The translations under genes were made by a program, and so were the position numbers. 54,454 nucleotides of DNA from a virus. Taxonomy: Duplodnaviria; Caudoviricetes. How positions within the stretch are numbered: the stretch's first letter is position 1; each line of letters starts with the position of its first letter. This document shows, piece after piece, positions 1-54,454 of this stretch. The stretch lies in IMG/VR virus record IMGVR_UViG_3300032892_000002, positions 1 to 54,454 of that record; one strand, 5' to 3'. The notes under the pieces are model-generated. The model worked only from the letters and a program-made list of their open reading frames with translations, was not told the DNA's origin and did no database searches.

Positions 1-492
1 CGTAAGGAGGGTGGGGAATCATACCGGCCTAGTGTTGGAACTTGTCGGTCAATTGACCGACAAGTTCCTTCCAATGGTTCTGCTCCAGCTCCCATCCCCT
101 TGGCACCTGCGCCGAAGGCGTCTCATGCCGGGTGGGAGGACCGGGCCGCTAGGAAGCTCGGGAATTTGGCCAGCCCCAAGACGATCAGACGTTTTGATGA
201 GGGCAGAGTAGCCGATGCACCTGAGACTCTCGCCAAGGTCGAGTCAGGCGAGATCACATCAGTTCAAGGGGCAGTCAGGGCGGCAGCGGCCGAGCTGGGT
301 ATCTCTGAGCCTGCCCCCATCCCCAAGTCGACTCTCAGTCGGCTCAGTCAGGCTACGTACGCCATCCGGCACGCTCATGAAGAACTGGATAGCCAGCTCG
401 GCGGTGCGACGATCAAAGAAGTGGTTTCGCAGCTGGACATACACGCCGAGGCTGTAGACGCATTCCGGGCTGCACTACAGGAACGTATCTAA
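1..492 (+). CDS. 5'-truncated hypothetical protein (helical C-terminus, possibly DNA-binding)
   Basis: The frame of the 100..492 ORF is open from base 1, so the gene probably starts upstream of the window; no diagnostic motif. Confidence 0.5.
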   Translation, partial: RKEGGESYRPSVGTCRSIDRQVPSNGSAPAPIPLAPAPKASHAGWEDRAARKLGNLASPKTIRRFDEGRVADAPETLAKVESGEITSVQGAVRAAAAELGISEPAPIPKSTLSRLSQATYAIRHAHEELDSQLGGATIKEVVSQLDIHAEAVDAFRAALQERI

Positions 493-638
493 GGCATCCC
501 GTCCGATGGATGACGACTCTCTCTGCGCCGAACGCGACCGCCTTCGGCGCGAAGCGAACGACGGCACCACATGCCGGGCCTGCACTCAGCACGTCCAGGT
601 CCACTGGCGCACCATCAACGGACCGATTAGAAGGTCTC

Positions 639-911
639 ATGGCATCCTGTGCATGTGACTTCGGTCATGGCTTGCGCACCTGCCATTGTGCGGCCTGCCA
701 TGAGACCTTCACTGGAGTCACTGCCTTTGATGCGCATCACGTCGAGAACGAAGACGGTGTCACCGTGTGCCTGGATCCAGCTACGGCGCTGAAGCCTGAC
801 GGATCTCTGAAATTCGCTGCCATCAGGCTCACGCCGGAAGCCAGCCTCGTCTGGGGCCGAGCGGCTGCGAAGGGCGGACCGGCCGCCCCGTGGGGCAGGG
901 GCGAAAAATGA
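639..911 (+). CDS. Phage zinc-binding protein (CxxC...FDxH type)
   Basis: CHCAACHETFTGVTAFDAHH...CLDP motif; SD-like AGAAGG before ATG 639. The longer start at 510 would include an in-frame TTA at 627. Confidence 0.65.
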   Translation: MASCACDFGHGLRTCHCAACHETFTGVTAFDAHHVENEDGVTVCLDPATALKPDGSLKFAAIRLTPEASLVWGRAAAKGGPAAPWGRGEK

Positions 912-1147
912 CACAGGCGCTGTCCCGCGACGAGGTGCTCGCGCTGCCACCTGTGATCGGCCTTCCAATGCTCGGCAAAGTCCTCGGCCTGTCCGAGGCG
1001 ACCGTCCGCGAGCGCGTCCGCCGTGGCGAGGTGCAGGCAATGGGTATCCGCGTGGTGAAGCTCGGCGCCCAGTGGCGCGTGATCACTGCCGACCTGCTCA
1101 CGGTGCTCGGCCTGGTGGACGTCCCTGACCCCCCTTCGCGCGTGTAA
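908..1147 (+). CDS. Excisionase-like/HTH DNA-binding protein
   Basis: LPPVIGLPMLGKVLGLSEATVRERVRRG...VVKLGAQWRV is a winged-HTH excisionase-like pattern; ATG overlaps the previous stop. Confidence 0.7.
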   Translation: MTQALSRDEVLALPPVIGLPMLGKVLGLSEATVRERVRRGEVQAMGIRVVKLGAQWRVITADLLTVLGLVDVPDPPSRV

Positions 1148-1156
1148 GAAGAGACC

Positions 1157-1672
1157 ATGAACAAGTCTGAGACGGCGATCCTGCTCGGTGATCTGGCCCG
1201 CTACGACCTGCGCCGGTTCGGCGACGACGACGTGCTCGCCTGGCAGGAAGCCCTCCACGATGTCGCCTACGAAAACGCCCGTTCGGCTGTCGTCGCCTAC
1301 TACCGGGACCACCGGGACCGGGCCATGCCGTCGGACATCCGCAAAGCCGCACAGCTGGCCGCCGACGACCGCGCCGCGCACGCATCCTGGTCCGGTGACG
1401 GCGGCGCCGGCTGCGGTCTCAGCGGCTGCCGCTGCACCCACACCACACCCTGCGATCGCGGCTGGATCGACGCGTCCACCATCATCCATGAGATCGTGGA
1501 CCACAAGACGGGTGAGGTGAGTTCGCGCCGCGAGTACGATGCGGTGCAGCCGTGCCCTATCTGCAAACCGGCGCGGGTGGTGAATGACGGCGAGTCGCGG
1601 GACGCGTGGCTTGGGCGGCTGCGGTCGCAGAACATGTCGTGGCAATCCCGCCAGCGGCAAGGAGCAGCTTAA
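1157..1672 (+). CDS. Phage replication-associated protein (helicase loader/inhibitor-like N-terminus, Cys-rich C-terminus)
   Basis: DVLAWQEALHDVAYENARSAVVAYY...MPSDIR resembles actinophage helicase-loader-like proteins; C-terminal CxC, CDRGW and CPIC motifs. Confidence 0.55.
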   Translation: MNKSETAILLGDLARYDLRRFGDDDVLAWQEALHDVAYENARSAVVAYYRDHRDRAMPSDIRKAAQLAADDRAAHASWSGDGGAGCGLSGCRCTHTTPCDRGWIDASTIIHEIVDHKTGEVSSRREYDAVQPCPICKPARVVNDGESRDAWLGRLRSQNMSWQSRQRQGAA

Positions 1673-1741
1673 GCCATGAGCCGTACCTAGCCGCGATGAC
1701 GGCAAGCTGAATCGACGACTGCGGAGGAAGGCGAAACCGGG

Positions 1742-2089
1742 ATGGTAAGCACATCGGGAAGCGTTTCATCTGACCGCCTACGCGAGGCACGCGAGTACCT
1801 TGGCTTCCACCTAGAAGACGTCGCCCAGGCCACAGGCTGGCCGCAAGCCCGGATCGCTGCACTGGAAGACGGCACGTCGACCCGTATCACCGGGGCGGAG
1901 CTGCGGAAACTGAGCCGTCTTTACCGCCGCCCCGTTACGTGGCTCCAAGGTGAGACCACGTTCACACCGGATGCCGGTTTTCTGCAGAAGCTCGAAGACC
2001 TGACCGACGGTGACCGTGAGGCGGTGCTGAGTTTCGCGGAATGGCTTCAAGGTGCGGGACCGCCGGGACCGCCGGATACGCGGCGGTGA
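1742..2089 (+). CDS. XRE-family HTH transcriptional regulator
   Basis: RLREAREYLGFHLEDVAQATGWPQARIAALEDG...LRKLSRLYRRPVTWL matches the HTH_3/XRE pattern. Confidence 0.85.
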   Translation: MVSTSGSVSSDRLREAREYLGFHLEDVAQATGWPQARIAALEDGTSTRITGAELRKLSRLYRRPVTWLQGETTFTPDAGFLQKLEDLTDGDREAVLSFAEWLQGAGPPGPPDTRR

Positions 2090-2247
2090 GTGTGCTTGCG
2101 GCGGCTGGTCATCAGTCCGGCACCAACGAGGTCGTGTTCATCGCCGTAGCCGCCGCGGCAGCGCTCGCCTGGATCTTCGGTCGCCGCCGCCGTGTCAAAG
2201 TCAAGGCACATACGAGGAAAGCGCCGCGCCGTAGATGGCACTGGTGA
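2086..2247 (+). CDS. Small membrane protein
   Basis: GTG overlaps the XRE stop; one hydrophobic segment (VVFIAVAAAAALAWIF) followed by a basic tail. Confidence 0.45.
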   Translation: MSVLAAAGHQSGTNEVVFIAVAAAAALAWIFGRRRRVKVKAHTRKAPRRRWHW

Positions 2248-2264
2248 GCATGGTAAGGTCAACC

Positions 2265-2492
2265 ATGACCGTCGCTGAGCTTGAAGCCCGTATCTGGGCC
2301 ATCACCGGCCGTGAACTCACCGGCACCCAAGTAGACGCCATCGTCGCCGCAGTGCAGGAGTACGCCGCTGATCTGGCGCCGAAACCGTCGCGGCGGGTGC
2401 TGCATCACAGCGGTGATGTGGACTTGCACCCGCTGATCGGCGCCCTCGCCGACGCGATGCTCAGCGAACCAACGCCGCAACTGGAAGGATGA
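2265..2492 (+). CDS. Hypothetical protein
   Basis: ATG preceded by TAAGGT; GC3-rich coding pattern. Confidence 0.55.
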   Translation: MTVAELEARIWAITGRELTGTQVDAIVAAVQEYAADLAPKPSRRVLHHSGDVDLHPLIGALADAMLSEPTPQLEG

Positions 2493-2569
2493 CCATCATG
2501 CAGATCAACAAGGAAACCGGCGAAGCCGCTCAGGTGTGGCCCTCGCTGATTTGATGCCAGCAACGACAA

Positions 2570-2606
2570 GGAAGCCCCCCAGGGCTGAGCAGCCTGGGGG
2601 GCTTCC
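2570..2606. terminator. Bidirectional intrinsic terminator-like hairpin
   Basis: GGAAGCCCCCCAGG...CCTGGGGGGCTTCC inverted repeat between convergent genes. Confidence 0.75.
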
Positions 2607-2630
2607 GAACATCGCCGCTAGGTTAGCGGA

Positions 2631-4499
2631 TCAGGGAACGGTGTAATGCTCGTTCGGGGTGTTCACACACGACCAGATGATCTGCTGCACCCCCGCCGCC
2701 GTGCTGTACCCCGGATCGTTCAGGCATTTACCTGAGTGCGGGTTCCGGATCTCACCGTTGGCAAGATGGACCCACACATCGTTCCACGGCACCGCACCCG
2801 ACGGGCACGACCACACGATCACCTTGGCGCCGTTCACCACGGACGCGTACTGGATGTTCATGCAATGACCCAGAACCTGGTAGGTGCCGTTAGCGGCGAG
2901 GGTCCACCGTTGCGCGCCGGTGCCGTCGCACCACCACAGGTTGACCTTGGCGCCGGGTCCGCCGCTGAAGTAGTCGTCGAGGCATTTGCCGCCGTATCCG
3001 TGGATCGGACCGACCGGCGGCGGTGGGGTGGTGTAGGTGAAGTGGTCCGCTGCGACCGGCGCTGAGGTGCCGCCCGAAGTGGTGACCCGCACATCGACGG
3101 TCCCTGCTGTGTGTGCCGGGGATGTCGCCGCACACGACGTCGCCGAGCACGACACCCCTGCGGCTGGGGTGGTGCCGAACTGCACCGACCCAGCCGCGAG
3201 GTTCGTCCCGGAGACTGTCACGTGAGTACCGCCAGCAGACGGCCCCGACGTGGGGGTGACACCGGTCACGACAGGCGCAGGGGTCACGCACCCGGTTGCG
3301 GTGAATGCGCACACCCCTTCCGGTGTGCCCCACCCCGTCGGCCCGTCATACCCGGTCGTCCCGGTGCACAGATACGCGGGGGAACATGACCCGTTCGACC
3401 CTGTGGTGATGTCGTTGATACTTGCCGCAGTGTGGTTGGCGTACGGATAGCTGGCCGGGTTCGCCGACGGCGCCGGCGGCCCGGCGAGCGCGTACACGGA
3501 CGCGATGATCGGCGACGCGGCGCTGGTACCGCCGACCACCATCCACGGCTCAGGGAACCCCAGCGTGTTCGGATACGAGTCATACACCGCAACCCCCGTG
3601 TCGGGGTCCGCGACCGCCGCCACATCGGTGTCGGTCCGGTTTGAGCAGCCGCTGTCATGCTGCCACGACGGCTTCGTTTCCTGGCTCGAGCAGCCGGACC
3701 CGGTGCCGGTCCACACCGTTTCGGTCCAGCCGCGTCCGCCGCCACCTCGGGTCAGCGATGTGCCGCCGACCGCAACCACCCCGGGTGATGCGGCCGGGTA
3801 GGTGGTGCCGTAGCCGCTGTCACCTGCGGATGCGGTGACCGCGACACCGGGGTGGGTGTAGAACGGGTCGAGGGTTGTTTCGCCGGGGAACTCGCCGCCG
3901 CTGGCGCCGTAGGAGTTGGAAACGTATTTCGCGCCGAGCGTTGTCGCAGCGGTGTCCGCTGCGGTGGCGAGGTCGGTGAGCCCAGCGGAGTCAGCTTCGA
4001 CGAGGTCTATGGTGCATAGTGGGCAGATCGCGGACACCATGTCGACGTCGAGGGATTCTTCGACTTCCCACCCTCCGGACGGATCCACCGCCGCTGGTGG
4101 CGGTCCGCCGGTCTGGCCGTACAGGTGGACGCTGGTGGCGGGGAGCCCGTAGGTGGACCGGTAGGTGTTCAGGTCGGCCTGGGCGTTTGGGTTGTGGTAG
4201 GCGTCGACGATCGCGACGGCCTGCCCGGCGCCGCCGGCTGGCAGGGCGTACGCGGATTTGAGGTCGGCGGGGCCGTATCCGGCTGGGACGCCGGGGGTGG
4301 TGGCGGGGACGGCGGTGGTGCGGACCAGGACGAGGCAGTCAGCGATGTGCGCAGCTTTGCTGGTGCACGCGGGTTTGTAGCTGACTGGCAGATGCGCAGT
4401 GGTGGTCGCGGCCATCGCGGTTGCCGTGGTCGCAGCTACGGCAACGACTAGCAGCAGGACGGCGGCGGCGGCTGTTTCCCTGAGGAACCTGTTCAACAT
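2631..4499 (-). CDS. Secreted S53 (sedolisin/kumamolisin-like) serine protease with IPT/TIG and ricin-B lectin domains
   Basis: Signal peptide; EESLDVDMV (Glu/Asp), SAGDSG, GGTSAASP (Ser) and GYDGPTGWGTP motifs; IPT repeat (PVVTGVTPTSGPSAGGTHVTVSG); ricin repeats (KCLDD...CDGTGAQRW). SD GGAAGG before ATG 4499. Confidence 0.9.
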   Translation of the reverse strand: MLNRFLRETAAAAVLLLVVAVAATTATAMAATTTAHLPVSYKPACTSKAAHIADCLVLVRTTAVPATTPGVPAGYGPADLKSAYALPAGGAGQAVAIVDAYHNPNAQADLNTYRSTYGLPATSVHLYGQTGGPPPAAVDPSGGWEVEESLDVDMVSAICPLCTIDLVEADSAGLTDLATAADTAATTLGAKYVSNSYGASGGEFPGETTLDPFYTHPGVAVTASAGDSGYGTTYPAASPGVVAVGGTSLTRGGGGRGWTETVWTGTGSGCSSQETKPSWQHDSGCSNRTDTDVAAVADPDTGVAVYDSYPNTLGFPEPWMVVGGTSAASPIIASVYALAGPPAPSANPASYPYANHTAASINDITTGSNGSCSPAYLCTGTTGYDGPTGWGTPEGVCAFTATGCVTPAPVVTGVTPTSGPSAGGTHVTVSGTNLAAGSVQFGTTPAAGVSCSATSCAATSPAHTAGTVDVRVTTSGGTSAPVAADHFTYTTPPPPVGPIHGYGGKCLDDYFSGGPGAKVNLWWCDGTGAQRWTLAANGTYQVLGHCMNIQYASVVNGAKVIVWSCPSGAVPWNDVWVHLANGEIRNPHSGKCLNDPGYSTAAGVQQIIWSCVNTPNEHYTVP

Positions 4500-4607
4500 G
4501 TGCCCTTCCGGTAGCGGGTGTGTTGCGTGCATATCCTGACACTCGCGCGGAAGTTCTGTGCGGCCAGCAGATGACATCCCAGGACCGCAGTCGTGCGGGG
4601 CTGGTTC

Positions 4608-5051
4608 TCAGCGGCGGCGGGACCGCCCGGGGATGTTGAACCGGCGGTCCACCGGCTGCGGGCAATCCACCCCCGGATCACCCGCGAACCACGCCCACAA
4701 CGCCTCAGTCAGCGCGTTCAGGCTCGGGAACCCGGCCGCTTTCGCGGCGCTGGTCGCCCGCTGGTCCACGTTTTCGGTGTGGAACGTTACCGTCCGCCGC
4801 CAGCTAGCCGACCCGTCACGGCGGCGGTACGCAACCGACGCGCCGTTCTCAGCGACCGGGGTGTCGGCGAGGAATTGAGCGACGGCGCGTGGGTTGGACG
4901 CGAGGATCTGCCAGAACACAATGGTCGGTTCTGATAGTCCGGAGTATCCCGCTTCGCGGGCAGCGGCCCGGGCGGCGTCGGTGAGGCTGGTGTCGAGGTC
5001 CCGGCCGCGTACAAACACCCCGTAGGGGTTGTGGTGCCTTTCGGTGGCCAC
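4608..5051 (-). CDS. Putative tandem ribbon-helix-helix DNA-binding protein
   Basis: Two strand-helix-helix repeats (GVFVRG..AARAAAREAGYSGLSE..; TVTFHT..ATSAAKAAGFPSLNALTEALW); SD GAAAGGGG before GTG 5051. Confidence 0.5.
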   Translation of the reverse strand: MATERHHNPYGVFVRGRDLDTSLTDAARAAAREAGYSGLSEPTIVFWQILASNPRAVAQFLADTPVAENGASVAYRRRDGSASWRRTVTFHTENVDQRATSAAKAAGFPSLNALTEALWAWFAGDPGVDCPQPVDRRFNIPGRSRRR

Positions 5052-5188
5052 GGCAGGTCCCCTTTCGTCGCGGATAGCCACGATGCTAGCATTTAGCTAA
5101 CCTGCCTAGCTGTTCGCCGACCCCCCCACGGCCGTGACCATCCCTCAGCAGCTGGGCAGGCTTCTATGTGCGGCGAAGGAGGCATGTG

Positions 5189-5527
5189 GTGGCTGTGTTC
5201 AGCCCGGAAGGCGACCGGGTGCCGCATCCTGATGTGTGGAAGCATGCTGCGGCGTGCCGCGACGCTGATCTGAGCCTGTTTTTCGGGGTTGATGGGGAAC
5301 GGCGGACGGTGCGGCGGGCGCGGCTGGCGGAGGCGCTGACGTTCTGCGGCCGGTGCCCGGTGGTGGTGCAGTGCCGGGAATGGTCGATGTGGTCGCCGGA
5401 GAAAACGGGTGTGTGGGGTGGGCTGGACACGGACGCGAAACCGGATGACGGGTCGGTGGAGAATGAGTGGCAGCGGATCCGGCGGAGCCGTCAGCGGCGG
5501 GCGTTGTATGCGGCGGAGGCGTCGTGA
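5189..5527 (+). CDS. whiB: WhiB-family Fe-S transcription factor
   Basis: Four conserved Cys (AACR, CGRC, QC) and the GVWGGL turn; SD AAGGAGG at 5176-5182. Confidence 0.92.
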   Translation: MAVFSPEGDRVPHPDVWKHAAACRDADLSLFFGVDGERRTVRRARLAEALTFCGRCPVVVQCREWSMWSPEKTGVWGGLDTDAKPDDGSVENEWQRIRRSRQRRALYAAEAS

Positions 5528-5730
5528 CGTCGCCGCTGTGGGTCACCGCGGCGGCGTTTTTTGCGGGTTGCTGCTGGGTGGTGTGGACGGCAGCGGCGTC
5601 GTATGCGGTGCTGGCAGCGGACCGGGTGTGGCGCCGCAATCGGTGTCAGCGGACTGGTTTGGTGTATGCGGCGGAGCTGGATGAGGACCTGGCGATCCTG
5701 CGGGCCCGGCGCAGGTTCCGGGGCGGTTGA
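5524..5730 (+). CDS. Small membrane protein
   Basis: GTG overlaps the whiB stop; hydrophobic N-terminal segment. Confidence 0.45.
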   Translation: MTSPLWVTAAAFFAGCCWVVWTAAASYAVLAADRVWRRNRCQRTGLVYAAELDEDLAILRARRRFRGG

Positions 5731-5753
5731 CATCGGCGCCGGGGTGGTAAATC
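5727..5753 (+). promoter_or_regulatory. Possible sigma70-type promoter
   Basis: Perfect TTGACA followed by TGGTAAAT; the spacing is short (15 nt), so this is uncertain. Confidence 0.3.
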
Positions 5754-5850
5754 CTACCAAGTGGATAGCCACACACCTGTAGACGTGCGGGCCCGGCCCA
5801 TTCCGTTCCCCCGGGCGGTCCCCGGGCCCGCACCCAAGAAAGGGAAGATC

Positions 5851-6048
5851 ATGGATTCGGTTGTGAGCTGCGGCGAATGCGGCAACGAAGCCCCAGCGCA
5901 GTCCGATGAGATCCGCTACGTCGCGGACCCCGACGAAGCGCACTGGGAATGCACCGACTACGACGCATGCGCCGACCGCCAGCTCGACGCCATGCACCAG
6001 CCGCACCCCGGCGAGATGGATGACCTGTTCTCCGGCGAGATCATCTGA
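5851..6048 (+). CDS. Small Cys-containing hypothetical protein
   Basis: SD AAGGGAAG; CGECG...WECTDYDAC. Confidence 0.55.
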   Translation: MDSVVSCGECGNEAPAQSDEIRYVADPDEAHWECTDYDACADRQLDAMHQPHPGEMDDLFSGEII

Positions 6049-6164
6049 TGGCCACCAACAAGGGTGTCGCCTGGCCCGACGGTGAAGACAAGGCGATCCG
6101 GGTTCTGTACGACAAACAGCAAAGCCAGTCACAAACTGGCACCACCGGGAAGGACGGAAAGTGA
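6048..6164 (+). CDS. 38-aa hypothetical peptide
   Basis: Fills the gap with overlapping TGATG and GTGA junctions on both sides (MATNKGVAWPDGEDKAIRVLYDKQQSQSQTGTTGKDGK). Confidence 0.45.
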   Translation: MATNKGVAWPDGEDKAIRVLYDKQQSQSQTGTTGKDGK

Positions 6165-6580
6165 CCAACAGCCCACAGCATGTGTCGCGTGGCTACCGCT
6201 GGTACCTGGCGAGCGGCGTGATCCCCGGCCGGAACTGCCCGCACCTGGACTGTGTCGAGTTCGCCGCCGACGGCGCCGAGGTGCTGATCTCGGACACGAA
6301 GGTACGCGAGGAGCACATTCTGCGGGTGCCGCGTCACATCGCCGCCGAGTTCCTGGCCGACATCAAGAACGGTCACTACGACGGGAACGGCTATATCACG
6401 ACCGGTGAGCTGAACGTGGAGCTGCGGGACAGTCCAAACCGGCGGGCGGTGCTGTTCATGTTCCCGAGTTTCGACCGGACGCGGTTGGTGTTCGACCGGG
6501 CGGAGTGGCTGGTGTTCACGGGTGGGGTGAAGTCCGGCGAGTTCGACCATCTGGTGATGGCTGAGGACGCGTACGCCTGA
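6161..6580 (+). CDS. Tandem DUF397 (BldB-like) protein
   Basis: Two copies of the DUF397 pattern: CVEFAADGAEVLISDTK...AEFLADIKNG and VELRDS...LVFDRAEWLVFTGGVKSGEFD. Confidence 0.7.
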   Translation: MTNSPQHVSRGYRWYLASGVIPGRNCPHLDCVEFAADGAEVLISDTKVREEHILRVPRHIAAEFLADIKNGHYDGNGYITTGELNVELRDSPNRRAVLFMFPSFDRTRLVFDRAEWLVFTGGVKSGEFDHLVMAEDAYA

Positions 6581-6593
6581 CCCTGGAAAAGCA

Positions 6594-6639
6594 AGATAGG
6601 CCCCTAGCCTAGCGGTGATGCCGGGCTAGGGGCCTATCT
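6594..6639. terminator. Bidirectional terminator between the early arm and the virion operon
   Basis: 16-bp perfect stem AGATAGGCCCCTAGCC/GGCTAGGGGCCTATCT between convergent genes. Confidence 0.85.
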
Positions 6640-6649
6640 GTGTTTGTGC

Positions 6650-7612
6650 TCAGTTGGCGGGTGGGGGGAAGCTGAGTTTCAGCTCGCTGAGGACCTGTTC
6701 GACGCCGGCGACGACGGTTGCTTCGTCCACGGTGCCGCCGGGAAGCGCGGCGACGACAGCGGCGGCGATCGCGGCAGCAGATGGGATGTCGGGGATGAGG
6801 GATTGGAACGCGGCGTGCGCGGCCTGGATGCGGGCGACTTGGGTGGGGTTCATCGAGGGGGTGGTGGCGCCGGTGATGGCATACGGGAGCCACCAGAGTG
6901 CGGTGACGGGTTCAAGATCGCGGTAGTCGGCGGCGGTCTCGAGCTGGACGAGGAAGCCGCGTATCGCGGCCCAGTCGGCGGTGTCCCAGGATGCGGGGCC
7001 GGTTGCGGACACAGGTACCTCCGGTCTCGGCCATTGGCCGTAGTCGGCGCAGTTCACGGTGTCGACGTCCACGGTGACACCGCCGACGTTGACGGTGGCG
7101 GTCTGCTGCATGATGTGCGGTGTCCAGCCGCAGCTATCCCAGTTGGTCCCAGACCAGGCATAGGTGCCCCACCAGAACGCAGCTTTCCCGGCGGTACGGG
7201 CGCGGGAGAGGGGCCAGTAGCCGCCGTAGAGACCGGTGCAGTCCAGGCCGAGGTATCCTGCTGCTGCGTCGAGGTAGGCGTTGATCGCGGGCTGGTCGGT
7301 TTCTGGGGCGTCGTAGTCGCAGGCGAAGTAGACGACGACCGGGTCGGTGAGCCCGCAGGCGCGGGCCTGGGTGATGGCAGCCTGCGCGTCGGCGAGCCCG
7401 GCTGCGGATCCGGCGGTGATCCGTTCAGCGGTGGATTCCCAGACGAGCACGATGGCGATCCCGGCGGCGCGGAGCTCTGCGGTTTCGGCGGCGGTGAGGT
7501 TTTTGGTGGGGTCGGGGGACAGATACCGGCAGACGAAGGTGTGCCCGGCGGCGGTGATCGCGGCGGGGGTCGGGTGCGGCGCCCAGGCGTAGTCGATTCC
7601 CGTCGTGGCGAT
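6650..7612 (-). CDS. Endolysin, DUF1906/GH25-like glycoside hydrolase (probable ATC start)
   Basis: The frame extends 54 codons upstream of the ORF-track start (IATTGIDYAWAPHP..FVCRYLS..KNLT..E); VYFACDYD, GLYGG and WWGTYAWS motifs; GGAGGT SD 5 nt before ATC 7612. Confidence 0.8.
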   Translation of the reverse strand: MATTGIDYAWAPHPTPAAITAAGHTFVCRYLSPDPTKNLTAAETAELRAAGIAIVLVWESTAERITAGSAAGLADAQAAITQARACGLTDPVVVYFACDYDAPETDQPAINAYLDAAAGYLGLDCTGLYGGYWPLSRARTAGKAAFWWGTYAWSGTNWDSCGWTPHIMQQTATVNVGGVTVDVDTVNCADYGQWPRPEVPVSATGPASWDTADWAAIRGFLVQLETAADYRDLEPVTALWWLPYAITGATTPSMNPTQVARIQAAHAAFQSLIPDIPSAAAIAAAVVAALPGGTVDEATVVAGVEQVLSELKLSFPPPAN

Positions 7613-7625
7613 AGCGCACCTCCGG

Positions 7626-8105
7626 TCAGTCGAGCGGTAGTTTCACCTGCGCGCCGACGTCCCCGGATCCGATGCCGAAACATTCCAGGTTCCCGGTCGC
7701 GTACAGCACGAACCGGGGGCCTTTGCTGGCGGCAGGCACATCGCAGGACACCGGGAACAGTTTGTCTTTCACTGGGACGTAGGTTCCGGTGAGCGTGGCG
7801 ACGATGGTCGCGTCGGTGACGGTGCCCGCTGTCAGCCACAGATCGAGCTGGATTTCGTTCTGCGGGGTGAGCCGGTACCGGGCGACCCGGCCGCTTGAGA
7901 CAGCCCACCCGGCGAGCAGCGCGCCGGACAGGTCATGCCACACCTCAGCCGCCGACGGCGATGAGGCGGGTTGCACCGCCTGGATCTGCCCCAGGTAGGG
8001 GGCGCCGAGGGTGAACAGCCGGGCTTCGGTGACTTTGAGGCGGCGTTGCAGGTCCGCGATCGTCGACGCCGTCTGCCTGGGGACGGGGACTGGGAATTTG
8101 GTCAC
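7626..8105 (-). CDS. Minor tail protein
   Basis: N-terminal coiled coil (IADLQRRLKVTE) and C-terminal beta domain typical of actinophage tail-tip genes; GTG overlaps the previous stop. Confidence 0.6.
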   Translation of the reverse strand: MTKFPVPVPRQTASTIADLQRRLKVTEARLFTLGAPYLGQIQAVQPASSPSAAEVWHDLSGALLAGWAVSSGRVARYRLTPQNEIQLDLWLTAGTVTDATIVATLTGTYVPVKDKLFPVSCDVPAASKGPRFVLYATGNLECFGIGSGDVGAQVKLPLD

Positions 8106-9565
8106 AGCGACACGCTTTGCAAGCCGCCGAGTTGCAGCGTGGTTGTTTCGGCTTGGCCTTGGGCGGGGAAGGTGAGGGTCCAGCCGGTGATGCGGAACAG
8201 CCCGGTGACGCCGGGGGCGCCGGTGACCGGCTGCGCGGGGTGCAGCGGTGAGGTGGCTGCGACAGCGATCTGGTCGCCGAGGGTGATGTCCCTGACTTTC
8301 GGGTAGGCGGTGGCGCCGAGGGTGAAGGTGGGGGCGATCTGGGCGAGGATCGCGGTGGCGGCGACGTACCCGTCGGCGTAGGTGTCGACTTGTGATTGCG
8401 CGGTGATGGTGTTCGGCAGCGATACGGAGTCTTCGAGCAGTGGGTAGCCTTCGCTGAGTTCGGCGGTGGCTTGGCCGTGTGGGAGCGCGGACACCCATGT
8501 GGTGGCGGTGGAGGTGGCGGCGGAGGAGCCGGTGACGAGGACCTGGTTGGCGACGGTGCCGCTGCCCGCACCGCGCTGCCACCCGTAGTCGATCATGTCG
8601 CGGCCGGGGAACACCAGCGACAGGCCGGTTGAAGCGTACGACCGGCCCATCGTCGGCAGCCCCACCTGCGCCTGGGTGGCGAGACCACCGGACGTCGTGA
8701 GAACCGGGGTCAGCGCGTACTCAAGCGAGTACGCGGATACCAGGTCGTTCCAGGCATCGTAGATTTTTTTCAGCGTCTGCTGTTCGGTGACCGACGCGAA
8801 CGTACCGCTGAGCGCGGTGGTGGGCAGCAGACCGGCGATCGCGCCGTACGGTTTGCCGGTGGCGTACGCCATCTCCTGGGTGAAGATCTGGAACACATCC
8901 ACCCCGTCGAAGATCAGGTTGTCGCTGATCTGCCGGTGTTTGAACATCTCTTCCATCGACGCGGCCTGGATCTGCGCCTGCCCGTCGGTGATGGTCTGAT
9001 TCGGCTGCCCGGCGACCGGCCCATTCCACACCGGTACACCGTCTTGCAGTACCCACAGCACGCTTTTCCACGGCTCGAGCGCTTCCATCCATTGCCGTAC
9101 CTGGTAGGCGGATTGGGCGGTGAACGCGAGCATCGTGATGGTGTCGCTGGCGGACAGGAACTGCCCGGTCAGCAGCGGAGGCGCGAAGTTGATGTTTGTG
9201 TAGCCGAACGCCGACGCCCCCACCGACGTTGCCGTGTACACGGTCCCCCCGGCCGCGGCGCCGGAGGTGATCTGGAACAGCTGCCCGGGGGTGATCAGCG
9301 CGGCGTCGGAGTTGGTGACGATGAAATATGACGATGTGACGGGTGTGCCCTGGTTGAGGATGGTGAACCCGCCGTAGGTCATTTGGTAGGCGGTGGGCAG
9401 GGCGATGGACCCGGTGAACGACCCGACTGAGTTGATCTGCCGGGTGCAGGATTGGCCGACGATCGGCAGCGTGTCCGCGAGCACCGCGCCGGTCAGCAGG
9501 TTGGTGCTGAGGAACCGGTAAGTGCTGGCCGCAGGGGTGCTGGGAGCATCTGGGGGGGTGCCCAT
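8102..9565 (-). CDS. Minor tail protein (baseplate hub-like)
   Basis: Position after the Dit-like gene; YRFLSTNLLTG..LP, VWNGPV, YPLLE and LFRITGWTL pattern. Confidence 0.75.
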   Translation of the reverse strand: MGTPPDAPSTPAASTYRFLSTNLLTGAVLADTLPIVGQSCTRQINSVGSFTGSIALPTAYQMTYGGFTILNQGTPVTSSYFIVTNSDAALITPGQLFQITSGAAAGGTVYTATSVGASAFGYTNINFAPPLLTGQFLSASDTITMLAFTAQSAYQVRQWMEALEPWKSVLWVLQDGVPVWNGPVAGQPNQTITDGQAQIQAASMEEMFKHRQISDNLIFDGVDVFQIFTQEMAYATGKPYGAIAGLLPTTALSGTFASVTEQQTLKKIYDAWNDLVSAYSLEYALTPVLTTSGGLATQAQVGLPTMGRSYASTGLSLVFPGRDMIDYGWQRGAGSGTVANQVLVTGSSAATSTATTWVSALPHGQATAELSEGYPLLEDSVSLPNTITAQSQVDTYADGYVAATAILAQIAPTFTLGATAYPKVRDITLGDQIAVAATSPLHPAQPVTGAPGVTGLFRITGWTLTFPAQGQAETTTLQLGGLQSVSL

Positions 9566-9566
9566 G

Positions 9567-10613
9567 TCAGAGGGTGACGGGTTTGACCCGCAGAACGATG
9601 GGTTCGTACGACGCGGCGGGCATGGTCATCGTGACACCACCGCCGGCGACGGTTCCCCGGAACGTGATGCTGTGCGCACCAGCGGATGGGGTAGTGCCTT
9701 GCGCGGACGAGGTGAAGTACGAAAACGATCCGCCGCCCTGGAACGTGCCGCCATTGGTGGGGACCCCGTACACGGCGTCGAGCTGGGCGCCGTCGATGAA
9801 CACGCCGAGGATCGCGACACCGTTGCCGCCGGACGAGGTGATCGCGGTCCATTTGGCGTAGATTTCGATGTCCGTTGACCCGTCGGTGGTGATGGACGCG
9901 GTGGCGATCGTCACGGTCGCGCCGGTGCTCGGCAACGTGGGCCCCACGGTGACGACGGAGATGACAGGGGTGAACGGCAGGACGTGTGCCTGCACCACCC
10001 CTCCGCCGGCGTTTTGCCGCAGGCTGTCGGTGGTGTAGTCGTGGATGTACATGCCCGCGTACCCGGCCGGTGCGGACGCGGCAGCGACCGGGTAGATCCC
10101 ACCGGCGGCGGTGGTGAACAGCCTGCGGTCGGAAATGTTCCCGGCGACGATCGACGACACCCCAGCGGCGACAGCGATCTGCGCAAGCAGGATCGCGTTC
10201 GACGGCGTGGCCGGGGCCGACGGAGACGGGGCGGCGGTGCCGGTGATGATGGACACCGCGCCGGTCGGCGGTGACGTGGCGAGGATCTGCACCACCACAA
10301 TGTCGATACGCGGGTTCGTCGGGTCCGACGCTGCGACGGTGAGGGTCTGGCTGGCGCTGTTCTGCACCCGGTACGCCCCGTCCGTCGCCCCCGACGCGCT
10401 GGGGATCACAGCGGCGCCTTTAGCGACGGTGATGTTCATCCCCGACGACGCGGCGACCACCAACGGTGTCGCTTCGTTGACCATCACGCCGCCGCGTGTG
10501 TCACCGGCGTAGGTCATGGCGGACACGTCGTGGAGGCGGCCACCGGCGTCGGTGAGGACGTTGGTACCGGCGACCCACCACGGGTAGCCGGTGAGGGTCA
10601 CGCTAAGCGGCAT
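9567..10613 (-). CDS. Minor tail protein
   Basis: SDPTNPRIDIVVV...GTAAPSPSAPATP..AILLAQIAV..ISDRR motif common in actinophage minor tails. Confidence 0.75.
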   Translation of the reverse strand: MPLSVTLTGYPWWVAGTNVLTDAGGRLHDVSAMTYAGDTRGGVMVNEATPLVVAASSGMNITVAKGAAVIPSASGATDGAYRVQNSASQTLTVAASDPTNPRIDIVVVQILATSPPTGAVSIITGTAAPSPSAPATPSNAILLAQIAVAAGVSSIVAGNISDRRLFTTAAGGIYPVAAASAPAGYAGMYIHDYTTDSLRQNAGGGVVQAHVLPFTPVISVVTVGPTLPSTGATVTIATASITTDGSTDIEIYAKWTAITSSGGNGVAILGVFIDGAQLDAVYGVPTNGGTFQGGGSFSYFTSSAQGTTPSAGAHSITFRGTVAGGGVTMTMPAASYEPIVLRVKPVTL

Positions 10614-10628
10614 ACCTGTGCCTTCCTG

Positions 10629-11573
10629 TCATAGATATGCGCTGCGGTAGGCGCAGACCATCTGCAGCCCAGCGCCGGCGACTTCGAGGGTGCTGTACCC
10701 GGGCCAGATGACCCACCACGAGGAGGTGATGTCAGCGGGCCGGTACGCGCCGTTGTAGTACCCGGCGCGCTGGTCGAAGTCGGCGTACAGCACATCCCCC
10801 GGCTGCAACGTCAGCGACGTCCACGACACCAGCTGCCCGGTGGTGGCGTTCAGCAGCCCAGGTGACGCGACCGCCCCGCCTGAGACGTTGGTGACGGTGA
10901 TTTGCGGCCGGGTTTCGAAGGTGCCCGAGTTGTACGCCATTATCGACCCGGGCGACGATCCGGCGGGGATGGTCGCGGGGATCGTCGCGGGGATGGTGAG
11001 CCCGAGACCACCGACGGCGGTGGTGGTCTGCGATTGCAGCATGGCGGAGTATTTACGCGGATCCGGTGCGATCAGCACACAGGTGAACGTGACGTCGTAC
11101 AGCGTGGGGTAGGTTTCGGTGAGTTTCCCCGACCGGCGGACCTGCGCCTGGGTGGCGACGGGTTCGTTGTACACCATTGTGGCGAGGTCGTTGACGGGGA
11201 TCACTTGCTGCAACTGGGCGCGGGCGACGTCGCGGAGCGCCTGGGTGGGCGCGGAGGCGGTGATGCTGACGGTGATAGCTCGGGGTGCGTAGTATTGCGC
11301 GGCGGGCCAGCCGCCGTGGTCGGCGGCGCGTTGCAGCACCTGCCCGGACACGTCGGGGCCGTCCCAGCCTTGGATGCTGTTCCAGATCCACGCGATGCCG
11401 TTGCTGTCAGGTCCGGTGCCGACCGACACTGTGACCGGGATGCCGGACCATGTGGGGGTGTAGGTGAACGATCCGGTCCAGTAGCCGATGTCCGGTGACG
11501 ACGGTGTGAGCGATGACGGCGACACAGCGGCCTCGTAGGTGGACGTGTACAGAAGGGTGTAGGCCCCGGCCAT
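10629..11573 (-). CDS. Distal tail (Dit)-like protein
   Basis: IQGWDGPD, YYAPRAIT, LIAPDPRKY, NSGTFETRP, WWVIWPG...YRSAY; close to the tape measure gene. Confidence 0.8.
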   Translation of the reverse strand: MAGAYTLLYTSTYEAAVSPSSLTPSSPDIGYWTGSFTYTPTWSGIPVTVSVGTGPDSNGIAWIWNSIQGWDGPDVSGQVLQRAADHGGWPAAQYYAPRAITVSITASAPTQALRDVARAQLQQVIPVNDLATMVYNEPVATQAQVRRSGKLTETYPTLYDVTFTCVLIAPDPRKYSAMLQSQTTTAVGGLGLTIPATIPATIPAGSSPGSIMAYNSGTFETRPQITVTNVSGGAVASPGLLNATTGQLVSWTSLTLQPGDVLYADFDQRAGYYNGAYRPADITSSWWVIWPGYSTLEVAGAGLQMVCAYRSAYL

Positions 11574-12763
11574 CAGGCGCTGTCAGCGACGAGGGTGATC
11601 GCGGACGGGGAGGTGATCGACCCGGTGCGGGTGGCCAGCGCCCGGTAATTCGTGATCGTGCCGTTGGTCCCTGCGGTGACACCGTGGAGCAGCGTGTTGG
11701 ACACGGCGACGTAGGTGACGCCGGTGCCGACACTCATCCCGTACTGGGGGGAGTCGTTGCCGGTGCTGTCGTCGTTGACGCCGGGGTACACCGCGCAGCC
11801 GTCGACGATGACCGGGTTGGTGACGTTGCTGGCGATGGTGATGCCTGCGTATCCGCCGGAGACGGATCCGGCGCCGTCGCGGTGGCACACCATCCCGGTG
11901 ATGACGATCGGGTCGTTCGACGTGGCGGTGATCAGCACCCCGTGCTGGGTGGACCTGTCGGTGGAGCAGCCGGTCATCCGGATCCCCAGCCCGGCGTTGC
12001 CGTCGATCTGCCAGCCGAAATTACCGGACCATTCGGCGCGGCAGCCGAGGAATGTGCAGTTCCCGTTGCCGTACACGTACCAGCCTTGCCCGGCTGCGGC
12101 GAGGGTGTAGCAGTCCGTCCAGGTGGAGTCGACCATGTTCGCGACGTTGAACGCGGCGCCGTTGCCGGTGTGGTCGACGGTGACGCGGCGCATCCGCCAC
12201 GACCCTGGTGTGCCGCTGTGGGTGCCGTTCCCGACGCTGAACCCGCCCCTCGGCGCGTACCGGATCATCACGTCGTGGATGTATCCGTTGACCGCTGTGT
12301 CGGTCATCGCGATCCCGTCGATCGCCGCCGCCGGGGACAACGCGGAACAGTCGAGAGTGAAACCGGACAGTTCCTGTTCCTGCCCGGCAGCGAGACCGAT
12401 GACCTGCGATCCGGTGAACGACGCGGACGGTGTGATGACGGGGCCACCTGTGGTGCCGTTCGCGGTCCGGCCGTGTTCACCCGCGAACGTCACCCCCGTC
12501 GGCACCGACAAAGGGAGCGACGTCGTGTAAACACCGGTGGGCAGCCACACCGTCGACCCGGGGGTCGCAGCGTTCAGCGCAGCCTGGATCGGGGTGGTCG
12601 AATCCGCTATGCCGGTGCGGTCAGCGCCGCCGCTGTAGGCGGTGCTGAGAACGTTGTACCGGATGACGCTGTTGCCGGTGAGAACGTCGGCGATGTTGTT
12701 GACATCACCTGGCGGGTCGGGGGTGCCGACCGCGCGGGTATCAGGGGGAATCGTGTACGGCAT
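11573..12763 (-). CDS. Beta-helix tailspike/depolymerase-like protein
   Basis: YNVLS..GADRTGIADSTTPIQAALNAA..TVWLPTGVY (pectate lyase 3-type start) followed by beta-helix repeats. Confidence 0.75.
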   Translation of the reverse strand: MPYTIPPDTRAVGTPDPPGDVNNIADVLTGNSVIRYNVLSTAYSGGADRTGIADSTTPIQAALNAATPGSTVWLPTGVYTTSLPLSVPTGVTFAGEHGRTANGTTGGPVITPSASFTGSQVIGLAAGQEQELSGFTLDCSALSPAAAIDGIAMTDTAVNGYIHDVMIRYAPRGGFSVGNGTHSGTPGSWRMRRVTVDHTGNGAAFNVANMVDSTWTDCYTLAAAGQGWYVYGNGNCTFLGCRAEWSGNFGWQIDGNAGLGIRMTGCSTDRSTQHGVLITATSNDPIVITGMVCHRDGAGSVSGGYAGITIASNVTNPVIVDGCAVYPGVNDDSTGNDSPQYGMSVGTGVTYVAVSNTLLHGVTAGTNGTITNYRALATRTGSITSPSAITLVADSA

Positions 12764-12793
12764 CGGTGATCACACCCCGATCGGCTGTGGGCC

Positions 12794-15700
12794 CTATTGC
12801 GCGGTCCCGACCGCCAGCGCCAGCTCAAGCCGCATCTGCGACTTCTGCTCCGGAGTCGGATACGCCGGGCCGTAAAAGTTCTGCGTGATCGCCCCCCCGG
12901 TTTTCCGGCCTATGGCGTCGGCGATCGCCTCACCCAGCTTCGTGTACTCCCCAGCCGGGACCATCAGCTCCGGTGATGCGGTCATGTTCACCGCCGCGTC
13001 GCCGGGCATCAGCATCCCACCGTCGTCGGCTTTCGGCAGCTTCGACTTGGGCACCTTGAACCACTTCGCTGCTTCCTGCGCCAGGACCTGCCCCTCATGC
13101 TTGAACACCGCATCCAGTTGCGCCTGCTGCGCCTTCAGCCCGGCTAGGAAACTCGCACCCGTCCCCGACAGCCCGTACACCGCGTTCGCAGCCGTCTGAC
13201 CGACCAGCGTTTCTGCAGCCGAAATCTGCGTCTCCGTCGACGACAACGCCTTAATCAGCGAAGGGCCGCCGGCGAGGATCTCGTTCGCGTACTGCAGCCC
13301 CTGATCCGGGCCGAGCGCCACGATCTGCTGAATCAGACCCGTGTTCACCTTCGACGTCTGCAACCTCCGCAGCACCGCCGCGAACGCTTTCAGATTCGTC
13401 AGCTTCTGCGACATCTGGTACTGCAGATACTGCGGCCCTGTCATGAACTTCGTACCGCGCGCTGTCCCCACATACGCCGACCCGAGCGCGGCGGTCGAAA
13501 TGTCCGCATACCCGGCCAGGTTGCCCGTAGTGGTCGATGCGTAGGACTGCGCTGCGGCCATTTTGTTGTCGACGGCGGTGATTTTCGCCAGCGTGCCTTC
13601 CATGGCTTTGACCTGGCGGGTGACCATCGCGTCCCGCCACTTCGCCGACGCGCCTTTGTAGTTTTCGTTGACGATGCTGACGAAATCTTTCAGCATCTGC
13701 GCCAGCCCAGCGGGGCTTTCGATCCCTGCCGGGGACGCGAACGTGGCAGCGAGCCACGCACCCTGGGATTCTTCGTGCGCGAGCGCGGCGCGGGATGCTG
13801 CGCGGGCGGCGGCCCGCTGCCGTGGCGTCGCAGCCGCGTGATGAGCCGCCGGATGCCGGGCGGGGGGTGTCCGGTCCCGCCACCGCCACTTGCCATCAGA
13901 CGACCGGCGGCACACCAGATTCCCATGAACCCGGTTATGCTCGGACCGGGAGCAGAACTCACCACCCCGAGGCGTCCCCGCCGCGTAACCCGCCTCAACT
14001 CCCGCCATCGCCGACGTCGCAGCGTCCATCACCTGCTCACCGCCGAGCATATGCACCAACTCGGGACCTTCTTCACCGACAACCGCCCACCCCGGCGCCG
14101 CCCCCCCGACACCGTGCTGATACCAGTGGTACGCCATCTCATGAGCCTCAGCAGCATCAGGCGAACCGTACGTGCTGTTCCCGGTTAGGAACACCTGACG
14201 TCCCTGCCGAGCCGTCCACGTACCTAGTCCAGTGGTGGGGCACCAGACCCGTGCGGTTCCAGCGTCCTCACGTCTGATGGCCTTACCGCCTATGAACGGT
14301 TTGGTTTCCGCGATGTTCGCACCGGAACGCCGCGTGACCGGGTTCCTGGTCCACTGGTGAAACGCTGGCCGTTTGCCGCTGAGGTATATCATCACGGCGA
14401 TAGCGTCCTGCTGCGGCCCGTCGGCCTGCGCGTAGCTGATCTTCCCGGGATAGGGACCTTTCCCGCAGATAAAGCCGGGGCGTGCCTGGTGACCGTCGGC
14501 GCCGAAAACGCCGCGCATGAACGCGTCACGTTGCGACGGTGAAATGGACAGCACGAACGGCACCGGATCGCTGTGATCGTAGCCGCTGCGCTTGAGCAAC
14601 TCGGCAGAATACGGGCGGCTCAGATGCCAGTAGATCATCGGAGCCCCTGGCTGCCCGTCCGGCGTTTTGCCGCCGGTGCGGGTAGTGCGGTTGACGACCA
14701 TTTCGGCGGTGAGATCGTCGATCCGCTGCACGTGATCTGGTTTGCTTGTGGACTGGCACAGGTTGATTTGCACCGATTTGCAGCCTCGGGCGGTGCGCCA
14801 GTGCTTGCTGTCAGGGGTGCGTGACTTCAGGTACTGTACGTGCCCGTCGCCGAGGATCCAGCCGAGCAGTTCCGCCTCGATCTCGCTGATCGCGGGGCCG
14901 TCGCCTGTGCTGGCAGGTGCTGCTAGCCGGACCGAGTCATGCGCTGTGGTGATCTTATCCGCTTGGACAAGTTCGTCTGTCCGGCAGGACGGGCTGTATC
15001 CGCTCAGGCGGGTGCCGTGGCCGTCGCTGCGGCGCCCGTCGATCTGGTGCAGCCGGGAGACAGCCCAGCGGTGGTTCGGTGTGCATGTCACGTCCCACGT
15101 TTTGTTCCGTAGCCTGATCAGCGGAGCGTCGTCGTAGACGTGAACGTCGGTGATGGGCGTCCATTCGCTTTGCCTGGTTTTAGGGTTGTATCCGATCGTT
15201 TCATCACCTGGGACGACGCGATCGCAGGTTTTCCAGCCTTCCCGCGTGAGAATCTGCGTATCCGTATCCATACAGGCGATATAGGACATCATCCATCTGA
15301 GCTGTGTCTGCGGGTTGGTCCGCCAGTCCGCGCCTGCTGACGCCATCTTCGACGCCGGCAGGGCTTGGGGGATTCCGTACGCCCCCGATGAAGGGTTCAT
15401 CGCGCTGGGGTTCCAGCCCGACTCTGCCATGACCAGGGCGTTGAATGCGTCCCATTGGCCGGACCAGCCCATTGCGGCGAGCAGCGCCCGGGCCATCTGC
15501 TGGATCGGGCCGTTCGGCACCGAACCGGGGATGCCGCCCATGGCCTGCGCCTGCTGCTGCGCCGTTTTGGCGGCCTGGTAGACGGCGTTTTCCAGCCCGG
15601 AGATCATGTCGGCGGATTCGGCGTTCAGATTGCTGATCGACCAGTTCGCCAGTCCCCTGACACCGCTGGGGCCGCTGCCGGAGTAGTCGGGCACGATCCC

Positions 15701-18700
15701 GCCACCCTGGAACCCGGGGATGCCGAGGGCTTTGAAAATGTGCGCCAGCAGCGACGTGTGTTCTTTCGGGACGACCGTCTCGCCGGGTTCGGCGAGCAGC
15801 GGCACGACATCGCCGCCGCCCCAGCCGGGGATCCGGCCGCCTTTCGCCATCCCGGCCCGCGCCGCTGTTCCGGGTGCCAGCCCGGACGGGCCGGTGAACT
15901 TCTGCGCGATCGACCAGCTGCCGGTGGCCGACATCTGCAGCTTGGTGAAATAGTCGGGCCGGATTTTGCTTTCCGATTTGGCGAACGCATCCACCGCGCC
16001 GGTCAGGTTGTTCACCCATGTGTTGGCTGTCTGCGCGTCGATGCCAGCTTTTTCGAGATCCTTCAGCAGGTGGGTGCGGGCGCCTGCGGTCTGGCTGGAC
16101 TTGTCCCCGGTTTTCTGCACCGCACCGGCGAGCTTGTCTATATCCCCCGACGCGGACGGAACTGTATTCAGGATCGTCTGGGCATCGTCGTTGAACTTTT
16201 TCCGCGCCGCGTCCGTGCCGGTAAGCGTGCTGCCGTATTTGGTGACGTTGCCGGTCAGCGTGGTGATCCCGGCGGCGCCCTGCGCGACCAGGCTGTTCGC
16301 ATCGTTCTGCGCCTTGTTGACCGCCTGCAGTGCACTTTGGGTGGCCTGAGCGTTGGGCCCGTACTGCTTCAGGTCCTGCAGATATGTGAGGGTTTTCGCG
16401 GACACCCCAGTCAGCTGCTCGGCCTGGCTCACCAGCGTCTGGTTCAGCGTCGACTGGATCACCTGGGCCAGGTTCTGCGCATCCACCCCCAGGTTGGCCA
16501 GGGCTTTGCCTGCCTGCCCGGTCAGCTTATCCAGTGTCCCCATTGGGTTGGCGACCTTACCTGCCCACAGGGACAGGTTCCGCAGCGCGTCGGGGCCTTT
16601 GTAGTCTGCTTCCTGCGCGAGCGCGTAAATCTGGTCCCGCGCCTCACTGCTTTTACCGGCCAGCGGGATCAGTGCCACCACCGACGCCTGGATCGCTTTG
16701 ACCAGCGGGCCGCCGTCGCCGGTGACCAGCGCCGCTGTGCGCAGCGAATCCAGCATCGGCTCGATTGAGCTGACGACCGAGTTGAAATCGGTCCGCAGCT
16801 GGATCGCGGCGGTCGTCATGTGCTTGGCCACCGGCTCGGCCTTGGTTCCGAGGCCGCTCAGCGACGCGCCCGCCGCTCCGGCGTCAGCGGAGAACTGCAC
16901 CATGTTGCGGGCGAATGTCAGAAACGACGTGCTCGGCGCCTGCACCGTCTGGATGAACGTGTCCCACGCCTGGTTCAGCTGCGACACTTTGCTGCTCTGC
17001 AGTTCGGTGGCGACGGTGACTGCCTGCTCGTCGGCGCCGAGCGTCCCCATGACAGCTTTCAGGCCACCGTAACCGGCGGCCAGGTTCTGCACCTGCTGCC
17101 ACATTTCTCTGAACGACTCACCGACCCGCAGGTTCGCCAGGTTCGCGACCGCCAGCGCCTCCGGGTAGCTCACCCCGTACGTCTGGGACAGCTTCCCGAT
17201 CAGCCGCCCCGCCGTCGCTACGTCCCCTTCCTGCTGCTGCGCGCTGGCATGGTAGGCGTCGGCCTGGGTTTTGAACATTTCCGCGTTCTGCCGCATCGTG
17301 AACGCGAACTGCGAGTTTTTCTGCCACGTCTGCGCGGCGACGTTGCTGTAATGCTGCGCCGACGCCGCCGCCTTGTCCTGCTGCTGGGTCAGCAACGTAA
17401 CGTTACTGATCGCCTGGTCGAGGCCGGTGCTGAAGTTCACGTTGGACAGCGCCTGCTGCATCTCGGCGCCCATCTGCCCGGCCGCCTGCTTGCCCTGGCG
17501 CATCAGCTGGATGATGCCGATCAGCGCGCCGCCGACAAGCCCGGCACCGACCAGCGTGGCCGGGTCGGCGATGCCTAGCAGCGCCGCTTTGAACCCTTCG
17601 ATCCCGGCGCGGCCCGCTGCCGCGTTTTTCACCGCCGTCTGCACGGCGCTGCCCCACGCGCCGATCGCGGTGGTTTCGGGCATCAGGTCGGCGAGGCGGC
17701 TGATCGGCCCGAGCAGCCCCGTCAGCGCCGTGGTCGCGAGACCGCCCCAGCGGTTGAACCCTTCGATGGCGAGCCCCGCTTCGACGAACCATCTGCCGAC
17801 CGGGTTCTGGGTGATGCTTGTGACAACGGCAAGAAGGTGGCTGAACCCGTCGAACACGTCGAGGATGACGTTCGCGATCCCCGGCATGGCGCGCAGCAGG
17901 TTGGAGAACGCGACACCGAGGTTGCCGAGGATCTGCCCGAACTTGGTGAGATCGGGAATGCCTTCCTGCTGGATGACATTGATGAACCCGCCCGCACCGG
18001 ATTTTACCCACAGGTCGATTTTCGCGGCCCACTGGTCGAACACGGTGGTGGTGCCGATCGCCAGGGTGCGGAACACGCCCATCGAGTTGCCGACCGCGTT
18101 CAGCGCGCCGCCGTAGATTTCCAGCACCCCAGGTGCGACAGCCTGCGCGACTTTGTCGAACGCGACGTCAACGGCGGTGAGGTCCTGTTTGGTGGCGTTG
18201 GTGACGGTGCTAAGGGCGATGAAATGGGTGAGGATGTCCTCGATCGCCGGTGTCGCGGCGGCGGCGGCGGCGGCGGCGGCGGCACCGAGGGCGATCATCG
18301 CGGGGACGGCGACGGCGCTGAACTCGAACGCGGCAGCGGTCAGCAGATGCCACACGGGGGTGGCCGCGCCGAGCGCACCGCCGAACAGTGACACCCGCGT
18401 GGTGAGGAAACCGAACGCCCCGCCCGCTCCCTGGGCGGCGATCCACAGGCTGCTGGTGCCCGCCGCCGCGTCACGGGTGGCCGTGGCGGCGGTTTCAGCT
18501 TCCGCCGCCAGCGCCCTGGTCGCGATGGTCGCCGACGCGATGGCGCCTGAATCGACGTCGAATTTCAGCCCGACCCGCTGCCCCGGTTTCGACGCGGCGA
18601 GCGCCGCGTCGATCGCCGCGTCGGCTCTGGCGACGCTGGCCATGTCCGGGGATACGTCAAGTTTTATCTTGGCGTCCGGAAGGTCCTTCAGTTTGGCGGC

Positions 18701-18791
18701 GATCTCAGCCAGGTCGCGGTCGAGTACGTCCTGATCAGCGCGGACTTCGACGTAAATACGCCGAAGCGATCCGGAAACCTTCCGGCGGCAT
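12794..18791 (-). CDS. Tape measure protein with lytic transglycosylase domain and intein; 5' end needs a +4-nt hop at a TTA codon
   Basis: Long Ala/Gly-rich helical protein after the tail chaperones; SLT motif (AESGWNPSAMNPSSGAYGIPQAL). ATG 18791 with SD GGGGGTGG reads MPPEGFRIASAY, then changes frame at TTA 18755-18753 into VEVRADQ. Confidence 0.9.
14177..15274 (-). mobile_element. Intein (366 aa) with LAGLIDADG homing endonuclease
   Basis: Starts CMDTDTQILTREGWK, block B TCTPNHRW, LLGWILGDG and FMRGVFGADG motifs, ends VWCPTTGLGTWTARQGRQVFLTGN with +1 Ser; removal rejoins WMMSYIA|STYGSP. Confidence 0.93.
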
Positions 18792-18817
18792 CGGCGGACC
18801 ACCCCCGATCGGCGGAC

Positions 18818-19216
18818 CTACGCCTGCGTGCTTGCGGGGACCCTGCTGACCGTTCCGTACATGCCGACACCGGGCGCCGGGGCGATCAGCCGTTCCAGCT
18901 CATCGGTGGTGACTACGGGCTGCTGCTGCGCCAGCCGGTGATACCGCAACGGATCATCCTCCGCCGGTGGCGGGTAAGAAGGACCTTCGCCGTCTTCCCG
19001 TTCCTGCTCGGCCATCTCGGCTTTCAGCCGCATCTGCACCGCACCCTGATACGACGGCAGCAGCAGCGCCATCCGCACAAACACGGCAGCGTCCAGCGCG
19101 GAAACATCGCCAACCCGGTGGAACGTGGAAAAATCGGAGACAACCTCGTCTAGCGCTTGCGAGATCCACCGGGTTTGCGCGTACCATTCTGCCCACTGCT
19201 CACGCCAGTTTTTGGG
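18818..19216 (-). CDS. Tail assembly chaperone, -1 frameshift extension (gpT-like)
   Basis: The -1 frame is open from the slippery site (PKNWREQWAEWY...) to the stop at 18818. Confidence 0.75.
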   Translation of the reverse strand, partial: PKNWREQWAEWYAQTRWISQALDEVVSDFSTFHRVGDVSALDAAVFVRMALLLPSYQGAVQMRLKAEMAEQEREDGEGPSYPPPAEDDPLRYHRLAQQQPVVTTDELERLIAPAPGVGMYGTVSRVPASTQA

Positions 19217-19524
19217 ACCAGTTTGTCCGGGTCGCCGCCGAGCCCATGTTTCAGGACCACATCCATCAACTGCGCCAGCTGTTCTTTGCTGATGTCCTCA
19301 CAGTCGAGCGCCGCCTGCCACGTTTCCTCACCGAGCACTGTCACCATGACATGCTTGACGGCGACGTCGACACCCCGTTCGGCGACGATGGCCATGTACT
19401 GCAGCGGCAGGTTCCCCGGCGGGTGCGCGAGCATCGTGTACATGTCGGCGCCGATGGAGAAAATGTCGACCCGTTCCTCGGCTGCCGCCTTGTCCCGGGG
19501 CACGATTTTGATGATGTCTGGCAC
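19150..19524 (-). CDS. Tail assembly chaperone (gpG-like)
   Basis: SD AGGTGG before GTG 19524; ERVDIFSIGADMYTM..VLGEETWQAAL; directly upstream of the tape measure gene. Confidence 0.8.
   Translation of the reverse strand: MPDIIKIVPRDKAAAEERVDIFSIGADMYTMLAHPPGNLPLQYMAIVAERGVDVAVKHVMVTVLGEETWQAALDCEDISKEQLAQLMDVVLKHGLGGDPDKLVPKTGVSSGQNGTRKPGGSRKR
19210..19216 (-). other. Programmed -1 frameshift slippery heptamer C CCA AAA
   Basis: X XXY YYZ heptamer in frame near the end of the chaperone; the -1 frame matches the 18818..19084 ORF. Confidence 0.75.
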
Positions 19525-19619
19525 GTGTTTACGCCACCTGAAGTCTCGCAGGGTGAGGATGAAACCCTTCCTGGCGAACAGAAACGCTACGCAGAGCAGG
19601 GGGATGATGCTGGTGATGG

Positions 19620-19745
19620 TCAACGCTGCGGCTCTGGTGGGCGTCTAGGTTGCATCGGTTGCCAGCGGGCGGCGCATTCGGCGCACATCGCTGCAGAGTC
19701 GAGGTCGCCGCTGTCGATGCCGCATTTGAAACAGTAACCGGTCAC
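19620..19745 (-). CDS. 41-aa CxxC...CxxC micro-protein
   Basis: MTGYCFKCGIDSGDLDSAAMCAECAARWQ..., preceded by GGGGG; below the ORF-track cutoff. Confidence 0.45.
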   Translation of the reverse strand: MTGYCFKCGIDSGDLDSAAMCAECAARWQPMQPRRPPEPQR

Positions 19746-19818
19746 AGCGGCCCCCAGCGGTCGGTTGGGAAGTTGGGGGGTGGGTCGCCGTTGACGCACC
19801 CCAGCCGGTCAGCGCGGG

Positions 19819-20400
19819 CTAGCAGCCGTCATAGGGAGCCCAGGGTGCGGTGCCCTGCTCGGCGTAGAGCTTCCAGAATGCTTGGTTCTGCTCCCATACC
19901 GGGGCATTTTCCGGCAGTCCGGAGTACCCGAGTGCAGCGAAAGTTGACGGCAGGAACTGGTACAGGCCACCGGCGCCGGATGTGGGGTTGACCGCAGTCG
20001 GATCGCCGCCGGATTCGTGCTGGATGACACATTCCTGGAAGCCGGACGCACCGGACGAGGTTGAGGCTGAGGTCGCGGGGATGATCGCGGCTTGTGGTGT
20101 CACCGCGATCGCGCCGCTCAGGCTGACCTGCTGGCCGGGGTAGATCAGGTTCGGGTTGGCGATCTGCGGGTTGGAGGCTTCGACGGTGGCCAGCGGCAGC
20201 CCGTTGCGGGCCGCTATCCCGCTGAGCGTGTCACCGGGCACCACGATGTAGCTCGCTTCGCCGTACGCTGCGGGCCGTGTCTGCGCGGCGGTGTGGGCGG
20301 GGGATGCGGTGGCTGCTTGCGCGGGCAGCACGGTCAGGGTGGCTGCGGACGCTGCCGCAGCGGCGGAGGCAGCCAGGGCGGCTGCGATACGTTTACTCAT
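19819..20400 (-). CDS. rpf: Secreted LysM + resuscitation-promoting factor (Rpf)-like transglycosylase
   Basis: Signal peptide; LysM (YIVVPGDTLSGIAARNG..NPQIANPNLIYPGQ); Rpf core CVIQHESGGD..GGLYQFLPSTF..EQNQAF..QGTAPW..C. Confidence 0.88.
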   Translation of the reverse strand: MSKRIAAALAASAAAAASAATLTVLPAQAATASPAHTAAQTRPAAYGEASYIVVPGDTLSGIAARNGLPLATVEASNPQIANPNLIYPGQQVSLSGAIAVTPQAAIIPATSASTSSGASGFQECVIQHESGGDPTAVNPTSGAGGLYQFLPSTFAALGYSGLPENAPVWEQNQAFWKLYAEQGTAPWAPYDGC

Positions 20401-20467
20401 AACGGGCAAACGTAACGGGACGATAACGAGCCTGTATGGTGAACGGCGCAAAACAGTCCGCTAGGGT

Positions 20468-20863
20468 TTACTCCCCGCCGTGTTCACGCTCCTGTTCCTC
20501 TTCGACATGTTCGACGTAACGGCGGTCGTCTTCCATCTGCCGTTCCTCCCGCCGCCGCTGCCTGCGGGACATCTTGTCCGCGCGGCGCCGCGCCACATCA
20601 TGCACATGATGTTCGTGGTCGAGTTCCCGTTCCGTCGCGTCCCGGTGGTGCAGTTCCCGGCGCTGCGACCACGGCATCAGCCACCACGGGATCAGATGCC
20701 GGACCCAGCCCGGTGTCTGCGGCATAGCGGCCCTCCGTCGGCGTTCCCGGGCTGCGTGCCGCCGCAGCATCGCCGCCGCCAGCTGATTGTCCCGGTGATC
20801 CTGCAGAAGCGCGGCCAGCCACAGTGCAGCCCGGCCGGTCAGCCGCCGCAAACTCGCCAGCAT
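20468..20863 (-). CDS. Hypothetical Arg/Glu-rich protein
   Basis: ORF between the major tail and Rpf genes; no motif recognised. Confidence 0.45.
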   Translation of the reverse strand: MLASLRRLTGRAALWLAALLQDHRDNQLAAAMLRRHAARERRRRAAMPQTPGWVRHLIPWWLMPWSQRRELHHRDATERELDHEHHVHDVARRRADKMSRRQRRREERQMEDDRRYVEHVEEEQEREHGGE

Positions 20864-20888
20864 GGCACCGAACCAGGAGGTATGTAAG

Positions 20889-21467
20889 TTAACTCAACTG
20901 ATCGACGATGTGGAACGGCGCGATCGACGTCGAAATGTAGTAACTAGTGAACGTCACCGCGAACTCGGCACGGTTCGGCTTGTCGTACTTGACCGCCAGC
21001 TTCGTCTCCGCGAGCGTTTTACGGATGATGATCCGCCGCCTGGCGGCGAGCCCCGTGTTCAATGTCGGCGCCCACCCGTCGATCAGCAACGCCGTGTACG
21101 TCGGCTGGGTCGCCGAGTTCGTGGTCAACGGGTCCAGCGTCAGGTACGTCGACTGGGTGTTCGTTGTCGCCAGCAGGTTCATCACCTGGTACATGTTGGC
21201 GACAGTGATTTCGTTGAGCGTCGCGACGCAGGAGATCGCGCGGGCGGTCAGACGCGCGCCGACCGGGTCGACGAGCTGGTCAACGGTCAGCGGGGTGTAG
21301 GTCTGGTCGAGTTCGAAGGTGACGCCGCCGTTGGTGGCGCCGAAGTCGGTCCACGACGACGACGCTGGCGGGATCGACACGTTCGCGTCGGACGGTTCGG
21401 TCGCCCCGAACACACCGAAGTACAGTGTCGCGGGTCCCTGAACAAGATTGGATGGGGTGACGGCCAC
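20889..21467 (-). CDS. Major tail (tube) protein
   Basis: NLVQGPATLYFG..WTDFGATNGGV..VDQLVDPV..ATLNE...PFHIVDQ, typical of actinophage tail tubes. Confidence 0.88.
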   Translation of the reverse strand: MAVTPSNLVQGPATLYFGVFGATEPSDANVSIPPASSSWTDFGATNGGVTFELDQTYTPLTVDQLVDPVGARLTARAISCVATLNEITVANMYQVMNLLATTNTQSTYLTLDPLTTNSATQPTYTALLIDGWAPTLNTGLAARRRIIIRKTLAETKLAVKYDKPNRAEFAVTFTSYYISTSIAPFHIVDQLS

Positions 21468-21530
21468 GGTTGTCTCCGTTAGATGTTGTGGTCAGCGCCG
21501 TCTCCCAGCGCTGATCGATGCGGCCGGGGG

Positions 21531-21920
21531 TCAGTACACGCCGGGGATCTGGATGACGCCGACGGTTGTGGTGCCGCCGCCGGTGAACGTGAAGTCGACC
21601 GTCACGGTCGTGGTGCCGGGGGTGTCGAGCGCGGCGTGGAACGGCCCGACGACGCTGATCGCGCTGTTGTTCAGCGGCACCGAGAACGACGTCACGGACT
21701 GGCCGCCGATGGTCTGGCCGATGAACACTGTCGCGGTGCCGGCGGTGCCGTTGGCGGTGGCGTTGACCAGCAGCAGCACCTGCCCGAGGGGGGCGTTGTT
21801 GAAGGTGCAGCCGTTACCTGCGCCGGTGGTGACGGTGCCTGCGGCGCTGACGCCGTTGGTGAGGTTGGTGGCGGAGCCGTCGGCGCTCAGCAACGTGGGG
21901 GTGAGAGCTACGCGTGCCAT
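21531..21920 (-). CDS. Small virion (decoration-like) protein, paralog B
   Basis: 129 aa; tandem duplicate of 21936..22325. Confidence 0.65.
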   Translation of the reverse strand: MARVALTPTLLSADGSATNLTNGVSAAGTVTTGAGNGCTFNNAPLGQVLLLVNATANGTAGTATVFIGQTIGGQSVTSFSVPLNNSAISVVGPFHAALDTPGTTTVTVDFTFTGGGTTTVGVIQIPGVY

Positions 21921-21935
21921 GGGGTGGACCCTTTC

Positions 21936-22325
21936 TCAGTACACGCCGGGGATCTGGATGACGCCGACGGTGACGGACGTGTTGGCGGTGAAGTCGACGC
22001 CGACGAGGAAGGTGCCGGGGGTTTGCATGAACGCGTGGAACGGGCCGACGAGCGCGACGCCGGTGGTGGCGAGCGGCCCGACGGTGTAGCCACCCTGGTT
22101 GGCGGTACCGACGGACTGGCCGAGCAGCGTCTGGCCGATGACCACGGTCAGCGTCGTCGGGGTGCCTGCGGTGACGACGACGAGCAGCACCTGACCGAGG
22201 GGGGCGTTGTTGAACTGGACACCGTTGCCCGCGCCGGTGGCGGGTGTGGCCGTGGCGGCGGTGCCGAGGGTGGTGAAACTGCTGTCGGCCGTCATCAGCG
22301 TCGGGGTGAGCGTGGTCCGCGCCAT
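21936..22325 (-). CDS. Small virion (decoration-like) protein, paralog A
   Basis: 129 aa; shares TGAGNG..FNNAPLGQVLL, VGPFHA and TVGVIQIPGVY with 21531..21920. Confidence 0.65.
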   Translation of the reverse strand: MARTTLTPTLMTADSSFTTLGTAATATPATGAGNGVQFNNAPLGQVLLVVVTAGTPTTLTVVIGQTLLGQSVGTANQGGYTVGPLATTGVALVGPFHAFMQTPGTFLVGVDFTANTSVTVGVIQIPGVY

Positions 22326-22486
22326 TACGGGGCCTTCCTGTCAGCGGCTGGTTTGGATCCGTTATCCGCCTTGGTGTCAGGCGGTTTCCAGGTGGCGTCG
22401 ACCAGCCCCTGCGATGCGAGGGTGGCGATTTCGTCATCGGGGATGTCGACGGGGTCGTCGAACAACGTGAGTTTGATCAGCGGCAT
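22325..22486 (-). CDS. Small hypothetical protein
   Basis: MPLIKLTLFDDPVDIPDDEIATLASQGLV; typical small gene between tail terminator and tail tube. Confidence 0.55.
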   Translation of the reverse strand: MPLIKLTLFDDPVDIPDDEIATLASQGLVDATWKPPDTKADNGSKPAADRKAP

Positions 22487-22491
22487 GAGGG

Positions 22492-22977
22492 TTATCCGTT
22501 CACCCCTATCGGGGACAGGGTGATCCAATGCATCTGCATTTCGCAGATGTAGCGGGCGTAGTCACCGGCGTCGGTGTAGCTGCGTCTCGGCTCCTGCATG
22601 ATCCACGCGGACATGACCCGGACCGGCGGATAGGTGACGCCGCGTGACACGACGGTCAGTGGGCGCATCAGGGTGCCGCTGTAGCGGATGTCGTAGCAGG
22701 CCATCCGCACCTGCTCCAGCAGGGTCGATGCTTGCCACCACGGCGGTTTCGATGATCCGATACGGACGGCCCAGCCGTCGATCTGCAGCACGGGCTGCCG
22801 GATCGGGTTGTACTGGTCGGGGGATCCGCCGACGACGGACACGGTGATGAACCCGTTCGTTTCCCATTTGGTGGCGTCGTCGGGGAGCTGGGTGGCGACC
22901 CCGGCGTTCATCCCGCCGATCGTGGAGATCCACGAGGTGGCGACCTGTTCGGCGGACGGCAGCAACGTAACCGGCAC
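22492..22977 (-). CDS. Tail terminator/completion protein
   Basis: AEQVATSWI..VATQLP..GFITVSVVGG..PVLQIDGWA..KPPW..EPRR..DYARY. Confidence 0.75.
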   Translation of the reverse strand: MPVTLLPSAEQVATSWISTIGGMNAGVATQLPDDATKWETNGFITVSVVGGSPDQYNPIRQPVLQIDGWAVRIGSSKPPWWQASTLLEQVRMACYDIRYSGTLMRPLTVVSRGVTYPPVRVMSAWIMQEPRRSYTDAGDYARYICEMQMHWITLSPIGVNG

Positions 22978-22993
22978 AGGCCAGCCCCCCTGG

Positions 22994-23341
22994 TTAGAGG
23001 TCGTTGATTTGCAGGAGGCCGAACATGGCGGTTTTTTTCTGTCCACCTGCGATGACGTCGACCCGCCAGAACCGGGTTGCCGGTGTCTGCAGATCGACGG
23101 TGGGGATGGTGACCGTCGCGAGCCCCGCCGTAGGTGGAGACGTGACAACGACGCCGCCGCCGGTGGTGGACAGTTTGATGACGTCGATGTCGGTGTCTTC
23201 CGACGCTGCCGACGGTTTGATGTAGAAGTCGACCTCGGCGGATGTGAGGTCGTACGGAGTGATGCCGTCTGGTTGCAGCAGGGTGAGGTTGATGGTTTCG
23301 TCGTTGCGTTCGTTGAGCACCAGGTTGATCTGCGCGGTCAC
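22994..23341 (-). CDS. Ig-like (BppU N-terminal-like) small virion protein
   Basis: TPYDLTSAEVDFYIK..GLATVTIPTVDL..FWRVDV..TAMFGLL. Confidence 0.55.
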   Translation of the reverse strand: MTAQINLVLNERNDETINLTLLQPDGITPYDLTSAEVDFYIKPSAASEDTDIDVIKLSTTGGGVVVTSPPTAGLATVTIPTVDLQTPATRFWRVDVIAGGQKKTAMFGLLQINDL

Positions 23342-23354
23342 CGGCGGTCCCTTC

Positions 23355-26300
23355 TCATCCCGGGGTCGCGGTTCCGGTGATGTTCTGCGGGACAGCGCCG
23401 CCGGTAACGTTCTGCGGGACAGCGCCGCCGGTAACGCCGGGTACGATCAGCGGTTTCAGGTTGACCAGGCCGTGGACCCCGCCGAACCTGGCGCGGGTCA
23501 GCGGCGGTGGCCGTCTGCCCGGTACGACCGGTACCGCGTATTGCGGCGCGCCGAGCTGGGTGACGACGCGGCTGGCGTAACCGGCGGCACATTGCCAGCG
23601 TGGGCCGATCCGTGACCGTGCAGGCAGCGGCGGCCGCCACACGAATGGCCGCACCGGAACAGCGGTGACCGGCTTGTTGTACAGCCCTGCGGACCCGCCG
23701 GCGGCCTGACCGCGTGGGCCGCATCGGCCCCTAGCTGGGAGCGGGGACCGCCAGATGAACGGTTTCGGTGGCCCGAGCGCACCGAGCGGCGGGTGCGGTA
23801 CCGGGATCCCGGCGCCGGCGGTGCCGCGTGGGCCGATCCGGGCGGAGGCGTGCAGCGGGGACCGCCACACGAACGGTTTCGGTGGCCCCAGCGCGCCGAA
23901 TTGGGTGAGAACTCCGCCGCGGCCCGCTGCTGCGGTGCTGCGTGGCCCGGTGACCGCCCGGTACGGTCCTGGTCGCCGTATCTGCGGCGCTGGGCGCTGG
24001 TATGTGGTGGCGAGCGGGATCGGCGCCGGGCCGGTGGTGCCGCCGGCGGTGGTGGTGTGCCCGGTGGTGGCGCGGGTGTGTTTCGGCGGGTATTGCGGGA
24101 CTTTCCGCGCGGGTGGCAGGGCGCCGAGCGGGACCGGTGGGGCGGTGTAACCTGCCGCGCATGTGCCGCGTGGCCCGAGTGTGGCCCTCGCCGGTGCGGG
24201 CCGGCGGATCTGCGGCGGGGTCCGCTGGTAGGCGCCGGGTGTGCCAGGGAGGACGGGTGGTGCGGGTGCTGCGGCGCCGTGCCATACCGCCCGGGCGGGT
24301 GCGGGGCGCTGGGCTTGTGGTGGCAGCGGGCGGTGCAGGACAGGCAGCGTGCCCAGCGGCACCGCCGGTGCTGCTACACCGTGCCAGAGCCCTCTTGCGG
24401 GCGCCGGGCGCCGGATTGCCGGTGCTGGCCGCTGGTAGGCGGTTACGACAGGTGGTTGCGCGGGGTAACCGGCGCCGTGCCACACCACCCGGGTCAGCGG
24501 CGCGGGCAGCCGTCCCGGCACCACTGGGACGGTGACCTGCGGCGGCCCCAGCAGCGGCAGGTTGTACAGCCCAGCAGTGCCTGCGCCGACCGCACCGGCA
24601 GGCCCTAGTTTGGCGCGCGCTGGTCCTGGCCGGCGGATCTGCGGCGAAACCCGCTGATACGCACCGGGGGTACCGGGGACCGGCGGGATGTACGGGCCAA
24701 GGACCGCGACATCGACCCAGTAGTTGGTCGCGTTGAAACTCGACGCCGGGTAGGTGAGAATCCCGCCGAGGTTGAATGTGTCCTGGCCGCCGTCGGCTGC
24801 GGCGTTGTCCGGCGCGAAGATGATCCCCGACGTGATCCCCGCTGCGCCGGGACCGGTGTCCCAGTAGTGCGTGGTCGCTGAGTACCAGCCGACGGCGGCG
24901 GACTGGCAGACGACCGCCTTGTACGGCACCCCGGCGGTGATGGTAACCGGGCCAGTGGCGGCTGCCAGGATCCAGCCGGTGGCGGCGGTGACCGGGAATG
25001 TGACCGCCGAACCCGCCACCGGGGTGCCGGTGCCGGGGCCGGTGACCTGGAACAGTTCAGCGCTGGTCGGCAGCGCGTCCCCGGCGGTGGCGCGCCAGAA
25101 CCAGATGCCGGCGAAGGTTGCGTTGACGCTGAGGGTGAACTCGACGCCGAGGGAGTAGGCGCTGGGGTCACCGGAACTGGTCGCGGGGCCGGGGGTGGAT
25201 GGCCAGATGCGGTAGGCGACGACCAGCGGCGCCGGTCCCTGGATCCCGGCAGCGCTCGTAGCGGGTCCGGTGACGGCGCGGCTGACCCGCCGCTGCCCGA
25301 TGATGATCGGGATTACCGGCTGCGCGGCTCCGGTGGGGGTGACAACCGTTGACGCGATCCCGGCTGCGCAGCCGCTTGCGGGTCCGACGACGGCGCGGGC
25401 CCGGGCCGGTCGTTTCACCGTCAGCGGCGGCAACCCGACCGGCGGTGCCGCAGGCGGTACCGCTGCTACGGCGGTGCCATGCCACAGTCCACGCGCTGGC
25501 GCTGGCCGGTATCTGTGGACAGGTGCAGCCGTTTGCGCGGCCGGTGGCAGCGGTCCTGGCAGGTTGACCAGCGCGGCGACGCCCGCGCCAACGGCACCGG
25601 ACGGACCGAGCTTGGCGCGCGCTGGTCCTGGCCGGCGGATCTGCGGCGAAACCCGCTGATACGCACCGGGGGTACCGGGCAGCGCGATCGGTGCTGGGCC
25701 TGCGGCGCCGTGCCACAGCACCTGGGCGGCCGCTGGGCGGCGGATCTGGGGCGCCGGCCGCTGGTAGGCGGTAACGACCGGCGGGGCGCCCCTGGCCGCA
25801 CCCGCAGCGCAAGCTACCGCCGGTCCGACATGGGCCCGCGCAGGGACCCTGCTGCGGGCGATGAACGGCCTCGCCGGCAGCAGGGTCCCCAGCGGAACGC
25901 CGCCCGCAACGCCGCCGTACGGGCCAGGTCGCGGACCCACCCACGCCCGCGCGGGTGGGCGGCGGGTGATGACCGGCCGCAGCTGCGGGGACGGTGCCGC
26001 GCCTGCCGGGTAGTGCGGAGCGGCGTACCCGCGCCACAGCACCCGCCGTGGCGGCAGATGCTGGATGACTGGGCGGGGGGCAGGCTGCGACGGTGAACCG
26101 AGCGGGGGTGCCGCGCTCGCGACACCGCCAGCAGCCTGACCTCGGGGCCCGGTGTGTGCCCGCGCAGGTGGCCGGTGAACGATGACAGGGCGGGGCGGCG
26201 GCTGGGTGAGATACCCAAGCGACAGCGACGGCCCGACCTGCCCGGCAGCGACGTATGTTCCGGGGCCGACTTTCGCCCGCGGCGACGCGGGCCGGAACCG

Positions 26301-27473
26301 GTGAACAGGCGCTGCTGCCTGCACCGCCGGCGGCAGCGGTCCTGGCAGGTTGACCAGCGCGGCGACACCGCCGCCGGTCTTACCGGACGGTCCGACCCGG
26401 GCGCGTGCCGGGGCCGGGCGGTGGGAAACGAATCCTCTGGCGCTGGCGGCTACCGGAACTGCTGGGGGCGGGGCGGCGATCCCGGCGCCGGTTTGCTGGT
26501 TTCCGGTGGTGGCGCGGCGCGGCGGCGGTGGGGGCCGATGACCGGGTGGCCGCTGCTGCAACGTGATCGCAGCAGCAGCGATCGGTGGGGACGGTGGGGA
26601 GATTCGCTGGCGGTGGCGGTTAAGACGCCGCCAGGTGGGGCCGCCGATGTGGGGGTAGTTCGGCGACGGAGCCGACGTGGCGCCGGCGTTTTCGATTTCG
26701 ATGCCGAGCAGGGTCCAGGTCTGCCCGGTCGGTGAGGTGATGCCGAGAGTCTGCGACCCTGGCGCGGTGGCGATCTGGTACGCGTAATAGGCGGTGTACA
26801 GGCCGCTCTGGGTGGTGTAGCCGTCTTGGGTGGGGACCGCTGATGTGCTGTTGTAGGTGGGGGTCCCGGATATGGCCGCCCAGTCGCCGTTGAGCCACGA
26901 CACAACGGAACTGGCACCGACGGTGGTGATCGTGGTGGACGGTGCGCCGGACCCGCGTGTGTCGACGGTGGCGGGGGTGGTCGCGAGTTGCGCCCCGGAC
27001 CAGCGTTCCACCACGATCGAGTTGGCGCCGTTGCCGGTGTGCGCCACCGTGACGGTCATCGACGCTGACGCGGTGACCGGCGCGGTCCAGATTTTGCAGC
27101 CGGTGTGGGATGAGGTTACATCCGACACCCACAGGGTGTAGGTGAACCCGCCGCCGGTCGGGGTGGACTGGACAATGCTGGAGGCATCTTCGGTGATGCC
27201 TTTGACGACGAGGATTTCACCGACAGCAGGGGTGAACGAACCGGTGACCGCGCTGCCGGTGCCGCCGGCCACGTACACCGGGTAGGAGGCGACCAGCAGC
27301 GGCGGGTCCGGCGGTATGCCCAGCCCACCAGCGCACACCGCCCCAGCGCCGACCCGCGCCCGCGCGGGTGCCGGGGGGCGGGCGACGAACGGCCGGACCT
27401 GCAGCGCGGTTGTGACGACCGGTACTTGCCGGATGTACGGCTGGCCCGGGAATGCGCGCCTGAAACGGGCCAT
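23355..27473 (-). CDS. 1372-aa Pro/Arg/Ala-rich repetitive fibre-like protein with an internal DUF4082-like domain
   Basis: Many (R)RPxPARA-(xGP|xWHG) repeats; globular insert YSLGVEFT..AGIWFWR..NYWVDV at about 24705-25215; N-terminal beta domain. Confidence 0.7.
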   Translation of the reverse strand: MARFRRAFPGQPYIRQVPVVTTALQVRPFVARPPAPARARVGAGAVCAGGLGIPPDPPLLVASYPVYVAGGTGSAVTGSFTPAVGEILVVKGITEDASSIVQSTPTGGGFTYTLWVSDVTSSHTGCKIWTAPVTASASMTVTVAHTGNGANSIVVERWSGAQLATTPATVDTRGSGAPSTTITTVGASSVVSWLNGDWAAISGTPTYNSTSAVPTQDGYTTQSGLYTAYYAYQIATAPGSQTLGITSPTGQTWTLLGIEIENAGATSAPSPNYPHIGGPTWRRLNRHRQRISPPSPPIAAAAITLQQRPPGHRPPPPPRRATTGNQQTGAGIAAPPPAVPVAASARGFVSHRPAPARARVGPSGKTGGGVAALVNLPGPLPPAVQAAAPVHRFRPASPRAKVGPGTYVAAGQVGPSLSLGYLTQPPPRPVIVHRPPARAHTGPRGQAAGGVASAAPPLGSPSQPAPRPVIQHLPPRRVLWRGYAAPHYPAGAAPSPQLRPVITRRPPARAWVGPRPGPYGGVAGGVPLGTLLPARPFIARSRVPARAHVGPAVACAAGAARGAPPVVTAYQRPAPQIRRPAAAQVLWHGAAGPAPIALPGTPGAYQRVSPQIRRPGPARAKLGPSGAVGAGVAALVNLPGPLPPAAQTAAPVHRYRPAPARGLWHGTAVAAVPPAAPPVGLPPLTVKRPARARAVVGPASGCAAGIASTVVTPTGAAQPVIPIIIGQRRVSRAVTGPATSAAGIQGPAPLVVAYRIWPSTPGPATSSGDPSAYSLGVEFTLSVNATFAGIWFWRATAGDALPTSAELFQVTGPGTGTPVAGSAVTFPVTAATGWILAAATGPVTITAGVPYKAVVCQSAAVGWYSATTHYWDTGPGAAGITSGIIFAPDNAAADGGQDTFNLGGILTYPASSFNATNYWVDVAVLGPYIPPVPGTPGAYQRVSPQIRRPGPARAKLGPAGAVGAGTAGLYNLPLLGPPQVTVPVVPGRLPAPLTRVVWHGAGYPAQPPVVTAYQRPAPAIRRPAPARGLWHGVAAPAVPLGTLPVLHRPLPPQAQRPAPARAVWHGAAAPAPPVLPGTPGAYQRTPPQIRRPAPARATLGPRGTCAAGYTAPPVPLGALPPARKVPQYPPKHTRATTGHTTTAGGTTGPAPIPLATTYQRPAPQIRRPGPYRAVTGPRSTAAAGRGGVLTQFGALGPPKPFVWRSPLHASARIGPRGTAGAGIPVPHPPLGALGPPKPFIWRSPLPARGRCGPRGQAAGGSAGLYNKPVTAVPVRPFVWRPPLPARSRIGPRWQCAAGYASRVVTQLGAPQYAVPVVPGRRPPPLTRARFGGVHGLVNLKPLIVPGVTGGAVPQNVTGGAVPQNITGTATPG
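23382..23435. repeat. 27-bp tandem direct repeat x2
   Basis: GTTCTGCGGGACAGCGCCGCCGGTAAC twice; encodes VTGGAVPQN repeats. Confidence 0.9.
24610..25679. repeat. 68-bp exact direct repeat pair (24610-24677 and 25612-25679)
   Basis: TTGGCGCGCGCTGGTCC...GGGGGTACCGGG identical in both copies, 1002 bp apart. Confidence 0.9.
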
Positions 27474-27499
27474 CCCGCGCCTCCTCTAACCCGGCGCCG

Positions 27500-28045
27500 C
27501 TACCCGGCGGTCAGCAGGTACGACCCGCCGCTGTGGGTGTGCCCGGTCACCGCCGACGCGGTCCAGTTCACCACCACACCCACGGCGTCGACGTTCACCG
27601 TCGACGCCGTGGTCAGATATTTGGTGGCGACCAGCTGCACACCGAGCCCAGCCATGTTCGACCAGGCGGCGACGCCGGTGAACGGGACGACGGTGCTGTT
27701 CGAGGTGGACGTGGCCAGCGTCATCGCGGTCGAAGAACCGAGCGGTGTGCCACCGTCGGTCAGTTGCGCCGTCACGGACGACCAGCGGGTGGTCGCGCCG
27801 GTCACGTAGTAGTACACGATCGCGTTGACGGAGTCCACGGAGGCGGGGATTTCGGATCCCATCGCGGTGTCCGCGCCGTACCCGGTGCAGGTGATCGTCC
27901 CCGCTTCACCGTTGGTCGCGCTGGCGTACGTGGCGCGGGAATTGTCGTTCGCCCCAGCGGCGCGGGCCGGGTTCGACCAGCTGTCGGACCCGCTCGACGC
28001 GGTGGAAGGTGTACCTGTCGCCCACAGGGTCGCGGTCGCAGCCAC
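27500..28045 (-). CDS. Hypothetical virion beta-rich protein
   Basis: SWSNPARA..ATYA..VNVDAVGVVVNWT; Thr/Ala/Ser-rich. Confidence 0.55.
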   Translation of the reverse strand: MAATATLWATGTPSTASSGSDSWSNPARAAGANDNSRATYASATNGEAGTITCTGYGADTAMGSEIPASVDSVNAIVYYYVTGATTRWSSVTAQLTDGGTPLGSSTAMTLATSTSNSTVVPFTGVAAWSNMAGLGVQLVATKYLTTASTVNVDAVGVVVNWTASAVTGHTHSGGSYLLTAG

Positions 28046-28050
28046 CAGAG

Positions 28051-28539
28051 TTACTCTTCGTAGATGACGTAGACGAGGGCGTTGCAGGTGACGTTCGACG
28101 TGACCCTGGCCCGGACAAACGTCGAGTAGTTGGCCTGCGGTTCCCGGCCGAGCGGCCACAGCTTCACATACTGCGCCGGGGGGACGATCAGCTGCAGATC
28201 GAAGGTGCGGTACGCGGCGACGGTCCCTTCGGTGCCGGGACTCCAGCAGGTAAGCGCCGCACCACCGGCGCATTGGGACGCGATACCGGTGAAACTTGAG
28301 TATTCCGACGGTGTGATCGACGTGCCAGTGCTGGCGGCGCCGGTGCAGCCGAACAGCTCCGCAGTGATGATCGCCGCCGAGGCGGGGGTGTCGAAACTGA
28401 TCCCCCATTCGACGATTTTGATCGCCACCGTGGACGGGACCCCGATCTGCAGCAACGTTTTGATCGACGTTCCGGTCGCGACTTTCACCGGCGCTGCGGT
28501 CGTCGGGAAAGCGGCGTTCTGCACCTGATACAGGGTCAC
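28051..28539 (-). CDS. Hypothetical virion protein (jelly-roll-like)
   Basis: KTLLQI..IVEWGISFD..WPLGREP..VRARVT. Confidence 0.6.
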   Translation of the reverse strand: MTLYQVQNAAFPTTAAPVKVATGTSIKTLLQIGVPSTVAIKIVEWGISFDTPASAAIITAELFGCTGAASTGTSITPSEYSSFTGIASQCAGGAALTCWSPGTEGTVAAYRTFDLQLIVPPAQYVKLWPLGREPQANYSTFVRARVTSNVTCNALVYVIYEE

Positions 28540-28799
28540 GCCGACGCCCCCCACACCAGCAGATATGCGGCGTCAGCGTTCAGCCCAGCAGGGATGGTCG
28601 CGACCGTCCCATCGACGGACACCGTTTCGGTTCCGGCGACCGTGGTACCCAGAATGGTGCCCTGCTTGACGACGGAAAAATCAGCGGCGAGATTAGCGGT
28701 GTCGCCGCTGGTGACGTTCCGCAGCGCGTACAGGGCCGCTTTGTCGGACAGCCCGTTCGACCACACCTGCACGTAGTGATCCGGGGTCAGCTCTGCCAC
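28536..28799 (-). CDS. Small hypothetical virion protein
   Basis: SD GAGGAG; coupled to neighbouring genes. Confidence 0.6.
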   Translation of the reverse strand: MAELTPDHYVQVWSNGLSDKAALYALRNVTSGDTANLAADFSVVKQGTILGTTVAGTETVSVDGTVATIPAGLNADAAYLLVWGASA

Positions 28800-28809
28800 G
28801 GAAAGCTCC

Positions 28810-29514
28810 TCACCATAGGGATGCGCGCCGCACAGCCTGCGCGGTGACAGATGTCTGCGTGTAGACGGGGACGTAGGCGACGGCGGGAACTTGCGCGATC
28901 CACACCCCCGCGTAGTCGGAGGAGGAGACGTTGGCTTTGACCGGTTCCGACCAGGATAGGCCGCCGCCGGTGTCGGTGACCGACATGGTGGTGATCCCGG
29001 AGCCGCCGTCCGACGACACCAGCGCGACGAGCAGCGACCCGGCCGGAGGGGTGAACGATGCCGTTGTCACCGTCGTCACACTGAACACCCCGGCGTTGTC
29101 GGCCAGCGGCGGCGCGGACGCGTCTTCTGTGATCGTCCCGTTCGGCAGGACTTCCAGCGCGCAGCAGCCGCCGGACTGTGCGCTGTCGAACCCGTGCAGC
29201 GTCGGGCCGGGTGTGCCGGTCGCCGACGTCGATTTGAACGTCAGGTACTGCTCGTTGTTGGTGGCGTCGTTGATGTTGTCGATCGCGGTGGACAGCGGCT
29301 CTGCCGTATACGCGCTGGCGCTGTGCGGGGATGCGACCGCCGCGCCGTACACCTGGCTGCCGGTGACAGTAGTGGTGATCGTCACCCGTTGCGCGGCGTC
29401 CGCTGTTTTGACGGCACCGTTCTGTGTCGCCGCGCAGTTGGTGAGCACCATGACGCGCAGCGCCATGCCGTTGGCTGGGTGGTTGACCTGGGTGGCGGTG
29501 ACGGTCATCGCCAC
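28810..29514 (-). CDS. Hypothetical virion protein, paralog of 35569..36291
   Basis: Shared ANGMAL, TGS.VYGA, DAT.N..Y.TF.S, FTPP.GSLLVA and YAGVW motifs. Confidence 0.65.
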   Translation of the reverse strand: MAMTVTATQVNHPANGMALRVMVLTNCAATQNGAVKTADAAQRVTITTTVTGSQVYGAAVASPHSASAYTAEPLSTAIDNINDATNNEQYLTFKSTSATGTPGPTLHGFDSAQSGGCCALEVLPNGTITEDASAPPLADNAGVFSVTTVTTASFTPPAGSLLVALVSSDGGSGITTMSVTDTGGGLSWSEPVKANVSSSDYAGVWIAQVPAVAYVPVYTQTSVTAQAVRRASLW

Positions 29515-29526
29515 AATGTCACCGCC

Positions 29527-30390
29527 CTACGGGTGGAACGCCATGACAGCGGTCGCGTACGGCTGCGCCCCCCAGGTGCCCCAGGTGGGGGTGTAGCTGC
29601 CGGTGACACCGGGGAACCCGTATCCGGTGTACGGCAGGTTCGGCAGCAGCAGCGTCCACCCGGCTGGTGGGGCGGCCACGTAGTAGAACGCGGCGCCGAT
29701 CACCAGGTCACCGGCGTTGGTGAGGGTCAGCGACGGCGCCGGTGTCCCAGTTCCGGACGCTGCCGCACCGGTGTCCGCTGCGACGATACCGGCCCATTCG
29801 GTGACCGAGACACACCAGAAGTTCAGCCCATGTGACAAGGTGTCACCTGATGCGATCGGCGCCGATGCGGCGGGGGTGAAGTCGACCGGCGTGTTTCCTC
29901 CGGACGGGACGCCGAAGCTGGTGACCGTGTACGACGACGGCAGCACCTGGCCGGGGCCCAAGTCCTGAAAAATGTCACCGACGGTGATCCCCGCTGCGGC
30001 GGCGGTGGTGACCACGAACTGGGTGCTAGTTCCGGTCGCGGTCGTCGCCGCCGACCAGGGCAGCGGGTCCTTCACCGTGATTGACGTGACCGGGTTCGCG
30101 GCGATGACCCATCCGACGGTGACAACGAAGTTCCCGAAGATGCTGGTTCCGCCGAAGATCCCGCCTGTGTTCGCCGCCGACGGCGGGTTCTGGCTCGCTG
30201 CGGTGGACACCTGCCATGTGTTCGCTGCGCTGTCGGTGACCGATGCGATACCGGTGAGCGGCTGCTGGGCGCATTCGATGATGACCGCCACCAGTGTGTT
30301 CCCAGCCGCCGACGTGTACGGGATCGTCGGGCCGGATGCTGGCTGGCTGATGTTCTCAAACACAGCAGACCCGGCCAGTGTGATCGCCAT
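29527..30390 (-). CDS. Hypothetical virion protein
   Basis: AGNTLVAVII..SVTDSAANTW..AGDLVIGA beta-sandwich pattern. Confidence 0.6.
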   Translation of the reverse strand: MAITLAGSAVFENISQPASGPTIPYTSAAGNTLVAVIIECAQQPLTGIASVTDSAANTWQVSTAASQNPPSAANTGGIFGGTSIFGNFVVTVGWVIAANPVTSITVKDPLPWSAATTATGTSTQFVVTTAAAAGITVGDIFQDLGPGQVLPSSYTVTSFGVPSGGNTPVDFTPAASAPIASGDTLSHGLNFWCVSVTEWAGIVAADTGAAASGTGTPAPSLTLTNAGDLVIGAAFYYVAAPPAGWTLLLPNLPYTGYGFPGVTGSYTPTWGTWGAQPYATAVMAFHP

Positions 30391-32195
30391 CAGGTGGTGA
30401 TCCGGTAAAGGTGGTACTGGTAATCGGAGGTGAAACCGTCGGTGAACACCCCGCCGGTCACCGCGATGGTGCGGGACTCACCAAGCACCGTGACCGTTGT
30501 CCCGGTTATCCCGGTCAGCGTGAACGTGCCGGTCGTGATACCGGGATTCCCCGCGATCGCGAAAATGTAGGTGAACCCGTCACCCGGTTGCCGCACCGTG
30601 GTGTCGATCTGCACACCGGGGCCTTTGCCGTAGAACAGCACCGTTTCGGTGAACGCGGTCAGATCCGCCGGCGGCGCCTGCGACGTGTTCGACGACCCCA
30701 CCGTCAGCACACCAGCCACAGCCGGCGCGTTCAGCGCCGCCGCGAGAGCAGCGACCTGAGCGTTGATCCCCGACACTGCGCATCCCGTGCCGGGATAATT
30801 GGAGCTGCTGAGCGAGTTGAAATCACCCGGCGGCCAGAACAGATGATCGAAATAGATGATGCCCCGGGCACCGTGGATCAGCATCATCCACACCGCCTGC
30901 GTCATCTGCGTCGGGGTGATCGCCGCACCACCGTTGCCTGCAACGCATTCCACGAACCCCCACACCGGTTTCGCGTAATTCACCCACTGCAGCATCCGGT
31001 CGATCACCCGGCCATACACCCAGATCCCCGGATGGGTGGGCACGGTGTCGGTCTCGCTGACCGCGTACATGTCGCAGGACACGATGTCGGCCGCCACGAA
31101 CTGTTCCATGATGTCGGCGTGAGTAAGTCCGCTGCCTGGGAAGGTGAGCATCGACCAGCCGGACAACGCGAAGTTCAGGTACGCGGGACGGGTCGAATCG
31201 TAACTGTGCACGATGTTCGTGTAGCCCTGCACCACCGGCCCAGGGGTCGGGGTGGTGGAGTCAAGCTCATCACCGATGGTGTAAGACCTGGAGATCTGCG
31301 ACACGGTCGGGTTGGTGACGTAAAACTCGGCGGACTGGTGACCGCCGTTGTTGTCACCACCGGCCATCATGTTGAACCCGACCGCGTAGGCACCTTCCAT
31401 GTTCCCGTTATCCGGCGGCCACCCGAAGATCGTCACGTCCGTGTTGAAATTCATCGACTGGTAGCGGAGCGGCGCGATGGAGTAGGTGCCGCTTTGCTGC
31501 CACACGCCGATCGGGAAAAACGTGGCCCCGGTGGGGAAACAGTTCACCCACCGGGAGTAGTAACCAGGCCCGACCGGCGGGTTGACCTGGTTGGTCATCT
31601 CGAACACGACGTCGACGCCGTAGATCTCGCTGTTGTTCCCGGTGTTGGGGAACGTTCCGGGGGTAGTTGAGTAGAACCCGGCGCCGAACGGTGAGACGGT
31701 GAACACGCCAGGCAGGATCAGCGGCCATACGGGGATCGCGGACTGGCTGCCCATGATGTGGTTGGTGGATTCCATGTAGCCGGTACTCGCGGACACCGAC
31801 ATGCGGTACACCGCAGGGAACGGGCTGATCGTCACCGGGGTACCGAAGGTGGCGGTGTTCCAGGTGCCGCTGGTTTCGGCGCCGAACGCTGCCGTCGCAA
31901 GCAGGGTGCCTGTGTCGGTCCACAGGTTCGCGTTCCGCGACGGGTCGGTGTTTCCGGGGTCTTTCCAGAACCGGATCCCGGTGACCTTGCCGGGTTGCAG
32001 CGTGAAGAACCGCATCCCGATCTCAATCGGCGTGCTGTCGGCGTTGAACACGGTGTCCATCGCCGCCGCCGAGCCCCACAGTGTACTGGACGTGGTTGTG
32101 AACGCTGCCGTCCCAGCCAGGGCGAAGGTCTGTGACAGCGATGATTGCAGGTTCCGCTGATCAACAACATTCGCGGTGAACGTTACCGATGTCAC
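30390..32195 (-). CDS. DUF4082-like domain fused to a putative TIM-barrel glycoside hydrolase
   Basis: PIEIGMRF..GKVTGIRFWK..NLWT..GTLLATA..YGVDVVF; then FFPIGVW, IGDELD, DIVSCDMY, PVWGFVE and HGARGIIYF. Confidence 0.65.
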   Translation of the reverse strand: MTSVTFTANVVDQRNLQSSLSQTFALAGTAAFTTTSSTLWGSAAAMDTVFNADSTPIEIGMRFFTLQPGKVTGIRFWKDPGNTDPSRNANLWTDTGTLLATAAFGAETSGTWNTATFGTPVTISPFPAVYRMSVSASTGYMESTNHIMGSQSAIPVWPLILPGVFTVSPFGAGFYSTTPGTFPNTGNNSEIYGVDVVFEMTNQVNPPVGPGYYSRWVNCFPTGATFFPIGVWQQSGTYSIAPLRYQSMNFNTDVTIFGWPPDNGNMEGAYAVGFNMMAGGDNNGGHQSAEFYVTNPTVSQISRSYTIGDELDSTTPTPGPVVQGYTNIVHSYDSTRPAYLNFALSGWSMLTFPGSGLTHADIMEQFVAADIVSCDMYAVSETDTVPTHPGIWVYGRVIDRMLQWVNYAKPVWGFVECVAGNGGAAITPTQMTQAVWMMLIHGARGIIYFDHLFWPPGDFNSLSSSNYPGTGCAVSGINAQVAALAAALNAPAVAGVLTVGSSNTSQAPPADLTAFTETVLFYGKGPGVQIDTTVRQPGDGFTYIFAIAGNPGITTGTFTLTGITGTTVTVLGESRTIAVTGGVFTDGFTSDYQYHLYRITT

Positions 32196-32425
32196 GGCGC
32201 CGTCCAGGTCCACACGGACGGGTCAGCGGTGGGCTGCGGCGCAGGGCCGGTGCTCGCCGCCAGAGTGAACGCCATCACCCCGGCGCTTTGCGCGTTGATA
32301 TGGATCGTCGCGGTCGCGCCGGACGGCACCGGGTCGGGGAACACTGTGATAGCGACCACTTGCGGCGCCGGGCCGATGGGGGTCTGCTGCTGTGTCACCC
32401 ATACCGGGTTCTGCATCATCGGCAT
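32192..32425 (-). CDS. Small hypothetical protein
   Basis: SD GGAG; GTGA overlap with the next gene. Confidence 0.5.
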   Translation of the reverse strand: MPMMQNPVWVTQQQTPIGPAPQVVAITVFPDPVPSGATATIHINAQSAGVMAFTLAASTGPAPQPTADPSVWTWTAP

Positions 32426-32426
32426 G

Positions 32427-33143
32427 TCAGCTCCACATCGAGATCCCCCGGGTGAACCGCTGCCCCGGCACTACCGGTGTTCCGGGTGATATCTGCGGAT
32501 TGACCCCTGCGGTGGACGCGAAGTTGATGTAACTGTTTCCTGGGGTGAACACCCCTCCGCCGATCACCGTACCCGCAGGCCCCACGGGGGCGGCGGTGTC
32601 GACGACGGCGACGGCGACGCCGCTGCCGGGGGTGCCGTCTGACGCTGCCGTCCGCGGCGTTCCCGTTGGTGGGGTCAGGGTGCTGGACGCGTACGTGGCC
32701 GCCATCTGCACAGCCCAGTCGCCGGGGACGGTTGTCACCACCGATGGGGCGGTGATCGTGGCGGCGAAATTCCCGGTGCTGCCGTACCCGTCCACACCCG
32801 CCGCGCCCGTGTACGCGGCCACCGCAATCGCGAACCCTGTCGTGTCCGCCGTCCACGTGACCGTGATCATCGCGCCTGGGTCCGCCGCATCGGCGACCGC
32901 CCAGAACAGGCCGTACTCGAAGGTGTAGAACGCATCCTGCCGCTGCGTAACCCCAAGCTGGGTCAGCGGTGTCCCGCTCGAGGTGACTGTCATGTCTGAC
33001 GGCGGGAGCCGGTTGTGACCGCCTGTGGCGGCGATGAGAAGCACGTCGCCGGGCAGCACCCCCGCCGGGATGGTGAGGGTGAACACGCCGGTGCCGGATG
33101 ATTGGGTGGCGGCGGCGGCGCCGGTGTTGTAGGCGATGGTCAC
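32427..33143 (-). CDS. Hypothetical virion protein
   Basis: TLTIPAGVLPGDVLLIA..AVAAYTGA..ITAPSVVTTVPGD beta-sandwich repeats. Confidence 0.6.
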   Translation of the reverse strand: MTIAYNTGAAAATQSSGTGVFTLTIPAGVLPGDVLLIAATGGHNRLPPSDMTVTSSGTPLTQLGVTQRQDAFYTFEYGLFWAVADAADPGAMITVTWTADTTGFAIAVAAYTGAAGVDGYGSTGNFAATITAPSVVTTVPGDWAVQMAATYASSTLTPPTGTPRTAASDGTPGSGVAVAVVDTAAPVGPAGTVIGGGVFTPGNSYINFASTAGVNPQISPGTPVVPGQRFTRGISMWS

Positions 33144-34727
33144 CTAGTACAGCACCCACGCGGTTGACAGGGTTCCGGTGTAGGTGACCGTGTACGACTT
33201 CCCTGACGGCACCGCTACCGGCCCGACATCGGTCCCGGCGGTGATCGGCAACGTGAGACCACCGACCGACACAGCGGTGATCGACCCGCCAGACGTGGAT
33301 AGCCACACTTGGGCGTCGCGGTAGTACCAGTTGAATTGCGGCACGGTCGACGCCGGCGCGGCTGGTGCGCCGGCGGTCTGCGGCCCTGGTGGCATGTTTT
33401 TCTGGATGACCCGAAGGTTCGCGCCGCCGGTGCCGATCCCGCCGTCCTGGTAGTGGCCTGAGCCGTTGACCCGCCAGCCGATGGTGCCGATGCCGTAGTT
33501 GTTCGGATCGAAAAACGCGCCGGCGGATTCGACGTCGAGGGTCTCCACGTCGATGTTGATGGTGTTGTCGAGGAAACCGATGGCCTGCTGGCACACTTCG
33601 GCGCTGACGTAATTGAGCTGACCGGCGTGCGGCATCGGGGTGCCGGCCCCGGAGTATGTTTCGACACCGATGATGCAGTACACGGCCCGGATCGAGTCGG
33701 CGGCCGTGTGCTCGGACGGCATCACCCCGTAGCACAAGCCTTCCGCTGACCACCAGCCGATGTTGCAGTTGTCGTTGTTGTTGAACGACGGCATCCGCAG
33801 CCCGAACGTCCACTGGTTCGAGATGTTCGCCGAGTTCACCATCGTCGGCACTATCGGCGTCGGCGGCGGCACAGCAGCGGCCATACACGCCCCGGTGATC
33901 ACGTTTGCTTCGGCGAGGCCCCAGAAATCCCACCCGCAGTACGTCGTGTTGTACGGCACCAGCATCGAGATACCGTCGACAGTGACCAGCAGATTGGTGA
34001 CAGTTCCGCCGCCGTAACCGTTGTACGGCCCACCAATGACCGACGCTGGGCCGTTCGCTATATCGTTGGTGCCGTCGGCGCGCATACAGGCCAGCACGGT
34101 CCCCGACGCCTGCGGGGTCTGCTGCAGCCAATGCGGCAACGCGGTCACATCCAGCACACCCCGGTACACGATGGTGATTTTCTGCGACGTAGGCACGATG
34201 ATCGGCAGCGGGATCTGCGCGTTCCCCAACGTGGCGCCCCCGATGACCGGCGCCCCGGCGATGCAGTACATCAACGGGTCGAAGATTATCTCTGCGTACC
34301 CGTTGCCTGCCTGCGCATAGGCGACAGCGGCAGCCTGCGCAGCCGCGATCGCAGCAGTGTCGTCAGTGCCGTAGTACGCGACCGCCTGCGACACCGACGA
34401 CGTGGCCGCCGCTGCGAGGGTCGCCGACCCGGCCCCAGCTGAGGAGATCGTCGTCGCCAGCGGCGTGAACGCGCCGCCACCCGCCCCGGACACGACGATC
34501 GCTTTTCCCGCGTCGGCGGCGGTGATCGACGCCGACGTGAACGTGTGGCTGCCGATCGTCATCGCGCCGTCGCTGACGACTTTGCCGTTACCCACCGCAC
34601 CGTACGTCGACGCGACGAAGCCGCCGACGTAGAACTGGTACGGGAAAAAGTACGGTGCAGGCACTTCCGGTGTCACCGCCCCTTCTTCTTGCAGAGCGGT
34701 CCACAGCGGGTTCAGCCGGGTACGCAC
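33144..34727 (-). CDS. Beta-helix/fibre-like virion protein
   Basis: YGAVGNGK..DAGKAIVVSGAG..GTDDTAAIAAA followed by beta-helix-like segments. Confidence 0.6.
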   Translation of the reverse strand: MRTRLNPLWTALQEEGAVTPEVPAPYFFPYQFYVGGFVASTYGAVGNGKVVSDGAMTIGSHTFTSASITAADAGKAIVVSGAGGGAFTPLATTISSAGAGSATLAAAATSSVSQAVAYYGTDDTAAIAAAQAAAVAYAQAGNGYAEIIFDPLMYCIAGAPVIGGATLGNAQIPLPIIVPTSQKITIVYRGVLDVTALPHWLQQTPQASGTVLACMRADGTNDIANGPASVIGGPYNGYGGGTVTNLLVTVDGISMLVPYNTTYCGWDFWGLAEANVITGACMAAAVPPPTPIVPTMVNSANISNQWTFGLRMPSFNNNDNCNIGWWSAEGLCYGVMPSEHTAADSIRAVYCIIGVETYSGAGTPMPHAGQLNYVSAEVCQQAIGFLDNTINIDVETLDVESAGAFFDPNNYGIGTIGWRVNGSGHYQDGGIGTGGANLRVIQKNMPPGPQTAGAPAAPASTVPQFNWYYRDAQVWLSTSGGSITAVSVGGLTLPITAGTDVGPVAVPSGKSYTVTYTGTLSTAWVLY

Positions 34728-34751
34728 AACCGCCCTCCCGGATACACGGCG

Positions 34752-35552
34752 TCAGCGGGCCGCCAGAGCCGCAGCCTCCGCTGGCAGGTACGCCGCCTGG
34801 TAGCCCCACGGGTTACCGGCCCGCGCGTCCTGGTCGGTGACGTAGATGTTGCCGATGTTCGCGGCCTGCGCCTGAACGAGGACCTGCTGCATGAAATACG
34901 GCGACGGGCAGTTGTACACCAGCGCCGCAAACCGTGACGCCGGGTAGTTCTGCACCCACGACGGCAACGCGGCCAGGAACGCCGCCCACGCCCCCGCCCC
35001 GTAGTCGTTCTCGTGGATGATCACAATATCGGCGAACGTCATGTACCCCGGGTCGGACGCTGGGACCGTGCCCCAGTTCAGCACCGCGACCGCCCCGCCG
35101 ACTGTGTGGACCTGGTTGCACAGCGTCTGGTAGTAGCTGGCGTTCCCGGCCGTGTCGTCGGCCCGGTCGAAAAAGATCGACGTCACTGCCGGCGGCCCTG
35201 GATAGATAACGGGCCATGATCCTGCGCCGGACACCTGCGCCTGCGCGGTCGCCAGCGGAACCGCTGTGTAGTTGGTGTCCACATAGCCGAGCACCGTGAT
35301 CCCTGCCGTGAACGCGGCGCTGATCGCGGTCGTGTAAAACGCGTCCCCGGCGCCGGGCCCGGATGCCGGGTCAGCGATCGCGTATTTGACCGCCCCACCG
35401 GTCCCGGTGCCCGCCCCCGCCGCGAGCCCAGCTGAATAGGTGCCGCAAAGCTGCCAGAATATGCCCAGCGCAGGATGCTGGTACACGGGCACCAGCATCG
35501 ATGTCGCCGCCTGCTTGTACGCCACCCACGGTGGGCTCATCGCCGCATGCAT
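34752..35552 (-). CDS. Spherulin-4-like (GH135) glycoside hydrolase
   Basis: LVPVYQHP, ADPASGPG, VLGYVDTNY, SIFFD, VLNWG, ADIVIIHE, YPASRFAALVY and GNIYVTD..NPW follow the Spherulin4 order; SD AAAGGA. Confidence 0.8.
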   Translation of the reverse strand: MHAAMSPPWVAYKQAATSMLVPVYQHPALGIFWQLCGTYSAGLAAGAGTGTGGAVKYAIADPASGPGAGDAFYTTAISAAFTAGITVLGYVDTNYTAVPLATAQAQVSGAGSWPVIYPGPPAVTSIFFDRADDTAGNASYYQTLCNQVHTVGGAVAVLNWGTVPASDPGYMTFADIVIIHENDYGAGAWAAFLAALPSWVQNYPASRFAALVYNCPSPYFMQQVLVQAQAANIGNIYVTDQDARAGNPWGYQAAYLPAEAAALAAR

Positions 35553-35568
35553 CAGGCCACCGTTCCTT

Positions 35569-36291
35569 TCAGCCGCATACCACCACAGCGGCCCACACCC
35601 CCGCGTACCCGCCTGTCGGTGACGAGTACCGGCACAGTTCGGTCCACTGCAGCATGCCGTTGTCGTCGCACAACTGGACACATGCGCCGGTGCCCGCAGC
35701 GGCGACCATGGCGACCAGTAGCGACCCCATCGGCGGGGTGAAATGCGCGGTCGACACAGACGTACCCGAGGCAGTGACTGCCGGCGGTGATGACGGGTCT
35801 TCGAGCAGGGTCCCGGATGCGGGGATTTCGACGGCTGCGATACCACCGGCGGTTTTCGGCGCCATGTCCGATGCGCCGACGGTGATCGGTGTCCCGGCGG
35901 TGGTGTAGCCACCGGCGCCGTCGTCCGAGGACCGGAACGTTCCGTAGGTGGCGTTGTCTGTGGCGTCGGCGACGTTCTGGCTGAACGTGGTCCCCCCCTC
36001 GGGGGTCCACGCCGACGCCGCGTCGTTGCGGCACACCGCCCCATACACCAGCGACCCCGTGTACTCGGGGACCAGCGTCACCGCTGGGATCGCCGCATAC
36101 CGGGCGCCGGTCGCGCCGGGGGTGAACGACGACTGGTACTGCGGCCCCGACACCGTGATCACCACGCCGGTGAGCGCTTTCACGGTCAGCGCCATCCCGT
36201 TCGCCGCACCCGCCCCCCACTGGTACGCGGTGACCGCTGGGCTCACGCTGTTGCATTGCCGCCACGGCATGATCGCCTGCCCGGTGAACAT
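35569..36291 (-). CDS. Hypothetical virion protein, paralog of 28810..29514
   Basis: Shares the motifs listed for 28810..29514. Confidence 0.65.
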   Translation of the reverse strand: MFTGQAIMPWRQCNSVSPAVTAYQWGAGAANGMALTVKALTGVVITVSGPQYQSSFTPGATGARYAAIPAVTLVPEYTGSLVYGAVCRNDAASAWTPEGGTTFSQNVADATDNATYGTFRSSDDGAGGYTTAGTPITVGASDMAPKTAGGIAAVEIPASGTLLEDPSSPPAVTASGTSVSTAHFTPPMGSLLVAMVAAAGTGACVQLCDDNGMLQWTELCRYSSPTGGYAGVWAAVVVCG

Positions 36292-36298
36292 CGGCCGG

Positions 36299-36880
36299 TC
36301 AGTCCTCACCAGCCAGAGTCAGATATTCGGTGGTGACCGTGTTCCCTGCCGTCGCCGCGCTCAGCGACAACGCCGGCCACAGGAAATACTGCTGATCACT
36401 CGCCCACGTCGCCAGCGGAGTGATCGCCCCCGACGCGGGCAGCGGGACGATACCGAACGTCGCAGTGGGGAACCCGATCGACGTGAACGACCCCTGCGCG
36501 AGAACCGTCGACGCGCCGCCGAGCGCCAGGGTCCGCAACCCGATACGGATCGACGACGTCCACGGGGCGCTGGTCTGCGCGGTCGGCGTGAACGTTCCGG
36601 TCGACCCGAGCGTCAACGTGGTGCCGAACGCGTTGGTGGTCGTCAGATACAGGAAAAACTGCCACGTCGGGATCGTCGCCGTGGCAGTCATCAAGCCACC
36701 AATCTCCAGCCTCAGCGACGATGACCGCGACCCCACCGACCCCATGATCCCACCAGGAATCACGATCGCCGGATACGTCAGCGTGATACTCGACCCCGGC
36801 GACGTCGTTGGAGTACTTGTCGTCGCCGCGCCGTAAAACGAGTACAGCAGCTCCGTCTGGGTGCCGAAAAAACCGCTCAC
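36299..36880 (-). CDS. Hypothetical virion protein
   Basis: Thr-rich beta protein coupled to the glycosyltransferase by a GTGA overlap. Confidence 0.6.
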   Translation of the reverse strand: MSGFFGTQTELLYSFYGAATTSTPTTSPGSSITLTYPAIVIPGGIMGSVGSRSSSLRLEIGGLMTATATIPTWQFFLYLTTTNAFGTTLTLGSTGTFTPTAQTSAPWTSSIRIGLRTLALGGASTVLAQGSFTSIGFPTATFGIVPLPASGAITPLATWASDQQYFLWPALSLSAATAGNTVTTEYLTLAGED

Positions 36881-37578
36881 CGTTCACCACCGCCCCGCCG
36901 CAGAGCCCGTATCTTCGCCACGTCCCCAGCCATCCGCTCCGCCCGCCACACCTTGTACGCCTGCTCGTCATGCTGCACATGCGGCCACGCGTCCCGGTAC
37001 GTCGCGTCCCACTGCGCTTTCCCGGTGACGTGATGCTTATGCGGCACCAGCACGTCCCGCAGATACGCAAGGCACCCTGCCGCTTCGCCGAGGTCGTGGA
37101 CCACGTTGTCGACCCACCAATGGTTCAGCGACGGCTCACACATCCATCCCAGCGCTTCCGCGATGTCCGACGACTGGATCCACGCTTCACACACATCGTC
37201 GCGGATCTGGTCGTTCGGGTACGCGAACCCCGTCCCCCCCATCCCCGCGACCGCTTCCAGTAGCAGCTTGTCCCAGCCTTCGGTGACTGGCACATGGTCG
37301 TCGCCGAACGACCCCAGATGGCGGAACGACCCAGCCGCATACGACGCCACGTAGTTCGTCCACCCGGCCAGCCCTTTACGCGGGCCTGTCACCACCGACC
37401 CGGGGAACCCGCCCGCTTTCGCCGCCGCCCGGTTCTGTTCGAGCGCGGGGTCGTCGTCGTCGAAACAGAACACCACATCGGTGCGGGCCCGCGATGTGGT
37501 TTTGACGGTGCGGGCGAACCGGGCCACGTTCCCTGGCCGTCCCCGCGACGGGACGATCAGCAGCAGGTCAGGTCGCAT
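36877..37578 (-). CDS. GT-A fold (GT2-like) glycosyltransferase
   Basis: LLIVPSRGRP, FCFDDDD, GSFGDDHVP..GWD and HWWVDN motifs. Confidence 0.8.
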   Translation of the reverse strand: MRPDLLLIVPSRGRPGNVARFARTVKTTSRARTDVVFCFDDDDPALEQNRAAAKAGGFPGSVVTGPRKGLAGWTNYVASYAAGSFRHLGSFGDDHVPVTEGWDKLLLEAVAGMGGTGFAYPNDQIRDDVCEAWIQSSDIAEALGWMCEPSLNHWWVDNVVHDLGEAAGCLAYLRDVLVPHKHHVTGKAQWDATYRDAWPHVQHDEQAYKVWRAERMAGDVAKIRALRRGGGER

Positions 37579-39274
37579 CAGCAAACGGTACTGTGATCAG
37601 GCCGAGGCCGAATTCGCCGCCCATCTCCTCCCACACCAGCCCCGTCTCCGCGCAGTACGTGTCCAGCGCCCGGGCCACCGGGAACCCGTCACCGGGCTCG
37701 AACTTCGTGTCGTGCGCCAGTACCGTCCCGCCGGGCCGGACCAGCGGCACATACTGCCGCAGCTCCGCCAGCGTCTGGTCATAGGAATGGGGGTCGACGT
37801 CGAGGAACAGCACCTCCACCTCAGACGGCAGCTGCGCGATCACGTCGGGGTCGAGGTCGTCGCCTTTCACGAAGGTCCACAGGCCGCTGCGGGCCCAGTT
37901 CGCAGGTACCTGCGGGCCGGTGATGTCGACCGACCACACGTGCCCGCCGCACATCTCGGCCGCGGCCAGGAACGCTGACGTTGAGTTGCCGGACCGAACC
38001 CCCAGTTCGATGATCCTCGGCCCGGCGTATTTCAGCGCCGTGTCCCGCAGCACCGGCAGGCTGTCCCGCATGTCGGACCACTCACCCAGCCGCCGCTCGT
38101 AGTCGTCGCCGATCGGTTCCGCTTTGGCCGCCATCTTGTCTTCGAGCGCCGCCAACGCTGGGAGCCAGAACTCGTGGAACACCCGGTCAACGTCGTACCC
38201 GGCGGCGAACTCGCGGGCCTCTTTGCGGCGGGTGTCGTTCATCGGCCACTCAGCGAACGCCTCCTCATACGCGGCGATGATCCCCGACACCGACGGGCAC
38301 ATCCACCACGCCACATGCCCCGGCGCCCAGATCGGCTGGCCTTTCACCTTCCACCCAGCACCGCACAGCTCCGACATTGCGGACCCGTCGGTCACCACCA
38401 CCGGCGTCCCGCACGCCTGCGCCTCCAGGATCGGCAGCCCGAACCCTTCAGCGAGAGAACAGCACGACAGCACATCCAGCACCTGATACCACTGCGCCAT
38501 CAGGTCCCGCCCGACCATGCCGCACACGTAGGCATGCTGGTCCGGGTACATCACCGCGTCGGTGATACCGAGCCGGTCGGTGATTTTTTTCAGGTTCAGC
38601 CCGCCGACCGGCTCCGTGTTGATCGTGGTGTGCAGCACCAGGCGGCTGTTTTCGTGCCGCTCATGGAACTTCGCGAACGCCAGCAACTGTTCAGGGAACG
38701 CCTTACGGTTCCCCGACTCCTTGTTGATCGCGTTGATGCCGATCAGGAACGTGCTGGCCCCGACGCCCATCGATTCGCGGACCTCGTCCCGTTCCGCCGG
38801 GTCAAGCGGGCGGAACAGGGTGGTGTCGACGCCGTGGGGGATGTACAGCGGGTCGTATCCGGCGTCGCGTAGCTGGGTTTCGCCGAACCGGCTGAACGCG
38901 ATCGGCCAGCCTCCGGATGCGTCGAGTTTGGTCCGGTCCCCGTCGCCGAGGGGGGCGCAGTCGACAGGCATCCAATGCGCCACGTTCAGCTCTTTGAGTG
39001 GTTCCGCGTTCATCGCGAACACATCACACAAGGTGATCATCAGGTCGGCGCGGCTGTACCGGTAGTGCGACGCGATGACGTCGGAGCCGTAGGGGTCGAG
39101 ACCGCCGGGCAGGATGGTGAACCCCTCCCAGCCGAGGACGCTGCCGGTCATGCTGTACGGGGCGCTGATCGTTACGTCGTGGCCGGCCGCCTTGAGCCGT
39201 GGCACCCACAGAGCGGTCTGGGTACCGTACCCGCTTGTTATCATCGGGGCGTTGGAGTTCCACAAAATGCGCAC
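37568..39274 (-). CDS. GT4 glycosyltransferase fused to a class I SAM methyltransferase (Methyltransf_24-like)
   Basis: SNAP..SGYG, IPHGVD, EGFGLPILEAQACGTPVV; C-terminal IIELGVRSGNST, LFLDVD and VLAHD. Confidence 0.9.
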   Translation of the reverse strand: MRILWNSNAPMITSGYGTQTALWVPRLKAAGHDVTISAPYSMTGSVLGWEGFTILPGGLDPYGSDVIASHYRYSRADLMITLCDVFAMNAEPLKELNVAHWMPVDCAPLGDGDRTKLDASGGWPIAFSRFGETQLRDAGYDPLYIPHGVDTTLFRPLDPAERDEVRESMGVGASTFLIGINAINKESGNRKAFPEQLLAFAKFHERHENSRLVLHTTINTEPVGGLNLKKITDRLGITDAVMYPDQHAYVCGMVGRDLMAQWYQVLDVLSCCSLAEGFGLPILEAQACGTPVVVTDGSAMSELCGAGWKVKGQPIWAPGHVAWWMCPSVSGIIAAYEEAFAEWPMNDTRRKEAREFAAGYDVDRVFHEFWLPALAALEDKMAAKAEPIGDDYERRLGEWSDMRDSLPVLRDTALKYAGPRIIELGVRSGNSTSAFLAAAEMCGGHVWSVDITGPQVPANWARSGLWTFVKGDDLDPDVIAQLPSEVEVLFLDVDPHSYDQTLAELRQYVPLVRPGGTVLAHDTKFEPGDGFPVARALDTYCAETGLVWEEMGGEFGLGLITVPFADAT

Positions 39275-39323
39275 TTTCAGCACCACCTCCTCTCGTGTGG
39301 CCGAAACGGACCTGTAATGGAAA

Positions 39324-39842
39324 TTACTCGCTCCAAATCAGGTCAACGTTGTAGGTGGTCGACACGGTGGACGACTGGGTGACGAACACATGCAGACCCG
39401 CGTTCGCGGTCTGGTTCGCGATCGCCGGGACCTGCCACTCGTACCCTGCCGGGGGGAACTCTTCCCACGACGAGCCGGTGGTCTGCGGAAGTTCCTGCTC
39501 CCACAGCACGGTGCCGACCGCTGGCGGCGCCGAGGTCCACGACGTCGCGACCTGGCCGAGGGACGGGGCGTTGACACCGGCGTAGTAGTCGTGCGCGTTG
39601 CCGGACACCAGGTTCGCCGCGGTGCTCGCCCCTGCGGTGTTACGGGCAAGCTGGAACAGCACGTTGTTCCCGGCGACCGCGGTGGTGGTGATAATGTCGA
39701 CCCGGATCCCGACGACGTATAGCCGCTTCAGGAACGCGGTGCCCGCTGTGCCTGCTGCCAGCAGCGACAGGATCGGGTTGGCGGTCGATACGGTGACAGC
39801 GGTGCCTGACACGCGGCCGGTGTAGATGTCGCTGATTGGCAT
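39324..39842 (-). CDS. Hypothetical virion protein
   Basis: SD GAGGGAG; beta-rich, ELPQTTGSSWEEFPP. Confidence 0.6.
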   Translation of the reverse strand: MPISDIYTGRVSGTAVTVSTANPILSLLAAGTAGTAFLKRLYVVGIRVDIITTTAVAGNNVLFQLARNTAGASTAANLVSGNAHDYYAGVNAPSLGQVATSWTSAPPAVGTVLWEQELPQTTGSSWEEFPPAGYEWQVPAIANQTANAGLHVFVTQSSTVSTTYNVDLIWSE

Positions 39843-39920
39843 GGCTTGCTCCCTCTTGTCGTTATCGCATGCCGGGCGGAATGAGGGCATGCCAAAGTAA
39901 GGCCGCCCTGGGGTGGTGGG

Positions 39921-40268
39921 CTATTCGGTGCGTATTTGATAAAGTGCGGCCCTCAAAAATGGGTTCGGTGGGAAGACGTATGGGCCGCTGGCCACGTCGC
40001 CGCTGGCGGCGGTCACGAATTTGCCGTGCACGTTGCGCCAGTTGACGTGGCCTTCTTCGACGTACAGGGCGTACGGCGCGGCGGCGTACACGTACAGCAC
40101 CTGATCTTCGACGGTGAAGCCGATCGACCTGGCTAGTTCACCGGTGTTTTCCGGCGCCAAATAGGTCGCGTCGGTGGCGATCTGCGGGCCGAGACGGGTG
40201 CGGAAAAACGTGTCGATCGCGGCGTCGATTTCTGCGGGGTAATCCGGGTCGAAGATGACACGGGCCAT
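39921..40268 (-). CDS. HK97 gp10-like neck/tail completion protein
   Basis: APENTGELARSI..AAAPYALYVEEG..PNPFLRAAL. Confidence 0.8.
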   Translation of the reverse strand: MARVIFDPDYPAEIDAAIDTFFRTRLGPQIATDATYLAPENTGELARSIGFTVEDQVLYVYAAAPYALYVEEGHVNWRNVHGKFVTAASGDVASGPYVFPPNPFLRAALYQIRTE

Positions 40269-40336
40269 GCGAAGCCACGCCCTCTACGGTGGTGACTTGG
40301 GACCAGCCAGGCATCGTCTGCGGCTGTGGAAACTAA

Positions 40337-40696
40337 TCAGGTGGACGGGCCGGTGACCCGTCTCAGTGTGATCCGGTAGTCGGTGGGGGCACCGATGATG
40401 GTGGGTACCGCGACGACTGATTCGACGTAAAACACTTCGCCGGTGGTTTCGTCGAGGATCTGCTGCGATTCGAAACCTGCTTCGATGGGGAAGAACGGCT
40501 GCACCCGCAGGGTGATGTTGCGGACGGTGCGGGGCATCTGGGTCGCCGGGTCCCATGTGGTCTGGCGGGTTTCGGCGAGGAACGCGGGGATGTGGCTGGT
40601 CTGCGGGGTCCCGGCGTCGGCGAGGTTCCCCCACGCGTCGGTGCTCTGACCGGTCAGGAACGTCACGTAGGTGTTGGCTATTTCGGCGACCACCAT
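40337..40696 (-). CDS. Head closure (stopper)-like protein
   Basis: TDAWGNLAD..ILDETTGEVFYVESV..ITLRRVT; position before the gp10-like gene. Confidence 0.65.
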   Translation of the reverse strand: MVVAEIANTYVTFLTGQSTDAWGNLADAGTPQTSHIPAFLAETRQTTWDPATQMPRTVRNITLRVQPFFPIEAGFESQQILDETTGEVFYVESVVAVPTIIGAPTDYRITLRRVTGPST

Positions 40697-40703
40697 CGGC
40701 CTC

Positions 40704-41465
40704 CTAGTCGCCTGATGCGGCGGCGAGCCGGTCCGCGAACTCCCCAGGCACGTAGCCGGGTTCTGTTTTCCCGTACACGGTCGCCAGGTCACGGGCCAGT
40801 TCTTCACCTGCCGGGGTGAGCCGCCAGCCGAGGACTTTATGCGGGGGCCGCCATGTGCTCGGGGCGGGTTCGCCGCGCACCGGACGGGACGGCAGATCCC
40901 CGCCGGCGGTGAGCGCGTCCCAGTCGTGGCGGACCATCCGGTCGTCAGCTTTTCCCATCAACCGCGAAATCGCCCGCGATGACGGGACCTGGCCGGTTTC
41001 GCCGACTTTCGCGAGAACGAGGCGGCGGACCCGTTCCCGTGGGGTCATCCGGCCGATCTGGCAGAAATGCTCATGGCCGCAGCCGGGGCATTGGACCGCT
41101 TCGACGATCGCGGACACCGGCTCCGCCGCTGTGTGCGTGACAAGCGGTTTGGTCAGCCCTTCGCGGTGCATAGCGGTGAACGCGTCAGGCACCAAAGCGG
41201 TGAAACGGTGGTCTTTGACGCAATGCCGCAACGCGTCTTCGGTCATGACTCTGCCGTGGCGGCCGTTTGGGATCAGTACCGTGCATACCCGTGGCACATC
41301 CCACCGGGTGTCGATGACACCGGTGTCGTCGAACAAAACGTGGAGCAGTTCCCGCGCCACCTCGACGGGGTTGGGTTGCTGCAGCGCGTGTCCGGCGGCG
41401 GTGAGAGCGGCTTCCGCGATGTCGATTTCGGTGTTCGCTTCACGGATGGCCTCGGTTAAGGTCAC
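40704..41465 (-). CDS. Hypothetical protein with CxxC and C-terminal HTH-like region; codon 3 is TTA
   Basis: GTG ACC TTA ACC; CPGCGH; VPSSRAISRLMG. Confidence 0.55.
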   Translation of the reverse strand: MTLTEAIREANTEIDIAEAALTAAGHALQQPNPVEVARELLHVLFDDTGVIDTRWDVPRVCTVLIPNGRHGRVMTEDALRHCVKDHRFTALVPDAFTAMHREGLTKPLVTHTAAEPVSAIVEAVQCPGCGHEHFCQIGRMTPRERVRRLVLAKVGETGQVPSSRAISRLMGKADDRMVRHDWDALTAGGDLPSRPVRGEPAPSTWRPPHKVLGWRLTPAGEELARDLATVYGKTEPGYVPGEFADRLAAASGD

Positions 41466-41474
41466 CTGCTGATT

Positions 41475-41807
41475 CTATGTGAAGATCTCTGGGGGGAGTG
41501 TGGTCCCTGATTTGCGGATGAACGTTTCCAGCACCGCGATCCGCCGCTCAAGATGGGTGATCTTCTCATGCAGGTCAGCGATCATGTGTTCCTGGTGGGA
41601 CAGCGCCGACTCGTAGATCTGCTGCGCCCGCCGGTACGCCGCCGACTCTGCTTCCTCACCGGCAGCGGTCTGCTTGTCCCGGGCCCGCTGTTCGGCTGCG
41701 CGCCGGTCACGGCCGTGCGCGCGGAGGGAACTGGTGTACGCCACCACCGCGACCGCGAAACTTGCCGCGCCGACGATGACACTGCCCCATGCCGCGTCGA
41801 TGCTCAT
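41475..41807 (-). CDS. Membrane protein with coiled coil (holin-region type)
   Basis: N-terminal TM segment followed by an amphipathic heptad helix. Confidence 0.6.
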   Translation of the reverse strand: MSIDAAWGSVIVGAASFAVAVVAYTSSLRAHGRDRRAAEQRARDKQTAAGEEAESAAYRRAQQIYESALSHQEHMIADLHEKITHLERRIAVLETFIRKSGTTLPPEIFT

Positions 41808-42202
41808 GGGTCACGGGCCTCAGGCCATCCGCTGATCAGCACCACCAGCGCTGCGATCCCAGCCCATGCGACCGCTGCAGTCCAGCCGCCGGGGATGGAC
41901 CGGTGGATCCAGGCGACGGTGATGAACGTGGCCCACGCTGCTTTCATCAGCGCGGCGGCGGCGTACTGGAACTGGTCCCGGCTGAGCGGCACACCGGTGA
42001 GGCAGACCACGCCGACCGCGATCCATGCCCAGCCCCACGCGGTGAGCGGCAGTTGCGGGGTAAGCTGGTCAGCGAATGCGGGGACGTATCCTGCGGCGAG
42101 ACCGCTGCCGTAGCCGAAGTCGATCGCCGCGAACAGCGTCAGCGCCGCGCCGCGCCGCCCGGATCGGCGTTTCAGCTCAGCCCAGGCAGATCGCCACCCC
42201 AC
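41804..42202 (-). CDS. Multi-pass membrane protein (possible holin)
   Basis: About four hydrophobic segments; RRGAAL...ISGWPE. Confidence 0.55.
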   Translation of the reverse strand: MGWRSAWAELKRRSGRRGAALTLFAAIDFGYGSGLAAGYVPAFADQLTPQLPLTAWGWAWIAVGVVCLTGVPLSRDQFQYAAAALMKAAWATFITVAWIHRSIPGGWTAAVAWAGIAALVVLISGWPEARDP

Positions 42203-42220
42203 CGCCGCCCCCCATCAGGT

Positions 42221-42925
42221 TCAGGCGATCCGCTGCCCGTACCCGCCGGTCGCGTTCAAGGTGTTACTTTTCGCCGACCAGGTGAGGGTCGTGATGAACC
42301 CGGTGTCCTCCGACGTGTCGACACCGGTGATCGGTGACAGCGGTCCCGCCAGATACGGTGTCGACGCCCCAGTGGTGGAGTCGGTGGAAAGGTTCAGCCG
42401 GAACCCGCCCGCGATGCTCGACGTGGAGTAGAACTGCAGCATCGCGGTGATTTCCCACAGGCACCCGGTTTCGGTGCCGATGAGCGGGACCGGCTGCAAC
42501 GTCCCGACCGCTGTGCCGGAATCGATGGTCCCGTAGTAGGAGGTGAACACCATCGACGGGGCCTGCCCGGTGGCGGTGTAATCACCCCAGATGTGCAGCA
42601 GGTAGATCGAACCGGCTGCGGGTTCCCCCCCAGCGACCGTGTAGGACAGCAGTATCGTTTCGGTGTCGTCGGCGACGGTCACCGGGGTGGTCATGCCGTT
42701 ACGGGCGCCGTTGAGCAGATTCGTGGAACCGTTGGCGCGTTTCGTCCACATCTTGCCCTGGTAGACGTAGATCGCGGCGCCGTCCGCCGGGCAGTTCGGT
42801 GCGTACGCCTGAGTGGAAAGACACCCGCCGTCGACCGTTATCGCCATGTCGCCGACATATGCGGCGACCTGCCCCAGCGTGGCAGGGGAAGAGAACGACG
42901 CGCCGGACATGTCGTAACGGGTCAC
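42221..42925 (-). CDS. Hypothetical virion protein
   Basis: SD GGGAGGG; beta-rich C-terminal domain. Confidence 0.55.
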   Translation of the reverse strand: MTRYDMSGASFSSPATLGQVAAYVGDMAITVDGGCLSTQAYAPNCPADGAAIYVYQGKMWTKRANGSTNLLNGARNGMTTPVTVADDTETILLSYTVAGGEPAAGSIYLLHIWGDYTATGQAPSMVFTSYYGTIDSGTAVGTLQPVPLIGTETGCLWEITAMLQFYSTSSIAGGFRLNLSTDSTTGASTPYLAGPLSPITGVDTSEDTGFITTLTWSAKSNTLNATGGYGQRIA

Positions 42926-42962
42926 AGCAGCCCTCCCATGAGGTTCGACGCCGGAACCCGGC

Positions 42963-43724
42963 CTACCAGTTGATCAGCGCGGCGCTGCCGAGCACACCCG
43001 CGACATGCAGGATCTCCGCTGCCCTCGGGCACAGCAGCGGGAACGCGTTCGTTGTCATGTTCCGCGCCCGCGTGTACGAGATCCCGCCCACGTTCAGCGA
43101 CACGTACTGCCGTTTCATCCCCGCAGGGTCGTTGTCGGCGAGCAGATACTGAGTCTGCGCGCAGGTGGCCCGCGCAAACGCGTTGATCACATACGGGTCG
43201 GTGGGCAGCCCGTTCTGGTTCACCGGATACACCGCCGCGATGATCGCGTTGTCGATGTCTTCCGACGCCCGCTGCACCGCCGTCACCACAACCTGATCCG
43301 GTGTCGACTGGTCCCCCGACCAGGCCCGGTACTGCCCCGCCGTCGCATACAAGCCAGGTGCGGGAGCGCCGGTAAAGTTCGGTGAGACGGTGACGGTCTG
43401 CTGATACGTTTCGGTGACCGCGCCGACTGTCCCGGTCCAGGTGACCAGATAATCCCCGGTGATCATCAACCAGGGCGCGGTCCACGTGTAGTTATACGTC
43501 ACCCCATCAGGGGTGGTCACACCCGCCGATGTGGCAGGGACCGGGGTGCCGAACCCCGCACCGGGGGTGTTCAGCGTGGACGCGTCTATGCCCACCGTCA
43601 CGTTCGCCGCCGGCGCCCCCGCGTAGCTGGCGCGGAACGTCTCGAACATCTGCGACAGCACAACCTGGCCGCCCTGCACCACATCCGACTGCCGGGCACC
43701 GAGCAGAACCGACACCGACGACAT
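42963..43724 (-). CDS. Head-tail adaptor with an N-terminal Ig-like domain
   Basis: YAT..Y..W..RASEDID..ARATCAQ..VSLNVGGISY..LCPRAAEIL adaptor pattern; N-terminal YNYTW..GDYLVTWTG. Confidence 0.75.
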   Translation of the reverse strand: MSSVSVLLGARQSDVVQGGQVVLSQMFETFRASYAGAPAANVTVGIDASTLNTPGAGFGTPVPATSAGVTTPDGVTYNYTWTAPWLMITGDYLVTWTGTVGAVTETYQQTVTVSPNFTGAPAPGLYATAGQYRAWSGDQSTPDQVVVTAVQRASEDIDNAIIAAVYPVNQNGLPTDPYVINAFARATCAQTQYLLADNDPAGMKRQYVSLNVGGISYTRARNMTTNAFPLLCPRAAEILHVAGVLGSAALINW

Positions 43725-43738
43725 CAGCCCACCACCTC

Positions 43739-43744
43739 TACAAT
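43739..43744 (+). promoter_or_regulatory. -10 element TACAAT of a putative leaderless antisense promoter
   Basis: 7 nt upstream of GTG 43752, with no SD. Confidence 0.45.
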
Positions 43745-43751
43745 CAGCGGT

Positions 43752-43964
43752 GTGGACAACCCATTCGGCTGCCGGTGCAACGCCATGGGCGCCGGCTACC
43801 CATGTATCCGCCACGCTGACGCCGAGGACATGCTCTGCTCACGCTGCCGCACATCTACGACATGCAGCTACTCACGCGCATCCCAGGTGGCCGCGGCCGA
43901 AGCGGCGGCGCCGCCGAACAGGTCGCCGTCGCGGACCCGGATAACACCCCAGCCGAACCGCTGA
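43752..43964 (+). CDS. Small antisense Cys-rich protein
   Basis: CRC..PC.RHADAEDMLCSRCR occupies the only gap in the - strand operon here. Confidence 0.5.
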   Translation: MDNPFGCRCNAMGAGYPCIRHADAEDMLCSRCRTSTTCSYSRASQVAAAEAAAPPNRSPSRTRITPQPNR

Positions 43965-46299
43965 GCCTCCCCAGACACGATCTCCGACGTGTCGAACCTG
44001 GCCACCAGTTCCGGCCACAACCGCCACACCTCAGCCCGGTCGTCGCCTTCGCTGGCGATGTCATGCACCAGAATCAGCCCACCCGGGCGGACAAGCGGCC
44101 CATACATCGCCAGATCCTGCCGCACCCCCGCCACCCGGTGATCCCCGTCCACAACCAGAACATCCAGCGACCGGCCCTCAAGTTTCGCGGCCAGCCAGTC
44201 TCTGCTTGACAGGTCATGTGAATCACCGACATGCACCACAGCGCCGTGCGCCGCCAGCTTCGCGCCGGTACCGCCGGTTTCGTACGAGTTGTCCGCCAAA
44301 GTGATGCCGTACACCTCGGCACAGATCTGCCGCCACGCGTACAACGTGCCGCCCTGATCGCAGCCGATCTCCGCCACCACCTGCGGCCGGGTGCGGTGCA
44401 GCAACGTCAGCACCTCGGTCAGCTCATCCAGGCACTGCGACGCGCCGTGCGCCATCGCCGCCGCCGCTGCCGTGTGCGCGTTGAACCCTTCCGGCCGGGC
44501 GATCACATAGCCCTTGTACACCGGCAAATCACGGAACGTGTACCCCAATTCGGCGAGCAGCCCGTCGAGGTCTTCACGGTCGTAAAACCCGTACACCGAA
44601 TGATCTTCGATGAACAGCACCGGGCGGCACCGGTCCAGCGTTTCCCGCATCCCCCGCAGCGCATGCAGATCCGCGCCCTCAACGTCGAGTTTCACCAAAT
44701 CGACACGCGGTTCGTCTTTCAGCACCGCGTCCAGCGGCACACCGGGGACTTTCCGCCCATCAGGGCCCCCGGTGTCGCGGACCATGTTCGACCCGTCGCG
44801 GGCGAACCCGTTGGGGCTGTGCAACGTCAGCATCGTGAAATCGTCCCAGGCCGCCACATTGTGCACCGTCGCGCAGGTGATGCTGTTCAGCTCAAGGTTG
44901 CGTTCCAGCTGCTGCACCGTTTCGGGGCTCACTTCGACGGCGATGACTTTGGATGCTTTCGCGGAGGCCCGCACCGTGTAATGCCCGACATGGGCTCCGA
45001 CGTCAAGGAAAACCCCGCCGGAGGGGAGGAGCCGCAGCACCGTCTGGTCGATCAGCGCCTCATGGCCGAGGGCCAGCCCGTCGCCGCTGGGTTCGGTGCC
45101 GCCGATCTGCCAGCGGAACCCGCCGTACCGGATGATCCCATCAGCCGCATCGCCGAGCCCTTCCTCAAGGTCAGCGAGCACCGGTTCCATGTACTGCCCC
45201 GCCACCACGTCCGCGTCGTACTGCAACGCGAACTCGCGGCATTCCGCCGAATACGTCCGCTCGAGGGTGCCGTCTTTCCACGCCCGGTACGCGTCTTCGT
45301 AGGCGGCGGCGAGGTGACCCACATACGGTTTCGTCCACCACGCGTGGAACGGCCCCACCCAGTACGGCTCCCCCGCGACTTTCCACCCAGGGCCCGCCAG
45401 TTCCGACATGGCGGAACAGTCGGTGACCACCGTCGGAATCCCGCAGGCCTGCGCTTCGATGACCGGCAGGCCGAACCCTTCACCCCACGTCGCCCCGGAG
45501 TACAGGTCAAGGGCGTTGTACCAGGCGGCCATGTCCGCAGCGGTGTACGACCCTGCGACATAGGCGTACGCGTCGGCCCAGCCGACCGCTTCGTCGATCC
45601 CCAGGTTCGCCGCCAAAGCCCGCAGATCGTCGCCGCCGCTGACCGTCGATGACAGGGTGTGGCACAGCAGCATCGTGTCCGGGTATTTCGCGTGCAGCCC
45701 AGCGAACGCGGCGAACTGCTCCGGGAACCCTTTACGGTTGGTGTCCTTGTTACACGCGTTGATCCCGATGACGAACTTGTCCTGCGGGAGGCCGAGCGCC
45801 CGGCGGATCGCGGCCCGGTTCCCCATCCGCCGGAACACAGTGGTGTCGATGCCGTGCGGGCAGTACAGGGCGCCGTGGCCGCCGCTGTCGAGGACCCGTT
45901 TCCCGAACCGGCTCATCGCGATCACCCTGGCGGTGGTCCCCGACAACGCCGCCTGGTCAAGCTCGCCCAGCGGTTCCCGGTCCACCGGCGTCCACATCGC
46001 CAGGTTCTGCCCCCGCAGCAACGCCACATCCTGCGCGAACGGGTCCAGCAGGGTGAACGTCAGATCAGCGCCGAAATGCTTCGCGTGGCCACCGATCACA
46101 TCGGATGAGAACGGGTGCAGCCCACACGGATACACGGTGATCCCGTTCCACCCGGTGCGGGCGCCCTGCAGCCCCCAGATCGCGGCGACCGCTACTTCGT
46201 GGCCCATTTTCTGCAGCCTCGGCGCCCAGATCGCGGTCTGCTGCCCGTAGCCGGTAAAGTGCCGACCCACGGGGCGTTGCTCACCCACAGGATCTTCAC
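43868..46299 (-). CDS. GT4 glycosyltransferase + FkbM-type methyltransferase + Methyltransf_24-like fusion; 5' end needs a +5-nt hop at a TTA codon
   Basis: SD GAGGAGG then GTG AAG ATC CTG TGG (MKILWVSNAPWVGT) in a different frame from GYGQQT...; EGFGLPVIEAQACG; FLDVGAHVG..VKLDVEGAD; AEIGCDQGGT..VDGDH..VHD. Confidence 0.88.
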
Positions 46300-46333
46300 T
46301 TAGGCATCACCTCCTCTGCGCGAACGGGCCCTT

Positions 46334-46660
46334 TCACTCGATGGAAGCCCGGTCGTCGTAACTCATCGCGTCGATGATCTGCGCCTTGGTGAGCTTCCTC
46401 ACGTCATCGGCGTCCATGCCCTGCGCGACCGCGTACTCTTCCCACACATGCCGCAGGTCCGCTGTTCTCGGCAACGGCGGCATATCCGCAGGCGCGGCCG
46501 AGTCGTCGACATCCGGTTCGACCGGATCCCCGCCGGGGCCGCCGACCTGGATCAGCTCACCCTTTTCCAGCCGGTCCAAGACGCCGGGGTGCAGCGGCAA
46601 CGACATCTGCATGACCGCACCGGATTCACCCCGGATCCATACCAGCTCCAGCTCAGGCAC
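46334..46660 (-). CDS. Small head-associated protein with a C-terminal HeH/LEM-like motif
   Basis: WEEYAVAQGMDADDVRKLTKAQII. Confidence 0.55.
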   Translation of the reverse strand: MPELELVWIRGESGAVMQMSLPLHPGVLDRLEKGELIQVGGPGGDPVEPDVDDSAAPADMPPLPRTADLRHVWEEYAVAQGMDADDVRKLTKAQIIDAMSYDDRASIE

Positions 46661-46664
46661 CGGG

Positions 46665-47108
46665 TTAGACGACCACGAACGGCAGCTCGTAGACGTTGAA
46701 CACCGCGCTCTGGTCACCCGCCCAGTCGAGGTAAATGTTCCCGTCGGTTTGCAGGAACCGGTCGCTGGTGAACGGCCCAACGATCGTCGCCACCGCCGTC
46801 GAATACACCACCGACAGATCACCGACCGACCCCTGGGTGAACACCGCGTTCGACGGATATGGGCTGGTCTGCGCCACCCCCGCCACGTTCGAGCCGCTGC
46901 CTGTGGCCCGGACCGTCAACGTCCCCGCCGTCGACGCCGCACCGATCGAAATGATGAACTTCCGGGCATCCAGCACCGCCGCGCCGGTCGCGGTGCTAGC
47001 ACCCAGAATGTAATGCCCTGTCGCTGTCGCCGCCGTGCCACCAGTCGGGGACACAGCGACGCTGCTGTCCCGGACAAGTGTCGTCACCGACGCTGCCGTA
47101 CGTGCCAT
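46665..47108 (-). CDS. Capsid decoration-like protein
   Basis: Immediately after the major capsid gene; MART..TL..D and IVGPF resemble the 129-aa paralogs. Confidence 0.6.
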   Translation of the reverse strand: MARTAASVTTLVRDSSVAVSPTGGTAATATGHYILGASTATGAAVLDARKFIISIGAASTAGTLTVRATGSGSNVAGVAQTSPYPSNAVFTQGSVGDLSVVYSTAVATIVGPFTSDRFLQTDGNIYLDWAGDQSAVFNVYELPFVVV

Positions 47109-47149
47109 CTGCGCTCCTCAGAAAAAGTCGCCGCCGCTGCGGACCTGGA

Positions 47150-48097
47150 TCAGATGCCTACCGGGCGGCCGACCTGAACACAGGCGATCGCGTCCGGCCG
47201 GACCAGCTTCGCCCCGTACACATGCAGCCCACGGACACCGTCAGCGAACGTTGTCTGCAGCCGCAACGCTTCGGTCTGCACGATCTGCTCGGCGTACGTC
47301 AGCGCCATCGGATGCCCAGCCTGCACAATCCAGTAGCCGTTGTTCCCCGCCACACCAGTGCCGGTCGCCACCGTCTGCACAGCGTTGTTCGACACGTAAA
47401 TGTCGAACCCCGCGCAGCGGCCGATCATCCCGGTCTGGAACACCTGCGACGCCTGGCCCTGCATGTCCGTGATCGCGATGAACGCCTGGGTCTGCTCAAG
47501 CAGCGCCTCAGCCCACGGCGGCACCACAACATAGCGGCCCGCCATCGGGATGTTCGACTGGGTGAGCAGCACCTTGAGCGGCAGCAGTATCTTCTGGTAG
47601 AAGTCCGCTGGGGTGCTCGACGTGTATGTGCCGGGGAAGATCGCGTTCGCTGTGCCCGCGAGCGACGACGTCCCACCCGACAAGATGATGTTGCTCGTTG
47701 AGACGCCTGTGTACAAACCGGCGATGTACTGGTCAGCGGTGTCGGCAAGCTTGTAGGAAGCACGTTCTTCCAGGTACGACTGCATGTCCCCAGCAGCCTG
47801 CCGGCGGTCCACATCGTCGACGGAGAAACTGAACGATTTCGCCTGGTCGATGTTCAGGTCCAGCCCGGCGTCGGACAGCGCCTGATACGTGAGCGTCGCG
47901 CCGGGCGTGTATGTGCTGATTGTGGGGTCGCCGAACTGGGTGATGTGGACCACATTCCCGGGTCCGCTGATTTCACCTTCGTAGTCGGCGTTGGCGACAC
48001 CGGGGCCGCCGAACACAAGGTTCTTCTGGAGCGCAGCCAAGATCACTTTGCTCCATATTTCCGGTTTGAATGCAAGTACGCTGATTGTACTCACCAC
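47150..48097 (-). CDS. Major capsid protein (HK97 fold, P22 coat-like)
   Basis: FKPEIWS..L..L, NADYEGEI..GNVVHI, IDQAKSFSFSVDDVD, FADGVRGLHVYGAKLVRP; start is GTG 48097/48094 or ATC 48085. Confidence 0.93.
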   Translation of the reverse strand: MVSTISVLAFKPEIWSKVILAALQKNLVFGGPGVANADYEGEISGPGNVVHITQFGDPTISTYTPGATLTYQALSDAGLDLNIDQAKSFSFSVDDVDRRQAAGDMQSYLEERASYKLADTADQYIAGLYTGVSTSNIILSGGTSSLAGTANAIFPGTYTSSTPADFYQKILLPLKVLLTQSNIPMAGRYVVVPPWAEALLEQTQAFIAITDMQGQASQVFQTGMIGRCAGFDIYVSNNAVQTVATGTGVAGNNGYWIVQAGHPMALTYAEQIVQTEALRLQTTFADGVRGLHVYGAKLVRPDAIACVQVGRPVGI

Positions 48098-48186
48098 CTA
48101 ACGTTTGACCGTTTTGCACGGATCGGTGAACGGATGGCACTACTCCGGCCACCACGCCCGGTGGTGCGTACCGAATCGTCGGAAAA

Positions 48187-48990
48187 TTAACGCGCGTTGA
48201 CTCGCCGGTCCCGGCCGCCACGCGGCCCGGCGCCAAGCTCATGCAACAGACCCTGCTGCATCGCCTCCACCACCTGCTGCGGCGACGCCCGCGCCACATC
48301 ATCATCAGTCCACTGCCGGGGCTGCTGCGGCGCACCGGTGAACTGGCCGTTAGCCCGGGCGATCGTCGGTTCCGGCCGCGGCGGCGGTGCTGTCGGCGGC
48401 GGCTCAGGGGTAGGTGACGGCGCTGCCTTCCACTCCGGGTGCGTATCCAGCGCCGCGGTGATGGCGTCTTTGACCTGTTCCGCGAAATCGTCCGCGCCCG
48501 GGTCGAGCCCCTCGATCGCGTGGACGAAACTGCGGGAATCCAGAAGCGCGTTGCCGTCCGCGCCGAGGGTGGCAGCCGCGCGGTAGGTGGCCAGCTCCAC
48601 CGCCGCCTGCCGGGCCCGGCTCCGTTCTTCGTCGGCGCGGGCTTTCTCCGCATCCCGTTCCGCAGCGATCTGCTCCGGGGTCGCCTCGTCCGGCTCCAGG
48701 CCGAGAGCTTTAGCGATCCCGGAAAGCTGCTGCTTGTGGGTCTGCTCGAAAGCGGACAGCTTCGTTTCGAGGTCTTTCGCTGTTGTACGGTGTTTCGCCG
48801 CCTCGTTACGGGTGTCGCGGAGCAGTTTCTGCGCCCACGGGGGAAGGTCGTCGACGCTGTCCGCGTGAGCTGGTTCCGGCTGCGGTTCCGGTTCCGCTGG
48901 CTGCGCAGGCTGCGGAGCTGGTTCGGGTGTGGCCGGTGGCGCTGCTGGTTCCGGCGCGCCAGGCGCTGGTTCCGTGATGGTGTCGGTCAT
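48187..48990 (-). CDS. Capsid scaffolding protein
   Basis: Pro/Glu-rich N-terminus, LPPWAQKLL..RNEAAKHR, coiled coil, ALLDSRSF; upstream of the major capsid gene. Confidence 0.85.
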   Translation of the reverse strand: MTDTITEPAPGAPEPAAPPATPEPAPQPAQPAEPEPQPEPAHADSVDDLPPWAQKLLRDTRNEAAKHRTTAKDLETKLSAFEQTHKQQLSGIAKALGLEPDEATPEQIAAERDAEKARADEERSRARQAAVELATYRAAATLGADGNALLDSRSFVHAIEGLDPGADDFAEQVKDAITAALDTHPEWKAAPSPTPEPPPTAPPPRPEPTIARANGQFTGAPQQPRQWTDDDVARASPQQVVEAMQQGLLHELGAGPRGGRDRRVNAR

Positions 48991-49066
48991 GAAGGCCCTC
49001 CAGGGACCATCGGGTTCTCGGGCCCACGCCAGGCGGGCGGTATCATAGGCGCGCCCCTGGGGCGCG
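48956..49066 (-). promoter_or_regulatory. Four CCWGG-centred hairpins around the scaffold start, plus TATGAT -10-like hexamer
   Basis: mRNA sense: CGCGCC-CCAGG-GGCGCG, GCCCG-CCTGG-CGTGGGC, GGTC-CCTGG-AGGGCC (contains the SD), GCG-CCTGG-CGC. Confidence 0.5.
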
Positions 49067-49137
49067 TGCAGCGGTCAGGAATGGCGAAGCTACGCAGGAA
49101 CCACCGCCGGTGATGGCGCGTCCCGGCGGCGCGGGTC

Positions 49138-50253
49138 CTAGAAAGCTGACCCTGGGGGCGTGTGACCGGTCAGCGATGCGAGCCGGCGCCCGAGCAGGGC
49201 CAGGTTCCGCTGCGCGTCCCCGTGGGCTTTCGGGGTGACCGCGACGGCGGCCATCCGGCGGCCGGTGCGGATCGCCCGCTGCACCGCCCGGATTTCCTGT
49301 TCCAGCGCGTACCGCTGCTCATCGCTGCCGTCCGGCGGATTGAGATCGGGTGCTGTGCCGGTCATCGGCAGAAACGACGCGCCGTCGGTGAACGGCACCA
49401 TGCCATGGCGGCACTGCGGATGGAACAACCCAGCGGCGATCGCCCCATCGACGGTTCCGGCGACGGTCGCCTGGTGGCTTATCCCGTCGGCGGTGACCGC
49501 CGCCACCGCCGCGCCTGCCGCCGCGTTCCCGCTGATCGACAGCACCGCACCGAGCCACGGCCGGCATTTGCTGCACGGCGGCATCCCGGTCAGCCCGTAC
49601 ACCACCACCAGGTCGAACCCTTGCGGCGCGATCGCCTGCAGGTACAGGTTCAGGTGCAGCCGCGACGCGGCGGTCCGGACCGCCATCTGCGCCCACGACG
49701 GCAGCGGCCACGTCCGGGCGCCGTCGGTGAACGCGGGTAAACCTGGTTCCGCTGCCGCGTTCAGGGTCTGCTGCACGGCCGGTAGCCGGTTCTGCGGCGG
49801 GATGTCGCGGATCTGCGCAGAGGCGGCGGTGAATTCGTCGTCGGCGGCGGCGATGACGTTGAACCCTGCGGTCCGCAGCAGCGGCGGCAACGCCCGCCAC
49901 GTCCTGGCCAGCGGAACCCCGTGTACCGCTGCTGCTGCGCGGGACCCCAAACCGGGTGGCAGGTCAGCGAGGATGACCCGTTCGGCGCTGGCTCGGACCG
50001 CGCGGGCGATGCCGGACAGGATCGGCCCGGTCCGCGCATGGGCCGCGTCCATCACCTCGGTCATATGCGCACGCATCTGCCGCTGCACCATGCTGCGGAT
50101 TTTCCGCCCGGCCGCTATGTCGTGGACCGCGGCTGCGAGGGTGGCGAGGATCTGGTTCTCGGCGTCCGACATGACACCCAGCACCGAAACCCCCGCCGCC
50201 ACGGCGAGATCTTCGCGTATGTCCCCGTGGCTGCGGGGCCGCTGACCCGTCAC
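49138..50253 (-). CDS. Phage minor capsid protein (minor capsid 2 family)
   Basis: W.L..WAQMAVRTA, CSKCRPWLGAVLSISG, GLFHPQCRH, Y..EQEIRAVQRAIR; in-frame TTA at codon 172. Confidence 0.85.
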   Translation of the reverse strand: MTGQRPRSHGDIREDLAVAAGVSVLGVMSDAENQILATLAAAVHDIAAGRKIRSMVQRQMRAHMTEVMDAAHARTGPILSGIARAVRASAERVILADLPPGLGSRAAAAVHGVPLARTWRALPPLLRTAGFNVIAAADDEFTAASAQIRDIPPQNRLPAVQQTLNAAAEPGLPAFTDGARTWPLPSWAQMAVRTAASRLHLNLYLQAIAPQGFDLVVVYGLTGMPPCSKCRPWLGAVLSISGNAAAGAAVAAVTADGISHQATVAGTVDGAIAAGLFHPQCRHGMVPFTDGASFLPMTGTAPDLNPPDGSDEQRYALEQEIRAVQRAIRTGRRMAAVAVTPKAHGDAQRNLALLGRRLASLTGHTPPGSAF

Positions 50254-50264
50254 CAGGCCGGGAA

Positions 50265-50630
50265 TCAGCGGCCCCTGTTGCCGTTGGCGGACGCCAGCGT
50301 GTCCGCGCGGATTTTCTGTTCCTGCTGCTGCAGATCGGCGATGCTGTCGGCGACGATACGGCGCAGCGTGTCCCGGGACGGTCCTTCGGCTATGCCGACG
50401 AGTTCGGGTTTGAGGAGCACCGCGCAGTACAGGTCCGGCTGCCCGATCAGCGGGTTACGGCAGGTGAATTCGATCTGCCACGCGGGGACCATCAGCGGGT
50501 CCGGCTGCCCTGCGACCTGCGCGGGCAGGAATCCCCACGCGACGTTGAACCCGATGTCGCCGAGCGCTGCTTCGCGGATCAGGTCATGCAGGTCGGCGCG
50601 GACCCGGGCGTCGTGGTCAATGACTGGCAC
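50265..50630 (-). CDS. Hypothetical protein
   Basis: Coupled ORF in the head operon. Confidence 0.55.
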   Translation of the reverse strand: MPVIDHDARVRADLHDLIREAALGDIGFNVAWGFLPAQVAGQPDPLMVPAWQIEFTCRNPLIGQPDLYCAVLLKPELVGIAEGPSRDTLRRIVADSIADLQQQEQKIRADTLASANGNRGR

Positions 50631-50964
50631 GGCGGTACCCCGTTGCTGCGTTGCGCCGCTTTTTCGGTTTCGGGGTGAAAATAGCGTTCCTCCCGTCAGC
50701 GGATTCGAAGATGCCGTTCCCTGTAGCTGCCTGCCGAACCGTGGCGCGGCGCCTAGCCGCCTGTGGGCCTTTTTTCATCGGCACCGCAGCGCCGCTCGTT
50801 GCGCCGGGTTCAGCGAGACCTGGTTTCGCGGCAGTGGCGGCGCGTTTACGGCCTTTCGACGGTTCCGCGTCCGTCGCGCTCGGCGTTTTCCGTGGCGGTT
50901 TCCCAGGGTTGCTGCCGGGCACCCGGGCGGGGTTTTTGTTAACCAGCTTCGCCTTGCGCGCCAC
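50617..50964 (-). CDS. Small Lys/Arg-rich low-complexity protein
   Basis: SD AGGAGAGG; highly basic. Confidence 0.55.
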   Translation of the reverse strand: MARKAKLVNKNPARVPGSNPGKPPRKTPSATDAEPSKGRKRAATAAKPGLAEPGATSGAAVPMKKGPQAARRRATVRQAATGNGIFESADGRNAIFTPKPKKRRNAATGYRRASH

Positions 50965-51024
50965 GACGGTATCCTCTCCTGCAAGCCCGCACCCTGCGGC
51001 CGGTACTGTTCGGGTGCGGGCTGT

Positions 51025-51420
51025 TCAATATCTGGCACCCGACGGCACCCACGCGGTCCCTTCCGAATACGCGCCCGGTGTCGCCGACGTCGGGGCCTGC
51101 TGCTCCGACCGGACCCTACGGCGGCGGCCTTTCCTGCGGCCCACCGGCAGCACCTCAACGGTCAGGTTTTCCTGCGACCCCGGCGAACCGGTCATCCGCG
51201 CGTCGTTACCGGCGTAGTGCCGCTGGATGCTTTGCGACAGGTTCGACCTTGGGCCGGGACCGCCGGTGTAGTAGTCCGGCTGCCGCCGGTCCGGCTGCAT
51301 CCGCGCCATCTGCGGCGTCGTGCCGGACGTAGCCCCAGACATGATCCGCTGTTTGCGTTTCGACGGCAACGGAACCGTGTTGCTGGTGGTGCCTCGCGGT
51401 GTGCGCCGTTTAGCAGCCAT
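51025..51420 (-). CDS. Basic low-complexity hypothetical protein
   Basis: ATG overlaps the previous gene end; MAAKRRTPRG... Confidence 0.5.
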   Translation of the reverse strand: MAAKRRTPRGTTSNTVPLPSKRKQRIMSGATSGTTPQMARMQPDRRQPDYYTGGPGPRSNLSQSIQRHYAGNDARMTGSPGSQENLTVEVLPVGRRKGRRRRVRSEQQAPTSATPGAYSEGTAWVPSGARY

Positions 51421-51685
51421 CGCTTCGGCCGCGCATGTTCGGCGCGATCGGCGCATCGTCCCAGTCGTGGTCGTTCTGGTACATCCGGACGGCGTGACCT
51501 TCGTCGCCGGGAGTGCGGGTCGCGCCGCCGGCCGCGCCGCCGCCGGGGAACCGGCCAGCGCCAGTGAAATGCTCAGTGATCTTCCCGGTTGCGTCGCCGG
51601 GGGCCTGGTTGAACTCGCCGTGGCCGTGGTTCAGCGACTCGTGCGCCCCAGCCATGACGTGCTTCGGGCCGGATGGCATGCTCAT
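51410..51685 (-). CDS. Small Gly/His-rich hypothetical protein
   Basis: SD GAGGAG. Confidence 0.55.
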   Translation of the reverse strand: MSMPSGPKHVMAGAHESLNHGHGEFNQAPGDATGKITEHFTGAGRFPGGGAAGGATRTPGDEGHAVRMYQNDHDWDDAPIAPNMRGRSDGC

Positions 51686-51703
51686 CGGATACTCCTCAAC
51701 GGG

Positions 51704-52315
51704 TTAGGGTGCCGCGAACAGATACGGGATGGCGGTCACAGCGGTCGGCGCGATCAGCGCCGACCCAAGCGCCGGCGGCGACGCCTGCGCTGTCGACGAC
51801 GCGCCGCCGAGCAGCGACCCTGGAACCGATGTGCCGGTGACAAACGTCGCCTGCGGCGACGCAGCGGCAACCAGCGTCGGCAACGTCGTCGCTTTGATCA
51901 TCAGGCCGAGGTAATACTGACCCGTGTACGCCGCCGTATACGCGGTGCCGACCGCGAAACTCGCCCAGGTGGACGCCGGGATCGCCGCCGTCCCCTGATC
52001 CGCCGTGACCGCCCGCACTGTGCCCTGCGAATCGGCTAGGCACATCCACTGGTTCGCCATCGTGGTACCCGCCGTCGTATAGGTCAGATACCCGACATGC
52101 CCGACCACAGTGCCGATGTCGAGCCGCACCGAATAGATGTACGCGATCGCAGTAGTGGGGGTGAACGTGGTCGCGCAGCCCCACGCCGGGACCGTCTCCG
52201 CGACCGCCGTCGCCAGCGCCGAGCTCTGCGACGGCTGCGCCGCAGCAGCAGCGACCGCGCTGTAAATCTGGCTGATCGTCGCCGGCGACGACGCCGACGG
52301 CATCGGGGTCGTCAT
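51704..52315 (-). CDS. Hypothetical virion protein
   Basis: AETVP..AYIYSVRL..YTGQYYLGL beta-rich fold. Confidence 0.6.
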   Translation of the reverse strand: MTTPMPSASSPATISQIYSAVAAAAAQPSQSSALATAVAETVPAWGCATTFTPTTAIAYIYSVRLDIGTVVGHVGYLTYTTAGTTMANQWMCLADSQGTVRAVTADQGTAAIPASTWASFAVGTAYTAAYTGQYYLGLMIKATTLPTLVAAASPQATFVTGTSVPGSLLGGASSTAQASPPALGSALIAPTAVTAIPYLFAAP

Positions 52316-52641
52316 GACTTCTTCTTCCCGAACGGCGGCGCTTGCTTCCCGCCGAACGGCGCCTTCTTCCCCGCCGGTTTCTTCCCCGCCGGCTTGCTCC
52401 CGGCGACCTCCATACCGGGGTAGGCGCGTTTCACCGCAGCCCGGATCTTCGCCTGCTGCGCAGGCGACGCGAACCGCTTCGACTTACCCAGCGCGTTCTG
52501 CGCCCGCCCAGCCGTATCGATCGGATACGCGTCCCGGCCACCCGGACCCCCGCCCGGCAGGGCGAACTTGCTCTTCGGGATCGGCTTACCGCCCGCGAGA
52601 CGGCGGCCTTTCTTCTGCGTCAGCTTCGGTGATCCGGCCAC
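52312..52641 (-). CDS. Basic protein with a DUF6582-like motif
   Basis: IPKSKFALPG..YPIDTAGRAQNALG..QAKIRAAVKRAYP; Lys-rich repetitive tail. Confidence 0.55.
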   Translation of the reverse strand: MAGSPKLTQKKGRRLAGGKPIPKSKFALPGGGPGGRDAYPIDTAGRAQNALGKSKRFASPAQQAKIRAAVKRAYPGMEVAGSKPAGKKPAGKKAPFGGKQAPPFGKKKS

Positions 52642-52704
52642 GGCACCCGCTCCCACTGAATAGGCACGGTCAAAAACAGCTGTTCCCACACGGCCCAGGC
52701 CGTG

Positions 52705-54435
52705 TCACTCTTCCACGTCTTCGCTGCCGCCCGGCGGAACACCCGTCCCCGGCGGCACCGGCACAGCAGCAGCCAGCTGCTCGATGTCTTCGGTCAACGT
52801 GGGCGGCGGCAACGGCGAACCATCCGGCCCCACCCCACCAGACCCGGCAGGCAACGTGATCCGCGCCCTGCCGATCAGCGACGTACCCAGCTCAGCGAAG
52901 ATCTGCCGCACTTCCTGATCCACCTGTTCCGGAGTCCAATCCGGATGCAGGATCCGGACCAGCGTTTCTTTCGACGCCGCGTCCGCTGTCGCCACCGCCT
53001 GCGCTGTCTGCGCCAGCACCAGCTCATCCGGCGGCAACGGCTCCACAAACGTGATATCCGGCCGCTGCGGCGTGATCGTCTTGTCGCCGAAAATTTCCGC
53101 CTGAATCGTCAGCAGCCCGTACATGATGTCCCGCAACGCCGGACGCCAGTACAGCACCTTCTTCTCCCTGGTGATCAACGATCGGCGTTCCCTGGCCTGC
53201 ACCTCAGTCGCGGTCAGCGCCCCCGTCGGGTCGTACTCACCGAACGTCTGACCCGAATACCCCGCACCCCGGACAATCTGGTTGATCAGCCACCCGCAGG
53301 TCGCCTGATGCTCCTGAAACCGGATCTTGAACTGGTTCACCAGGATGTCCGACGTACCGCCCCCCGTGGTGAGCATGTTGATCGGCGAATACACCTCACG
53401 GTCCGGGTCGAACACCGCGCCCTTACCCCGGCCGATGTTGTCCAGATACTGCTGCGGCACGATCAGCCGCGACTTCGCCAAAATGATGTCCCGCTGCCAC
53501 GAGCTGAAGTCTTCGTCGAGCGCGTCCATCAGCACTTCGACACCGGAGTAGTCGCTGCGGCCAAGCGGCTGCGCCTGCGGCCCCAGGTCCCGCCAGATCC
53601 GGTTCGGCCGCTGATTCGGGATGTACACCACCGTCGACGCGTCCAGCGGCTGATCAGGGAACACGATCGTGTTCCCCTCCGTTACATACTGCGCGAACTG
53701 CGCCGTCTCCGGGAAATCAGTCAACGGCAGAATCCGGCCAAGATCCGACTGGTCACCCGCGTACAGGGAATGCTGGATCGCGTTCTGGCTCGGGATGTGG
53801 GTCTCAAGATGCCGCACCACTTCAGGGCCGCTGTCATACAGCACCCGCCAGAACGTCACAGCGACCAGCTTGTTGTACGAAAAATGCGGCACCGCCGCGT
53901 CAGCGGGCACCACGTCGATCCACGGGTAGTCCGACAGATCCGAATCCCACACCGTCCGCAGGAATACCCCACCGAGCGCGGAACACAGCTCCCCCGCTTC
54001 TTCAAGGGTGGCGTGCATCCCGTCTTCCATCAGCCGGGTAAACGCGTCCTGATTCCCAGGGTTCCCCGATTTCACCACCGGCGCTTTGCTGAACAGCAGA
54101 TCAGAGGATGTTTGCGCGATATCACCGGCCAGCGGTACGTGGTACTTTTGCCGCTTTTCCCCCGGAGGGACTGGCTGTCCCCAGAATGTGCGGGTGATGC
54201 TGCCGAGCAGACCTCCCCTGAACTGGCCAGGGCGGGGGATCGGGAGCCCGGGTTCGCCGGTGGTCGCGAAGTAGCTACGGCCGACCGGGCTATTCGCCCC
54301 AAGATTGTAATGCACCCACGATAGCCGCTGCGGATCACCGCTGAACCACGCGTCCCATATCCGCATGGCGTACGTGATCGGGTTGAACTCAGGCGGCGGC
54401 CACGGCTGCCCTGCCACAGGCAACCGGGACATCAT
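52705..54435 (-). CDS. Portal protein (SPP1/A118-like)
   Basis: PWPP, HVPLAGDIA..SSDLLF, ALGGVFLR..WD, YIPN, LGRSDY, GYSGQTFG, TATEV, LHPDW..EQVDQEV..I. Confidence 0.92.
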   Translation of the reverse strand: MMSRLPVAGQPWPPPEFNPITYAMRIWDAWFSGDPQRLSWVHYNLGANSPVGRSYFATTGEPGLPIPRPGQFRGGLLGSITRTFWGQPVPPGEKRQKYHVPLAGDIAQTSSDLLFSKAPVVKSGNPGNQDAFTRLMEDGMHATLEEAGELCSALGGVFLRTVWDSDLSDYPWIDVVPADAAVPHFSYNKLVAVTFWRVLYDSGPEVVRHLETHIPSQNAIQHSLYAGDQSDLGRILPLTDFPETAQFAQYVTEGNTIVFPDQPLDASTVVYIPNQRPNRIWRDLGPQAQPLGRSDYSGVEVLMDALDEDFSSWQRDIILAKSRLIVPQQYLDNIGRGKGAVFDPDREVYSPINMLTTGGGTSDILVNQFKIRFQEHQATCGWLINQIVRGAGYSGQTFGEYDPTGALTATEVQARERRSLITREKKVLYWRPALRDIMYGLLTIQAEIFGDKTITPQRPDITFVEPLPPDELVLAQTAQAVATADAASKETLVRILHPDWTPEQVDQEVRQIFAELGTSLIGRARITLPAGSGGVGPDGSPLPPPTLTEDIEQLAAAVPVPPGTGVPPGGSEDVEE

Positions 54436-54454
54436 CCGGTCGTCGAGAGCGAAG

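What the first reader, a model, noticed from the sequence alone, without database searches (positions are those of the whole stretch)
18735..46299. Candidate UUA (bldA)-gated ribosomal hopping system controlling virion genes
Seen: a manual scan of the - strand virion operon found only four in-frame TTA codons (18755, 41459, 46257, 49740). Three have a synonymous copy of the preceding codon 4-6 nt downstream: TAT-TTA..TAC (+4), ACT-TTA..ACC (+5), ACC-TTA-ACC (+6). The +4 and +5 cases fall exactly where the tape measure and GT4 genes go out of frame, at codons 13 and 15. Known: UUA is the rarest codon in Streptomyces and relatives, is read by the developmentally regulated bldA tRNA, and hungry codons promote peptidyl-tRNA hopping between matched codons. 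UUA-associated bypassing has been proposed for some Streptomyces phages (e.g. the phiHau3 terminase; recalled, not checked). Inference: an inverted bldA switch. Scarce UUA-tRNA causes a stall and hop, giving full-length protein; abundant tRNA reads into a premature stop, giving no tail and no glycosylation. Very short wobble-to-Watson-Crick hops whose landing codon overlaps the UUA, in two virion genes, look undescribed.
Basis: partly seen in the sequence, partly recalled or inferred. Interest (0 to 1): 0.95.

Follow-up and report, generated by a model that had tools for sequence, protein, structure and literature searches.

The report
Slow-codon ribosome hops in phage genes
Two virion genes of this uncultured phage are broken about a dozen codons in by 4-5 extra bases that start with the very rare leucine codon TTA, and relatives carry the same break, so the ribosome most likely skips those bases, a way of reading genes known so far from one Streptomyces phage.

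Summary
The glycosyltransferase (GT) gene has 5 extra bases (ACT TTA CC GGC) exactly where family homologues read W-x-x-T-G-Y-G. Nine other distinct GT genes from metagenomes and IMG/VR are also interrupted near the 5' end. Eight are at the same spot, with TTA, TGA or TAG after the last conserved codon. The next triplet tracks the take-off codon (ACY..ACC, AGT..AGC, ACT..GCT). The ninth (L044) is at the Asn-Ala junction (AAT TTA G AAC). This fits a peptidyl-tRNA hop over a slow codon, not an error, a pseudogene or a one-base frameshift.

The tape measure (TMP) site (TAT TTA C) has no informative relatives. Codon usage, a ribosome-binding site before ATG 18791 and a 10-bp hairpin whose loop is the skipped bases support a +4 hop there too.

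The mechanism is a short-range version of the UUA-triggered bypassing proposed and partly tested for the Streptomyces phage phiHau3 terminase.

The "inverted bldA switch" is not supported as stated. The host is unknown. Relatives use stop codons instead of TTA. An ordinary TTA sits inside another head gene. Nothing was tested at the protein level.

The parts
46307..46314 (-). Ribosome-binding site GGAGGTGA, 7 nt before GTG 46299
   Evidence: score 8 of 8, best on the - strand. The same GGAGGTGATGC-like stretch precedes the start in L166, L241, L174, L246 and L016.
46258..46299 (-). GT frame A: GTG start and 14 codons (VKILWVSNAPWVGT) ending in the take-off codon ACT 46260-46258
   Evidence: Matches the family N-terminus M[KR]ILWHSNAPWxx[TS]. 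Codon-usage log-odds +5.88, against -3.17 for frame B over the same stretch.
46253..46257 (-). The 5 extra bases: slow codon TTA 46257-46255, overlapped by the landing codon ACC 46255-46253
   Evidence: Removing 5 nt restores W-x-x-T-G-Y-G, the spacing of 34 of 36 homologues. The same 8-mer ACTTTACC is in L008/L166.
43868..46252 (-). GT frame B from the resume codon GGC 46252: GT4 domain, FkbM methyltransferase, Methyltransf_24, 794 codons
   Evidence: No TTA among its 78 Leu codons.
46192..46194 (-). Stop of frame A (35-codon product if TTA is read normally)
18799..18806 (-). Ribosome-binding site GGGGGTGG, 7 nt before ATG 18791
   Evidence: score 7.0; one of 29 scored starts on the - strand
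18756..18791 (-). TMP frame A: ATG and 12 codons (MPPEGFRIASAY) ending in the take-off codon TAT 18758-18756
   Evidence: Codon-usage log-odds +4.18 for the 11 codons after ATG; only 0.29% of 12252 off-frame windows reach this.
18752..18755 (-). The 4 extra bases: TTA 18755-18753, overlapped by the landing codon TAC 18754-18752; resume codon GTC 18751
   Evidence: The frame relation was checked.
18744..18767 (-). 10-bp hairpin GCUUCGGCGU / ACGUCGAAGU whose 4-nt loop AUUU (18757-18754) lies between take-off and landing
   Evidence: z -2.03; 5 of 200 shuffles fold as well. About 30 such hairpins on the - strand of 54 kb.
12794..18751 (-). Tape measure protein frame B from the resume codon
   Evidence: phrog_13339 tape measure, E 3.2e-19, with a transglycosylase motif. 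Follows the G/GT chaperone pair.
18800..18802 (-). Rival in-frame GTG start of the TMP ORF
   Evidence: It has no scored ribosome-binding site. The 14 codons after it score -13.13, lower than all 6126 true in-frame windows.
18735..18737 (-). Stop of TMP frame A (18-codon product if TTA is read normally)
41454..41465 (-). GTG ACC TTA ACC: in-frame TTA at codon 3 between identical ACC codons. A possible in-frame +6 hop that is not needed for the frame.
   Evidence: The chance of identical neighbours is about the ACC frequency (232 of 6266 codons).
49738..49740 (-). Plain in-frame TTA (GGT TTA CCC) inside the MuF-like minor head gene, with no landing codon

Best explanation
Both genes carry a minimal translational-bypass cassette.

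Inferred sequence of events:
- The ribosome starts at a strong ribosome-binding site and reads 12-14 codons.
- It then meets a slow-to-decode codon in the A site. In this phage that codon is UUA, which is almost unused here.
- The peptidyl-tRNA sits on an NNU codon (Tyr UAU or Thr ACU), held by a wobble pair.
- It lets go and re-pairs 4 or 5 bases downstream on the matching NNC codon (UAC, ACC). That codon overlaps the UUA.
- Decoding resumes at the next codon and gives full-length tape measure protein and glycosyltransferase.
- Ribosomes that read UUA normally stop after 18 or 35 codons.

Inferred effect: the cassette sets, and may modulate, how much of two low-copy virion-assembly proteins is made from a strongly initiated late operon.

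Shown: the anatomy, its recurrence in relatives and the covariation of landing with take-off codon.
Inferred: the hop itself, its efficiency and its purpose.

My confidence is about 0.9 for the GT site and about 0.7 for the TMP site.
For: GT site:
1. Homologues read M[KR]ILWHSNAPWxx[TS]GYGQQ in one frame. The window has this in two frames with exactly 5 extra nt.
2. 34 of 36 database homologues with W...GYG have 3 residues in between, as the hop product has. A -1 shift product would have 5 (0 of 36). A +2 product would have 4 (1 of 36).
3. Relatives found by protein homology in metagenome contigs: of 80 loci, 68 were examined and 62 were assessable. Of these, 57 are intact, 4 are frame-broken within the first 15 codons (L007, L008, L016, L044) and 1 has an in-frame TAG (L051). 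In all 4 broken ones the codon after the last conserved codon is TTA, TGA or TAG, and the rest of the gene is open.
4. IMG/VR pattern scans:
- ACY-slow-CC pattern: 3 GT genes among 16 hits.
- A scan designed from the hop model for Ser take-off (AGY-slow-GY): 4 GT genes among 6 hits, all AGT TTA GC.
- A scan allowing all four take-off/landing combinations: 8 of 8 hits are GT genes. All have the matching middle base and none is a mismatched combination.
5. In total there are ten distinct recoded sequences. The 8-mers are invariant while flanking third-codon positions differ.
6. In 2 of 9 sequences, frame B has no ATG/GTG/TTG before GYG, so separate initiation cannot serve.
7. Recoded genes sit in at least 4 places of the family tree, next to intact ones (FastTree).
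8. There is no TTA among 384 Leu codons downstream of the site in 9 GT ORFs.

TMP site:
- Codon usage favours the ATG frame upstream of the site (+4.18) and rejects the GTG frame (-13.13). None of 6126 true windows scores that low, and the lowest of 13 held-out gene starts is -10.56.
- There is a ribosome-binding site with the same geometry as at the GT gene.
- There is a hairpin around the gap, as around phiHau3 site 1.

Sequence reliability:
- Logan contigs of runs X1 and X2 cover 18295-19800 with no difference, but these runs may be the source samples.
- An identical TMP protein starting at GTG 18802 is on two other contigs.
- The GT protein is called only from Met28 on a 38849-nt contig.
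- A canonical -1 slippery site in the chaperone genes reads correctly.

Precedent: phiHau3 terminase has GGC TTA CTCC GGT and TCT TTA ACGG TCC, both +10. A junction peptide was found by mass spectrometry in E. coli after UUA was changed to UAA (PMC10732093, sections 3.4-3.6 read).
Against: - There is no protein, ribosome-profiling or reporter evidence for any of these sites, and the efficiency is unknown.
- The TMP ORF has an in-frame GTG (18802) 15 nt after the upstream stop, so recoding is not forced there. No relative close enough to compare TMP 5' ends was found.
- No conserved RNA structure or internal Shine-Dalgarno-like signal accompanies the GT sites. The nascent chain is only 12-14 residues. 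An efficient hop would therefore lack the stimulators known from T4 gene 60.
- The two TAG-type sequences (L007, L246) land on GCT, which matches ACT in 2 of 3 bases only.
- The plain TTA at 49740 shows that UUA must be decodable during late expression, so normal reading competes with the hop.
- The pattern scans that required a matched landing cannot on their own count as evidence of matching. Only searches are unbiased in that respect.
Confidence: 0.8

Rival explanations
1. Only the GT gene is recoded. The tape measure protein simply starts at the in-frame GTG 18802, and the ATG 18791 short ORF with its TTA is a coincidence or a small regulatory upstream ORF.
For: GTG 18802 is in frame, with no stop before the TMP body, 15 nt after the stop of the chaperone T ORF. 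Gene callers on two other contigs chose it. No homologue shows an uninterrupted MPPEGFRIASAYVEV.
Against: - The 14 codons after GTG score -13.13, below every one of 6126 true windows. The ATG frame scores +4.18.
- GTG has no scored ribosome-binding site, while ATG has one with the same spacing as the GT start.
- TTA with matched TAT/TAC leads exactly into the TMP frame.
- A 10-bp hairpin is centred on the 4 bases.
Confidence: 0.25
2. The frame is restored by one-base frameshifting, not a hop. At the GT site this would be -1, for example after Leu-tRNA reads UUA and slips back. At the TMP site it would be +1, by out-of-frame binding of Tyr-tRNA. The proteins would carry one or two extra residues.
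For: The net frame changes are -1 and +1. The TMP junction cannot be checked against homologues. The translation with TATT read as one step is open.
Against: - There is no slippery heptamer at either site.
- TGA and TAG variants have no tRNA to slip.
- The spacing W-x-x-[TS]-GYG in 34 of 36 homologues fits only the hop product.
- The triplet at +5 tracks the take-off codon (ACY with C, AGT with G) in 8 of 8 hits of the unbiased scan. A frameshift model does not require this.
Confidence: 0.1
3. The cassettes form an inverted bldA switch in a Streptomyces host. Scarce UUA-tRNA in vegetative cells gives the hop and virions. Abundant tRNA late in development gives termination and no tails or glycosylation.
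For: - The same model was proposed for phiHau3 terminase (PMC10732093, introduction and last section read).
- TTA is nearly absent from this phage, and no tRNA gene is in the window.
- Six of ten recoded GT sequences use TTA.
- The nearest cultured portals include Streptomyces phages.
Against: - The host is not known.
- Four of ten recoded sequences use TGA or TAG, which cannot sense a tRNA.
- The MuF-like head gene needs UUA at 49740 to be read as Leu in the same late operon. If that protein is needed for virions, as I assume from its family, no tRNA level gives all virion proteins under an all-or-none switch.
- L016 appears to start at a non-canonical ATC, which points to constitutive down-tuning.
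Confidence: 0.25
4. Assembly or sequencing error, or a dead gene in a metagenomic population.
For: The window is an uncultured viral contig of 84% estimated completeness. Depth in the runs is only 7-9.
Against: - Independent Logan contigs agree over the TMP site, and other assemblies give the same proteins.
- Ten distinct GT sequences from different collections carry the same kind of 5-nt (once 7-nt) insert. A slow codon is always first, and the rest of the gene is always open.
- Random indels would be mostly 1 nt and scattered.
Confidence: 0.02

Closest known systems
UUA-triggered translational bypassing in the large terminase gene of Streptomyces phage phiHau3 and two Streptomyces prophages (proposed by Smith et al. 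2013; Antonov et al. 2023, PMC10732093)
   Same: - A frame-disrupting short insert relative to uninterrupted homologues, with UUA as the first codon of the insert.
[quoted passage not shown]
- High-GC actinophage context.
- A local hairpin around the gap at site 1, as at the TMP site here.
- A slow sense codon that is interchangeable with a stop. This was shown experimentally in E. coli in the paper and is seen naturally here.
   Different: - The distance is +4, +5 or +7 instead of +10, so the landing codon overlaps the slow codon (except in L044).
- The site is 8-15 codons from the start instead of deep inside the gene.
- The genes are a virion-associated glycosyltransferase and a tape measure protein, not terminase.
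- Natural TGA and TAG versions exist.
- Ten distinct GT sequences carry it, against 3 of 100 terminase genes in the paper (section 3.4).
Phage T4 gene 60 bypassing (50-nt gap)
   Same: Peptidyl-tRNA leaves a take-off codon that is followed by a slow codon (a stop) and re-pairs at a matched landing codon. The take-off codon lies in a stem-loop, as at the TMP site.
   Different: Gene 60 needs a nascent-peptide signal about 25-30 residues back, a 5' stem-loop and a 50-nt gap (PMC5009743, passages read). Here the nascent chain has only 12-14 residues, and at most 4 bases lie between the codons.
Synthetic 'stop-hops' and hungry-codon hops in E. coli (Weiss et al. 1987, +5 and +6; Gallant and Lindsley). 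Known to me from the title, reference lists and passages in PMC5009743 and PMC10732093; the primary papers were not read.
   Same: Short hops between matched codons over a stop or a starved sense codon, with no elaborate signals.
   Different: Those were low-level events on laboratory constructs. According to the 2016 review, natural use of short-distance hops was sought but hardly known. Here the arrangement is conserved in natural genes that need it for a full-length product.
RF2 (prfB) +1 programmed frameshift at CUU UGA C
   Same: A slow stop codon followed by C in the A site early in a gene. The output reflects the availability of the factor that reads the slow codon.
   Different: In prfB the tRNA re-pairs on an overlapping codon one base on and is helped by an internal Shine-Dalgarno sequence (recalled). 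Here the re-pairing codon does not overlap the take-off codon.
Bypassing elements (byps) of Magnusiomyces capitatus mitochondria
   Same: Many short inserts in coding genes are skipped in translation, with an unused codon in the A site and sometimes only 2-of-3 matching of take-off and landing (PMC5009743 passage), as in the TAG-type GT genes.
   Different: Those inserts are 27-55 nt mobile elements in a mitochondrial system (length recalled). Here the inserts are 4-7 nt in phage genes.

Membership tests
Slow-codon (UUA/stop) translational bypassing of the phiHau3 type | Short frame-disrupting insert where uninterrupted homologues are contiguous | tested here: met
   GT: a 5-nt excess against the family N-terminus. 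For TMP this could not be tested, because no informative homologue exists.
Slow-codon (UUA/stop) translational bypassing of the phiHau3 type | Rare UUA or a stop codon directly 3' of the last conserved (take-off) codon | tested here: met
   Window GT and TMP sites. All ten recoded GT sequences. TTA is 1 of 492 Leu codons in the window genes.
Slow-codon (UUA/stop) translational bypassing of the phiHau3 type | Landing codon matching the take-off codon, next to the resume codon | tested here: met
   Perfect tRNA-compatible matches: ACT/ACC, ACC/ACC, AGT/AGC, AAT/AAC and TAT/TAC. Two TAG-type genes match in 2 of 3 bases (ACT/GCT). The unbiased scan found 8 of 8 with the matching middle base.
Slow-codon (UUA/stop) translational bypassing of the phiHau3 type | Contiguous protein product shown by mass spectrometry or immunoblot | not testable with these tools
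   No proteomic data. No RNA run is listed for this DNA.
Slow-codon (UUA/stop) translational bypassing of the phiHau3 type | Stimulatory mRNA structure or internal Shine-Dalgarno near the site | tested here: inconclusive
   The TMP site has a 10-bp hairpin around the gap. The GT sites show no conserved structure.
bldA-dependent regulation (Streptomyces tRNA-Leu-UAA) | Host is a Streptomyces with developmentally limited UUA decoding, and the output depends on that tRNA | not testable with these tools
   The host is unknown. Stop-codon variants in relatives argue that tRNA sensing is not essential to the cassette.
Canonical -1 programmed frameshifting (X XXY YYZ) | Slippery heptamer at the shift site | tested here: not met
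   There is none at 18758-18749 or 46260-46250. The phage has one elsewhere: C CCA AAA at 19216-19210 in the tail chaperone genes.
T4 gene 60-type bypassing | Long (about 50-nt) gap with a nascent-peptide signal and a take-off stem-loop within the gap | tested here: not met
   One to four bases lie between take-off and landing, and the nascent chain has 12-14 residues.
GT4 / GT-B glycosyltransferase (Pfam Glycos_transf_1, Glyco_trans_1_4) | Domain match above Pfam's curated cut-off | tested here: met
   PF13692 scores 38.9 bits (cut-off 27) and PF00534 scores 31.9 (cut-off 26.4). PF05050 FkbM and PF13578 methyltransferase domains are also present.
Tail length tape measure protein | Family match and position after the G/GT chaperone pair | tested here: met
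   phrog_13339, E 3.2e-19. The chaperone ORFs with their -1 slippery site lie directly upstream. Minor tail proteins lie downstream.

The most novel reading that the evidence does not exclude
A five-base cassette is enough, without long-range signals, to make actinobacterial ribosomes hop. The cassette is a wobble-read take-off codon, a slow codon and an overlapping Watson-Crick landing codon. It has been gained repeatedly in phage virion-glycosylation genes, and here also in a tape measure gene. It would act as a tunable valve. TTA versions would couple the output of tail and glycosylation proteins to the host's supply of UUA-reading tRNA. TGA and TAG versions would couple it to release-factor activity.
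Probability: 0.3. Interest if true: 0.9.

Novelty: new variant of a known kind. Interest (0 to 1): 0.75.

Why it matters
Natural use of short-distance ribosome hopping has been looked for since the 1980s. According to the 2016 review (PMC5009743, passages read), few natural uses were then known: T4 gene 60 and its relatives, and yeast mitochondria. The phiHau3 terminase is a candidate, and its authors say the proposal went largely unnoticed (PMC10732093).

This window and its relatives add ten natural, independently varying examples in one protein family. They include:
- a built-in natural experiment, because the slow codon is swapped among TTA, TGA and TAG;
- a landing codon that changes together with the take-off codon.

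The cassettes are about 10 nt long, so they are easy to move into reporters. That makes three questions directly testable: what the minimal signal for bypassing is, whether a wobble-to-Watson-Crick gain drives the re-pairing, and whether rare-codon tRNA supply controls phage assembly.

There is also a practical consequence. Gene callers truncate these genes. Here the GT was called from Met28 and the TMP from Met54 or from GTG 18802. Glycosyltransferases and tape measure proteins of uncultured actinophages may therefore be mis-annotated.

Tried and rejected
**Searches for relatives that found nothing useful**
- Megablast of both regions against cultured phages: no match.
- IMG/VR search with the TMP N-terminal region: no relative.
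- Protein search with the TMP: only the phage's own protein and five relatives at 29-35% identity. Their N-termini do not settle the start.
- tblastn of the TATT-read TMP N-terminus against phages: no match.
- The closest GT relative, P0015 (63% identity), has an N-terminus missing from its gene call and may be an eleventh case. Its DNA was not among the 80 loci returned by the metagenome scan, nor found in IMG/VR.
- Genome scan: only 3 family members (L085-L087), all intact.

**Pattern scans and the hop finder**
- The +7 pattern at the Thr-Gly junction gave 0 GT genes among 49 hits.
- The L044-type pattern gave 0 hits.
- The generic hop finder is not specific when stop codons are allowed. It returned 34 rows in the window, mostly ordinary gene ends. 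I used only its TTA rows.
- A scan of two long contigs (G001, G002) found no second TTA site.

**RNA structure**
- Whole-region folding energies are not unusual (z 0.05 and -1.38 for the 131-nt stretches).
- RNAalifold on nine GT sites shows no shared structure.

**Sequencing runs**
- No RNA holder is listed.
- In run X3, a '2 letters left out at 18797' comes from one short contig piece of depth 2.4. I do not count it.
- X3 and X4 have no long contig over the TMP site.

**Calls discarded or failed**
- the codon model had two training genes out of frame. Replaced.
- the tree had the window row in the wrong frame and was unfinished. Replaced.
- too few specified bases. Re-sent with two more bases.
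- wrong coordinates for one ORF. Re-sent without it.

**Not available**
- Supplementary figures and tables of PMC10732093 (site drawings, prophage sequences) could not be seen. I read the phiHau3 sites from the genome record instead.

Full report
**What the window is**

The window is a complete IMG/VR viral record of 54454 nt, estimated 84% complete. It has 66.8% G+C and no tRNA gene.

The - strand carries a virion operon:
- portal (52705-54435)
- MuF-like minor head protein (49138-50253)
- major head protein (47150-48097)
- connector-like gene
- a 3-domain glycosyltransferase/methyltransferase gene (43868-46299)
- head-tail adaptor
- two more glycosyltransferase-like genes (37568-39286 and 36877-37584)
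- tail chaperones
- a 2000-residue tape measure protein (12794-18802)
- minor tail proteins

The nearest cultured portals are from Streptomyces, Gordonia and Microbacterium phages at 42% identity or less. An actinobacterial host is therefore likely, but the genus is open.

**The observation**

TTA is almost unused. It is 1 of 492 Leu codons in 6266 codons of ten confident genes.

I looked at 20415 and 20887: both lie before the likely starts. 23434/23407 and 30423/30408 I placed from the ORF list only.

The tape measure ORF has its own in-frame GTG at 18802.

**The glycosyltransferase site**

Frame A starts at GTG 46299, behind a perfect GGAGGTGA. It reads VKILWVSNAPWVGT, then TTA, and stops after 35 codons. 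Frame B reads ...TGYGQQTAIWAPRLQKMGHEVAVAA and runs on for 794 codons.

Homologues read M[KR]ILWHSNAPWxx[TS]GYGQQ... in a single frame. This holds for:
- two cultured phages;
- dozens of database proteins.

Among the database proteins, 34 of 36 with W...GYG have exactly three residues in between.

The window therefore has exactly five extra bases, GGC ACT TTA CC GGC. Skipping from ACT to the overlapping ACC gives the family spacing. A -1 shift would add two residues (0 of 36 precedents). A +2 shift would add one (1 of 36).

**Relatives**

A metagenome scan with a family alignment returned 80 loci. I examined the 68 whose match began within the first 17 query residues. The other 12 begin at residue 45 or later. 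Of the 68, 62 show the 5' end:
- 57 are intact.
- Four are frame-broken within the first 15 codons.
- One low-GC locus (L051) has an in-frame TAG.

The four broken ones read:
- L008: CGT ACT TTA CC GGG TAC
- L016: GGT ACC TGA CC GGC TAC
- L007: CCC ACT TAG CT GGC TAT
- L044: TCT AAT TTA G AAC GCG, a +7 hop one motif earlier (Asn to Asn)

All four come from contigs of 62-68% G+C.

The IMG/VR scans gave:
- ACY-slow-CC pattern: 3 GT genes among 16 hits (L166, which equals L008 on an 88-kb contig; L174 and L178 with ACC TGA CC).
- Ser version. If the peptidyl-tRNA re-pairs, family members with Ser before GYG should carry AGY-slow-GC. The scan for it found 4 GT genes among 6 hits, all AGT TTA GC, in three different sequence backgrounds.
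- All four take-off/landing combinations allowed: 8 hits, all GT genes. All had the matching middle base and there was no mismatched combination. This scan added L246 with ACT TAG CT.
- Control patterns: the +7 version at the same junction gave 0 GT among 49 hits, and the L044 type gave 0 hits.

That makes ten distinct recoded sequences. Further properties:
- The 8-base cassettes are invariant while neighbouring third-codon positions differ.
- The genes are otherwise open for 362-794 codons.
- In L166 and L243 frame B has no start codon before GYG.
- None of the 384 Leu codons downstream of the site in nine genes is TTA.
- A FastTree tree places recoded genes in at least four positions beside intact sisters, so the cassette has been gained or lost repeatedly.

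Error, pseudogene, split gene and simple frameshift all fail on these facts.

**The tape measure site**

No relative is close enough to compare 5' ends. The case therefore rests on the window itself.

1. Codon usage. The 11 codons after ATG 18791 score +4.18 on a coding-versus-off-frame log-odds; 0.29% of 12252 off-frame windows reach this. The 14 codons after GTG 18802 score -13.13. None of 6126 true windows is that low, and the lowest of 13 held-out gene starts is -10.56. The GT site, where homology gives the answer, behaves the same way (+5.88 against -3.17).
2. Ribosome-binding site. ATG 18791 has GGGGGTGG seven bases upstream, the same geometry as the GT start. GTG 18802 has none that scored. 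The score is weakly specific, with 29 hits on the - strand.
3. Matched codons. TAT TTA C places a matched TAC four bases on, in the TMP frame.
4. Hairpin. A 10-bp hairpin (18767-18744) has as its loop the four bases between take-off and landing (5 of 200 shuffles fold as well). About 30 hairpins of that size exist on this strand. The first phiHau3 site is enclosed by a hairpin in a similar way.

I put the TMP hop at about 0.7 and the GTG start at about 0.25.

**Reliability of the sequence**

- Logan contigs of two runs span 18295-19800 without a difference. Both runs may be the source samples, so this excludes assembler error only.
- The same TMP protein from GTG 18802 occurs on two other contigs.
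- The GT protein is called only from Met28 on a 38849-nt contig.
- The tail chaperone pair uses a textbook C CCA AAA -1 site at 19216-19210 that reads through correctly.

**What is known**

Smith et al. (2013) proposed UUA-triggered bypassing for the phiHau3 terminase. Antonov et al. (2023, PMC10732093) tested it in part. I read the abstract, the introduction, sections 3.4-3.6 and the last section; the supplements are closed. The paper reports:
- Two 10-nt inserts in phiHau3, each starting with UUA.
- Three of 100 terminase genes affected.
- A full-length product in Streptomyces.
- In E. coli, recoding only after UUA was changed to UAA, with a junction peptide found by mass spectrometry.

I confirmed the two sites in NC_018836: GGC TTA CTCC GGT and TCT TTA ACGG TCC, both +10.

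The 2016 review (PMC5009743, passages read) notes that short natural hops were expected but scarcely known. It also notes that synthetic +5/+6 hops over stops exist.

Four literature searches found no paper linking bypassing with phage glycosyltransferase or tape measure genes.

**How it most likely works and what for**

The slow codon empties the A site. The wobble-held peptidyl-tRNA moves to the nearby Watson-Crick codon. Its first base is the last base of the slow codon, which is why only A-initial take-off codons (Thr ACN, Ser AGY) occur at the +5 sites. The TAG type keeps the last two bases instead (ACT to GCT).

The function is inferred. Both proteins are needed in few copies. All ten GT cassettes and the TMP cassette lie within 15 codons of the start. 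One relative (L016) even seems to start at ATC. This points to a valve that lowers output.

A tRNA-sensing role is possible for the TTA versions. Two facts make a strict inverted bldA switch unlikely (about 0.25):
- the stop-codon versions in relatives;
- the plain TTA at 49740, in a head gene of the same operon.

**Verdict**

It is a new short-range, N-terminal, stop-interchangeable variant of a known but barely documented kind of recoding. All evidence is comparative and sequence-based.

Noticed in passing
window 19210-19216 (- strand): Canonical -1 slippery heptamer C CCA AAA near the end of the tail chaperone ORF (19150-19623). It leads into the T ORF, which ends at TAG 18820-18818. That TAG is in the same frame as the tape measure ORF.
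   Followed up: partly
window 18808-18818 and 18790-18800 (- strand): An 11-nt direct repeat GGTCCGCCGAT occurs twice, 18 nt apart, just before the tape measure start. The second copy ends in the AT of ATG 18791. Meaning unknown.
   Followed up: no
window 36877-46299 (- strand): Three glycosyltransferase- or methyltransferase-type genes sit between the head and tail genes: 43868-46299, 37568-39286 and 36877-37584. A pectin-lyase-like gene (33144-34727) is also there. The set looks like a virion glycosylation module.
   Followed up: partly
L016 about 5885-5900: In the TGA-type relative L016 the GT reading frame has no ATG/GTG/TTG at the family start position. ATC sits 7 nt after GGAGGTGA, where homologues have ATG, which suggests a non-canonical start.
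   Followed up: no
L051 about 3685-3705: A 49% G+C relative has an in-frame TAG inside the same N-terminal motif (TGG TCC TAG TGG ACT AAC TCA GGA TAT). It could be readthrough, a reassigned TAG or another hop.
   Followed up: no
window 46552-46622 (- strand): GTG 46620 has a good ribosome-binding site (CGGGGTGA, spacing 5) but opens only a 22-codon ORF. The connector-like homology lies in another frame, whose first ATG (about 46611) has poor spacing. No TTA or matched codons are visible, and the start of this gene is unclear.
   Followed up: partly
window 37-68 and 27580-27612 (- strand): Two 14-bp perfect inverted repeats: GGAACTTGTCGGTC/GACCGACAAGTTCC at the window's low end, and CCACGGCGTCGACG/CGTCGACGCCGTGG inside the 1372-residue ORF.
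   Followed up: no
upstream of the GT start in the window (46300-46316), L166, L241, L174, L246, L016: The stretch GGAGGTGATGC before the GT start is nearly identical in otherwise diverged phages. The gene seems to travel with its own ribosome-binding site.
   Followed up: no

Follow-up and report, generated by a model that had tools for sequence, protein, structure and literature searches.

A candidate UUA-associated four-nucleotide ribosomal bypass at codon 12 of an actinophage tape-measure gene

The closest described systems to the site reported here are found in the terminase genes of Streptomyces phages. In phiHau3 the only two UUA codons of the phage lie in the terminase gene, each followed by a 10-nt frame-shifting block, and two Streptomyces prophages carry one such terminase block each, one of them given as 7 nt (Smith et al. 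2013, as cited in Antonov et al. 2023; PMC10732093). The passages of the latter article that deal with phiHau3 count UUA-linked bypass candidates in 3 of 100 terminase genes, and report that the full-length terminase product was seen in Streptomyces, and that mass spectrometry detected a junction peptide of the first site in E. coli when UUA was replaced by UAA (PMC10732093). In those same passages bypass is favoured over a +1 shift because the junctions are highly conserved, a +1 shift is said not to be excludable from sequence alone, and the evidence is graded as substantial support and not as proof (PMC10732093). Actinophage UUA-triggered bypass stands, so far, at three terminase genes and one experimental paper. 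Guided by the published g6/g7/g8 peptides (PMC10732093), we read both phiHau3 sites from accession JX182369. The first is GGC TTA CTC CGG T, then AAG, with the codon pair GGC/GGT, and the second is TCT TTA ACG GTC C, then ACG, with the codon pair TCT/TCC.

In gene 60 of phage T4, 50 nt are skipped, with a stop codon after the take-off site and a dependence on a long nascent-peptide signal and on a gap hairpin in the A site (PMC10732093, PMC5009743). Low-level bypass at slow A-site codons is treated as established in a passage citing refs 47-52 of its article (PMC10732093), and E. coli work on slow or ‘hungry’ A-site codons has described low-level hops as well as shifts (Weiss et al. 1987; Gallant and Lindsley; via PMC10732093). 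The parts of the review of Atkins et al. 2016 that mention phiHau3 as a possible bypass, together with the G/GT shift, make no mention of recoding in a TMP (tape-measure protein) gene (PMC5009743). Our own literature search, with most subscription journals outside its coverage, likewise found no description of recoding inside a tape-measure gene.

The DNA analyzed here, referred to as the window, is a single contig of 54,454 bases (~66% G+C) that constitutes the late-gene arm of an actinophage. The contig is incomplete: no terminal repeat was found in it, the terminase is absent, and the portal gene lies at the contig end. Within this incomplete contig no tRNA genes were found. The portal (52705-54435) shares ~40% identity with the portals of Streptomyces and Gordonia phages that measure at least 80 kb, and aligns with them as a single piece across 88-89% of its length; two Streptomyces genomes (L013 and L014) contain in-frame homologous TMP starts. 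Head-morphogenesis, minor-tail and Dit-like genes are present, with distal tail and minor tail genes downstream of the long ORF that is the subject of this analysis. Just upstream of this ORF lies a G/GT tail-chaperone pair, whose G frame stops at 19152-19150 and in which the heptamer CCCAAAA (19216-19210) leads by a -1 shift into a T frame that ends at TAG 18820-18818. The long ORF itself matches the PHROG tape-measure family (E 3.2e-19) as well as transglycosylase families, and its very great length, its position directly after the G/GT pair and its TMP homology identify it as the tape-measure gene, located where such a gene is expected.

All coordinates of the site are on the minus strand. 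The tape-measure frame comprises 2002 codons (ORF 12794..18802), and its only upstream start is the GTG at 18802, which sits within a Shine-Dalgarno-like run and from which the ORF reads VVRRCRRKVSGSLRRIYVEVRADQ. This run, GGGGGTGG (18806-18799), is placed 7 nt 5′ of an ATG at 18791-18789 that opens a different frame, the tape-measure frame being +1 relative to it. Translation from the ATG gives MPPEGFRIASAYLRRSPR, which is 18 residues long and terminates at TGA 18737-18735. The ATG and the 11 codons that follow it (18791..18756) encode MPPEGFRIASAY and finish with TAT (18758-18756), after which comes TTA (18755-18753). One base away from TAT in its offset is a second Tyr codon, TAC (18754-18752), which shares two bases with TTA and is followed by GTC (18751-18749). 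Joining the 12 residues of the first segment to residues 18-2002 of the long ORF yields a product of 1997 residues across a gap of 4 nt (3n+1, a net +1 shift), with the extra bases at 18757-18754. A first-pass annotation of the window had given the same coordinates, Shine-Dalgarno run, 18-residue dead end and 1997-residue precursor, and each of these agrees with our re-reading of the sequence. The features are as follows.

18799..18806, minus strand: Shine-Dalgarno-like run (from the sequence, and from the start of the next gene at 12763, which has a nearly identical upstream context).
18756..18791, minus strand: first coding segment, with candidate take-off codon TAT at 18758-18756 (translation; profile positions 1-12, E 1.1e-4).
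18753..18755, minus strand: zero-frame TTA (UUA), the candidate A-site codon at take-off (translation; codon counts).
18752..18754, minus strand: candidate landing codon TAC, synonymous with TAT (the long-frame Tyr is profile position 12).
12794..18751, minus strand: resumed TMP frame, which begins with GTC 18751 and ends with the stop at 12796-12794 (608 relatives; match to PHROG tail length tape measure protein, E 3.2e-19).
18735..18737, minus strand: zero-frame stop TGA, five codons past TTA, a dead end if TTA is decoded normally.
18800..18802, minus strand: alternative start GTG in the long-ORF frame, inside the Shine-Dalgarno-like run (with no such run 5-9 nt upstream of it).
18744..18767, minus strand: 10-bp RNA hairpin GCTTCGGCGTATTTACGTCGAAGT; the four extra bases (18757-18754) make up its 4-nt loop (folding).
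18771..18785, minus strand: 6-bp hairpin with GGAAGG, 12 nt 5′ of the take-off codon (folding, of doubtful significance).
19210..19216, minus strand: slippery heptamer CCCAAAA of the G/GT -1 frameshift (frame translations and heptamer scan).

Using the first 450 residues of the long ORF as a HMMER query against 1.84 billion protein representatives, we found 608 TMP relatives at a cut-off of E<=1e-3, the best of which are 38-42% identical. Seven among the best 150 of these 608 (P0111, P0100, P0050, P0067, P0107, P0011 and P0130) begin with the N-terminus MPxGFRIASAYVxV... in one frame, and in each of them the ATG-frame peptide runs in-frame into the long-frame sequence of the window, as in P0111, which reads MPDGFRIASAYVVVTLDQDQLDRDLADLETKL. 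An HMM built from the first 60 residues of the seven was searched against 1532 six-frame pieces of the window and gave two matches below E 0.01, the next best having an E of 0.76. One is the long frame (E 2.7e-6), which matches profile positions 12-57 from the Tyr onward, and the other is the ATG frame (E 1.1e-4), which matches profile positions 1-12/13; the split of this N-terminus over two frames is thus beyond chance. Both Tyr codons, TAT and TAC, map to profile position 12, and as they correspond to one ancestral residue the window holds four bases too many.

In the relatives both peptides belong to one frame and the junction has just one aromatic residue, as the first-pass annotation had expected of a profile comparison with tape-measure homologs. 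Exactly one aromatic residue stands between Ala and Val in all seven, and the same is true of four loci recovered at the DNA level, in which the junction reads GCG TAC GTC (L001), GCT TAT GTC (L002) and GCG TAT GTG (L013 and L014). The in-frame pattern was matched by 32 loci altogether, 4 of which were judged to be TMP starts and 28 to be chance-like or other proteins. Because the seven relatives and L001, L002, L013 and L014 are all in frame, the gap is a lineage-specific insertion, and it could be a recent one. A looser signature (small-x-small-aromatic-[VI]-x-[VIL]) was present in 28 among the best 150 of the 608 relatives, with the aromatic at positions 8-15; in the window this residue is at position 12 if translation starts at the ATG, and at position 17 if it starts at the GTG.

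Searches for further copies of the site were carried out at several levels. The motif followed by TTA gave 0 matches in viral, metagenome and genome contigs, in scans from which near-identical records may be hidden. Neither a DNA search of the phage collection with 18300-19700 nor a tblastn search of it with the N-terminal 450 residues of the TMP gave a match, and in a locus search with the N-terminal 400 residues 10 viral-contig and 365 metagenome-contig stretches matched the pattern, none of which was confirmed. A word-indexed protein search returned 6 proteins from 7998 candidates, 5 of them distant relatives. No diverged close relative keeping the site was found, there being no relative above 42% identity among the matches listed.

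The codon at the frame break is itself unusual. Codon counts were taken from the 33 minus-strand ORFs of at least 100 residues among the 58 ORFs of the window (plus-strand and shorter ones were left out), and only 2 of the 11,865 codons in this set are TTA, versus 34.7 expected from positional base frequencies. It is the rarest sense codon, the next rarest occurring 12 times. One of the two occurrences is codon 3 of an ORF with an uncertain start. The other clear in-frame TTA, at 49740-49738 (minus strand), lies in a head-morphogenesis (minor head protein) gene (ORF 49138-50253) whose frame continues normally, and the host must therefore decode UUA during late expression. We inspected every TTA triplet of the window, 90 on the minus strand and 82 on the plus strand, and saw no TTA-linked frame change elsewhere; a suspected second frame break at ~35600 turned out to be an ordinary gene boundary.

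From these elements we put forward the following course of events. The TMP would be initiated at ATG 18791, and after twelve codons a peptidyl-tRNA(Tyr) would stand on UAU in the P site with UUA in the A site. As the rarest sense codon of the phage, UUA is presumably slow to decode in the host, and a stall could result in which the tRNA releases UAU, to which it is held by a G.U wobble pair, the mRNA advances by four bases, the tRNA re-pairs with UAC by a full Watson-Crick match, and decoding restarts at GUC. The product would be the 1997-residue TMP with the canonical N-terminus of its family, and normal decoding of UUA would lead to termination five codons later. The anticodon of tRNA(Tyr) is GUA, which wobbles with UAU and pairs fully with UAC, and this better pairing would favour a hop in the forward direction. 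Both the stall and the hop are inferred from the layout, as are the efficiency of the hop and any role in regulation. We lean slightly towards some UUA-stalled recoding at this site, be it a hop or a +1 shift, and hold the 4-nt hop at TAT-TTA-C more tentatively, at somewhat below even chances. Of the earlier suggestion of a +4 hop from TAT to TAC, the alignment and the matched codons have held up, and the anatomy of the site proves to be like that of the phiHau3 sites; the hop itself stays a prediction from sequence, with a +1 shift and a start at GTG 18802 as its rivals.

The likeness to phiHau3 is considerable. In both cases an essential late actinophage gene has a rare in-frame UUA exactly at the frame break, with a take-off codon 5′ of the UUA, a synonymous landing codon 5′ of the codon at which reading resumes, and a net shift of +1. 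In both the protein alignment is continuous over the junction with no added residues, and the genome is otherwise nearly without TTA. At phiHau3 site 2 even the third-position change from U to C between take-off and landing is the same (TCT/TCC, versus TAT/TAC in the window). There are also differences. The phiHau3 gene is a terminase whereas that of the window is a tape measure, and the phiHau3 gap is 10 nt (7 nt given for a prophage) while that of the window is 4 nt, shorter than any described, so that the landing codon overlaps UUA by two bases. Moreover, phiHau3 has two sites and the window one, located at codon 12 where there is almost no nascent chain, and unlike phiHau3 the window contig has a second, ordinary in-frame TTA (49740). 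Recoding of the phiHau3 type would also call for a host in which tRNA-Leu(UAA) is limiting (control of the bldA type). Our best reading of the site, a tentative one that draws on this analogy, is that of a UUA-triggered bypass of the phiHau3 type in a new gene and with a minimal gap, and hence a variant of a recoding kind that is itself weakly established.

Other known systems resemble the site in part. As in T4 gene 60, a peptidyl-tRNA would re-pair at a matching, non-overlapping codon downstream, one protein would be spread over two frames and a hairpin involves the gap. In the window, however, a sense codon follows the take-off codon and just 4 nt would be skipped, so that neither the stop codon nor the gap hairpin of T4 can apply; with a chain of no more than 12 residues made by then, a nascent-peptide signal of the gene 60 type is ruled out as well. 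The hungry-codon hops of E. coli share the slow A-site codon and a nearby cognate codon, with re-pairing a few bases downstream, but they are unprogrammed or engineered, whereas the event in the window would be required for an essential protein. The lambda-type G/GT frameshift belongs to the same tail module and is apparently canonical in this contig (CCCAAAA); it works, however, by a -1 tandem slip on a heptamer and yields a second product, while the site described here would involve a forward shift for the only product.

A +1 frameshift at the same stall, in which the P-site tRNA does not re-pair and an incoming Tyr-tRNA reads the +1-frame UAC, would place two consecutive Tyr residues at the junction. 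It shares the stall logic of the hop, the UAC codon it would use is abundant (314 TAC versus 66 TAT in the ORFs of the contig), and the reading is open and aligns with the relatives except for one extra residue; for phiHau3, as noted above, a +1 event was likewise not excluded. That extra residue (TATT coding for Y) is at odds with seven out of seven relatives and with L001, L002, L013 and L014, all of which have the single aromatic. In addition, the +1 triplet AUU is not cognate for the P-site tRNA(Tyr), and the site differs from +1 shifts of the prfB type in lacking a Shine-Dalgarno-like run 3 nt upstream, the nearest such run, GGAAGG, ending 19 nt upstream. We consider the +1 shift improbable. 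A -2 shift, by which the protein would gain two residues, was set aside, as was quadruplet decoding by a special tRNA, there being no tRNA gene in the window (the contig, as stated, is incomplete).

The frame break might also involve no recoding. A lineage-specific 4-nt insertion could have broken the original frame, with the TMP now starting at GTG 18802 and a new 16-residue N-terminus leading up to the Tyr, where the old sequence takes over; the peptide of the ATG frame would then be either a relic of recent origin or a short leader ORF. From this GTG the long frame is open, gene callers on two contigs have chosen it, and it retains part of the signature in the form of a Leu four residues before the Tyr. 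Only a few TMP copies are needed per virion, and a weak start might suffice. Other points speak against this start. The GTG is itself part of the Shine-Dalgarno-like run, and no further run precedes it at 5-9 nt, the spacing found at other starts; the context upstream of ATG 18791 is near-identical to that before the ATG of the next gene (12763). From the GTG the aromatic residue falls at 17, outside the range of the 28 relatives with the looser signature, and the conserved GFRIASA is replaced; the first-pass annotation had called the N-terminus from the GTG inside the Shine-Dalgarno run atypical. With a random insertion, the matched Tyr codons and the TTA in the old frame would moreover have to be coincidences (TAY+T would arise in ~0.3% of cases by our own base-composition estimate). 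If the source of the insertion was a 4-nt tandem duplication the matched Tyr codons come free, but two further changes are then needed while the peptide of the first frame stayed at the family consensus. Taken together we regard the GTG start as unlikely, though a serious competitor of the UUA-stalled recoding that we favour.

Two other starts were considered. The window's own contig has a 1949-residue TMP call on record, which corresponds to a start at ATG 18643; this ATG has no Shine-Dalgarno-like run, and a start there would remove 53 residues, the signature among them. The second, an ATT at 18757, was set aside, as was a mobile-element footprint at TTAC, which had nothing else in its support. 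A separate observation concerns the region just before the gene: the T-frame stop TAG (18820-18818) and the TMP frame from GTG 18802 are in the same frame and 15 nt apart, and read-through of the TAG would fuse GT to TMP, but this arrangement, which has one chance in three, is probably a coincidence.

We take the four bases to be present in real DNA, with a small residual doubt. An identical 2002-residue ORF is found on two other contigs (24,537 and 20,358 bases; JGI and ENA), placing the four bases in three assemblies with contigs of different length from two archives. Six wetland-metagenome runs, all from one year, contain the stretch and may represent one population; no RNA runs are listed among them. 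In run X1 the stretch 18300-19300 is covered by a Logan contig with zero differences, though X1 may be the source sample. In run X5 a contig covering 18745-19236 with 0 differences includes the seven letters of the site, but extends only 7 letters beyond it, fewer than the 31 letters required for bridging; a hole follows at 18726-18744. Runs X3 and X4 have no contig across the site, and nothing was drawn from them. Among the run assemblies no contig lacking the four bases was seen, with the qualification that contigs drop rare variants. An assembly or sequencing artefact might be suspected given that the site forms the loop of a strong hairpin, and given that no run other than X1 bridges it by the 31-letter rule. 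Against this stand the same long ORF on the three contigs, the X1 assembly without a difference and the X5 contig end with its seven letters; four-base insertions, furthermore, are not a usual short-read error. That the four bases are absent from the real DNA is in our view very improbable. As a separate matter, one X3 contig of depth 2.4, which covers ~30 nt, leaves out two letters at 18797, between the Shine-Dalgarno-like run and the ATG, and this contig probably comes from another organism.

Real DNA could still encode a broken gene, the frameshift having arisen in a prophage that is defective or in a genotype that is not infectious and travels with its host in the wetland samples. The contig is incomplete as described above and so need not come from a free phage, and the wetland metagenomes of one year that contain it may be a single population. 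On the other hand, the genes that we inspected are intact (the portal, the 2002-codon TMP frame and the G/GT slippery site), the apparent break at ~35600 is a gene boundary, and the first-frame peptide still matches the family consensus. We judge a broken gene to be quite unlikely. The little probability left over after UUA-stalled recoding, the GTG start, a broken gene and an artefact is assigned to other readings.

Folding of the RNA around the site gave mixed results. The 30-nt stretch 18770-18741 has a predicted energy of -13.7 kcal/mol (z -4.14, with 0 out of 200 shuffles as stable), and the loop of the 10-bp hairpin within it (18767-18744) consists of exactly the four extra bases 18757-18754. 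This hairpin spans the site itself and cannot exist while a ribosome occupies the site. We also looked for a 5′ stem-loop and internal Shine-Dalgarno-like stimulators as in phiHau3; the GGAAGG hairpin upstream (18785-18771), at -7.7 kcal/mol with a z of -1.30 and 24 out of 200 shuffles as stable, falls short of significance. The whole 136-nt region showed no unusual structure (z -0.45, 66 out of 200 shuffles as stable). Hairpins were also seen at TMP starts that are in frame: in L001 (574-545, minus strand) one lies over the Ala-Ser-Ala-Tyr-Val codons with a z of -3.4 and 0 out of 200 shuffles as stable, and in L002 (10263-10292, plus strand) a weak one lies over the same codons with a z of -0.41. 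Since it is strong in L001 and weak in L002, part of the window hairpin may stem from the conserved coding sequence, and a hairpin at codons 9-20 may be shared by these TMP genes.

Several points count against the hop. A nascent chain of only 12 residues at the stall favours drop-off of the peptidyl-tRNA, the site is present in one lineage only, the other in-frame TTA of the contig (49740) is decoded normally, and the in-frame upstream GTG offers a route to the TMP that is free of recoding. The site was also picked from a very large scan, in which a one-in-a-thousand coincidence is possible. If the hop does take place, the four bases could conceivably be a selected switch by which TMP synthesis, and hence tail assembly, is gated by the supply of functional tRNA-Leu(UAA) in the host, an idea that we rate as unlikely. 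Such a switch, skipping just 4 nt, would be shorter than any other programmed bypass in nature; its landing codon would overlap the hungry codon, and it would work at codon 12 and without a nascent-peptide signal. UUA-sensing recoding would then reach beyond the terminase of a few Streptomyces phages and include another essential late gene, in an uncultured actinophage unrelated to these. Were the same codon anatomy at work in a second, independent gene family, there would be better grounds for regarding such recoding as a genuine class. A gap as minimal as 4 nt would make for a very small test cassette, and the tryptic peptide of the junction separates the hop, the +1 shift and the GTG start from one another. 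Gene callers have given this gene two wrong-looking TMP starts (2002 and 1949 residues), and such sites are thus invisible in current annotation.

The tape-measure protein and its surroundings exhibit a number of further features. The PHROG transglycosylase match ends at TMP residue 1176, and a 366-residue intein-like insert (TMP residues 1177-1542; window 15274-14177, minus strand) interrupts the conserved transglycosylase motif at this point. The first residue of the insert is Cys, it contains the LAGLIDADG-like stretches LLGWILGDGHV and FMRGVFGADGH, and it ends ...VFLTGN followed by Ser. The transglycosylase motif is unbroken in P0036 and P0086, the same insert is found in P0027, P0111 and P0067, and P0123 has it at another conserved site of the same domain. 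The insert had no match in PDB sequences or NCBIfam and only LAGLIDADG_3 in Pfam (E 0.28), and a single-sequence AlphaFold model of it (pLDDT 32.5) was uninformative.

Elsewhere in the tail module, between the tail genes and the G/GT pair, 19819-20451 (minus strand) encodes a LysM and transglycosylase-like protein (Pfam LysM 3.4e-11, Transglycosylas 2e-08) that is probably secreted, and which comes on top of the transglycosylase domain within the TMP. A gene at 23355-27473 (minus strand) encodes a Pro/Ala/Arg-rich protein of 1372 residues with two globular stretches and roughly two dozen loose repeats of the RP-x-PARA-x-VGP type; the protein has no PHROG match, and G+C rises locally to 0.746. 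Finally, two large glycosyltransferase genes (43868-46288 and 37568-39286, minus strand), one of them fused to methyltransferase domains, lie within the structural module, and a pectin-lyase-like protein is encoded at 33144-34727; a role of these genes in virion or host-surface glycan chemistry is possible.
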